Positions 1-43,761 of a stretch of DNA of 43,761 nt are shown here, one piece after another. Origin of the DNA: an uncultured Pseudomonadota bacterium (GTDB lineage Bacteria; BMS3Abin14); NCBI GenBank assembly GCA_964454175.1, contig CAYVSA010000003.1, positions 24,000 to 67,760 of the forward strand. Direction: 5' to 3'. Each line of letters starts with the position of its first letter. Positions within the stretch are counted from its first letter, which is position 1. The notes beneath the pieces were generated by a model that saw only the letters and a program-made list of their open reading frames with translations, was not told the DNA's origin and made no database searches. The position numbers and the translations under genes were made by a program.

Positions 1-1557
1 TCGGTTAACACAGGTTACACGGTCCTCCTCAAGATCGGGACTACCTTCCGGACGTTAACCGCCCTGGGCGGGGATGCCTACGCTTACAGCTGGGCCACGG
101 GTTCTTCCTCAGAAGGCACCGGGGCGAAGGCCATGCTGGCTACGGTTCAGGACAGCCAGGGGAACACTGAGTCTGCAGCCTGGTCGGCCATCGTTGACCA
201 CACTGCACCGACTATTACACCATCAGATTCGCCTAACCTCTGGGTCGGTGATACTGCGCCCTATGCATGGACCTTTACTGTAACGGATAATTATGGGTTC
301 GCTGATTCTTCCAATACCGTCCTTGTTACTGTCTCCGGTACCGGAGGTTTTACTGATCAGCCGGCTACGTACGGCGGCAGCACGTGGGATGGGAGCAACT
401 GGAATGCCTCCTATTCATTCATTTGGGCCGGGCCTTCGAGTGGTTTTGAGGATTCGAGGACATGGTCCGTGAAAGCTTACGATTCCTCCCTGCCGGCTCC
501 GGGCAACCTTGGGACGGGAAGCCTGGCATTTAATTATGACAACATTCACCCTACTGCCAGCTCCGTTACTCCAGGCAGCACTGTTGGAACACCTATTCCC
601 GGCTGGGGGCCCTTCGTGAAAGGTACGGTGGACCTGAATACGACGATAAGCGACACTTTCCCACTGTGGGGTTGGCTCTACCTATATAATTATAGTGGAA
701 CTGGTTGGGTACTTACTTACACGACTCCTGCATTTGATCTGACCTCCAGCCCGGCGATAGCTTTCAGCTGGAATACAGGAGGGAACATACCCTCAACGGC
801 CACACCCTGGCCCCAGGGGTTCTATGCAGTATACAGGCTCGGAATGGACTATGCAGGTAATCAGAACGCCGATTTTGGAAGTTCATATAACATTTTCTAT
901 GTTGACAACAACGCACCGAGCATAGTTGGCAGCAACTCGCCGACTATTCCCAACTACGTCACCAGCGTCGTTTCGGTGCCGTACAGCGCGGATGCCAACT
1001 ACGGATACCTGGCCAGCGTTGGCTACTCGATTTACGACTCATCAGTATCGGTGGTGGCATCGTCAGTGCAGACTTTCCCGGTTGCCTCATTAGTAGCAGC
1101 CACAAAGTCGACCTTTACAGTTGACACCCGGGCTCTGACCGAAAACGGCCCACATTCCATATCGGGCCGGGCAGGAGATCACGCTCTGAATTCGTCATCA
1201 ACGGCTCGTGTGCCCTTCGAGGTCTGCAACAGGGTTGCGACGATAACAACCGTCACATGGACTCCCGGTACCGATTACGGCATCCAGGTGGATGGTACCC
1301 TGGTACAGCTCCAGACTTCCGGGACTCCCCTTGATGCTTCCGGGAAGATGTCCATATTTGTGTCGGCCAACGGCAAGTCGTTCTCCGATTCTCTAACGTT
1401 CACAGGTGGTTCTTTCTCATATGCGCATACTATTACCGAGATTAACCCCTCCTTGACTACGGGCGATACGGTTCAGGTGGATGTGGAGAACGTCGATTCA
1501 GGATGTCACACCAACTTTTACATTGACGAGGATACCGACACTGGACCAATACCTTAA
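1..1557 (+). CDS. Large extracellular/surface protein with Ig-like beta-sandwich repeats (5'-truncated)
   Basis: Frame is open from base 1. Ser/Thr/Gly/Trp-rich, with recurring Ig-like repeat ends (VDHTAPTIT, YDNIHPTAS, VDNNAPSI) and D-x-x-G-N motifs. N-terminus is outside the window. Confidence 0.7.
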   Translation, partial: SVNTGYTVLLKIGTTFRTLTALGGDAYAYSWATGSSSEGTGAKAMLATVQDSQGNTESAAWSAIVDHTAPTITPSDSPNLWVGDTAPYAWTFTVTDNYGFADSSNTVLVTVSGTGGFTDQPATYGGSTWDGSNWNASYSFIWAGPSSGFEDSRTWSVKAYDSSLPAPGNLGTGSLAFNYDNIHPTASSVTPGSTVGTPIPGWGPFVKGTVDLNTTISDTFPLWGWLYLYNYSGTGWVLTYTTPAFDLTSSPAIAFSWNTGGNIPSTATPWPQGFYAVYRLGMDYAGNQNADFGSSYNIFYVDNNAPSIVGSNSPTIPNYVTSVVSVPYSADANYGYLASVGYSIYDSSVSVVASSVQTFPVASLVAATKSTFTVDTRALTENGPHSISGRAGDHALNSSSTARVPFEVCNRVATITTVTWTPGTDYGIQVDGTLVQLQTSGTPLDASGKMSIFVSANGKSFSDSLTFTGGSFSYAHTITEINPSLTTGDTVQVDVENVDSGCHTNFYIDEDTDTGPIP

Positions 1558-1818
1558 AGATCGAGGTAGAGCTGGTTATGAAAACCGATATGGATTAAAT
1601 ATAAAGGCCGGGATTTTGGTGAATCACGAAGTGAAGCTCAAAGGTTCTTGCGAAGGCGAAGGGGTTCTTGCCGGTTCCCGATGTTTACAATACGGACTAT
1701 AGATGAATCGGGAGATGAACCAGGATCTCACCATGAAAAAAGTTATCTGCAGCTATGAAATAAAGTCACACAAGGCTACCGGGGGCCTGAAAGTCACCAC
1801 AGTTACGGCATCGGCAGG

Positions 1819-1834
1819 TGGTATGCCTCTTGCT
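1819..1834 (+). promoter_or_regulatory. sigma54 (-24/-12) promoter of the pilX-like gene
   Basis: TGGTATGCCTCTTGCT fits TGGCACG-N4-TTGC(A/T) with exact GG-N10-GC spacing, 44 nt before the start codon; RBS AGGAGG follows. Confidence 0.75.
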
Positions 1835-1878
1835 CTATCATCAAGTGTGGTAGCAGAAATTAACAGGAGGCTAAAAAA

Positions 1879-3606
1879 ATGAATACGAAAAACACATCAC
1901 ATTTTGGTACTGACTCGGAAAGAGGAGCGGCTCTTGTGGTGGCACTCTTTCTCATAACGATCCTGACAGTACTTGGCATGCTGGTTCTGAACACTTCCAT
2001 CGTTGAGACCAAGATGGCTTCCAACCAGAAGGCATCCAGTCAGGTATTTTACGCCGCTGAAGGCGGTCTGGACCGCGGCCTCGGGATACTGGTAGCCGAC
2101 ATGGAAGTGGATACCGGCGCCGGAGGCCCGTGGGGCAATGTGAATTTCCCGGCTTCGGCTGGCGGCATCACCGCATCCTACGTGAACGGCTCAACGGTGT
2201 TCGATCCCACGGTTCGCTCTGTGGAGATGTATCGGGACGGTGACAGTGCTTCACTGGTTAGGAAGCTGGCCTTTTCAAGCGGCGGCACCTCCGTCGGCAA
2301 CGCGAGCTACGAGCTTTATATGTATTCACCCAACAACAGTGAGGTCTATCTGCTCTCCTACGCCAACGGCCCCAGCGGTGTTGCGGCGGTGGAATATCAC
2401 CTGGACACTGACGACCTGTCACCGTATAACAATGCAGTATTTTCAGGGACCGGTCTCAATCCGGAAGATAGTACAACGATGAATATCAGCGGGTCCATTT
2501 ACGCCAACGGCCAGGTCAGCCTCAACGGTAACTCCACTATTACAAACAATTACACTGATGGCGGCATCGACTCCACCCTGGCATCCATGCTCCCCGCCGT
2601 TACGGGTTTGAACACCAACGTCAGGGTCAAGGGCGGCAACTTGACGCTTACCGACAACGCCCAGATCGGTACCACCACAGCAAGCCCCCCTGGTGCTGTT
2701 AACAACATCCAGGTGGATGTCAGCTTCAACAGCGCCCAGCCCTACTATGCCGGCAACGTTGGCTCTGACGTGCCCAATATCCAGATGCCAACGATCCTGA
2801 GTGGCCTGGAGTCCCAGTACCCAGGAATATCCAGCAGTGCGGCCTACTCGGGCATCGGCAACCTCAACGATCGCGCTATGGCTATTTACAAGGATCTCAT
2901 CCGCGGGCAGAACGGATTTGCGCCCAGTGGAACCTACGCAGACCCCAACGCCACCGTTACGTCCAAAGGTGTGGTGATCGATGGGTCCATCTGGGATTGT
3001 CACGATGGCGGTGAATGGAAGACGGGCAAGCTTTCCATCCGGGACTGCACGGCCAATTTTTCCTACACTGATGCTCTGGGCAACGGCATAACATACGACG
3101 CGGCAACGAAGGTAGTCACGATGACAGGAATGGTCCTATTCTCTGACGAGTTCAAGATGGATGTAACCGGTGGGCTTACATATGTTTCGAAAGGGGCTTT
3201 CATAGACTCTGCCGGGACGACAACGGCCCCCACTGGACAGAACGAGCAGGCCGCCCTGGTGATCGCCCAGAAAGAGATGGAGATCAAGAGCAGCTTTACT
3301 CCTGACAACGGCGGTTACCTCCAGGGAGGCAACATGACCAACAGCATAGGTTTTATGGGGGGCAGTGAAATAGAGCTCGAGCCTGCGGCCAATTCACTGA
3401 TTACAGGTTTCTTCTACTCTCCAGGCGAGGTTAAGGTCGAACACACGGCACAGATCGCCGGCACACTCATTGGTGGCGAGTTCAACGCCGAAGACAACGC
3501 TTCTATTTTCCAAGTGCCTGCCCTGAAGAACTTCCTACCCAAATACATGCCCGGCGCCCAGACGATCGTGGCACTCAAGAGCAGGGAGTGGAGGAGAGTG
3601 TATTGA
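1879..3606 (+). CDS. pilX: PilX-like type IV minor pilin with large C-terminal beta-rich domain
   Basis: Class III signal ERG|AALVVALFLITILTVLG without Glu5; PilX N-terminal motif AFY-like 'VFYAAEGGL'; C-terminal 'REWRRVY'. Confidence 0.75.
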   Translation: MNTKNTSHFGTDSERGAALVVALFLITILTVLGMLVLNTSIVETKMASNQKASSQVFYAAEGGLDRGLGILVADMEVDTGAGGPWGNVNFPASAGGITASYVNGSTVFDPTVRSVEMYRDGDSASLVRKLAFSSGGTSVGNASYELYMYSPNNSEVYLLSYANGPSGVAAVEYHLDTDDLSPYNNAVFSGTGLNPEDSTTMNISGSIYANGQVSLNGNSTITNNYTDGGIDSTLASMLPAVTGLNTNVRVKGGNLTLTDNAQIGTTTASPPGAVNNIQVDVSFNSAQPYYAGNVGSDVPNIQMPTILSGLESQYPGISSSAAYSGIGNLNDRAMAIYKDLIRGQNGFAPSGTYADPNATVTSKGVVIDGSIWDCHDGGEWKTGKLSIRDCTANFSYTDALGNGITYDAATKVVTMTGMVLFSDEFKMDVTGGLTYVSKGAFIDSAGTTTAPTGQNEQAALVIAQKEMEIKSSFTPDNGGYLQGGNMTNSIGFMGGSEIELEPAANSLITGFFYSPGEVKVEHTAQIAGTLIGGEFNAEDNASIFQVPALKNFLPKYMPGAQTIVALKSREWRRVY

Positions 3607-3616
3607 TAAGTAACGT

Positions 3617-3646
3617 GTCCAAGGTCCAATGTCCAAAGTCCAACGT
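3617..3646. repeat. Heptamer array (GTCCAAN)4, left arm of a 30-bp inverted repeat
   Basis: GTCCAAG GTCCAAT GTCCAAA GTCCAAC GT. Confidence 0.9.
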
Positions 3647-3672
3647 ATAGAATACATTTAAAACGAATTATG

Positions 3673-3706
3673 AATCCCCCGGGGTCTCCCCCGGGGGATT
3701 TTATTT
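3673..3706 (+). terminator. Intrinsic terminator after pilX-like gene
   Basis: Perfect 12-bp stem AATCCCCCGGGG / CCCCGGGGGATT, 4-nt loop, T-rich tail. Confidence 0.85.
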
Positions 3707-3732
3707 ATGTGCAGAGTGTCAGATATTAGAAA

Positions 3733-3763
3733 ACCAATCACCAATCACCACTCACTAAATACT
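3733..3763. repeat. Heptamer array (ACCAATC-type)
   Basis: ACCAATC ACCAATC ACCACTC ACTAAAT ACT. Confidence 0.8.
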
Positions 3764-3782
3764 CCTCGCGCGCTACGAGTCC

Positions 3783-3824
3783 ACGTTGAACCTTGGACGT
3801 TGGACCTTGGACGTTGGACTTTGT
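3783..3824. repeat. Heptamer array (ACNTTGG)6, right arm, reverse complement of 3617-3646
   Basis: ACGTTGA ACCTTGG ACGTTGG ACCTTGG ACGTTGG ACTTTGT. Confidence 0.9.
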
Positions 3825-3938
3825 CCACCACCCACAATTAATTGTGGTTTTGAATAGAGTTGAATACATAATGTTGTGGATATCGTTTAAGTGTTAAGTA
3901 TAACTAACGGTAATGAAAGGATTTTTTAAATTTTTTAC

Positions 3939-3967
3939 TTGACAAACGTTTTTGGATTAATCATAGT
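3939..3967 (+). promoter_or_regulatory. sigma70-type promoter of HTH-pilMNOPQ
   Basis: TTGACA-N17-CATAGT in an AT-rich tract. Confidence 0.6.
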
Positions 3968-4037
3968 TACGCTAAATTTTTCCATATTAGGCAAAATTTG
4001 GTGTTAATTAAGTAAAATTAAGAGATTGAGGAAGGAC

Positions 4038-4259
4038 ATGAATAAGGCTAAGAAAGATCGGGGAGAAAACAATAACGTCAGGAACCTCAGGGAAGCGAGG
4101 ATGATGTCCAAGGCTGAGCTTGCAAGGTCGGCCGGGGTGTCTGCCCTCACCATCGACAGGGTCGAGAAAGGTTTCCCCTGCCGTATGGACACCAAGAGAA
4201 AGATCATCAAGGCGCTGGGAATGAGGTTGGACGAACGAGAGAGTGTATTTCTCGATTAG
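4038..4259 (+). CDS. XRE/Cro helix-turn-helix protein
   Basis: 'VRNLREARMMSKAELARSAGVSALTIDRVEKG' HTH_3 pattern; a small HTH gene before pilM is typical of this group. Start placed at ATG 4038 after GAGGAAGG. Confidence 0.9.
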   Translation: MNKAKKDRGENNNVRNLREARMMSKAELARSAGVSALTIDRVEKGFPCRMDTKRKIIKALGMRLDERESVFLD

Positions 4260-4271
4260 GGGAGGATTTAG

Positions 4272-5330
4272 ATGGCACTGTTCTCTAGTGGAAAAGTTCT
4301 GGCCGGGCTGGACATCGGATCCAGTTCCATCAAATTAGTCCAGCTCAAGGAGACGGGCAAGGGCTACAGGCTTGTCAACTTCGGTATTCGTCCGCTCCCC
4401 CAGGAAGTAATAGTTGACGGCGCCATAATGGATGCCGGGGTAATAAGCGACACCATCAGGGAGATGGTTAAGGAGATAAAGCTGAAGGTAAAGGATGTGG
4501 CAGTTTCTGTTTCGGGGCATTCAGTTATCATCAAGAAGATCAAGGTCCAGGAAATGACCGAGGAAGAACTGGACAAGAACATCCAGTTCGAGGCCGAACA
4601 GTACGTTCCCTTCGATGCATCCGAAGTGAATATGGATTTCGTGATCCTCGGAGCATCAGAGGACGAGGGCAAGATCGATGTCCTCCTCGTTGTTGTCAAG
4701 AAGGATGTCATCAATGACCTGACTACTGTGGTCAACGATGCCGGGCTCAACCCTGTTGTAGTTGATGTCGATGCCTTTGCCCTGGAAAACATGTATGAAA
4801 CAAACTATGTCCTGACATCTGATGAGGTCGTTGCACTTGTAAATGTCGGGGCCTCGACCACCAACATCAATATCATCAAAGACGGTATTTCAATTTTCAC
4901 ACGGGATATTTCCGTGGGCGGGAACCAGTTCACGGAAGCTTTGCAAAAGCAGCTGCAGGTGAGCTTCGAGGATGCCGAGCTGCTCAAACGGGGTGAACCG
5001 GTCGGAGAGAAGGGCCCTGAGGACGTTGAGCCGATCATGGGGGTTATCGCCGATAACCTGGGACAGGAGGTTCAGCGTTCACTTGACTTTTTCAATTCCT
5101 CCAACCCTGATGTGCAGCTTAACAGGGTCTCCCTCTGCGGCGGTGGTTCAAAGGTCAAACCCATCGTTAAGGCCATTGAGCAGAGGCTGGGCATACAGGT
5201 TGAGATCGCAAATCCCGTTGAGAGCATCAATTACAACAGGAAAAAGTTCGATCCGGAATACCTTGAGGATGTCGCTCCCCAGCTTGGAGTCGGGCTGGGG
5301 CTTGCTATCAGAAAGGCCTTCGACCGATGA
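4272..5330 (+). CDS. pilM: Type IV pilus assembly protein PilM
   Basis: Actin-like motifs GLDIGSSSIK, NVGASTT, LCGGGS; first gene of MNOPQ. Confidence 0.97.
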   Translation: MALFSSGKVLAGLDIGSSSIKLVQLKETGKGYRLVNFGIRPLPQEVIVDGAIMDAGVISDTIREMVKEIKLKVKDVAVSVSGHSVIIKKIKVQEMTEEELDKNIQFEAEQYVPFDASEVNMDFVILGASEDEGKIDVLLVVVKKDVINDLTTVVNDAGLNPVVVDVDAFALENMYETNYVLTSDEVVALVNVGASTTNINIIKDGISIFTRDISVGGNQFTEALQKQLQVSFEDAELLKRGEPVGEKGPEDVEPIMGVIADNLGQEVQRSLDFFNSSNPDVQLNRVSLCGGGSKVKPIVKAIEQRLGIQVEIANPVESINYNRKKFDPEYLEDVAPQLGVGLGLAIRKAFDR

Positions 5331-5893
5331 TTAAGATCAATCTGCTCCCGGTACGAGAAGAGAGAAGAAAATTAAGCGCCCGGCAGGAGAAATTATTTTA
5401 TTTCCTTGTCCTGATCCTGGTGTTCATCGGTGTCTACTACTGGCACTCGTCAACATCCAGGAAGATAAAGGATATGCGGGCACAGGTCGTTCAGACCGAC
5501 CAGGAGATAAACCGCCTTTCCAAGGTCGTCAAGGAAGTCGAAAAATTTAAAAAGGACAAGAAGGTACTTGAAGAAAAAATCAGCGTTATTCAGCACCTTA
5601 AACAGAACCGTAAGGCAGAAGTCCATTACCTGGATGAGATCAACAAGGCACTGCCGCGACAGGTGTGGCTGGTCTACTACCAGGAGAGGGGCGGCAATGT
5701 CGTGATCAGGGGTAAATCCCTTTCGACGGACGGAATTGCGGATTTCATGAGAAACCTGGACAGTTCATCCTTCTTCAAGGAGGTTGAGCTGGATGTTACC
5801 ACCCAAAAGGACATGAATCTGGGTGACAGAGTTTTGAAGATCAACGATTTCTCCCTTCGCTGCAAGGCATTGGGCAGCGGGGGGAAAGTGTAA
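5327..5893 (+). CDS. pilN: Type IV pilus assembly protein PilN
   Basis: N-terminal INLLP motif, single TM, coiled coil. Confidence 0.95.
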   Translation: MIKINLLPVREERRKLSARQEKLFYFLVLILVFIGVYYWHSSTSRKIKDMRAQVVQTDQEINRLSKVVKEVEKFKKDKKVLEEKISVIQHLKQNRKAEVHYLDEINKALPRQVWLVYYQERGGNVVIRGKSLSTDGIADFMRNLDSSSFFKEVELDVTTQKDMNLGDRVLKINDFSLRCKALGSGGKV

Positions 5894-5911
5894 CCCTGAA
5901 AGGGGGAGAAG

Positions 5912-6490
5912 ATGGCAATTGATGCCGAATCCATAGCCAATCTGTCGCCCAGGAAAAAGGCACTGCTCCTTATCGTGGTTGCAGGTATTATTGTGGGGCT
6001 TTACTGGCACCTGGTATACAGGAGCAAGGCGAGGGTGCTCAGGAGCCTCCAGGGCCAACTCAGCTCAAAACAGGCCAAGCTCAATGAAAACCAGGCCATT
6101 GCCCGCAACCTGCCGAGGTTCAAGTCTGAAGTGGGCAAACTCAACGAGAAGCTCAAGCTGGTTGTAAAGGAGCTTCCCAACAGCAGGGAAATACCCAACA
6201 TCCTGCAGACGTTAAACAACCTTAGCGCCATCAATGGATTAGAGGTTGTCTTCATTAAGCCAAGGCGGGATGTCGACAAGGGTTTTTATGCTGAAGTCCC
6301 GATCCAGATCAAAGTGCGGGGCGGCTACCATGAAGTGGGGATGTTCCTCGATTCTGTCAGCAAGCTTCCGCGGATCATCAATATCAGCGACATTACCCTT
6401 GGAAATCCCAGGGATGACAAGAGCGGGGCGATGACCCTCGACGTCAGCGCCCTGGCTACAACCTACCGCTACGTTGAGAAGGGGGACTGA
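5912..6490 (+). CDS. pilO: Type IV pilus assembly protein PilO
   Basis: TM plus coiled coil; 'LPNSREIP', 'FYAEVPI', 'GGYHEVGMF', 'LPRII'. Confidence 0.95.
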   Translation: MAIDAESIANLSPRKKALLLIVVAGIIVGLYWHLVYRSKARVLRSLQGQLSSKQAKLNENQAIARNLPRFKSEVGKLNEKLKLVVKELPNSREIPNILQTLNNLSAINGLEVVFIKPRRDVDKGFYAEVPIQIKVRGGYHEVGMFLDSVSKLPRIINISDITLGNPRDDKSGAMTLDVSALATTYRYVEKGD

Positions 6491-6493
6491 CAG

Positions 6494-7048
6494 ATGCAAT
6501 CGGCTACGCGCGGTCTCCGTTACTGGATGCCGCTCCTGATCCTGACATTGGCAGCAGGTGGAACTATCCTGGGCTGCGGCAAGTCATCTCCGACACCTGC
6601 AAGCAAACCGCTGCCGACCCTGAAAAGGCCGAAAGCGCCCGCCGCTTCCGCGAAGGCTTCTACATCCGGTTCGGCAGTCGCAGCAGGTGAGTTTAATTAC
6701 GATCCTTCAGGCTTCAGGGATCCATTTCTGTCCCTCCTGCAGGTGAAGAAGGTGAGGGACCAGGTCCCTCTGGAAGAACTCACACCACTGCAGAAGGTCT
6801 CGCTGGCCGACCTGCGGCTCCAGGGGATCATCCTCCTGGGGAAAAAAGGCGTTGCCCAGGTGCTCACCCCGGACGGGAAGGCCCACGTGGTGACCCCGGG
6901 TACTCTTGTTGGTCGAAACAGGGGTAAAGTACTCAAGATTACTTCTGATGAAGTTATTGTACAGGAAGAATTCGAAGATTACCTTGGGCAGAAAGTTAAA
7001 CAGGAAACTGTCCTCAGGCTGCATACGCTAGAAGGGGAGACTTTGTGA
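6494..7048 (+). CDS. pilP: Type IV pilus lipoprotein PilP
   Basis: Lipobox ILGC; 'YDPSGFRDPF'; 'PDGKAHVV...VGRNRGKV'. Confidence 0.93.
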   Translation: MQSATRGLRYWMPLLILTLAAGGTILGCGKSSPTPASKPLPTLKRPKAPAASAKASTSGSAVAAGEFNYDPSGFRDPFLSLLQVKKVRDQVPLEELTPLQKVSLADLRLQGIILLGKKGVAQVLTPDGKAHVVTPGTLVGRNRGKVLKITSDEVIVQEEFEDYLGQKVKQETVLRLHTLEGETL

Positions 7049-9855
7049 TGAATATTTTGTTCAGGAAGTTACCGTTGGCACTGCTTGCCGCAGCAGTATT
7101 TGTTGCGGGCTGTGCAGGCCCCGGGGGGCAGATGCGGGCTTCGGTGGAGGAGGCTGCGGTAGCCAGAGTCCTTTCGGTGACCGGAGAGGACCTGCCGGAT
7201 AGGGTTCGTCTGACGATCGAGGGTACTTCTCCCCTGGCCTATACTGTTTTCAGGCTTTCGGAACCGGCCAGGCTGGTGGTTGACCTTGCCGACACTGATG
7301 TTACAGGCGTCGGATCCGATGTAGATATTTCCCTCGGCAGTGTTTCTACCGTAAAGCCCGTACAGTATGATGAAGAAGCGGGCAAGATCGGTAGGCTTGA
7401 GATCTCTCTTTTCGAACTCTGGGATTACGAGACCTCCAGGGAGGAAAATAATGTTATCGTCGATTTTCTCAAGCCTGTGGCAGTGCCTGAGGAAACTGCA
7501 CAGGTCCCCGCTGAGGTCGGACCGGCAACAGAGTTGGAAGTGGTCGAGCTGACTGTACAGGAACCGGATACTGGGGCGCAGCCTGCTGGATCTGAAATGT
7601 CGCAGGCCGCGGAACCCTTACCAATGGTCAGTATGGAGCCTGCCACCGTCATCAGCGAGGTTGTTTTTTCTGAAACAAGTGACGGGATGGATGTTGAATT
7701 TATTGGTGACGGCGCCGTGGGTAAATACGACGCTTTGAACCTCAAGAGTCCCACGCGTCTCGTAATCGATATCTGGGGTGTCGAAAAGGGCTTCAAACCG
7801 CGGGTCATTCCTGTCGACACATACGACGTCAGCCGTATCAGGGTTGGTGAACATCGCACGGAAGGGAAATTGAGGTTCGTCCTGGACTTTGGAATTGAAG
7901 ATGTCCCCCCGTACAGGATCCAGGAGATCGGCGACAGGCTGATTGTTTCACTGGGAGTCGAGCAGGCACCTGAGATCACAATGGCCGAGCCGGTAAGTGC
8001 ACCTGCACCGGAGCCGGTACAGGTACCTGAGCCTGAGCCGGTTAAAATGGCGGCGGAAGAGACAGTAGCAGCGCCTGCGGCAGTCCAGGAATCCGCGCCA
8101 GAGGTAGTGGTCCAGGGAGCGGGTGTATCTGACATACGCTACAGGGCGGAAGGTGGGGATGGCACCGTAATGGTGATCTCAGACTCTCCGGTGTCCTACA
8201 GCGTCAGCCAGCCAGATCAGGGGCACCTTCTGGTTGATCTGGAAGGTGTGGAACTCTCAGCAGAGTTCGTGCGCAGTATCGACACCAGGGACGAGGGCGG
8301 ACCCCTAAAGGCCCTTTCCTCCTTCAACCCCAAAGACCAGGCCGGAGCAAGGGTGAGTCTCACGGTTGAGCCTGGGACGCTGTTCGATATCGATCAATCT
8401 GGGGGTACCCTCTCGGTCCTCCTGACCGGACCGGTTGTAAAACAGCCAGTCGAGGAAACAGTGATCGCCGAAACCACAGAGCCGATACCGGTTGAGGCAC
8501 CGGCTCCGCCCGAGATGGAACCAGCCCCGGAACCGGCGGTCGTAACCGCTCCGCCTGTGAAGGCGGCACCAGTGGTCCGTTCAGAACCGGAAGACATTGC
8601 ACCTGTTGTGTCGGGCACTGTTTATTCCGGCGAGCTCATTACGCTGGATTTCCAGGACGCGGACCTTAAGAATGTTCTAAGGCTCATTGCTGAAGTCAGC
8701 GGGCTTAACATAATCACCAGCGACGATGTGGGCGGCAAGATCAGCATGAGAATGGTCAACGTTCCCTGGGACCAGGCCCTTGAGGTTATCCTGAAGACAA
8801 AGGGACTTGGTCAGGTGAAGGAACTCAACGTTGTGAGGATAGCTCCTCTCAATAAGCTTGAGAGCGAGCGTACAGCTGCCTTAAAGGCCAAGGAAGCACA
8901 GATGAAGGCGGAGGATCTGCACCTCAAGATCGTTCCCCTGAGCTATTCCAAGGCAGATGAAGTTGTGACACAGCTTACCGGTTTTTTAAGTTCCCGCGGA
9001 AGTATAAATACGGACAGGAGAACAAACTCCCTCATAGTGAAGGATCTTGCGGACAATATCACCAGGATAGTTGAGCTGGTGGACAAGCTGGATATACCCA
9101 CCCCGCAGGTCAGAATCGAGGCCAGGATCGTCATAGTCGACGAGTCATACTCAAAGACCCTGGGCATCAAATGGGGCGGCGCCTACAACGATGGGAGCAC
9201 GGTCATCTTTGGAAATACAGCCAGTTCCGACGCATCCTTCGGAGGAGGGAATTTCCTCGTGAACCTGCCTGCATCCAGTCCGACCGCGGTCTTAGGTTTT
9301 TCCTTCGGAGGAATTACAAACTTCGACAACCTGGATCTGCGTCTGAGCGCCATGGAACAGGCCGACAAGGGAAGAATAATTTCCAGTCCCACACTTATGG
9401 TCATCCAGAACGAGACCGCCAATATAGAGGTGAACAACCCCTTCCCGGAAAACAGGACATCAACCGAGGTGACCGACACCGGCACTACCACCACCACCTC
9501 AGTGTCCTTCCCAAGCATCTGGACAAAGCTCAAGATCACTCCCCAGGTCACCAGCAACGAGGACATCTTCATGGAAGTTGCCGTGGAAAAAGACAGCAAG
9601 GGACAGCAGGCTACTTTCGACCAGAATACATTCACCGGAGTTAACAGCCACAAACTTGAGACAAAGATCGTTCTGGACAATCACGGTACGGCGGTAATCG
9701 GCGGAGTTTATACAGAAAACAAGAAAAACGGGGGAAGTGCGGTTCCGTTCTTCTCCAAGATACCGATTTTTGGATGGCTCTTTAAGAACAAGTCCATCGA
9801 CAACACCAGAGAGGAGCTCCTGATCTTCATTAATGCCTCGATTGTCGAGGGTTAA
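7048..9855 (+). CDS. pilQ: Type IV pilus secretin PilQ with AMIN domains
   Basis: Lipobox VAGC; three AMIN-like repeats (RLVVDL, RLVIDI, LLVDL); N0 'ITLDFQDADLKNVLRLIAEVSGLNII'; secretin C-terminus 'VPFFSKIPIFGWLFK..REELLIFI'. Start is GTG 7045 or ATG 7048. Confidence 0.97.
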   Translation: MNILFRKLPLALLAAAVFVAGCAGPGGQMRASVEEAAVARVLSVTGEDLPDRVRLTIEGTSPLAYTVFRLSEPARLVVDLADTDVTGVGSDVDISLGSVSTVKPVQYDEEAGKIGRLEISLFELWDYETSREENNVIVDFLKPVAVPEETAQVPAEVGPATELEVVELTVQEPDTGAQPAGSEMSQAAEPLPMVSMEPATVISEVVFSETSDGMDVEFIGDGAVGKYDALNLKSPTRLVIDIWGVEKGFKPRVIPVDTYDVSRIRVGEHRTEGKLRFVLDFGIEDVPPYRIQEIGDRLIVSLGVEQAPEITMAEPVSAPAPEPVQVPEPEPVKMAAEETVAAPAAVQESAPEVVVQGAGVSDIRYRAEGGDGTVMVISDSPVSYSVSQPDQGHLLVDLEGVELSAEFVRSIDTRDEGGPLKALSSFNPKDQAGARVSLTVEPGTLFDIDQSGGTLSVLLTGPVVKQPVEETVIAETTEPIPVEAPAPPEMEPAPEPAVVTAPPVKAAPVVRSEPEDIAPVVSGTVYSGELITLDFQDADLKNVLRLIAEVSGLNIITSDDVGGKISMRMVNVPWDQALEVILKTKGLGQVKELNVVRIAPLNKLESERTAALKAKEAQMKAEDLHLKIVPLSYSKADEVVTQLTGFLSSRGSINTDRRTNSLIVKDLADNITRIVELVDKLDIPTPQVRIEARIVIVDESYSKTLGIKWGGAYNDGSTVIFGNTASSDASFGGGNFLVNLPASSPTAVLGFSFGGITNFDNLDLRLSAMEQADKGRIISSPTLMVIQNETANIEVNNPFPENRTSTEVTDTGTTTTTSVSFPSIWTKLKITPQVTSNEDIFMEVAVEKDSKGQQATFDQNTFTGVNSHKLETKIVLDNHGTAVIGGVYTENKKNGGSAVPFFSKIPIFGWLFKNKSIDNTREELLIFINASIVEG

Positions 9856-9872
9856 CAGAAACAGATCACCGG

Positions 9873-9911
9873 AAAGCGCATCCGTCGTAGCCGGCGGATG
9901 CGCTTTTTTTT
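9873..9911 (+). terminator. Intrinsic terminator after pilQ
   Basis: AAAGCGCATCCGTCG / CGGCGGATGCGCTTT stem followed by T8. Confidence 0.85.
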
Positions 9912-9921
9912 GGAGGTTGCG

Positions 9922-11079
9922 ATGATACGCTTTCTCACAGCAGGTGAGTCCCACGGAAAGGCTCTGATCGCCATTCTCGAGGGATTTCCGGCTGGACTTT
10001 CCGTTGATATCCCATTCGTGAACAGGGAGCTTGCAAGGAGACAGACCGGCTTCGGCAGAGGACTTCGGATGAAGATCGAGCAGGATCAGGTTGAGATCAT
10101 CTCCGGGATACGCGGCGGAAAGACACTGGGCAGCCCTATCGCACTGAGGATCTCGAACAGGGACTGGGAGAACTGGAAGGACTCCATGGCCGCTGCGGAG
10201 ATCAAGGGTGACCTGGAGGCTGTAACTCGGCCACGTCCCGGACACGCTGACCTGGCCGGAGGTATAAAGTATGGTCAGAAGGACTTCAGGAACGTTCTGG
10301 AGCGTGCAAGTGCCAGGGAAACAGCTGCAAGAGTTGCAGTCGGGGCGCTTGCCAAAACTCTCCTGAGAAAATTTGACATTACCGTTGTAGGCCATGTTCT
10401 GTCCATGGGGGGCTCATCGGTAAGCAAGAAACTGCTAAACGCGCCCCAAATGGAAGAGGCTGTCGAAAAATCAGAAGTTCGCTGTCTCGACCCAGAGGTG
10501 GAAAGGGAGATCATAGATATCATCGAACGCGCCAGGTCCGACGGAGAGACTCTCGGAGGTGTTTTCGAGATTTGCGCCTTTAATGTTCCTGTAGGTCTGG
10601 GAAGCTATGTCCACTGGGACCGGAGGCTTGACGGCGACCTGGCCAGGGCGGTGATGAGTATTCCAGCGATCAAGGGAGTACAGATCGGATTAGGTTTCAA
10701 AGCCGCGGACCTTCCGGGTTCCGAGGTGCACGATGCGATCAGCTTTAAAAGAGGAAGAGGGTTTTACAGGGACACCAACAGGGCCGGTGGAATTGAAGGC
10801 GGTGTTTCAAATGGTGAGACGATCATCGTGAGCGGTGCCATGAAGCCGATCCCGACATTAATGTCTCCGCTGCCCTCGGTGCATTTTTTAAGCAAGCAGG
10901 AAGCATCAGCTTCGGTGGAAAGATCCGATGTGACTGCAGTTCCCTCGGCCTGCGTAATCGCTGAGTCGGTTGTAGCACTTGTGATCTGCGAACACCTGTG
11001 CCTGAAATTAGGAGGAGACTCGCTGGAGGAGATGCAGCGCAATTGCGAGGCATATCAGGCATATATACGGAGTCTGTAA
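9922..11079 (+). CDS. aroC: Chorismate synthase
   Basis: 'RFLTAGESHG', 'RPGHAD', 'ERASARET', 'GGIEGG', 'MKPIPT'. Start at ATG 9922 after GGAGG. Confidence 0.98.
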   Translation: MIRFLTAGESHGKALIAILEGFPAGLSVDIPFVNRELARRQTGFGRGLRMKIEQDQVEIISGIRGGKTLGSPIALRISNRDWENWKDSMAAAEIKGDLEAVTRPRPGHADLAGGIKYGQKDFRNVLERASARETAARVAVGALAKTLLRKFDITVVGHVLSMGGSSVSKKLLNAPQMEEAVEKSEVRCLDPEVEREIIDIIERARSDGETLGGVFEICAFNVPVGLGSYVHWDRRLDGDLARAVMSIPAIKGVQIGLGFKAADLPGSEVHDAISFKRGRGFYRDTNRAGGIEGGVSNGETIIVSGAMKPIPTLMSPLPSVHFLSKQEASASVERSDVTAVPSACVIAESVVALVICEHLCLKLGGDSLEEMQRNCEAYQAYIRSL

Positions 11080-11193
11080 AGAGGACCTTTCCAGGAGGAA
11101 GCGTCCTTTACCGCAAACAACGACAACTGCTTTCAGGCAGCCATCGCCATGGATATTTTTGAAACAGCAGGGGTGTCGAACATTGGAAGCTGA
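11080..11193 (+). pseudogene. aroK: Probable C-terminal remnant of shikimate kinase
   Basis: Stop-free run RGPFQEEASFTANNDNCFQAAIAMDIFETAGVSNIGS* between aroC and aroB, resembling the AroK C-terminus (R-x-P-x-Y-x-x-A...D...VA-x-x-I). Its stop lies just inside the aroB start region. Confidence 0.5.
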
Positions 11194-12256
11194 TCTTAAA
11201 ATCCATCTTGGAGAGCGTTCCTACCGAATTATGGTGTCTCCCGACGCATGGGACCAACTTCCGGGGTTCCTCGATAAAGAGAACATTTCCGGAAAACTTC
11301 TGGTAGTCACTGACGATCGGGTGGGCTCGTTATACAGTTCAAGCCTTGCAGGGGTCCTGGAGGGCACCGGGAGAAGGGCGAGATTTCACACGATTCCTCA
11401 GGGGGAGGAGAGTAAGTCTTTTTTCGAGATCGAACGCCTCTGCAGGTCGATGTCTGAGAATGGCTTTGATCGCAAGTCCGTCATCCTGGCCATGGGAGGA
11501 GGCGTTGTTGGAGATCTCGCAGGCCTGGCAGCTTCGGTCTATTTGAGGGGAGTAACATATATCCAGCTGCCCACAACGCTTCTTGCCATGGTGGACAGCA
11601 GTGTGGGCGGCAAGACCGGGATCAACATACCGGAGGGCAAGAACCTGGTTGGCACATTTTATCAGCCGGCTATGGTGTGCGTTAATACCAGGACCCTCGA
11701 AACACTGGAGGCACGCGACTGGTACTCCGGGATGGCTGAGGTCGTGAAAATCGCTCTGACCAGCGACCCTGTACTCTTTGGGTACCTGGAGGGGTTCAAC
11801 GAGATCGGCCCGGACGCAGGGATCGAACCCACAAGGATCATTAAAGCTGCCTGTATGAAAAAGGCACTGGTAGTCGAGGAGGACGAACGGGAGTCAGGCC
11901 AGAGGAGAGTGCTTAACTTCGGTCATACCCTTGGCCATGCACTGGAAGCTTCGGCAGGCTTTGGTGGACTCAGGCATGGAGAGGCGGTTGCTCTTGGAAT
12001 GAAGGCCTCCCTGGAGCTCTCAAGAAGACAGGCCGGGCTTCCGGAGGATCAGTTTAAAAGGGCCATGGAGGTAATAGACAGGATCCCTACTCCACAGTTC
12101 GACTCTCTGGACGGTCTCTCCGAGTTCATCCTGAGGGACAAAAAGAGCAGCGGCGGTGCCGTCACAATAGTTCTTATAGAGGGCATAGGCATTCCAAGAC
12201 TGGTTCCTCTGAATGACCCTGGGGCGCTTCTGGATGCTTTTACCGCGGTAGCCTGA
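11183..12256 (+). CDS. aroB: 3-dehydroquinate synthase
   Basis: 'GGGVVGD', 'PTTLLAMVDSSVGGKTG', 'LNFGHTLGHA', 'HGEAV'. Start probably TTG 11183. Confidence 0.97.
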   Translation: MEADLKIHLGERSYRIMVSPDAWDQLPGFLDKENISGKLLVVTDDRVGSLYSSSLAGVLEGTGRRARFHTIPQGEESKSFFEIERLCRSMSENGFDRKSVILAMGGGVVGDLAGLAASVYLRGVTYIQLPTTLLAMVDSSVGGKTGINIPEGKNLVGTFYQPAMVCVNTRTLETLEARDWYSGMAEVVKIALTSDPVLFGYLEGFNEIGPDAGIEPTRIIKAACMKKALVVEEDERESGQRRVLNFGHTLGHALEASAGFGGLRHGEAVALGMKASLELSRRQAGLPEDQFKRAMEVIDRIPTPQFDSLDGLSEFILRDKKSSGGAVTIVLIEGIGIPRLVPLNDPGALLDAFTAVA

Positions 12257-12372
12257 TTTTGAATGTTAACAACGGACGGTTTTAGGGGTATATTTATCTG
12301 AGGTCAGCCCTTGCTGTAAGTATCGGGGGCTGCCGGCTAAACCGCTCAATTAATAATTTCTGGAGGTGTGCT

Positions 12373-13464
12373 ATGAGGCAAGAGGAGATCCAGCGTTATG
12401 AAAAGATGCTGGCAAAAGACCCGGACTCCAGGGCCTTCGCTCCCCTCGCTGAGGCTTACAGGAAAGCTGGAGACCTTGACATGGCGCTCAGTATCGCCCT
12501 GTCAGGTCTGGAGATCCACCCGAACTACGTAGGAGGACTTGTCGTTTCGGGAAGGGTACTCTTCGAAAAGGGTGAATACAAAAAGGCCATGGAGGCGTTA
12601 AGTAAGGCTGTTGCTGATTCGCCGGAAAACTACAGAGCACAGAAGTGTCTTGCCAAGACAGCCATGGAGCTGAAGGACAATGAAACTGCTTTAACGGCGC
12701 TTAAAGCTGCGGCGCTCCTGAGCCCTGAAGACGAGGAAGTTGTAGCGGACATGAAAAAACTGGAAGGTGAAGCGTCCTCATCTGCCTTCAAGCCGGTTCC
12801 CGATATGGACGTAGAGGACATGTTGAAAATGTCTGTGGATCCGCAGCCGGATCATGTTGCAGAACCTTCACAACCGAGTGAGCCCGGAGGGAATCCCGAT
12901 GCCGTGCCAGCGGGTGAACAGAACGCTCAGGCTGTGCCGGCATTAGCGCCGCTATCTGAAGGGCTGGGGTTTGCAGACGAGCAGGTCGAAGCAGATCCTG
13001 ATATTTCACCCGATACGGGATCATCCGGACCCGGCGGCATTATTGAGGGCTTCGAACAATTTCCCCCTCCCGATGCCGATGAAGATCTCTCAGACATAGG
13101 TGCTGACGTGTATGCGCAGGAAATAAATGAAGAGCATGAGTCCTTACTGCCTGAGGGTTCTGCTGCTCCCGGGGATGATGCTATAGTTACGGAGACCATG
13201 GCGGAGATCTATGCTGACCAGGGAGAACCCGAGAAGGCTGAGGAACTCTACAGGCAGCTTATGCACGAAGATCGTGGCCAGGAGGCTGGGGCGGGTACGC
13301 CCGCTCCGGATCCAGTACAGGTGAAGGCCCCTGATGCTCCCGTGGAAACCGATAGCCACCCTGGACCCCTGGCAGACATGGACAGCCCTGAGGATACGGA
13401 TGACAAGGTCGTCTCAACACTTGAGAACTGGCTTAAAAATATGGAAAGGATGAGCCGCAAATGA
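12373..13464 (+). CDS. TPR protein with acidic/Pro-rich linker
   Basis: N-terminal TPRs ('DPDSRAFAPLAEAYRKAG'); 'TETMAEIYADQG' TPR; C-terminal 'LENWL'. Confidence 0.85.
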   Translation: MRQEEIQRYEKMLAKDPDSRAFAPLAEAYRKAGDLDMALSIALSGLEIHPNYVGGLVVSGRVLFEKGEYKKAMEALSKAVADSPENYRAQKCLAKTAMELKDNETALTALKAAALLSPEDEEVVADMKKLEGEASSSAFKPVPDMDVEDMLKMSVDPQPDHVAEPSQPSEPGGNPDAVPAGEQNAQAVPALAPLSEGLGFADEQVEADPDISPDTGSSGPGGIIEGFEQFPPPDADEDLSDIGADVYAQEINEEHESLLPEGSAAPGDDAIVTETMAEIYADQGEPEKAEELYRQLMHEDRGQEAGAGTPAPDPVQVKAPDAPVETDSHPGPLADMDSPEDTDDKVVSTLENWLKNMERMSRK

Positions 13465-13820
13465 TTTTTGAAAATGTGCTCAGGGAGATATCCGAGGCAG
13501 CAAACGGTGTGCAGGGTTCGGTTGTTATGGGGATGGACGGTATACCCATCGGCGAACATATCGTAGATCCTGACTGCAGCATACAGACCGTGGGCATTGA
13601 GTATGCCAATGCAATCAAGAGTATTCAGAACGCCTCAAGGTCCCTGAACTCAGGGGAAGTCACCGAAGTAACTGTTAACACAGACAGCACGGTCTTTATC
13701 CTTCGCCTTATTAATCCTGAATATTTCATTGCGGTTGCTCTGACACCGGATGGTAACTTCGGGAAGGCTCGTTATCTCATGAGAATGGCCGTGCCGCGGT
13801 TGGCAGGAGAGTTCGAGTAA
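13461..13820 (+). CDS. mglC: Roadblock/LC7 protein, MglC-like
   Basis: 119 aa; 'VMGMDGIPI', 'GNFGKARYLMR'; position between pilQ and efp-accB-accC matches the Myxococcus mglC locus. Confidence 0.75.
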   Translation: MIFENVLREISEAANGVQGSVVMGMDGIPIGEHIVDPDCSIQTVGIEYANAIKSIQNASRSLNSGEVTEVTVNTDSTVFILRLINPEYFIAVALTPDGNFGKARYLMRMAVPRLAGEFE

Positions 13821-14285
13821 ATGAAGATCCTGGTCATACAGGGGCCTAACCTGAATCTTCTTGGAACCAGGGAACGCGAGTTTTACGGAACAGGCACCCT
13901 GGAGGAAATTCACTCGGGTCTCGTGGAGCTGGGTCGTGAGCTTGGCCTTGAAGTTGATGCGTTCCAGTCAAATCACGAGGGCGAGATAGTCGAGGCTATC
14001 CAGAATGCACCGGCAACAGGTGTGTCTGCGATGATAATTAACCCGGCGGCTTATACCCACACCAGTGTGGCTATACGTGATGCCCTGACGGCGGTCGGTT
14101 TGCCATACTTTGAAGTTCATATTTCCAACATTAAATCCCGTGAGGATTTCAGGCACAAGTCTATGATCTCGGAGGGTGCAGCCGGAATAGTTACCGGTTT
14201 TGGGGCGGCTGGTTATGGGTTGGCCTTGAGAGGCGCATCAATACACCTTGGTCAGATACGCGATAAGGAGGACAGCGGGAGTTGA
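13821..14285 (+). CDS. aroQ: Type II 3-dehydroquinate dehydratase
   Basis: 'GPNLNLLGTRE', 'QSNHEGE', 'INPAAYTHTS', 'EVHISN'. Confidence 0.98.
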   Translation: MKILVIQGPNLNLLGTREREFYGTGTLEEIHSGLVELGRELGLEVDAFQSNHEGEIVEAIQNAPATGVSAMIINPAAYTHTSVAIRDALTAVGLPYFEVHISNIKSREDFRHKSMISEGAAGIVTGFGAAGYGLALRGASIHLGQIRDKEDSGS

Positions 14286-14845
14286 TAACGACAAATCAGT
14301 TCAGAAGAGGCATGAAACTGGAGATGGATGGCGAGCCTTTAGTGATCATTGATTTCCAGCATGTAAAACCAGGCAAAGGTGGAGCCTTCGTTCGGACAAA
14401 ACTCAAGAGCCTGGTCTCTGGAAACGTTCTGGAGCACACATTCCGTTCAGGAGACAAGGTAAAGAGGCCGGATTTCGAGGAGAAGGAAATGCAGTTCCTG
14501 TACGGTGACGAGGCGGGATCCTATCACTTCATGGATGTATCCACCTACGATCAGATCGGTATATCCTCTCAGGAGTTGGGTGATACCGTTGATTATTTAC
14601 AGGAGCAGATAACAGTGACAGTGCAGTTTTACAATGGGAAGCCCATCGGTGTTGAGCTTCCGATATTTGTTACACTTAAGGTCGTAAAGTCGGAACCGGG
14701 TTTGAAAGGGGACACAGCATCAGGTGCCACAAAACCGGCAGAATTGGAAACTGGCGCCGTGATCCAGGTACCCCTGTTTGTTGATGAAGGGGAATTGGTC
14801 AAGATAGACACGAGGACCGGAGAGTACATCGAGCGTTCCAGGTGA
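14282..14845 (+). CDS. efp: Elongation factor P
   Basis: '[12 protein letters not shown]' loop; '[12 protein letters not shown]'. Confidence 0.98.
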
Positions 14846-14867
14846 CGCTTTATCACGGGAGAATGTT

Positions 14868-15341
14868 ATGGACATGAAGGACGTTAAAGAGCTGCTGAAG
14901 CTCATCAAGAGGTACAATGTGCAGGATCTTTCTCTCCAGAAGGGAGATAAAAAGATCAGGGTTCGAATGGGACCGCAGACCGTTCCAGGCGATTACGCGA
15001 TGCCCAGGCCTGCTGCCGCGCCCGAACCCGCCTCTGTACAGGTGCCTTCGGCGCCGGCCGAACTGGTCCAGGCCGAGAGCCAGTTATCTGTCGGTGAGAA
15101 CCAGTTTCTTGTGACTTCGCCCATTGTAGGCACTTTCTACAGGTCACCCTCCCCTGAATCTCCACCGTATGTGGAAGTTGGAGGAACGGCTGGCAAAGGA
15201 ACTGTACTTTGTATCGTTGAAGCAATGAAAATCATGAATGAGATCGAATGCGAGGTTAATGGGAAGATCGCTTCGATCCTGGTGGAAAATGCTCAGCCGG
15301 TTGAGTACGGCGAGCCTCTGTTTATTATTGACCTGACCTGA
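14868..15341 (+). CDS. accB: Acetyl-CoA carboxylase biotin carboxyl carrier protein
   Basis: 'SPIVGTFY', biotinylation motif 'EAMKIMNEI'. Confidence 0.98.
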
Positions 15342-15342
15342 T

Positions 15343-16689
15343 ATGGCACGATTATTTTCTAAAATACTAATTGCCAACAGGGGTGAGATAGCGCTCAGGG
15401 TGATCAGGGCATGCCGGGAGTTGGGCATTAAAACAGTAGCGGTGTATTCTGACGCTGACAGGGATGCCCTTCACGCCAGGTTTGCTGACGAGAGCATCTG
15501 TATAGGACCCGCCGCCAGTAAACTGAGCTACCTTAATATACCGGCAGTAGTGAGCGCGGCAGAGGTCTCGGATGCTGAGGCGATCCACCCGGGTTACGGG
15601 TTTCTGGCAGAGGACCCCGAGTTTGCCGAGGTTTGCGAGGCGAGCGGGATCACCTTCATTGGCCCAACCTCATCCCACATCAGGCTTATGGGCAACAAGA
15701 TCCAGGCCAGGGAACTGGCGGTGAATGCCGGACTCACCATACCCAGTGGCGGTGGTGAAGGCCTGGCCGATCCCGAAAAGGCACTTTCGGTGGCAAGGGA
15801 CCTCGGGTTTCCGGTGATGATAAAAGCTGCCGCAGGAGGCGGGGGAAGGGGCATACGAGTAGTTCACTCCGAGGCCTCATTCAGAACAGCCTTCTCCATG
15901 GCGCAGTCAGAGGCGATGGCCGGTTTTAACAGCCCGGACGTGTACATGGAGAGATTCATTACCAACCCAAGGCACGTAGAGTTCCAGATACTGGCTGACA
16001 ATCACGGCTCGGTGATACATCTGGGAGAAAGGGAATGCAGCATCCAGAGGCGCTACCAGAAAGTCCTCGAAGAAGCGCCATCCCCTGCACTTGACGATGA
16101 TCTGAGGGAACAGATGGGCAATGCCGCAGTCTCTCTTGCAAGGAAGGCCGGATACGTCAATGCGGGGACGGTCGAATTTCTTCTGGACGAGGAAAAAAAC
16201 TTTTATTTCATGGAGATGAACACCAGGGTTCAGGTGGAACATCCCGTAACTGAAATGGTAACCGGAGTGGACCTGGTAAAAGAGCAGATACGAATAAGCG
16301 CCGGCAACCCGCTGGAGCTTACGCAGGATGACATCGTTTTAAGGGGCCATGCGATAGAGTGCAGGATCAATGCTGAGGACCCGGAGGATTTCAGACCTTC
16401 TCCCGGGACAATTACATTTTACTACACACCCGGCGGACCAGGCATAAGGGTTGATTCAGCAGCCTACGAGTCTTACTTTATTCCTCCCTTTTACGATTCG
16501 ATGATCGCGAAGCTTATCGCGCACGGCCGGGACAGGGAAGAAGCTTTAGCCCGCATGGCAAGGGCACTGGAGGAGTTCGTGATCGATGGAGTAAAAACAA
16601 GTATACCCCTCCACCAGAGGATACTCAGAAGGATGAAGTTCAAGAAGGGTGAGTACACAACCAATTTTCTGGAAGGGATGATGTCGTGA
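15343..16689 (+). CDS. accC: Biotin carboxylase
   Basis: 'KILIANRGEIA', 'HPGYGFLAE', 'GGGGRG', 'EMNTRVQVEH'. Confidence 0.98.
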   Translation: MARLFSKILIANRGEIALRVIRACRELGIKTVAVYSDADRDALHARFADESICIGPAASKLSYLNIPAVVSAAEVSDAEAIHPGYGFLAEDPEFAEVCEASGITFIGPTSSHIRLMGNKIQARELAVNAGLTIPSGGGEGLADPEKALSVARDLGFPVMIKAAAGGGGRGIRVVHSEASFRTAFSMAQSEAMAGFNSPDVYMERFITNPRHVEFQILADNHGSVIHLGERECSIQRRYQKVLEEAPSPALDDDLREQMGNAAVSLARKAGYVNAGTVEFLLDEEKNFYFMEMNTRVQVEHPVTEMVTGVDLVKEQIRISAGNPLELTQDDIVLRGHAIECRINAEDPEDFRPSPGTITFYYTPGGPGIRVDSAAYESYFIPPFYDSMIAKLIAHGRDREEALARMARALEEFVIDGVKTSIPLHQRILRRMKFKKGEYTTNFLEGMMS

Positions 16690-16889
16690 AGTCTGTGAAA
16701 CAGCCGGATCGCGCTGGAATCTGTCTGGAGGACCTCCCCGCTGCTGCAAGGCGCCTTGTCTGCGGCATCGGTGTGCCTGGTATTGGAAGGGTTGAACACT
16801 GTGAGTTGATTTCTGATCATCACTCTGATGTAATGTCGGTTATAGCAGTATAAGCTATTATGAAATTTGCATAGGATATCACCGAAAAC

Positions 16890-19800
16890 ATGAGTGACAA
16901 GGCAAAACTTCTCAAACAGGCCCAGAAACAACTGTCCAAGGGCAATATTGACCGCGCGATCAAGACTTTTGATCAGCTGGTCAAACTTGACCCAAAGGAC
17001 CACAGGCTTACGCTGCGGTACGCCGATCTCCTGTCCAGAGCCGGCAGGAAAAAGGTTGCTATTGAGCAGTATGAGAAGGTTGCTTCAATCTACATACGTG
17101 ACGATTTTACTCCCAAGGCTATTGCTGTTTACAAGACTGTCCTGCGCCTTGATCCTGACTATCTGGATGCCTACAGGAAGCTGGCAGAACTCTACAAAAG
17201 CCAGGGCCTGGAGAGTGAAGCTCTCTCGCAGCTGCAGCACCTGTTTGAGCATTTCGAATCAAAGGAAGATGAAGATAACCAGATCGAAGTCCTGAAGCTC
17301 ATGACCGAGATGGATCCTGAAAACCTCGGTTTCCAGGTTCGGCTTGGCGAGACTATGGCCAAATTGGGTAAAAAACAGGAAGCTGCCGAGGCTTTTGCCC
17401 ATGCCGCCTCAACTCTGAGCAAGCGGGGATTCCACGACAGAGCTTCAGCTCTTTTCGAAAAAATTGTTTCCCTAAATCCGGAAAATGCGGCTGTCCGCAA
17501 GGAACTCTGTGGGCATTATCTGGAGAGCGGGAACTTCGACGAGGCCAGAAATGAGATCGTAGCAATTCTCGAAATGGAGCCTGATGATCCGAAAATGATC
17601 CTGCTCCTTGGAAGGATTTTATTCAAGCTCAGCGACCCTGAAGGCGGCGAGAGCATGATCGGCAGGTCTCTCGAACTGTTTCTTGAAACGGGAGAGCTTG
17701 AAGGAGTGCTTCGGGAGTATTTGTTCGTTGCCCAGAACCATTTAAAAAGTGGTGAACTGGCCGAAGCAGAGGCGTTCTACCGCCAGATACGCAAGGCATC
17801 GCCCCCTGATGAAAGGGCGCTAAAAGGCCTTATCGCCGTTTCTGACGCCCGGCGCGATCAGGACAGCCAGATCGAGCTGACCCTTTCCCTGGCAAAAACG
17901 TTGTCCGAAAAAGGAGATACAGCCGGAGCGGCAGAGGCTTTCAACCAGCTTCTGGAGTTAGACCCTGCAAACAGTGAAGCATTAGAGTTCCTGGCAAGTG
18001 ACAAAGGAAAGCAGTCCCCTGTTCCAGTTGAGCAGCCTGGGGAAGAGGCACCAGAACATGGAATGGAGCCGGAGAAGCCATCAGCCGTGATCGAAGCCGT
18101 TCAAGATACCGATCTGGGCGACCTCGAGGAGCTCGTTGACCTGGGAGATGAGCTTGTGGAAGGCGTGCCGGCTACAGATGCAGGCGAGGAGCACATCGAG
18201 ATCGAGGGGCTGATAGAAGGCGCTGAGGATACCGGTCTTGCCACGGATGAAGACGCGGATGATGCCAGCGATGACATCATGGACGAAATAGTATTTGAAA
18301 CGGAACAGGCGCCTGAAGATGAGTCCGAGATCCAGGAGATCGAAGATATTGATGTCATGCCCATCCTGGACGATATGGACATTACACCTGTTACAGATGA
18401 TGAAGTGGAAGATCACGGGGAAGTAATTCCCGAGGAACTGATCCCGGAAAGCGAATCCATTGAGAAATCTCCTCCGGAAGATGTCCCTGATACTGGCCCT
18501 TCCGCGGGCGCCGAAAAAGAAATGCCTCTGGAGGACCTTGTCCTTGAAGCTCAAGTCTACCAGCGTTACGGGTTAAACGACAAGGCTGTCAAGCTTCTCG
18601 AACCCCTCAGGGACAAAAATCCCGGCAACATCAGCGTGCTTGAGCTTCTGTTTGATATACATATGGATACAGACTCGGAGGGTTCTGCACCTGTTGGCGA
18701 GGAGCTGTTCAATGCCTTTGTAGAGGCAGGTGAAGATGATAAAGCCGGGGCGGTACTGGAAAAGATGAAGGGTCTTGCTGCCGGTCAAGAAGCAGTATCC
18801 AGGCTCATGGCCAGGTTCCCGGGTGCTCAGGAGCCAGCCGTCCCGGAAACTGTAGCCCCTGCAGCATCAGCTTCTGAAGTGGCTGACCCCTTCGCAGAGG
18901 AATTGGAGGAGGCCGAGTTCTACCTCTCCCAGGGTATGGAAGAGGAGGCGCGGCGGATCTACAGTGATATTCTGGTGAAAGATCCGGTTCACGAGACAGC
19001 CCTGCAGGGCATAGGCAGGCTCCAGGAAGACCAGGCCCCGCCCGCTGTTTCAGAAAGTGCTGAATTACTGGCCGGGATTTCTGAGGTTCTGCAGCCTGAG
19101 CAGGAGGTGCCTGAGCAGGAGGTGCCTGACACTGTTGTACAGGCCCCGCCTCTGGAGTCCGACCTGGAACATGATCCTTCTCCAGTTACCGCTGATCCGG
19201 CTGCACTTCAGGTGCCTGCTGACGATGGTCCATTCCGGGACGTCGGGAGCAAGCTCATCGTAGAAGACTCAGCACCTGAAACTGGCGATTTTCTGGACCT
19301 GGCTGAAGAACTGAGGATAGAACTCGCAGACGAACTGGAAGATGTTGCAGAATCAGCTCCTCCCGCTGATGGACCTGTTACCTTCGAGGAGATCTTCGCA
19401 CAGTTCAAGAAGGGCATTGCCGAAACACTCGGAGATCAGGAGCACGAGACCCATTATAATCTTGGTATTGCGTATAAGGAGATGGGGCTTCATGACGATG
19501 CCATCAAAGAGTTTGAACTGGCTTCCCACGATCCCAATTATCTCCTCGACAGCCTGAGCCTTACTGCAATGTGTTTTTACGAAAAACAGGATTACAAATC
19601 TGCCGCTGGAGCACTTCAGACGGCCCTTGAGTCAGCTCCCGAGTCCAACCTCTCGGGACTCCATTTCCAGTTAGGACAAGTGAGGGAGAAGCAGAGCGAT
19701 TTCACGAATGCCCTGAGTTCCTTTGAGGAAGTCAAAAAACTTGATCCAGCTTTTGAAGGGATAGAGTCCCATCTGGAACGGGTCAGAGATCTTGTTAATA

Positions 19801-19994
19801 TCGACCAGGCTTCCACCGATCCTGTTGGTGAAGAAGGCGGTCTGGAACCGGCTCCGGAGCCGGACGGCCTTGACGGGATGCTTGACGATCTCATCCACGA
19901 AGTCGAAGAAATGGCAAAGGAAGATGAAAGCGGCCCTGAAAGCGAAGGCAAGTCGTCTGAAAAAAGGAAAAAAGACAGGATCTCCTACATATAA
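16890..19994 (+). CDS. sgmX: Large TPR protein, SgmX-like
   Basis: N-terminal TPR block, long acidic linker, C-terminal TPRs ('ETHYNLGIAYKEMGL'), basic tail 'KKDRISYI'; lies between accC and an ExeA-like ATPase as sgmX does in Myxococcus. Confidence 0.7.
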   Translation: MSDKAKLLKQAQKQLSKGNIDRAIKTFDQLVKLDPKDHRLTLRYADLLSRAGRKKVAIEQYEKVASIYIRDDFTPKAIAVYKTVLRLDPDYLDAYRKLAELYKSQGLESEALSQLQHLFEHFESKEDEDNQIEVLKLMTEMDPENLGFQVRLGETMAKLGKKQEAAEAFAHAASTLSKRGFHDRASALFEKIVSLNPENAAVRKELCGHYLESGNFDEARNEIVAILEMEPDDPKMILLLGRILFKLSDPEGGESMIGRSLELFLETGELEGVLREYLFVAQNHLKSGELAEAEAFYRQIRKASPPDERALKGLIAVSDARRDQDSQIELTLSLAKTLSEKGDTAGAAEAFNQLLELDPANSEALEFLASDKGKQSPVPVEQPGEEAPEHGMEPEKPSAVIEAVQDTDLGDLEELVDLGDELVEGVPATDAGEEHIEIEGLIEGAEDTGLATDEDADDASDDIMDEIVFETEQAPEDESEIQEIEDIDVMPILDDMDITPVTDDEVEDHGEVIPEELIPESESIEKSPPEDVPDTGPSAGAEKEMPLEDLVLEAQVYQRYGLNDKAVKLLEPLRDKNPGNISVLELLFDIHMDTDSEGSAPVGEELFNAFVEAGEDDKAGAVLEKMKGLAAGQEAVSRLMARFPGAQEPAVPETVAPAASASEVADPFAEELEEAEFYLSQGMEEEARRIYSDILVKDPVHETALQGIGRLQEDQAPPAVSESAELLAGISEVLQPEQEVPEQEVPDTVVQAPPLESDLEHDPSPVTADPAALQVPADDGPFRDVGSKLIVEDSAPETGDFLDLAEELRIELADELEDVAESAPPADGPVTFEEIFAQFKKGIAETLGDQEHETHYNLGIAYKEMGLHDDAIKEFELASHDPNYLLDSLSLTAMCFYEKQDYKSAAGALQTALESAPESNLSGLHFQLGQVREKQSDFTNALSSFEEVKKLDPAFEGIESHLERVRDLVNIDQASTDPVGEEGGLEPAPEPDGLDGMLDDLIHEVEEMAKEDESGPESEGKSSEKRKKDRISYI

Positions 19995-20005
19995 CGAGGT
20001 GAACT

Positions 20006-21004
20006 GTGAGTTATCTTGATTTTTTCGGTCTTAAAACAGAACCCTTCAGCAACGCTCCGAACGAGCGCTTCTACTACAACAGCGCCCAACATGCAAAAGC
20101 CCTGACCAGGATGATGTATGTTGCCGAAACCATGAAGGGGCTTGCTGTTGTCGTGGGGGATATCGGGACTGGTAAAACTACCCTTGCCAGGAAGATGCTT
20201 GACAGCCTCCCTGTTGAGGAATACGAGTCGGCACTTCTGATCATTCTTCACTCGGAGATATCGGCCGAGTGGCTGCTGCAGAAAATAGCTATTCAGCTTG
20301 GGGTCGAAAGGCCGGCCAAGGAGCGGATCCAGGTAATTGGCCAGTTATACCGAAGGCTGCTGCAGCTCCATGAGATGGGTAAGAAGGCAGTGGTCTTGAT
20401 AGACGAAGCCCAGATGCTCAACTCAAAGGAACTTATGGAGGAGTTCAGGGGGCTCCTTAACCTGGAGGTCACCGCCCACAAGCTGATTACCTTTATTTTC
20501 TTCGGGCTCCCCGAAATAGAGGAGAATTTCAGACTGGATCCACCCCTTCTTCAGCGTGTTTCCATGAAGATCAGAATGTCAACTTTGACCGAAGAGGCTA
20601 CTAATGCTTATATTGTGCATCGCCTTGCAGTAGCGGGCCTGAGGGACCCCGTATTTTCAACAGATGCTTTAAAGAGCATCTACAGGTATTCGGTTGGGTT
20701 TCCCAGGAAGATCAACATTCTTTGTGATAATGCCCTTTTCCAGGGGTTCCTCATGAGGAAGCGCATTGTGGATCAGAATATCGTTGATGAGATGGCTGAG
20801 GACCTGGGTTTCCGTTCAGTTGAGATTGAAGATATTATCAGCCCTTCAGTGGAGCTTCCTGCAGTTGACTGGATCCATGAGAGCGGTACATCAGCTGAGT
20901 CGGATGGACCTGCTCTGGGAGAAGGTGACGAAGCCGCGACCCAGGATGACGACATAGAGGAAAGGTTCGAGGAATTTTTCAAGGATACCTTCACCGACGA
21001 ATAA
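20006..21004 (+). CDS. ExeA/GspA-family AAA ATPase
   Basis: 'YLDFFGLKTEPFS', Walker A GDIGTGKT, Walker B LIDEAQ, 'GFPRKINILCDNAL'. Confidence 0.92.
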   Translation: MSYLDFFGLKTEPFSNAPNERFYYNSAQHAKALTRMMYVAETMKGLAVVVGDIGTGKTTLARKMLDSLPVEEYESALLIILHSEISAEWLLQKIAIQLGVERPAKERIQVIGQLYRRLLQLHEMGKKAVVLIDEAQMLNSKELMEEFRGLLNLEVTAHKLITFIFFGLPEIEENFRLDPPLLQRVSMKIRMSTLTEEATNAYIVHRLAVAGLRDPVFSTDALKSIYRYSVGFPRKINILCDNALFQGFLMRKRIVDQNIVDEMAEDLGFRSVEIEDIISPSVELPAVDWIHESGTSAESDGPALGEGDEAATQDDDIEERFEEFFKDTFTDE

Positions 21005-21077
21005 AGACAGTAACCTGATCATAGTGACCTGTTTTCTCGTCGAAGAATTCTGTTTATTTAACCTCACTGGCATGGCC

Positions 21078-21106
21078 TTTACATGCCGTTGTTCATATTC
21101 TAATAT
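21078..21106 (+). promoter_or_regulatory. sigma70 promoter of tRNA-Gly
   Basis: TTTACA-N17-TAATAT, 15 nt before the tRNA. Confidence 0.7.
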
Positions 21107-21121
21107 CTTATGCTGTTTGAT

Positions 21122-21197
21122 GCGGGCATAACTCAGTTGGTAGAGTGTCAGCTTCCCAAGCTGAAAGTCGCGGGTTCGAATCCCGTTGCCCGCTCCA
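21122..21197 (+). tRNA. tRNA-Gly (CCC)
   Basis: Acceptor GCGGGCA/TGCCCGC, D arm ACTC/GAGT, anticodon stem TCAGC/GCTGA with CCC at 21155-21157, TTCGAAT T-loop, U73, encoded CCA. Confidence 0.98.
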
Positions 21198-21209
21198 CCC
21201 AGGATTATT

Positions 21210-21240
21210 GGCCCGGTCAGAAAATTCAGACCGGGTCTTG
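21210..21240 (+). terminator. Hairpin/terminator after tRNA
   Basis: GGCCCGGTC / GACCGGGTC stem with a weak T tail. Confidence 0.5.
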
Positions 21241-21353
21241 TCATTCATAACTGATCAAAATATAGATCAGAAAACCGCGGCGAGGCATTCTTGTGGAGCA
21301 TTTATGGGCTGCAGCAACCATCCCGCCATTGCCAGGAACCTGGAGTTTGATAA

Positions 21354-23024
21354 TTGAATAATTCCATTACAGAAATTATCGTCAGTGCTCTGGAAATAGC
21401 AGCCGAAATGGAGATCATTCCAGCAATGGAAATGCCCGCTGCGATGGTGGAGCTGACCAGAGACAGGAAGTTTGGTGATTATGCCACCAATGTCGCCATG
21501 GTACTCGCATCACGGTTAAAGATCAGTCCGAGGGATCTGGCAGAGAAACTGACCGGCGTGATCAGTGAAGTTGACCGTGGATCCAGTATACGTGAGATCA
21601 GAACAGCAGGCCCGGGCTTCATAAATTTGACGATGACGGATGCGTTCTGGTCTGGAAAGCTAAGGTCTGTCCTGACAGAAGGTGAAAAATATGGTCGGAG
21701 CAGCCTTGGAAAGGGAAAAAAGATTCAGGTTGAGTTTGTCAGTGCAAACCCCACCGGTCCCCTCCATGTTGGTCACGGCAGGGGTGCTGCGCTGGGAGAC
21801 GTTCTGGCAAACCTCCTGGAGGCTGTGGGTTTTGATGTCTCAAGGGAATATTACGTAAACGATGCCGGCAATCAGATACGCACCCTTGGAAAATCTGTTA
21901 AGGCCCGGTACCTTGAACTGGCGGGCCGAGAAGAAGAATTTCCCCAGGATGGCTACAAGGGTGATTATATAAAGAAGATAGCGATGAAGCTCAGGGAAGA
22001 ACGGGGCGACAGATATCTTGAAAAAGACCCTGGGAACGGAACCCTGGAGATCGCCAGGTATTCAGCTGATATTATTCTCAAAGATATCATGGAAGATCTG
22101 GAACAGTTCGGTGTAATCTTTGACAGATGGTTCTCCGAGGCGTCCCTCTTTGAGAATGATGATGTTGGACGGACCCTTGATGACCTTGAAAGAAAGGGGC
22201 ACATATATCGTGAGGAAGGCGCCGCCTGGTTTAACAGCACCTCTTTAGGTGATGACAAGGACCGGGTGGTAATAAAGGCTGATGGTGTACCGACCTATTT
22301 TGCCTCTGACCTGGCCTACCACAGCAACAAGTTCAAGCGAGGTTTTGAAAAAGTTATCAATATCTGGGGGGCGGACCACCACGGCTATATAGAAAGGATG
22401 AAGGCTGGAGTTGTGGCACTCGGAAATTCCGGGGATGACCTTGAGATCGTTCTGGTTCAGCTCGTAAATCTGCTTCGAGGAGGAAAGCAGGTTGCCATGT
22501 CCACGAGGGCTGGGGAATTCGTGACTCTCAGGGAGGTGCGTGAGGAAGTCGGCAGCGATGCGGCCAGGTTCATGTTCCTTACTCGAAAGGCCGACAGCAA
22601 GCTCGATTTCGACCTTGAGGTGGCCAAATCACGGAGCAATGACAACCCGGTCTATTACGTTCAGTACGCTCATGCCAGGATCTGCAGCATCATCAGGAAC
22701 GCGGCCCAGGAGGGTCACGAGGCTCCTTCACCGGAGGACGTTGATCCAGGCGTGCTCGATCTTCCCGAAGAACGGGAATTAATTCGCCATCTGGCTGCTC
22801 TGCCCGACATTATTGAGGGGGCTGCGGCTGCTCTCGAACCCCACCGCATCACCAACTACCTCAGGGATGTTTCCACTACTCTGCACAACTACTACTATCA
22901 CCACAGGGTGTTGTCAGAGGACCCTGCTCTCACCCGGGCTCGTCTCGGTCTTATGACTGGGGTTCGGACTGCCATCGCCATAGGACTCGAGCTGCTGGGA
23001 GTCAGCGCCCCGGAAAGGATGTAG
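21354..23024 (+). CDS. argS: Arginine--tRNA ligase
   Basis: 'EFVSANPTGPLHVGHGRGA', 'GADHHGY', 'MSTRAG', 'YVQYAHAR', ends 'APERM'. Confidence 0.98.
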   Translation: MNNSITEIIVSALEIAAEMEIIPAMEMPAAMVELTRDRKFGDYATNVAMVLASRLKISPRDLAEKLTGVISEVDRGSSIREIRTAGPGFINLTMTDAFWSGKLRSVLTEGEKYGRSSLGKGKKIQVEFVSANPTGPLHVGHGRGAALGDVLANLLEAVGFDVSREYYVNDAGNQIRTLGKSVKARYLELAGREEEFPQDGYKGDYIKKIAMKLREERGDRYLEKDPGNGTLEIARYSADIILKDIMEDLEQFGVIFDRWFSEASLFENDDVGRTLDDLERKGHIYREEGAAWFNSTSLGDDKDRVVIKADGVPTYFASDLAYHSNKFKRGFEKVINIWGADHHGYIERMKAGVVALGNSGDDLEIVLVQLVNLLRGGKQVAMSTRAGEFVTLREVREEVGSDAARFMFLTRKADSKLDFDLEVAKSRSNDNPVYYVQYAHARICSIIRNAAQEGHEAPSPEDVDPGVLDLPEERELIRHLAALPDIIEGAAAALEPHRITNYLRDVSTTLHNYYYHHRVLSEDPALTRARLGLMTGVRTAIAIGLELLGVSAPERM

Positions 23025-23025
23025 T

Positions 23026-23637
23026 TTGACAAGGGGAAAGAGGTCTACGTCCCCAAAAGAACTTGTCCGGTTGACGCCAGGTCAGTTCAGCGCGGCGGTC
23101 GCCGGTATCGTTCTCCTGTGTTCACTATCCCTGGTGACAGGCTATTACCTCGGTCTGAAGAGGATAGGCCGTGATAAAGCCGGGTCCCGGCAGGGTGAGC
23201 AGAAAACAGAGAACATCAACTCAGCTGAGGCTCCCAGGACAGCTGCTGGATCATCGCCGAGTGTAGGCATGGCGACCACAATTACCTTTTACTCCGCCCT
23301 TGTCAAAGGTGAGAAAAAAGCTGTTGCCGGGAAAAAGGGTCAGCGGGTACTTGAGGCAGCGACGAGCGAGAAGAAACAGTCTGTCCATTTCATGCCCGCC
23401 GTGGGAGGTAATATTGCCGTACAGGTGGCATCCTACCGCAAAAGGGAAAAAGCCCATGAGATGCTGGTGTCTCTTTCGTCTGCCGGGTACTCGGGCACAG
23501 TAGTCAGGGCCGATCTGGGGCCCAGAGGTATTTGGCACAGGGTCAGACTGGGCCCCTTCAGGAGTAAGGGGGATGCTGAAAAAATCCTCGCTGTTCTCAA
23601 GGACGAAAGGTCAATAAAAGGGTTTATAGTGCGATGA
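23026..23637 (+). CDS. SPOR-domain membrane protein (FtsN-like)
   Basis: TM near N-terminus; 'VQVASY', 'WHRVRLGPF'; follows argS. Confidence 0.9.
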   Translation: MTRGKRSTSPKELVRLTPGQFSAAVAGIVLLCSLSLVTGYYLGLKRIGRDKAGSRQGEQKTENINSAEAPRTAAGSSPSVGMATTITFYSALVKGEKKAVAGKKGQRVLEAATSEKKQSVHFMPAVGGNIAVQVASYRKREKAHEMLVSLSSAGYSGTVVRADLGPRGIWHRVRLGPFRSKGDAEKILAVLKDERSIKGFIVR

Positions 23638-23789
23638 TGTCTTCGTGATGATCAAAGCAGCCCATGGCCTGCTATTATCCCCTTCATCCCTGCTAGACAA
23701 TAGAGAATCAAACCCTAATTTCCAGTACTATATTTTCCAATTTCCAATACCTCTGAAATTACCACTCTTAAAGTTTATTCTCACTATGC

Positions 23790-23820
23790 TTGACAGAAAC
23801 CCTTGAATTATCTATATAAT
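23790..23820 (+). promoter_or_regulatory. sigma70-like promoter of zapB-like/zapA
   Basis: TTGACA-N19-TATAAT: consensus hexamers with a long spacer. Confidence 0.55.
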
Positions 23821-23832
23821 ATCAGACAAGTC

Positions 23833-24039
23833 ATGGGTAAAAAGGGATTAACAAATGCTTTTATCGAACTGGAAGAGGCTGTTGACAGGCTCCTCTCCCG
23901 CGGTGGCGGTTCTGAAGGCGGTGTTACAGGCAAGGCCGCCGGGGGAGCATTGAAGCGTTCCCCTGAAACCAGCTTTACCGAAAAAGAGGCTGCGGAGCTG
24001 ATCCGTAAGGCTATAGAACGACTCAAGGCCCTCTATTAA
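23833..24039 (+). CDS. Small protein in the ZapB position
   Basis: 68 aa directly upstream of zapA; amphipathic ends 'FIELEEAVDRLL' and 'LIRKAIERLKAL'. Confidence 0.6.
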   Translation: MGKKGLTNAFIELEEAVDRLLSRGGGSEGGVTGKAAGGALKRSPETSFTEKEAAELIRKAIERLKALY

Positions 24040-24068
24040 AAGGTTGTCTACTGCTGGAGGCTCACCAC

Positions 24069-24341
24069 ATGCCTGGAAGAGTTGATGTTGAAATATTTGG
24101 GAAAGTCTATACCGTCAGGGGTGAGAAAGATCCTGAATACGTTAGACGTGTCGCTGAGTATGTCGACCGGAAGATGCGGGAGATATCACAGGTTACTGAT
24201 ACTGTATCAACCTCTCGCATTGCCATCCTGGCAGCTCTGAACATTGCCGATGAATTCTTTTCTCTTACCGAAGAGTCAGACCAGCTTGAAAACAGGATAG
24301 AAAGCCTTTCCAGGAAGATAGGGAAGGCTCTGGATGGTTAG
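24069..24341 (+). CDS. zapA: Cell division protein ZapA
   Basis: 'VEIFGKVYTV', 'VAEYVDRKM', 'AILAALNIADE'. Confidence 0.95.
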   Translation: MPGRVDVEIFGKVYTVRGEKDPEYVRRVAEYVDRKMREISQVTDTVSTSRIAILAALNIADEFFSLTEESDQLENRIESLSRKIGKALDG

Positions 24342-24433
24342 GACGTTAACCAGACGGTTACTTTCACTGGTCTCACGAATTAGACCTGGTCCAGGCGGGG
24401 TCTGCCCGGCGGCGGCAGAGGGATCGATAGTCC

Positions 24434-24462
24434 TTGAAGGCTCAGCGTTAATCTGATAGATT
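24434..24462 (+). promoter_or_regulatory. sigma70 promoter of 6S RNA
   Basis: TTGAAG-N17-TAGATT, about 6 nt before the predicted RNA 5' end. Confidence 0.6.
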
Positions 24463-24468
24463 AATGCT

Positions 24469-24644
24469 GCCCCTGCCCTGCCCGTGGAGGCCTGTTACTT
24501 TTGAGCCAACACTCGGAGGATGGGACTTTAGTCGTGGGTGTGGTGAGCATGTTCGCGAGAGCGAAAAGCCTGAAGCGCCCCGCGCGAGACCCACTTGGTA
24601 GGCCAGGTTCAAAAGACGAACTACCACACGGTTCGGTGGGGGTT
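24469..24644 (+). ncRNA. ssrS: 6S RNA
   Basis: Conserved zapA-6S-cyclo-ligase position; closing stem GCCCCTGCC..CCGTG / CACGG..GGTGGGGGT; CTTTTGAGCC / GGTTCAAAAG helix flanking a central bubble. Ends approximate. Confidence 0.88.
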
Positions 24645-24908
24645 CTGGAAGCTCCTGGACCGGTCCTATGGGGCCAGTGGGGTCCAGTTCGATATAAAAC
24701 TTGAAGAACACTTTTGAGACGCTATTTTAAGCTTTACAGGCAGAACCTGCCTTGTCAGATACACTCGAATACTCTGTTCCGGGCTGTTGTACTTCAGTTG
24801 TGGTTTTAGCTATGGGTGTTTGAGCGGGTATTAGATCAACTTCAAGTTTAGGACTGCACCTCTACAGGCCTCTCCGGTTCCAGCGTCACGTGAGAACTGG
24901 GGGGGTTT

Positions 24909-25511
24909 TTGTCTTTTAACCCGATTATTGAAAAGCAGGAGTTGAGGGACCGCATGCGTGCCATGCGCCAGGCGCTCCCCCCTGAGGACGTCGGCAATCA
25001 CAGCTTTGAGATTGCCAGGCGGATCATGGCGTTGGGGGAAGTGGCTGATTCTGAGACGGTCTGTATTTACGCCAGTGTCGGCAAGGAGGTTCAGACCGGT
25101 TTTCTTAAGAAGAGTTTTCTGCAATCGAAAAAAAGGGTGATCATTCCAGATTGGGAGGGCTGGAAGCTGGGTTCCGGGATAAGGCTTGCCCAGATTTTCA
25201 GTCAGAATGATGTACTCAGGGAGGACAGGGTCGTCCCTCAGCCACGGCAAACTACGGACCGGGCGATACCTGCAGAGGAAGTCGAACTTTTTCTCGTTCC
25301 CGCGCTTGCTTTCGACAGGTCCGGAAATCGACTTGGCATGGGAGGCGGATATTTTGACAGATTACTGAAACTGGCTTCCCCGAGGGCGACAATTATCGGG
25401 ATGGCTTTTGAGTTTCAGATAGTGAGGACTCTGCCCAGGGAGAAACACGACGTTCCCGTTAACCAGATTGTGACCCAGGCCGCGGTCAGGATCTGCAGGG
25501 ACTTTCAATAG
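24909..25511 (+). CDS. 5-formyltetrahydrofolate cyclo-ligase
   Basis: 'KQELR', '[22 protein letters not shown]', 'HDVPV'. Confidence 0.95.
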
Positions 25512-25519
25512 GAGGAACA

Positions 25520-27082
25520 GTGATGACTGGCAACAACCTGATTTTGTACATCATAATGGCGGTAGCTGGAATTGCAGCTGGATATATCGGCAGGATCATG
25601 ATCCAGAGTTTGACTGAAAAAGCGAGCAGGAGTAAGGCCTCCTCTATTCTGGATGATGCAGCGAGAGAAGCGGAGAACCTGCGCAAAGAGGCTGAAATAG
25701 GAGCCAAGGAGCACCTTTTGCAGTCGAGGTCCAGTTTCGAAGAAGAGACAAAGGAACATCGCCGGGATCTTCAGCAGCTTGAGAAGCGGCTTCAGCAGCG
25801 TGAGGAGAATCTGGACAGGAAATTCGAAAATCTGGACAAGAAGGAGCAGGATCTGAGTAACAGGGAAAAATCCGTAGCGGGGCAGCAAAGAGCAATGGCT
25901 GAAAAAGAAAAGGACTACAAGAAACTCATCTCTGACCAGCGTGAAAAGCTCGAATCCATTTCCTCAATGACAGCTGACCAGGCTAAGGACGAGCTTATGA
26001 AAATGATGGTTGAGGAGGCGAGGATCGATTCGGCCAAGACCATTATGCGTATAGAAGAAGAGGCAAAGGAAACTGCTGACAAGAAGGCTAAGGAGATAAT
26101 AAGCCTGGCCGTTCAACGTTACTCGGGAGATTACGTAGCTGAAAAAACGGTTACCGTGGTTCCGCTGCCCAACGATGAGATGAAGGGCAGGATCATTGGG
26201 CGGGAAGGAAGGAATATTCGTTCTTTTGAGAGCGTAACCGGAGTTGATCTGATAGTTGATGATACACCTGAGGCGGTCGTTCTGTCCGTATTCGATCCGA
26301 TCAGAAGGGAGATCGCAAGGGTGTCCCTGGAGCGTCTGGTAGCTGATGGCAGGATCCATCCAGCCAGGATCGAAGAGGTTGTAAATAAAGCTGCCAAGGA
26401 AATGGAGACTACCCTCAAGGAAGAGGGAGAGAAGTCGGCCTTTGACGTGGGTGTGCATAATATCAACCCCGAGCTCGTAAGGCTTATGGGCAGGCTCAAG
26501 TTCAGGACCAGTTATGCGCAAAATGTTCTAACCCACTCTCTGGAGGTCGCCTTCCTGTGCGGTATTATGGCCGGGGAATTGGGCATGGAGGTAAAAGACG
26601 CCAAGAGGATTGGCTTCCTCCATGACATCGGAAAAGCTGTTGACCACGAAGTGGAGGGGTCTCACGCGCTGATAGGGGCAGAACTCGTAAAGAAATACGG
26701 GGAGTCTCAAAAGATCGTAAATGCGCTTGCTGCACACCACGATGAGGTTAAGGCAGGCTCCATTGAGGCCATCCTGGTTCAGGCGGCCGATGCTCTGTCC
26801 GCAGCCAGGCCGGGCGCGCGTCGTGAGATGCTGGAGACTTATATAAAACGGCTCGACGACCTTGAAAAGATCGCCAAATCCTTCAAGGGTGTGGAAAAGA
26901 GCTATGCTATACAGGCTGGCAGGGAAGTCAGGATAATGGTGGAATCTGACGAAGTGAGCGACGAACAGGCATCGGTTATGGCGCGTGATATTGCTCAGCA
27001 GATCGAAAAGGAGCTGGCTTTCCCCGGACAGATACGGGTAACGGTTATCCGGGAAACGAGGGCCGTGGATTTCGCAAAGTAA
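25520..27082 (+). CDS. rny: Ribonuclease Y
   Basis: N-terminal TM, coiled coil, KH '[14 protein letters not shown]', HD 'LHDIGKA', 'SAARPGAR'. Confidence 0.98.
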
Positions 27083-27107
27083 GGTTTTATCAGAGAGCGA
27101 CAGGGCA

Positions 27108-27172
27108 CCAGGTATTAGAAACAAGAAAATCGGAAATTTGAGTTCTGGATATTGGATGCAGGGCATTGAACG
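27108..27172. repeat. Degenerate heptamer array
   Basis: CCAGGTA TTAGAAA CAAGAAA .. CTGGATA TTGGATG CAGGGCA TTGAACG; TAGAAACAAGAAA is identical to 42716-42728. Confidence 0.6.
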
Positions 27173-27215
27173 TTTAATGTCGCAAGCTGAACCTGGCAGT
27201 AAATCGAAGGAAGCT

Positions 27216-28043
27216 ATGACCACAGCCACCACCGGTAACTCAATAAGGGTACTTTTCATAGGCGATATCGTCGGAAAGCCCGGCAGAGTAGCGGTACGGG
27301 AAAAACTTGACGGGCTGATCGATTCTTTCAACATCGACCTTATCGCAGCAAACGCAGAGAATGCCGCAGGTGGCTTTGGCGTTACGACGCGTACCGTTTC
27401 GGAGCTGTTTGACTGTGGGGTGGACGTGATCACCACTGGCAACCACGTCTGGGACAAGAAAGAAGGCGAGGTTCTGCTGGCTGAGTCAGAAACGCTGCTG
27501 CGGCCTGCCAACTATCCGCCTTCTGTACCTGGCAGCGGTTTCTGCACTGTTTCGACACCGGGTGAAGTCAAGGTGGCGGTTGTTAACTTGTCCGGGCGAG
27601 TTTTCATGGACTGTGTTGATTGTCCCTTCCGTGCGGCGGACGCGGTCCTTGCCAGGCTCAAAGGCACGACGAGCTGCATACTGGTTGATATTCACGCCGA
27701 GGCGACTTCCGAAAAACGGGCACTTGGACTCTACCTGGACGGAAGGGTGAGCGCCGTGGTGGGTACTCACACCCACATTGCAACGGCCGATGAGCGGATC
27801 CTGGCGGGAGGTACTGCATATATCACCGATCTCGGTATGACAGGCAATGAAGAGGGCAGCGTTATCGGTATTAACTACCAGGCCGCCAAAAAACGGTTCC
27901 TGACGCAGATGCCCACCCGCTTTGACCTGGCCAAGGGGACTCCTGTACTTAATGGTGCTGTTATTACCATCGACGTAGATTCCGGGAAAGCCCTTGCCAT
28001 AGAACGCGTTACAAGGTCTCTTGACCGTAACGTCTCTCCTTGA
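27216..28043 (+). CDS. ymdB: YmdB-family metallophosphoesterase (TIGR00282)
   Basis: 'FIGDIVG', 'NAENAAGG', 'GNHVWD', 'DIHAEATSEK', 'GTHTH'. Start placed at ATG 27216. Confidence 0.95.
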   Translation: MTTATTGNSIRVLFIGDIVGKPGRVAVREKLDGLIDSFNIDLIAANAENAAGGFGVTTRTVSELFDCGVDVITTGNHVWDKKEGEVLLAESETLLRPANYPPSVPGSGFCTVSTPGEVKVAVVNLSGRVFMDCVDCPFRAADAVLARLKGTTSCILVDIHAEATSEKRALGLYLDGRVSAVVGTHTHIATADERILAGGTAYITDLGMTGNEEGSVIGINYQAAKKRFLTQMPTRFDLAKGTPVLNGAVITIDVDSGKALAIERVTRSLDRNVSP

Positions 28044-28053
28044 GATCTTTCAT

Positions 28054-29244
28054 ATGGCTGGGTCGGGCCCCCTCACTGTATCTGAACTGACCCATATGAT
28101 CTCCTCAACCCTGGAGGCCGCCTTCCCGCCTTTGTGGGTGGAGGGCGAGATCTCCGACATGTCCACCTCCATGAGCGGGCATGTCTACTTCAGCCTCAGA
28201 GACGGAACCTCGCTGCTCAGAGCGGTAATGTTCCGCCGCGCATCGTCAAGAAATTCCTTCACACCTGAAGACGGCGACAATGTCCTTGTATTTGGCAGAA
28301 TATCTGTTTATGAGCCAAGGGGGACCTACCAGCTCATTGTGGAGCAGATGGAGCCAAGGGGTCTCGGTGCCCTCCAGGCTGCCGTTGCCCGGCTCCATGA
28401 GAGACTGTCGGCAGAGGGCCTTTTCGCTCCCGAGGAGAAAAAGACCCTTCCGACCCTGCCGGCGACAGTGGGTATTGTAACCTCCAGAACAGGCGCTGCC
28501 CTCAGGGATATTCTCAAGGTTTTTGATGAAGAGGGGACGAGGGTGGAGATAGTTCTTTCACCAGCTCAGGTCCAGGGAGATCAAGCACCGGTTTCCATTG
28601 TTAACGCGCTGACCCTGCTGGAGAAACGGCAAGAGCTCGACCTCATCATTTTGGGCAGGGGCGGAGGTTCATACGAGGATCTGATGGCTTTTTCCGATGA
28701 AAAGGTGGTGAGAGCAGTCGCAGCATGTCAGGTACCTGTGATATCCGCGGTTGGTCACGAGATCGACACGGTCCTTTCCGATCTTGCTGCAGACCACAGG
28801 GCTCCGACACCTACGGCTGCTGCCCAGATGGTCACCTCATCCTGGAAAGAGGCTGCGTCACTTATCGATAGCCTGTCCTCGCGCCTGATATTCAGTGTTG
28901 AGCGGGTGCTGCAAAGTTCCCGAATGCGTCTTGCGGCAGCAGGCACTGGTCTGGTACCGCCGGAGCACAGGCTGAGAGTGGGGAGATTGAGGGTTGACGA
29001 GCTCGGTGCCAGGTTAAGAGGATTTGTCCGCGTTGCTCTGTCCACCAGGAGGCGTGACCTTCAGGCGTTGAAAAGCCTCCTGACCTCCCTTGGGCCCGAA
29101 TCGGTCCTGAAAAGGGGATATGCTATCCTCCTGAAGGAGGATGGAACTGCTGTACGCGGACCTGGTGATGTTGAGACTGATGAAGCCCTGTCGGCAAGGC
29201 TGTCGGAAGGGTCGATCAACGTTAAGGTGACGGATACTGATTGA
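28054..29244 (+). CDS. xseA: Exodeoxyribonuclease VII large subunit
   Basis: 'WVEGEIS', 'GHVYFSL', 'RGGGSYEDL', 'SAVGHEID', 'APTPTAAA', 'LKRGY'. Confidence 0.97.
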   Translation: MAGSGPLTVSELTHMISSTLEAAFPPLWVEGEISDMSTSMSGHVYFSLRDGTSLLRAVMFRRASSRNSFTPEDGDNVLVFGRISVYEPRGTYQLIVEQMEPRGLGALQAAVARLHERLSAEGLFAPEEKKTLPTLPATVGIVTSRTGAALRDILKVFDEEGTRVEIVLSPAQVQGDQAPVSIVNALTLLEKRQELDLIILGRGGGSYEDLMAFSDEKVVRAVAACQVPVISAVGHEIDTVLSDLAADHRAPTPTAAAQMVTSSWKEAASLIDSLSSRLIFSVERVLQSSRMRLAAAGTGLVPPEHRLRVGRLRVDELGARLRGFVRVALSTRRRDLQALKSLLTSLGPESVLKRGYAILLKEDGTAVRGPGDVETDEALSARLSEGSINVKVTDTD

Positions 29245-29252
29245 TAAAACGA

Positions 29253-29399
29253 GTTCCAGGTTCCAGGTCTCAGGATTTTTCACCACAGAGATCACAGAGG
29301 AAAACCTTGGTTTGGGGTTAAGTCAGAATATCAACTAACAACTTTCAAACATACATTTCCAATGCTCTAATCTCCAATATCGAATCTCGAATATCGTAA
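29253..29399. repeat. Composite 7-mer/9-mer arrays
   Basis: GTTCCAG GTTCCAG GTCTCAG; CCACAGAGA TCACAGAGG; TATCAAC TAACAAC TTTCAAA; CTCTAAT CTCCAAT ATCGAAT CTCGAAT ATCGTAA. Confidence 0.8.
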
Positions 29400-29430
29400 A
29401 AAAAAGCCCGGGAATTTCCCGGGCTTTTTT
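29400..29430. terminator. Bidirectional terminator between xseA and groEL
   Basis: A6-GCCCGGGA-ATT-TCCCGGGC-T6 between convergent genes. Confidence 0.9.
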
Positions 29431-29449
29431 CCAATATGTGAAACGACTA

Positions 29450-31412
<1,963 letters not shown>

Positions 31413-31520
31413 GCGAACTTTCCTCCTTTACCTGAAACAGTTTTGTTTATCGGCCAAGCTACCGCCTCCGTACCCTCTCGATGGTGGAAGCAGACAGAAA
31501 CTCAGCACCGGATACAGCAT

Positions 31521-31547
31521 TTAGCACTCAACGATGTAGAGTGCCAA
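31521..31547 (-). promoter_or_regulatory. CIRCE element (HrcA operator)
   Basis: TTAGCACTC-N9-GAGTGCCAA, one mismatch to consensus, upstream of groS. A TTGATT-N16-TATATT promoter-like sequence lies at 31583-31556 on the minus strand. Confidence 0.95.
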
Positions 31548-31601
31548 CAGGGGGCAATATAACCAACAATAAATAAAAATCAAGGGGGAGTTTAAATAAA
31601 A

Positions 31602-31704
31602 GTTTCAAGTTCCCAGTTTCAGGTTCCAGGTTTTCAAGTACTGGCAGCTGATCACTGTCTTACTAACCACCCCGACATCCCCATACTCCGATACCCTGAT
31701 ACGT
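31602..31704. repeat. Composite 7-mer and 8-mer arrays
   Basis: GTTTCAA GTTCCCA GTTTCAG GTTCCAG; ACTGGCA GCTGATC ACTGTCT; ACCCCGAC ATCCCCAT ACTCCGAT ACCCTGAT. Confidence 0.8.
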
Positions 31705-31797
31705 ATTCACAACCCCGACCTTGTAAAAGACCGTTAACTTCCTATAAAATGCCACGGATTGGGAGAAGTTATTAAACAACGTCCCAGGGAGTTGCCG

Positions 31798-32493
31798 GTG
31801 CAGGTTGTCAAGACTATTATCAGGAGGTATATGCTCACGGGGATCCTCGTCCTGATACCACTTCTCCTGACTGCATGGGCCCTGCTGACCGTTTTTAAGT
31901 GGACTGACAAGGTCCTTGCTCTTATCCCTGTTAATTACAGACCAGAGGCTTTGCTGGGTTTTCCCATCCCGGGCCTGGGCCTTATTATGACATTCCTGAT
32001 CATCCTGATAATAGGCGCCTTTGTCGCCAATGTTATCGGCCGTAAACTCCTTGCTCTGGGTGAGAAGCTGGTCGATAAAATACCGCTCCTCAGGTGGTTC
32101 TATTTTTCTTCAAAGCAAATGCTGGAGGCTATCATTGTCAAGGAAGAGGATCGCTTCAGGCGGGTGGTCCTGGTCCAGTACCCCAGGAAGGGTCTTTACA
32201 GTATTGCATTTATTACGGGAGAGAGCACAGGAGAGCTCAGGAAGAAAGTGCCCGGACGTTCTTATACGGTTTTCATCCCGACAACGCCCAATCCCACTTC
32301 TGGCTTCCTCTACATAGTCCCTGAAAGTGAGATAACCCCGCTCACCTGGAGGGTCGATGAAGCTTTCCGCATGATCATTTCTGCCGGGGTCATCCTTCCA
32401 TCTGAACCTGAAGCAATATACGTGAACGGTCCATTCGGTCATCCCGATGAATCTGCGGAAAAGACAGCGGAGGATTTAAAGAACGATGGATAG
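31798..32493 (+). CDS. DUF502 membrane protein
   Basis: Two TMs; 'VLVQYPRKG', 'VFIPTTPNPTSGF', 'IISAG'. Start GTG 31798 or TTG 31759. Confidence 0.9.
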   Translation: MQVVKTIIRRYMLTGILVLIPLLLTAWALLTVFKWTDKVLALIPVNYRPEALLGFPIPGLGLIMTFLIILIIGAFVANVIGRKLLALGEKLVDKIPLLRWFYFSSKQMLEAIIVKEEDRFRRVVLVQYPRKGLYSIAFITGESTGELRKKVPGRSYTVFIPTTPNPTSGFLYIVPESEITPLTWRVDEAFRMIISAGVILPSEPEAIYVNGPFGHPDESAEKTAEDLKNDG

Positions 32494-33364
32494 AGTGCTC
32501 CGGCAATACCAGGCTGTTTGCATCTTCCTGCTGGCAGCCTGCCTGATCCTGGCGTCTGCCCCGGCAGCGTTTGCCGACGCTGAAGATATCCGGACAGGGA
32601 GAAAACTCACTGTACTAGAGCCGGAGGAGGGGGGGCAGCTCGACCCCGCCTTCGATCTGATAATGGAGAAGCTTGACAGCGATATCAACTATTTTCTATC
32701 AGCACCCTTCAGGATGACTCCCAAGGCTACCGCCTACTTTGGTGTCACCATCCTGACTACGATCTACCTGCTGGATTTCGACGACGAATATCTCGATGAT
32801 ATTTCTTCAAAACAGGGCAGCAGTTCAGACCGGATATATGAACGCCTCAATGTTGCCGGCTCCAATATACCCGAGATCGCCGCGGGGATGTACCTGCTGG
32901 GGAGTTTTGTAAAAAGCAGGGCGCTAAAGTCCAAATCACTCCAGGGCCTCGAAGCCTCAGCGCTGACCGCGCTTTTTGCTGGTGTTTCGGGGTACTTCAT
33001 CGGCCACGCTGCACCGGACCAGTCCGCAAGCTCGGGTAATTTCAGGTCTCTGACACAGTTCAGGTCCATGCCCGACTTGAGCACGGCTCTCTCCTTCTCA
33101 TTTGCAGGCGTGCTTGCCTACGACCAGCGGTTGATGCCCCAGATCGTTATTTACGGTCTAACAACGGGGATAGGTTTTGCCAGGCTGTACGACCGGCAGG
33201 CCTGGCCGTCCGATGTTTTCCTGGGCGCCGTGATGGGCATTACAGTCGGCCGGACAGTTGCCCACCGCTCCAGGGGGTCTTCGCCGGACAGGCTTTCCAT
33301 CTATCCAACGTCGCTCTCCTCCTCAAGCTCCGCACTCGGAGTCGGGCTAAGCTATAAATTCTGA
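32486..33364 (+). CDS. PAP2-fold membrane protein, catalytic motifs degenerate
   Basis: Signal-like N-terminus; PAP2 scaffold 'ARLYDRQAWPSDVFLGA'; C1-C3 residues replaced; ends 'LSYKF'. Confidence 0.7.
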   Translation: MDRVLRQYQAVCIFLLAACLILASAPAAFADAEDIRTGRKLTVLEPEEGGQLDPAFDLIMEKLDSDINYFLSAPFRMTPKATAYFGVTILTTIYLLDFDDEYLDDISSKQGSSSDRIYERLNVAGSNIPEIAAGMYLLGSFVKSRALKSKSLQGLEASALTALFAGVSGYFIGHAAPDQSASSGNFRSLTQFRSMPDLSTALSFSFAGVLAYDQRLMPQIVIYGLTTGIGFARLYDRQAWPSDVFLGAVMGITVGRTVAHRSRGSSPDRLSIYPTSLSSSSSALGVGLSYKF

Positions 33365-33612
33365 CCCGTATTGCGGTCACCCGAGACCCCCCGCTTCCAT
33401 ACTATCGTCGTAAATTTCCAATTGTCACATCAGCCTGCCATTTTCTCTCTGGCGGTCACCTCGAAGTCTTCGGCCAGCCGTTGCTCCCCGGGACTGAACA
33501 GTTACGAAGATAATACTTGACGACTTTGCTTGACTAATTTAGGTTGGGATGGGTTTGAATGGCACCATTTAAGGTGAAATATGATGTTGCAAAGTGAAAA
33601 GGGGGGAAGTAA

Positions 33613-34080
33613 ATGGCAATGAGGCTGTCTACCAAGAGCAGGTACGGGGTACGCGCACTTTTCGATATGGCATATCACTCCATTGGTCTTCCTACCCAGA
33701 TAAAGGACATTTCCAGGAGACAACAGATCAGCCCCAGGTACCTGGAGCAGATCTTCCAGAAACTGAAAAAGGCCGGGATCATGGGCAGCAAAAGAGGTCC
33801 CAACGGGGGATATTTTCTTCTCAAACAGCCTGAGGAGATAACACTGGGTGATGTTGTCAGAGCTACGGAGGGTCCATTCGAACTGGTTTTCTGTATCAGC
33901 GAAAACCCGAAAAAGATCTGTCCCAGGAAGGAAGAGTGTGTAGCTACAGAGATGTGGACTGAAGTCAGCAGCAAGATCGGGGAGTTTTTCGATTCCATTA
34001 CTATAGCCGAACTCTGCAGCCGGGCCAAGGAACTGGGTGTTGAAAGGGAGTTTGACCACCCGTATACCTACCACATCTGA
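33613..34080 (+). CDS. Rrf2-family regulator (IscR-like, three Cys)
   Basis: 'MRLSTKSRYGVRAL', 'YLEQIF', 'SKRGPNGGY', C-x8-C-x5-C. Confidence 0.93.
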   Translation: MAMRLSTKSRYGVRALFDMAYHSIGLPTQIKDISRRQQISPRYLEQIFQKLKKAGIMGSKRGPNGGYFLLKQPEEITLGDVVRATEGPFELVFCISENPKKICPRKEECVATEMWTEVSSKIGEFFDSITIAELCSRAKELGVEREFDHPYTYHI

Positions 34081-34146
34081 ACTCTTTATTCCGGTTGGTC
34101 GTCTTTAAATCTGCAGCAGCGTGTGCGGGGTTTCAAATTGAAAGCA

Positions 34147-34974
34147 ATGGGAACCAGAAACAGCCGCTTTACCCCGGGAGTAGCCAGGCTCCATTCGATT
34201 ATCAATGAAATGGGGCGAACTATGGTGGCTTTCTCCGGGGGAGTGGACAGTACCTATCTCCTGCGCAAAGCTCTGGACGTTCTCGGCAAGGACGCTGTGC
34301 TGGCTGTTCACATCCGCAGCCCTCTCCAGGCTGAAGGCGAGGCTCAACAGGCTATCGACCTTGCGCGGTCAATGGGAATCCGAGTCCGCAGTGTTGAGAA
34401 AGATCCCCTGATCATTGAAGAAGTAGCCGGTAATCATCCGGATCGCTGCTATCACTGCAAGATGGCAGTGTTTTCAACCCTGATGGATATGGCATCACGA
34501 CTGGAGATCCCGTGGGTCATGGATGGTACCAATGCCGATGATGCCGACCACTACAGGCCGGGCCTGAACGCTCTGGCTGAACTCAAGGTCCGCAGTCCCC
34601 TCCGGGAAGCAGGTTTGCGCAAGGCGCAGATACGTAAAGAGTGCCGGAAAATGGGTCTTCCTGTCTGGAACCGCCCTTCTGCACCGTGCCTGGTGACCCG
34701 ATTTCCCTATGGCCAGCAGATAACTGAAGTTGACATAAGAAGGGTGGACAGCGGTGAGAGCCTTCTCAAGTCCATGGGCTTTGATACCGTACGTCTCAGG
34801 GTTCACGAAGACATCGCCAGGATCGAGGTCCCTCCGGACAGGATCGGTGAGCTTCTTGGGGCTGCGCAGGGCCCCGATCTTGTCCCCTCCCTTAAAATCC
34901 TGGGTTTCAGGTACGTTACGGTGGACATGGAGGGATTCCGTTCAGGCAGCATGGACGAGGCCCTGGTCAACTGA
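34147..34974 (+). CDS. larE: LarE-family ATP-dependent sulfur transferase
   Basis: PP-loop 'AFSGGVDS', 'RCYHCK', 'DGTNADD..YRPG', 'PCLVTRFPYG', 'GFRSGSM'. Start ATG 34147 or GTG 34123. Confidence 0.92.
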   Translation: MGTRNSRFTPGVARLHSIINEMGRTMVAFSGGVDSTYLLRKALDVLGKDAVLAVHIRSPLQAEGEAQQAIDLARSMGIRVRSVEKDPLIIEEVAGNHPDRCYHCKMAVFSTLMDMASRLEIPWVMDGTNADDADHYRPGLNALAELKVRSPLREAGLRKAQIRKECRKMGLPVWNRPSAPCLVTRFPYGQQITEVDIRRVDSGESLLKSMGFDTVRLRVHEDIARIEVPPDRIGELLGAAQGPDLVPSLKILGFRYVTVDMEGFRSGSMDEALVN

Positions 34975-35235
34975 CCGGACGAGAAACCTGACACTTCCCG
35001 GGGAATAGTCCCGATCCGCCCTGGCAAATCAAAAACTCTCCCGCTTGACCCTGTAATCCCCGTGTTTGGAAATTTTGGTTCATCTCCAGCCTTTATACTC
35101 ACACTGTTGTCAATCGAGGTGTTCATCCGTATACTCATAGGCCGGGCAGACAGGAAGCACTCGACCCGGAGATATCAGTGGCTGCCTGCCGTAGAATAAA
35201 TCTGACATTCGTAAAGCAGGAGAGGAAACGTCAGC

Positions 35236-35814
35236 ATGTTTTTGAAACCTTCCTTTCGGACTCTCGGTTTTCTGCTCACAGTTCTATATCTTTCCGGCTG
35301 TGCGGGACCTGCGGTCAGGGACATGTCCAGGGTGCCATACGAAGATCGTCTCACCCTTGCAACTATCCAACGGCAGTCCGGCCAGGTTGAGTCAGCAAAA
35401 TCCGTTCTCAGAGGCGCCATCGAGCAGTACCCGAACAGGCCGGAAGCCAATGTCCGCCTCGGGGACATCCTGTTTGTGGAGGATGATCTCCAGGGTGCTG
35501 CTGACAGCTATCAGGCAGCGGTTGAGGCCGGGTCAACCGACCCTGTGATGCTGAATAACTACGCCTGGGTCATGACGAACATGGGTCGTCACGGAACCGC
35601 GCTAAGCCTTATTGAAAGCGCTGTTAACCTTGCTCCGAAGCCCCTCTACCCTTATCTGGACACCAGGGCTATGGTGCTCAGGTCCCTGGGCAACTATAGT
35701 GATGCCCTCAAATCTGCCGAACTGGCTCTCGCCCTGACACCCGATCGCGACGAGAAGATGCGAAAGCATCTCCAGGCATTGATCGAAGAGATGAAAAATG
35801 CTTCCGGCGAATGA
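35236..35814 (+). CDS. TPR lipoprotein
   Basis: Lipobox LSGC; 'LNNYAWV', 'YLDTRA' TPR pattern. Confidence 0.85.
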   Translation: MFLKPSFRTLGFLLTVLYLSGCAGPAVRDMSRVPYEDRLTLATIQRQSGQVESAKSVLRGAIEQYPNRPEANVRLGDILFVEDDLQGAADSYQAAVEAGSTDPVMLNNYAWVMTNMGRHGTALSLIESAVNLAPKPLYPYLDTRAMVLRSLGNYSDALKSAELALALTPDRDEKMRKHLQALIEEMKNASGE

Positions 35815-35844
35815 GCTCTGCAGCTGAGTGAGAGCGGAAATTTC

Positions 35845-37005
35845 ATGGAAGATGAGCTGAAAAGTTATATTCACCGGTTAAGCCTTTCCTATCCCGACCG
35901 TTTCATTGGTTCGACCGGCCATCGCAAGGCCTCTGACTACCTGATCCACACCTTGCGGTCCTGGGGGCTGTGGGTCCGGACCCAGCAGTTCAAGGTGGAG
36001 ATCACCATCCCCGTGAAATGGTCGTTGATGGTCGATGTGGGTCGAGGTTTCAAAGATGTCGAGGCGCTGCCGGGCCTCGGGTCTCCATCCCTGAATGGAG
36101 TGGAGACGGATGTTGTACCAGTTGGGTATGCCCGCGGCGAGGACTATTCTGATGGGGCTGGCTACTCAGGCAACGTTCATCTGGCTAAATTGTGGAAGGT
36201 ACATGAGACTTCCAAGATTATCGAGGCAGCCCAGCAAGGTGCCCCGGCACTACTATGGTACAACGAACATTTCGATGAACTGTACTCTGGTGCCTGCGAT
36301 TACAGCCAGGCTCCCATCCCCGGTCTGTCGATCAAAAAGACAGTTGCTGATAGCATACTGAAGGCTGGCGGCGGGAGGGTGAAGGTTTCGGTAAGGTCAA
36401 AGAGAAAGACGATCAAATGCAGGAACATAATGGCAGGTCATGGCCCTGAAACGGGCAGGCATGCCATTTTGGCGTCTCACTATGATTCCAGGCCTAAAAC
36501 TCCCGGTGCCAGCGATGACGCCTCCGGTGTCAGTGTAATGCTTGCTTTCATCAGGAATGGTCTTGGAAGGGACCTGCCGTGTGATGTACAGTATTTTTTT
36601 GCAGACTGCGAAGAGGAAGGGTGCGTAGGTGCCCACCGGCAGGCAACCGATCTGTACAGAAAAAACCTGCTCAGGGACGTTTCGTGCATGGTTAATCTTG
36701 ATGCGGTTGGCTGGCCAAACCTCTGTCTTATAACCCGGGACCGTGAGACTGTGCTGGATGAAGAGATGGCCCAGACTGCTGCAAGTGTGTTGAGCACAAT
36801 GGGATATACTCCCGAAAAAGTCCGCTCCAAGAGCGGAAAGAGCAACCATACGCCCTTTGCGCTTCTGGGCGTGAATTCAGTCTGGATATCGGATTACCCA
36901 AATTATGTCAGACACTCCGCCCTTGATAACGCCTTCAACATCGATTACCCAACAATGAGCCTGGTAACTGAAGCACTGCCTCGAATTTTTACGGAGATCT
37001 GCTGA
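35845..37005 (+). CDS. M28-family Zn peptidase with PA-like insert
   Basis: 'SHYDS', 'GASDDASG', 'EEEG', 'NLDAVG', 'RHSALD'. Confidence 0.88.
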   Translation: MEDELKSYIHRLSLSYPDRFIGSTGHRKASDYLIHTLRSWGLWVRTQQFKVEITIPVKWSLMVDVGRGFKDVEALPGLGSPSLNGVETDVVPVGYARGEDYSDGAGYSGNVHLAKLWKVHETSKIIEAAQQGAPALLWYNEHFDELYSGACDYSQAPIPGLSIKKTVADSILKAGGGRVKVSVRSKRKTIKCRNIMAGHGPETGRHAILASHYDSRPKTPGASDDASGVSVMLAFIRNGLGRDLPCDVQYFFADCEEEGCVGAHRQATDLYRKNLLRDVSCMVNLDAVGWPNLCLITRDRETVLDEEMAQTAASVLSTMGYTPEKVRSKSGKSNHTPFALLGVNSVWISDYPNYVRHSALDNAFNIDYPTMSLVTEALPRIFTEIC

Positions 37006-37006
37006 G

Positions 37007-38608
37007 GTGCTGCCCTACGCAGCGTCAAGAGTCCAAAGACTGGCGTTGAGGCTGTCATTCGCGGCCGTTGTGCTTTCCTGGAGCCTTCTGAAGGGTCCGG
37101 ATGCGGGTGCGCTTACAGTACCGTTCCTGGTGGTTTTATTTGCCCTGTACTCTGCTGCGCTCTCCTTATGGGAAAAAAAATTCAGCCTCACTTCCAGGAT
37201 GCAGTTGTTCTTTACACTGGGCGATTTTATTTTCGCGGGGACCCTGATCTTTTTAACCGGCGGTATAAACAGCGATTTTCACCTGCTGCTTTACATGATC
37301 GTTGCTTTTAACTCTCCCTTCGCCACCCGCGTTCAGACTTTCATTATCCCAACTGCCGGCACCCTGGCGTACACTGGTGCGGTTCTGTCCACCGCTGGTG
37401 AAGCTTACTGGTTCGATATCGCACTGCGCATCAGTCTCCTCTGGCTGCTTGCCCCGCTTCTGAAGGCTATATCGGAAAAAGCAGTGGGAGAACGCGAGAG
37501 GGCTGAGAAACTGGCCGGTGAGCTTTCTACGACCCACGATCAGATCAGGCGATATACTGCCGCCCTCGAAAAAGCCAACGTCCAGAAAGAACAGTCCCTT
37601 GACAGGATCACCCTGCTCCACCGTTTTGGAATAGAAGTATTCGCACAGCGGAAATACGAAAAAGTCTACGATCTGGTACTGGATGTTGCTGGAGAAGTCA
37701 GTGAGTCAAACCAGGTTTTTTTCGTCCATAAAAAATCCGCTGCGTTGCCCAGGAAGGTAGTTCGTTTCAGGGCAGGACCTTCGACCGGGTTGGATAAATG
37801 GGTCAGGGAAAACGCGTTGAAGGTTGATATTGAAGATGGTGAATTTCTACTCCTTGAGCTGGAAAGTGGTGAATCATACAAGTTGTACCGGTTCCAGAGG
37901 CTCAGTGACACTGGCTGTGAAGTTGTGCTCGGTATTGTGCAGCCTGAGGGCAGCCACTCAATGGATACGAACCAGTCAAGTACCCTGTCTGCACTGGTGG
38001 ACAGGGCTGAAATGCAGCTGGAACTGATAAGGCTCCAGATGGTTCTGGAAGAGTCCAACGAGAGGCTCCAGGAGAGCAACAGTCACCTCACGAGACTCCA
38101 CGAGCTGAAAAATGAGCTATCCGGAGCCTTCCTTGCCAACAGCGACACGGAAAAGGTCCTTGATAAGATACAGGATATTCTTGCGAAAGAACTCTTTGAA
38201 CTGGACCGGCTCAACCTCTTCATGCCCGACAGTAATAATGAGATGCTGGAGTGCAGGACATCGGTGGGAATAGGTGAATATCCTGTTGAGGATATCAGGG
38301 TTCCGGTAGACGAGCGCGGTGGAGCAATTTCACTGGCCTACAGGTCAGGTGAGACGATCTTCTACAATGGTAAAGGGCCGGTACCTGATCAGATGCGGAT
38401 AGCAAAGCCCTTCTCCCTCATACCGGCAATCAGGTCCAGGATCTTCGTCGTAGTCCCTCTCATTGATCATGAGGGAACAGTACTTGGTGTTATCGGGGCT
38501 GACAGGAAATTCACCCACCGCCCCATTTCTCCGGAAACGGTAGCCATGCTGGAGTTTTTCGCAACCCACGTTGCAGTTGTCCTGGCACTGGGGAAAAGAT
38601 CTCTATGA
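37007..38608 (+). CDS. Membrane protein with coiled coils and C-terminal GAF domain
   Basis: About five to six TMs ('LIFLTGGINSDF'), coiled coils, GAF 'VVPLIDHEGTVLGVIGAD..MLEFFATHVAV'. Confidence 0.75.
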   Translation: MLPYAASRVQRLALRLSFAAVVLSWSLLKGPDAGALTVPFLVVLFALYSAALSLWEKKFSLTSRMQLFFTLGDFIFAGTLIFLTGGINSDFHLLLYMIVAFNSPFATRVQTFIIPTAGTLAYTGAVLSTAGEAYWFDIALRISLLWLLAPLLKAISEKAVGERERAEKLAGELSTTHDQIRRYTAALEKANVQKEQSLDRITLLHRFGIEVFAQRKYEKVYDLVLDVAGEVSESNQVFFVHKKSAALPRKVVRFRAGPSTGLDKWVRENALKVDIEDGEFLLLELESGESYKLYRFQRLSDTGCEVVLGIVQPEGSHSMDTNQSSTLSALVDRAEMQLELIRLQMVLEESNERLQESNSHLTRLHELKNELSGAFLANSDTEKVLDKIQDILAKELFELDRLNLFMPDSNNEMLECRTSVGIGEYPVEDIRVPVDERGGAISLAYRSGETIFYNGKGPVPDQMRIAKPFSLIPAIRSRIFVVVPLIDHEGTVLGVIGADRKFTHRPISPETVAMLEFFATHVAVVLALGKRSL

Positions 38609-38746
38609 AGAGATCATCAATGGTTCCATGAAGTTTTTCGGGTAGAAGGTTAATTGGGCATTGGAAAAACGGGGTCCTAAGTTTAAAGTGATCACAGGAG
38701 CATTCGGTAAACTTGAGAACTTTGATCAGGAGTGAGCGGGTATAAT

Positions 38747-39754
38747 ATGACACTATCACTGAGTGAAAACGAAATTTTCGAATCGGTCTTTCTTCTAAAA
38801 GAGATATCAGAATCCAGGACCAGGACCGGCAAACCCTACCTCGCCATGGTGCTTGGTAATTCCGGGGCAGACTTTACGGCCAGAATGTGGGACATGGAGA
38901 TGAGATCCCTGCCCTCGCTTAACCAGGGCGATGCAGTCCGGGCAAAGGGAACTGCAGTACTTTACCAGGAGCAGATCCAGCTAAAGGTAGATTCGATCTC
39001 GCGTGAGACCTCTGATGTGGATATGCGCCTTCTCTATCCTTCTTCAAGGTATACCGAGGATCAGTTGAGGTCAGAATTTAATGACCTGGTCAAGGGCCTC
39101 AGGGATGAGAAGGTGCTGTCGTTATTTAACGAGATGAAAAAAGACAACAATTTTTTCGGCAGGTTCTTTACTGCTCCAGCTGCCATGGCCATGCACCATG
39201 CCAGGATCGGTGGGCTTGTCGAACACACCCTGGGAGTTGCCAGGCTGGCCTTGTCCGTAGCTGATCAGTATCCCTGGCTCAGACGCGATCTTGTCCTGGC
39301 GGGAAGTCTCCTCCACGATGTGGGGAAGGTTCATGAATATGAAATCAGCGGTTCGTTTGAGATAACTGCGTCGGGGCGGATGCTGGGGCACATTACGATC
39401 GGGGTTATGATGCTCGATGAGTGGCTCAACCGGGCGGGAGTCATCGGAGAGGGAGATTTCCTGGACCTCAAGCACATTCTGCTGAGCCACCATGGTAAGC
39501 TGGAACACGGTTCACCCAGGGAACCGGCCATCCCGGAGGCCCTTGTCGTCCACTTTGCGGACGATCTGGATGCCAAGCTGGATATGTTAAGGGACGCTTC
39601 TCTTGGAGCTTCCGGTGAGGGCCGGGACACAGCAGGGGCTTATGTAAGGGGTCTCAGAAGGTTTTTTTTCTTCGGGCCTGACCTGGAGGCGGCTGCTCGC
39701 GAGCCGGAACCATCAGAAGATGGGGATAGCGATGATCAGGGATCATTGTTCTAG
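38747..39754 (+). CDS. YhaM/Cbf-family 3'-5' exonuclease (OB + HD)
   Basis: OB 'GKPYL..ARMW', 'PAA..MHHA..GGLVEHT', 'LLHDVGK', 'ILLSHHG', 'HFADDLDA'. Confidence 0.92.
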   Translation: MTLSLSENEIFESVFLLKEISESRTRTGKPYLAMVLGNSGADFTARMWDMEMRSLPSLNQGDAVRAKGTAVLYQEQIQLKVDSISRETSDVDMRLLYPSSRYTEDQLRSEFNDLVKGLRDEKVLSLFNEMKKDNNFFGRFFTAPAAMAMHHARIGGLVEHTLGVARLALSVADQYPWLRRDLVLAGSLLHDVGKVHEYEISGSFEITASGRMLGHITIGVMMLDEWLNRAGVIGEGDFLDLKHILLSHHGKLEHGSPREPAIPEALVVHFADDLDAKLDMLRDASLGASGEGRDTAGAYVRGLRRFFFFGPDLEAAAREPEPSEDGDSDDQGSLF

Positions 39755-39757
39755 ACG

Positions 39758-40468
39758 ATGAAGGGTCGTGTTTTCACTATAGTTCCGGCCGCCGGGTCAG
39801 CGCTGAGAATGGGATTGGGATACAGTAAGGCATACCTTGATGTACTGAACGTTCCCCTTCTGGCACGAACCCTTAAGGCACTACTTGACAGTACTTTGGT
39901 CGACAGTATTATTACCGCAGTTCGTCCGACAGAGACCGACCTGTGCAGGAGGGAGATACTGGAAAAATATGATCTGGGAGACAGGGTAGAAGTCATCGGA
40001 GGTGGCGAGCACAGACAGCAGACTGTGGCGGCTCTCCTTGACAGGATGATCCCGGGGAAGGATCTGATCCTCGTACACGACGGCGCCAGGCCATTTGTTT
40101 CGCCTCTGCTGATAAAGGAGGTTCTGGAAGCCGCCGTGATGTGGGGCGGCGCTGTGCCGGCTGTTTCTGCTACGGATACCGTAAAGATCTCCGAGGATCT
40201 TGGACAGACTGTGACATCAACCCTTGACCGAAAAAAGATCTTCATGGCTCAGACGCCCCAGGCTTTTCAGAAGGAGGTTCTGATCGCTGCCCACAAAAAA
40301 GCAAAAAAGACGGGTTTTATGGGTACTGACGATGCCTCCCTGGTGGAATGGGCAGGTTACCCGGTCAGGATCGTGCCCGGCGATCGAGGGAACATCAAGG
40401 TTACAACCCTCGATGACCTGGAAATGTGCAGGTGGATTATTAGTAGTAAAGATTCATCTCCCAATTAG
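39758..40468 (+). CDS. ispD: MEP cytidylyltransferase
   Basis: 'VPAAGSALRMG', 'GGEHRQ', 'VHDGARP', 'QTPQAF', 'TDDASL', 'NIKVTT'. Confidence 0.97.
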   Translation: MKGRVFTIVPAAGSALRMGLGYSKAYLDVLNVPLLARTLKALLDSTLVDSIITAVRPTETDLCRREILEKYDLGDRVEVIGGGEHRQQTVAALLDRMIPGKDLILVHDGARPFVSPLLIKEVLEAAVMWGGAVPAVSATDTVKISEDLGQTVTSTLDRKKIFMAQTPQAFQKEVLIAAHKKAKKTGFMGTDDASLVEWAGYPVRIVPGDRGNIKVTTLDDLEMCRWIISSKDSSPN

Positions 40469-40494
40469 CATGAATATTCTGTAAGAGGTGAAAA

Positions 40495-40980
40495 TTGACC
40501 GCACCAGTGTTCAGAATTGGGACAGGTTACGACGCGCACCGTCTTGTGGAGGCCAGGCCTCTGGTTCTTGGCGGGGTCAGGATAGAGTACGACCGCGGGC
40601 TTGAGGGTCATTCGGATGCCGATGTTGTGGCCCATGCACTAACAGATGCGCTGCTTGGTGCAGCCGCCCTTGGTGATATCGGAACCCTTTTCCCGGACAC
40701 TGATGATGCTTTCAGAGATGCTGACAGTATTGGTCTTCTGAAAATTGTCATAAAGCGGATTGCCGATCTGGGCTGGGAAGTTTCCAACGTCGATGTAACT
40801 GTTCTGGCGGAAAAACCCGTAATAGCTCCCTTTATTGATGAAATGGTGCTCAACGTCGAAAACACAGGTATCGGGAAGGGCAGGGTTAACATCAAGGCTA
40901 CCCGTGGCGAGGGGATGGGGTTTATCGGGAGGCAGGAGGGGATTGCAGCCCTGGCTGTGGCCTTGCTTGTAAGGGCGTAA
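40495..40980 (+). CDS. ispF: MEcPP synthase
   Basis: 'RIGTGYDAH', 'GHSDADV', 'DIGTLFPD', 'NIKAT'. Confidence 0.97.
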   Translation: MTAPVFRIGTGYDAHRLVEARPLVLGGVRIEYDRGLEGHSDADVVAHALTDALLGAAALGDIGTLFPDTDDAFRDADSIGLLKIVIKRIADLGWEVSNVDVTVLAEKPVIAPFIDEMVLNVENTGIGKGRVNIKATRGEGMGFIGRQEGIAALAVALLVRA

Positions 40981-41200
40981 GGGGGTAAGGGAGTGAGGGG
41001 GTGTCGAGGTATCGAAGTGAATTTGGAATGGGTATCAGGGGTCAAGGTATCAGGCATCAGCATGGATAGTAATATGCAGGCAACTGAAAACTGGCACCTG
41101 ATTCCTGGCTCCTGTCAACATAACAAGAAACTAGAAACCAGAAACTTGGAACTTTGACTTTAACCTGGGTCCCGGGACGTGGGACGTGGGACCTGGGACT
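40969..41200. repeat. Composite 8-mer and 7-mer arrays filling the ispF-cysS gap
   Basis: GTAAGGGN x3 then GTGAGGGG GTGTCGAG GTATCGAA; GGTATCA-type; NNCTGNN x5; AACNAGA x3 then AACTTGG; ACNTGGG-type x5. Confidence 0.9.
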
Positions 41201-41228
41201 CCGGCCATAGGCCAGCACAGGAGAGAGA

Positions 41229-42686
41229 ATGTCACTGCGAGTCTACAACACTCTGAGCGGGAAAAAAGAGGAGTTCATACCAATTGATCCCCCGAAGGTG
41301 GGCATTTACGCCTGCGGCGTAACGGTCTACGATTATTGCCATATCGGGCACGCCAGGTCAGCTATTGCTTTTGATGTGATTAGAAGGTACCTGGAATTTT
41401 CGGGCTACGAGGTAACCTACGTCAGGAACTATACGGATGTTGATGACAAGATAATAAACAAGAGCCTCGAGGAGAAAAAGGACTGGAGGGAAATTGCTGA
41501 AACTTACATCAGTGCCCACGATGAAGACATGGAAGCCCTCGGTATCCTCCAGCCTCACAGTGAGCCGCGCGCTACGGACTATATACAGCATATAATAGCG
41601 GTGGTCAGTAAGCTGGAAGAAAAGGGATTTGCCTATAATGTGGAAGGTGACGTTTACTATGAGGTCAGCAAACTGAAGCAGTACGGCAAGCTGTCGGGCC
41701 GAAAGCCGGACGAACTTCGCGCTGGAGCGCGGATTGAGGTGGACGGCAGGAAAAAGGACCCTCTCGATTTCGCCTTGTGGAAGAAATCCAAGACTGGAGA
41801 GCCTGTGTGGGACAGTCCATGGGGTGGCGGCAGGCCGGGGTGGCATATAGAATGCTCGGCCATGGCCATGGCGATACTCGGTGAGACCTTCGATATCCAC
41901 GGCGGGGGGAAAGACCTTATTTTCCCGCACCACGAGAATGAAATAGCACAATCGGAGGCGGCCAACGAAAAGCCCTTTGCCAGGTACTGGCTTCACAACG
42001 GCTTCGTAAATATAGACAACGAGAAGATGTCCAAGTCCCTTGGGAATTTCTTTACAATAAGGGAAGTGCTCGGAAAATACCCTTCCGAGGTGATCCGTCT
42101 TTTTTTGCTCTCGACCCATTACCGGAGCCCACTGGATTTTTCCGATAGCCATCTTGATGAGGCCAGGGTGAGATACGAACGCTTCATGCACTTCTTTATC
42201 AGGATCTCCAGATTAACGGCGGCGGAAAGGGACCTGAGTGGTTATGAAGATGATGCCGAAGCCTACCTTAATGATGTAGCGCTTCCGGCTTTCACTGGGG
42301 CAATGGACGATGATTTCAACACGGCGGCAGCTTTAGGCCATCTCTTTTCAACTATCGCCATTCTCAACGGGGCTATGGACAGGGCGGAAGCATCAGACGG
42401 GCTTGTCAGCGCCGGGCTGATCGATGAAGTTGACAAATTTTTCATTAGCACCGGCTCGGTACTGGGACTTTTCGAGGGTGGGATAAAGGAAGGTAACCGA
42501 TACTTCGGAATTGAAGAAGCCGCTGGGGATGTCGATGATGAGGCCCACGCCCTCCTCACCGAGAGGGAAAAGGCCAGGCAGGAAAAAGACTGGGTCAGGG
42601 CTGATGAGCTCAGGGACCGTATTGCCGACCTGGGATACTCTATTCAGGATACACCCGGCGGCGCGACGCTGATACCGATCAAATGA
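41229..42686 (+). CDS. cysS: Cysteine--tRNA ligase
   Basis: 'CGVTVYDYCHIGHAR', 'GRPGWHIECSAM', 'KMSKS'. Confidence 0.99.
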   Translation: MSLRVYNTLSGKKEEFIPIDPPKVGIYACGVTVYDYCHIGHARSAIAFDVIRRYLEFSGYEVTYVRNYTDVDDKIINKSLEEKKDWREIAETYISAHDEDMEALGILQPHSEPRATDYIQHIIAVVSKLEEKGFAYNVEGDVYYEVSKLKQYGKLSGRKPDELRAGARIEVDGRKKDPLDFALWKKSKTGEPVWDSPWGGGRPGWHIECSAMAMAILGETFDIHGGGKDLIFPHHENEIAQSEAANEKPFARYWLHNGFVNIDNEKMSKSLGNFFTIREVLGKYPSEVIRLFLLSTHYRSPLDFSDSHLDEARVRYERFMHFFIRISRLTAAERDLSGYEDDAEAYLNDVALPAFTGAMDDDFNTAAALGHLFSTIAILNGAMDRAEASDGLVSAGLIDEVDKFFISTGSVLGLFEGGIKEGNRYFGIEEAAGDVDDEAHALLTEREKARQEKDWVRADELRDRIADLGYSIQDTPGGATLIPIK

Positions 42687-42705
42687 CCATGGAACAGGTG
42701 TCTGC

Positions 42706-42789
42706 AGCCGGAAACTAGAAACAAGAAACCAGTAACTCGTACTTGTAAGGTGAGGGAAAATGGGTGAGATGCGAGGCCAAAGAGAGGAG
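42706..42789. repeat. Heptamer arrays after cysS
   Basis: AACTAGA AACAAGA AACCAGT AACTCGT; then AGGTGAG .. GGGTGAG ATGCGAG .. AGAGGAG. Confidence 0.8.
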
Positions 42790-42805
42790 AAAACCGGAGG
42801 TCTAT

Positions 42806-42871
42806 ATGACCATACATCGAGGATTTCCGACGACTGAGAACAAAGTAGATGGGCACTTCACGGGAATCTGA
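42806..42871 (+). pseudogene. 21-codon ORF; possible vestige of a four-helix-bundle (IVP-like) gene
   Basis: GGAGG-N5-ATG; MTIHRGF; removing one base gives MTIHRGFRRLR. Confidence 0.3.
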
Positions 42872-42900
42872 ACAGGCTCTGCGGCCAACCCGGGAGAGAT

Positions 42901-43641
42901 ATGGATGAAACACAGATACTAACCGGAATCCAACCAGTAACGGAAGCTCTAAAGCACCGACGCAGACCCCTGTACCGTCTCCTGCTCTCCAGGAAAACCG
43001 GGACCCGCGAGATAACAGGCGTGGCGAAAGATGCCAGCGTTGAAGTGGTTTTCAAGGATACAGAGGAGCTGTCCCGGTTGGCCGGCACCAGCAAACATCA
43101 GGGTGCCCTTCTGGAATGTGGGCCCCTTCCTGAATTCGATCTGGATGAACTGCTTCGCTTTGAGCCTTCATCGGGAAACGACCTTCTCCTCCTGGTATCC
43201 GGAGTAGAAGATCCCAGGAATATCGGGGCGATCGCCCGCTGTTGTTCATTCCTTGGTGTGAGGGCAATGCTGGTGCCCGGCAAGGGTGCTGCACCCGTCA
43301 GCCCCGCCGCTTCGCGAACTTCAGCCGGGGCCCTGGAAAGCCTGCCTGTATGCCGGGTATCATCGGCAGTCTCGGCGTGTCGTCGGATGGTTTCCGCGGG
43401 TTTTGAAGTAACGGGAGTGGAATTGGGGGGGGAGCCCCTCGAATCGTGGAAGGTGATATCAATTAAAAACCTGCTGGTAATGGGTGGAGAGGATAAAGGT
43501 GTGACGGGGCGATTGAAGGCTGAATGCACACGGCTGGTAACTATTCCCGGCAGCGGAGCAGTCAAGTCGCTGAACGTTTCTGTTGCGGCAGGGATCGTAC
43601 TATACCATGTGAGTGTAAATCAGCTGAAAGTCGAGAGATGA
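42901..43641 (+). CDS. rlmB: 23S rRNA G2251 2'-O-methyltransferase (TrmH family)
   Basis: 'HQG', 'EDPRNIGAIAR', 'MGGEDKGV', 'SLNVSVAAG'; follows cysS. Confidence 0.93.
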   Translation: MDETQILTGIQPVTEALKHRRRPLYRLLLSRKTGTREITGVAKDASVEVVFKDTEELSRLAGTSKHQGALLECGPLPEFDLDELLRFEPSSGNDLLLLVSGVEDPRNIGAIARCCSFLGVRAMLVPGKGAAPVSPAASRTSAGALESLPVCRVSSAVSACRRMVSAGFEVTGVELGGEPLESWKVISIKNLLVMGGEDKGVTGRLKAECTRLVTIPGSGAVKSLNVSVAAGIVLYHVSVNQLKVER

Positions 43642-43720
43642 ACGTTGAAGTCTTAATGCGCAACCAGTTTCTAATACTCTGATTTCTGATGTTCTAATTT
43701 TCATTGCTCCAATATCTAGT
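43622..43720. repeat. Heptamer arrays overlapping and following the rlmB stop
   Basis: AGCTGAA AGTCGAG AGATGAA CGTTGAA; TTCTAAT, CTCTGAT TTCTGAT, TTCTAAT, CTCCAAT ATCTAGT. Confidence 0.7.
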
Positions 43721-43761
43721 GCTGATAGTGTCGTAAAAAGTCCATGATTGGCTTTTTACTC

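Follow-up and report, generated by a model that had tools for sequence, protein, structure and literature searches.

Heptanucleotide tandem arrays at gene junctions of an uncultured deltaproteobacteria-like bacterium and their possible tie to hairpin cassettes around PF05635 genes

What are the short tandem arrays that recur between genes in this stretch of DNA, and how might they have come to be there? The window, by which we mean the whole 43,761-nucleotide stretch that was analysed, belongs to an uncultured, non-cyanobacterial and non-photosynthetic lineage with a 2.2-Mb genome (G000). Gene content and nearest relatives point to deltaproteobacteria-like MAGs, RNase Y places it nearest, among named relatives, to Syntrophorhabdus-type MAGs, and the 16S rRNA has no assembled copy in G000. 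The first-pass annotation had described arrays of period 7, 8 or 9 with freely varying units in eight spacers, and had proposed an undescribed system, either arms or scars of a small cassette family or repeats written by a dedicated enzyme. With arrays called by TRF at a score of at least 30, the features of the window are as follows.

3617..3643, no strand: GTCCAAN array of 3.9 units (TRF), 11 nt past the stop of a PilX-like gene; left arm of an inverted pair
3672..3700, plus strand: terminator-like GC-rich hairpin with a T run after it, situated in the loop that separates the arms; 13-bp stem in the fold
3733..3755, no strand: ACCAATC array of 3.3 units (TRF), within the loop of the 3617–3823 hairpin
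3783..3823, no strand: NTTGGAC array of 5.9 units (TRF); right arm of the empty hairpin
23713..23750, no strand: weak array, TTTCCAA, 2.1 units (23734–23748), with a TRF score of 30, equal to the threshold
27108..27172, no strand: degenerate period-7 stretch at the rny–ymdB junction, no TRF row; fold z=-0.4
29253..29268, no strand: GTTCCAG array of 2.3 units (TRF), 9 nt past the xseA stop
29365..29396, no strand: CTC(N)AAT-type array of 4.6 units (TRF), adjoining a bidirectional terminator hairpin common to xseA and groEL
31600..31639, no strand: AAGTTTC/AGGTTCC array of period 14, 2.8 units (TRF), in the divergent groES/DUF502 promoter region; fold z=-0.5
40969..41060, no strand: period-8 block, GTAAGGGN, 3.9 units (TRF 40969–40999), overlapping the ispF stop
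41122..41146, no strand: AGAAACN array of 3.6 units (TRF), drifting unit by unit toward the next block
41174..41199, no strand: TGGGACN array of 3.7 units (TRF), a G3-tract unit, then a GGCCATAGGCC motif right before the cysS start
42706..42729, no strand: AGAAACN array of 2.7 units (TRF 42711–42729), 20 nt past the cysS stop; shared-word match
43660..43720, no strand: TTCTAAT/TCTGATT-type array (TRF 43678–43700, 3.1 units), 3' of a spoU-type methylase gene

The arrays themselves are confirmed. Seven of the eight spacers carry period-7 or period-8 arrays by TRF, with only 27108–27172 being degenerately periodic, and the stacking of several blocks within a spacer is real by sequence. Over the 20 intergenic regions of the window (4067 nt), lag identity gave z=7.9 at lag 7, 5.6 at lag 14, 0.6 at lag 8 and 0.3 at lag 9; the signal is therefore period 7 plus one period-8 block, and period 9 is unsupported. 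The words said to be shared between distant loci are exact: a 13-mer at 27116 and 42716, a 10-mer at 29372 and 43707, and the 9-mer core of that 10-mer on the minus strand at 27148, none of 100 shuffles reaching the observed count for any of the three. A start close to a stop codon, within about 26 nt, holds for six of the eight spacers. The exceptions are 31602–31704, in a divergent promoter region, and 23713–23750, whose weak array lies 76–97 nt 3' of a SPOR-domain gene and is unstructured (fold z=+1.1).

Several of these blocks have counterparts elsewhere. The stretch at 27108–27172 contains a TTGGATA-type word as well as the shared word AGAAACN, and the same rny–ymdB junction holds clear arrays or array hairpins in relatives. 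Genome-wide, 26 arrays belong to the AACCTGG unit family of 29253–29268 and 28 to the ACCTGGG family of 41174–41199; the xseA/groEL bidirectional terminator hairpin is present in the fold. The period-8 block continues within 40969–41060 into GT(A/G)TCGAN and GGTATCA units, its period-8 unit families also flank cysS in relatives, and the block order is found again at other loci of the genome. In addition, the 41122–41146 array has BLAST matches in other intergenic regions, and the TTCTAAT/TCTGATT family comes after GTCCAAN arrays at several other loci.

The enrichment of period 7 extends to the whole genome, where lag-7 autocorrelation reached z=27 and 366 period-7 arrays were found, against 35 in a genome simulated with a third-order Markov model. 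By position 306 arrays are intergenic, 11 straddling and 49 coding, which amounts to 1.02 per kb of intergenic and 0.026 per kb of coding DNA, a 39-fold difference, and at least one array is present in 180 of the 991 intergenic regions. The trait is family-wide: 12 of 13 sampled family genomes are array-rich, with 16.8–66.7 period-7 arrays per 100 kb, compared with 0–7.9 in four outgroups of normal GC. One DNA run yielded a small share of array words and no contig across an array.

Could replication slippage alone account for these arrays? On this view slippage both creates the arrays, as long simple sequence repeats, and alters their length, the replisome determines the size of the unit, and only DNA outside genes tolerates them. 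That arrays bracket PF05635 genes, as described below, would be a by-product of their ubiquity. The 39-fold avoidance of coding DNA fits well, and heptamers are reported to be the commonest of 5–11-nt repeats in many bacteria, for which Mrazek et al. 2007 proposed a polymerase-contact idea (as relayed in PMC4679880). Arrays also lie beside 16 of 270 contig ends and 8 of 72 scaffold gaps, above the 2.5% expected, and orthologous junctions of relatives have arrays with different units or none, both in keeping with slippage. So is the structure of the unit set, which forms a one-substitution network with drift along a stack. (In the stack at 41122–41199, gradual unit drift is also expected from slippage and mutation alone.) Yet the units are not free, as had been claimed, but come from a limited vocabulary: G000 uses 120 canonical units, the top eight of which account for 167 of the 366 arrays. 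A single unit can be found at as many as 33 unlinked loci, and relatives prefer other units, neither of which slippage would lead one to expect. Array length likewise speaks against it, since the distribution is non-monotonic in G000 and its relatives, with a second mode at 27–32 nt, or about four units (117 of 366 arrays in G000, 138 of 369 in relatives), and a steep drop past 33 nt. The earlier remark that the arrays are unlike plain slippage microsatellites holds up on these grounds. MutS and MutL genes are both present in G000, which excludes a loss of mismatch repair as the cause.

A MITE, with a conserved body between terminal inverted repeats, was considered and rejected, the flanks of same-unit arrays being mostly unrelated to each other. 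A few composite repeats exist in the genome, as do MITE-like elements, separate from the arrays.

One window spacer shows a further level of organization. The array at 3783–3823 is the reverse complement of that at 3617–3643, and the two pair into a stem of roughly 30 bp with a folding energy of -87 kcal/mol (z=-8.1), a stability that none of 200 shuffles reached. This spacer is an empty hairpin of the PF05635-cassette arm type. The inverted pairing was absent from the first-pass annotation. In contrast, the arrays of the other seven spacers are unpaired and no more stable than shuffles (solo-array z from -0.5 to +1.2). Across G000, inverted partners are no more frequent than direct ones: within 600 nt, 36 of 271 arrays have an inverted and 34 a direct partner, each about twice its control (17 and 18), and when only TRF units are used, inversion is seen in 11 of 112 neighbouring pairs, where chance would give 6.7%. 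A crude gene caller listed no genes within array pairs, but it missed a PF05635 gene that is enclosed by such a pair on contig C101.

PF05635 is the 23S-rRNA intervening-sequence (S23p)/Avd-like family, and its protein is a four-helix bundle without known catalytic activity. No PF05635 ORF lies in the window. The gene on C101 is the only one in G000; it is preceded by GACCAAN arrays and followed by NTTGGTC arrays, within one substitution of the genome's commonest unit family. Counting a gene as bracketed when its 260-nt flanks share at least three inverted 10-mers, we found inverted heptamer arms around 16 of 28 PF05635 genes across the family, compared with 20 of 1658 G000 genes (1.2%) and 2 of 136 ORFs in samples of G001 and G010, an enrichment of roughly 40-fold. 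By TRF, 17 of the 28 genes have a period-7 array on both sides. The 42 arrays that flank these genes are centred on 29–30 nt in length and comprise 29 distinct units; since most arm units differ between copies, the arms may arise on site instead of being carried along. Copies inside one genome share only 30–63% identity, so recent bursts are not evident.

Gene and arms move as one: from genus to genus, the AGTGATT-armed and GGTTCCA-armed subfamilies lie among unrelated neighbouring genes. Both arms can also be replaced together, as at one orthologous locus where they read CCAGGAG/CTCCTGG in G010 and G007 and AGTACCC/GGGTACT in G014. The arms of one G010 copy match the commonest unit of a random sample of that genome (6 of 53 arrays). 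Moreover, the filled and empty alleles that the first-pass annotation had proposed to look for in relatives were found at two orthologous sites. At the first, G010 holds the gene with its arms (697 nt), G014 an imperfect array hairpin with no gene, and G003 only 54 nt with no arrays; the second is filled in G001 (644 nt) and empty in G009 (93 nt). Slippage alone predicts neither the roughly 40-fold enrichment of inverted arrays at one gene family nor presence and absence as a whole unit, and we regard it as a rather unlikely sole cause.

We favour, with a probability of roughly 45%, the reading in which the heptanucleotide tandem arrays of the spacers belong to the STRR, or long-simple-sequence-repeat, class and are tied to hairpin cassettes bracketing PF05635 genes. 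An array would be a module of about four units (27–32 nt) taken from a genome-specific vocabulary of related 7-mers, and inverted module pairs would form stems of about 29 nt around small PF05635 genes, each gained, lost and relocated as a unit. Arrays may be brought into spacers by such hairpin cassettes, whose arms they form, or arise by the same hairpin-forming process. Loss of the cargo would then leave an empty hairpin, as at 3617–3823, and its decay would leave single or stacked orphan arms, as in the other window spacers. Slippage during replication and unit mutation would remodel the arrays, and the frameshifts that period-7 sequence causes would lead to its removal from coding DNA. 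The order of cassette first and orphan array later is presumed rather than observed, and it could be the reverse, small genes merely surviving inside hairpins of pre-existing arrays. PF05635 copies per Mb correlate with array density among 13 related genomes (Spearman 0.63), where the contigs of 8 of the 13 came from prior match lists, several with PF05635, and each copy can itself add up to two arrays. G004, which is 100% complete, has no PF05635 match, yet carries 18.7 arrays per 100 kb, and G000 has one such gene against 366 arrays. The earlier suggestion of cassette arms or scars is accordingly supported in part: the bracketed genes, the two filled/empty sites and the empty hairpin speak for it, whereas the lack of an inverted excess in G000 and the seven unpaired window spacers do not.

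Alternatively, the arrays might be functional elements under selection at gene ends, acting as platforms for an RNA- or DNA-binding protein, RNase III processing stems or 3'-UTR G-quadruplexes. Their placement suits such a role. The median distance is 60 nt to a stop codon against 98 nt to the next start, and arrays are most frequent between convergent genes (32 of 119) and least between divergent ones (19 of 144). The same placement and four-unit preference are reported for the GGGNATC repeats, which are mostly transcribed and form G-quadruplexes in vitro (PMC4692102). Paired arrays form long stems, at 3617–3823 and, in two relatives, at the rny–ymdB junction (z=-5.3 and z=-6.7); G000 has an RNase III gene, and this enzyme cleaves the stem of 28 bp at the ends of an rRNA intervening sequence (PMC4990558). 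Nevertheless, the main units have no strand bias relative to transcription among the G000 arrays, as expected of slippage but not of a transcribed element, and arrays do not favour either side of terminator-like hairpins (15 arrays before, 24 after, 3 overlapping). The solo window arrays are, as noted, no more stable than shuffles. G3 tracts occur in the TGGGACN family, and in canonical names only in the ACCTGGG, ACCCAGG, AAGTCCC and ACATGGG families; most units, including the commonest (GTCCAAN, GGTTCCA and AGAAACN), have none. Of 26 syntenic junctions compared between the window and G001, 4 carry arrays in both, 2 carry them only in the window and 5 only in G001, and the units always differ. 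We consider selection for function improbable, and the solo arrays probably have none.

A dedicated writer, telomerase-like or a retroelement-type polymerase adding heptamers, perhaps with an Avd-like PF05635 partner, is scarcely credible: the period and module length are both fixed and PF05635 is similar to Avd, whose role is that of accessory protein in diversity-generating retroelements (PMC10053308), but neither an RVT_1 reverse transcriptase nor a Y1 transposase (PF01797) has a match in G000, which is 98.5% complete, leaving such an enzyme without support, 120 units per genome are hard to square with a templated writer, and no other candidate enzyme was found beside the cassettes in the loci examined. 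Nor did we find a recombinase able to move the cassettes.

How do the arrays compare with known systems? STRR sequences of filamentous cyanobacteria were reportedly described by Mazel et al. in 1990, and in the narrow sense the host of an STRR is a filamentous or heterocystous cyanobacterium. Here, as in the STRR and heptameric-repeat class, 7-nt units are repeated head to tail far above chance at many dispersed intergenic loci, with several unit families per genome, a few of them shared among loci, depletion from coding DNA and no known function. The host, in contrast, is deltaproteobacteria-like and non-photosynthetic with a genome of 2.2 Mb, and a module length of about four units and a link to PF05635 cassettes are documented here. 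RAYT genes are flanked by REPs, and the likeness to REP and REPIN elements is that a dispersed short repeat of gene ends also brackets, in inverted orientation, a single- or low-copy gene. Unlike those elements, the present repeats are tandem arrays rather than a fixed palindrome, only about 13% have an inverted partner, and no Y1-transposase gene was found in G000.

Heptamer arrays with these placement rules have already been published (PMC4679880 and PMC4692102), which removes the earlier claim of an undescribed system. The GGGNATC and GGGGA(C/T)T repeats of Xanthomonas and Nostoc (Rehm et al. 2015, PMC4692102) share the four-unit preference, the position near stop codons, the enrichment between co-oriented genes and the depletion from coding DNA and between divergent genes. 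They have a G3 tract in every unit, whereas only a minority of units do here; the commonest units cannot form a G-quadruplex, so quadruplex formation does not account for the four-unit preference here. The TAACTGA direct repeats of marine Beggiatoaceae, some Cyanobacteria and Bacteroidetes (MacGregor 2015, PMC4679880) are likewise intergenic and short, with 2–6 copies of a heptamer at each of many loci, and occur in a patchy range of lineages. There, a single unit stands in fixed orientation directly upstream of starts, while here many units, with no orientation bias, favour gene 3' ends.

Our literature searches found no link of heptamer arrays to PF05635 cassettes in print. A known, still unexplained class of bacterial repeats gains a new lineage, in which the repeats also form inverted arms around a gene that comes and goes between genomes. 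A parallel to that arrangement is the 23S rRNA intervening sequence with its S23p ORF (Warrier et al. 2016, PMC4990558), where a PF05635 ORF sits in an inverted-repeat stem of about 28 bp and presence is sporadic. A PF05635 gene in a stem of that kind is found on contig C101 and in relatives, not in the window. Rather than being inserted in a 23S rRNA helix, however, the cassettes lie between protein-coding genes at the loci examined, and their arms are tandem heptamers whose unit differs between copies.

The first-pass annotation had described arrays of fixed period 7, 8 or 9 at eight gene junctions of the window. Using TRF at a score of at least 30, we obtained period-7 or period-8 arrays in seven of the eight named spacers; the eighth (27108-27172) carries degenerate periodicity only, without a TRF row. 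Inspection of the sequences revealed stacked array blocks in the named spacers, and in the stack at 41122-41199 one unit drifts into the next. Across the window's 20 intergenic regions (4067 nt), compared with 200 shuffles, identity was raised at lag 7 (z=7.9) and lag 14 (z=5.6), with z=0.6 at lag 8 and z=0.3 at lag 9, indicating a period-7 signal joined by a single clear period-8 block (40969-40999). Of the three periods, 7 therefore stands, 8 survives as that one block and 9 drops out. The three words proposed to be common to distant loci are all exact, and their observed counts were reached in none of 100 shuffles. A start close to a stop codon, no more than about 26 nt away, was seen at six spacers and not at the other two.

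A relation unremarked in the first-pass annotation is that the arrays at 3617-3643 (GTCCAAN) and 3783-3823 (NTTGGAC) are reverse complements of each other. As RNA, 3617-3823 is predicted to fold into a stem of about 30 bp whose loop contains a terminator-like hairpin (-87 kcal/mol, z=-8.1), and none of 200 shuffles was equally stable. Structure in solo arrays was rejected, as the unpaired window arrays folded no better than shuffles (z -0.5 to +1.2). The other features of the window are as follows.

133-1557, 474-aa ORF, no Pfam match
1618-1682, GCGAAG-rich element of ~60 nt, recurring in five other intergenic regions
21122-21194, tRNA gene
~23671-23690, near copy of ATCCCCTTTATCCCTGC
23803-24039, 78-aa ORF upstream of zapA, no Pfam match
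24069-24341, zapA
24467-24646 (+), 6S RNA gene (Rfam RF00013, 84 bits)
24909-25511, 5-formyltetrahydrofolate cyclo-ligase gene
42747-42889, dispersed element of ~100-140 nt in the cysS-spoU spacer, not heptamer-built, 78-85% identical in six other intergenic regions
43722-43761 (contig end), start of a MITE-like dispersed element of ~170 nt
Genes for a PilX-like protein, PilMNOPQ, shikimate-pathway enzymes, EF-P, AccBC, ArgRS and ZapA
Genes for 6S RNA, RNase Y, YmdB, XseA, GroESL, IspDF and CysRS

The 6S RNA gene lies between zapA and the cyclo-ligase gene, the same neighbourhood as in E. coli. Contig C3, which carries the window, breaks inside the MITE-like element; the terminal motif of this element occurs 21 times in the genome at up to four mismatches, several times at contig ends, and a depth spike at 43722-43761 fits a multi-copy repeat (one DNA run, 0.19 of words present). 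No array is spanned by the contigs from that run.

Heptamer STRR arrays have been described from cyanobacteria; a cyanobacterial origin was rejected here on the window's gene content and nearest relatives, neither of which is cyanobacterial. The long same-strand gene run was likewise rejected as a prophage, being made up of pilMNOPQ and housekeeping genes. The closest RNase Y loci (74-89% identity) belong to uncultured MAGs labelled "bacterium" or "Proteobacteria bacterium", and the next tier (56-62%) to Syntrophorhabdus-type and other deltaproteobacterial MAGs.

We then considered the whole genome carrying the window (G000, the window spanning C3:24000-67760; 2.17 Mb in 135 contigs, rated 98.5% complete, 16S rRNA not assembled). 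Genome-wide TRF returned 957 non-redundant arrays. Period 7 accounts for 366 of them, versus 35 when the same contigs are simulated with a third-order Markov model, while the corresponding figures are 96 versus 62 for period 8 and 168 versus 47 for period 9. The enrichment of lag 7 over shuffles was borne out across all intergenic DNA of the genome (z=27). By our own crude gene calls (1873 ORFs by codon-usage score, 86% of the genome), 306 period-7 arrays are intergenic, 11 straddle gene boundaries and 49 are coding, that is, 1.02 versus 0.026 per kb. Period-9 arrays are predominantly coding (118/168) and period-8 arrays are divided (46 intergenic, 47 coding). At least one array is present in 180 of the 991 intergenic regions of at least 30 nt, including 32/119 convergent, 129/728 co-directional and 19/144 divergent ones, and the median distance is 60 nt to a stop versus 98 nt to the next start. 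Strand bias relative to transcription was rejected, since neither orientation with respect to the upstream gene is favoured by the main units, and so was a fixed order relative to terminator-like hairpins, with 15 arrays before, 24 after and 3 overlapping by a crude terminator finder. Period-7 arrays lie within 60 nt of 16 of 270 contig ends and within 30 nt of 8 of 72 scaffold gaps (100 N), each against an expected ~2.5%, which suggests that the arrays contribute to assembly breaks.

The repeat unit had been thought free; it is instead drawn from a limited vocabulary, in which 8 of 120 canonical period-7 units account for 167 of the 366 arrays. Variants of GTCCAAN contribute 67 arrays by themselves, and the main units lie one substitution apart (TGGAACN, TGGGACN, TTGGACN, AGAAACN). 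The flanks of same-unit arrays are mostly unrelated, and we rejected a larger mobile element with conserved flanks around each array because such flanks are mostly absent. Array length is bimodal: one peak, at 15-17 nt, is chance-like, and the other lies at 27-32 nt (117/366), beyond which numbers drop to 15 arrays of 33-35 nt and 5 of 36-38 nt. The same 27-32 nt mode recurs in pooled samples from 12 relatives (138/369 arrays) and is absent among 26 outgroup arrays. This points to a module of about four units.

Several composite elements were observed alongside the simple arrays. A composite of GTCCAAG, TTGGATA and GGGAC occurs at C2:69337-69889, C12:22344-22649, C36:6402-6948 and C54:4251-4536, and a tRNA-3'-end-like piece precedes the blocks on C2, C36 and C54 (3/4 loci). 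ARAGORN found no tRNA at the four loci, and tRNA-targeted integration could have left these pieces behind. Inverted composite arrays, 70-85 nt long, lie on either side of the uvrA gene (C52:465-3287), and at C106:3765-4142 the inverted ATCCCCTTTATCCCTGC motif of the period-8 family brackets a 125-aa gene whose N-terminus is GxxExxY-like.

The trait extends over the lineage. Each of seven close, whole-gene RNase Y loci from relatives carries 4-11 period-7 arrays and an eighth, partially matching one (L033, 83% identity) carries 2, while the other 72, more distant loci mostly have 0-1, with a maximum of 4. The family comprises 15 other listed genomes, in 8 other genera. When 47-100 kb of each genome were sampled, 12 of 13 family genomes had 16.8-66.7 period-7 arrays per 100 kb, and the remaining one (G002) had 6.0. 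Four outgroups of ordinary GC gave 0-7.9 per 100 kb, and a 27%-GC outgroup gave 17.5, with units that are A/T runs. Favoured units differ from genome to genome in the sampled family. Positional conservation between the window and the relative G001 is weak: in raw counts of syntenic junctions, arrays are present in both at 4, in the window only at 2, in G001 only at 5 and in neither at 15. At the rny-ymdB junction, near-perfect array hairpins directly follow the RNase Y stop in two relatives (L001:1240-1320 and L002:6100-6205; GACCAAN/NTTGGTC and ATCCAAG/CTTGGAT arrays; z=-5.3 and z=-6.7), unlike the window, which has only a degenerate array there.

We next asked about the proposal that the arrays are arms or scars of a cassette. 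Inverted pairing as a general rule was rejected for G000: among 112 neighbouring array pairs no more than 400 nt apart, 11 were inverted and 11 direct (chance 6.7% each), and in a sensitive scan of 271 arrays, 36 had an inverted and 34 a direct partner within 600 nt, versus 17 and 18 in random intergenic controls. Inverted pairs enclose 7-581 nt, and none of them contains a gene according to our crude gene caller. The widest (581 nt, contig C101) nevertheless encloses a gene that the caller had missed. This is the genome's single PF05635 gene (129 aa; S23p/Avd-like, of the 23S-rRNA intervening-sequence family). Its upstream arm reads CGTCCAA/CGACCAA/GGGCCAA/TGACCAA, its downstream arm consists of complementary NTTGGTC units, and a 100-N scaffold gap breaks the upstream flank.

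PF05635 genes are present in 13 of the 16 family genomes, with up to 14 matches per genome. Among the 28 loci with usable flanks (of 30 returned), 16 share at least three inverted 10-mers between their 260-nt flanks, against 20 of 1658 control genes in G000 and 2 of 136 ORFs in random G001 and G010 samples. TRF period-7 arrays lie on both sides at 17 of the 28, on one side at 6 and on neither at 5, and among the 42 flanking arrays the median length is ~29-30 nt and 29 distinct units occur. Filled and empty alleles, the predicted mark of a cassette, were seen at two orthologous sites. At the first, G010 holds the gene with its arms (697 nt between conserved flanks), G014 of the same genus holds a gene-less, imperfect GTGAACT/NTTCACT array hairpin (fold z=-1.7), and in G003, also of this genus, the 54 nt at the site include an ordinary A/T hairpin but no arrays. 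The second is filled in G001 (644 nt) but empty in the congeneric G009, which has 93 nt there and no arrays. The suggestion of arms or scars is thus supported in part, by the bracketed genes and the filled and empty sites, and not by pairing across G000.

Copies within a genome are only 30-63% identical. The arm units AGTGATT and GGTTCCA are each constant in one PF05635 subfamily across genera, in unrelated gene contexts. A third subfamily occupies one conserved context in three genomes, with CCAGGAG/CTCCTGG arms in two and AGTACCC/GGGTACT arms in the third, indicating that both arms were replaced together. Such paired change could reflect selection on an RNA stem, and it could equally reflect hairpin-templated repair of DNA. 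The arrays are real, lineage-wide and modular in length, and form the arms of a cassette with presence/absence and relocation.

From their common length and vocabulary, we infer a link between the arms and the dispersed arrays. The most frequent unit in a random G010 sample (6/53 arrays) is also the arm unit of one G010 copy, the arm unit of one G001 copy accounts for 2/41 arrays in a random G001 sample, and the G000 arms are within one substitution of that genome's commonest unit family. PF05635 copies per Mb correlate with array density among related genomes (Spearman 0.63, p=0.02, n=13), although 8 of the 13 were sampled on contigs from earlier hit lists, several with PF05635 genes, so that each gene copy raises the counts by as many as two arrays. 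We put at roughly 0.45 the probability that the window's arrays are for the most part arms left orphaned or stacked, with 3617-3823 as a hairpin that has been emptied. The arrays would subsequently be remodelled by slippage and by mutation of their units, and would be purged from coding DNA because a 7-nt period does not fit a reading frame of 3. A broader proposal, which we regard as rather unlikely, is that STRR-type heptamer arrays at large are orphaned arms of an intervening-sequence-type hairpin cassette, made of an S23p/Avd-like four-helix-bundle gene between inverted stems of four 7-nt units, that colonises intergenic spacers and rRNA.

Alternatively, the arrays may have come first, with small genes merely persisting inside hairpins. 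Set against a passage from arms to arrays are the single PF05635 copy for 366 arrays in G000, the 18.7 arrays per 100 kb in G004, a family genome without a PF05635 match, and the fact that no enzyme able to move the cassette was found. A reverse transcriptase or Y1 transposase was rejected for G000, where RVT_1 and Y1-transposase gave no match. Loss of mismatch repair was rejected because MutS and MutL genes are present in G000, as is an RNase III gene.

Should the orphan-arm reading be true, the repeats would be a readable record of an unrecognised selfish hairpin element; rRNA intervening sequences, Avd-like proteins and intergenic repeats would become connected, and a repeat class found across many bacterial phyla would gain one testable origin. 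Should the link fail, the window would be one more lineage with a known kind of repeat. The lineage, whose genomes are small and in several cases complete, provides three handles: a fixed module length of about 28-31 nt, a genome-specific vocabulary, and a heptamer-armed gene cassette for which one site can be filled, hollowed out or lacking the cassette altogether in different genomes of a genus.

Published work already covers heptamer arrays, with reports from Xanthomonas, Beggiatoaceae and others, as well as their scarcity in genes and their patchy occurrence (PMC4679880, which deals with Mrazek et al. 2007 too, and PMC4692102), so the window represents a new lineage for a known class; these two papers give no accepted origin or function. 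A literature search whose coverage omits most subscription journals turned up no paper connecting heptamer repeats with PF05635 or intervening-sequence proteins. PF05635 is reported to resemble Avd of diversity-generating retroelements (PMC10053308), but no reverse transcriptase match was obtained in G000. Published intervening sequences have a 28-bp stem cut by RNase III (PMC4990558). The module of about four units is like the GGGNATC repeats of Xanthomonas and Nostoc, for which a four-unit preference has been reported (PMC4692102). Finally, under the broader and less probable proposal, the dispersed arrays would stand to the PF05635 gene as REP sequences stand to RAYT genes.
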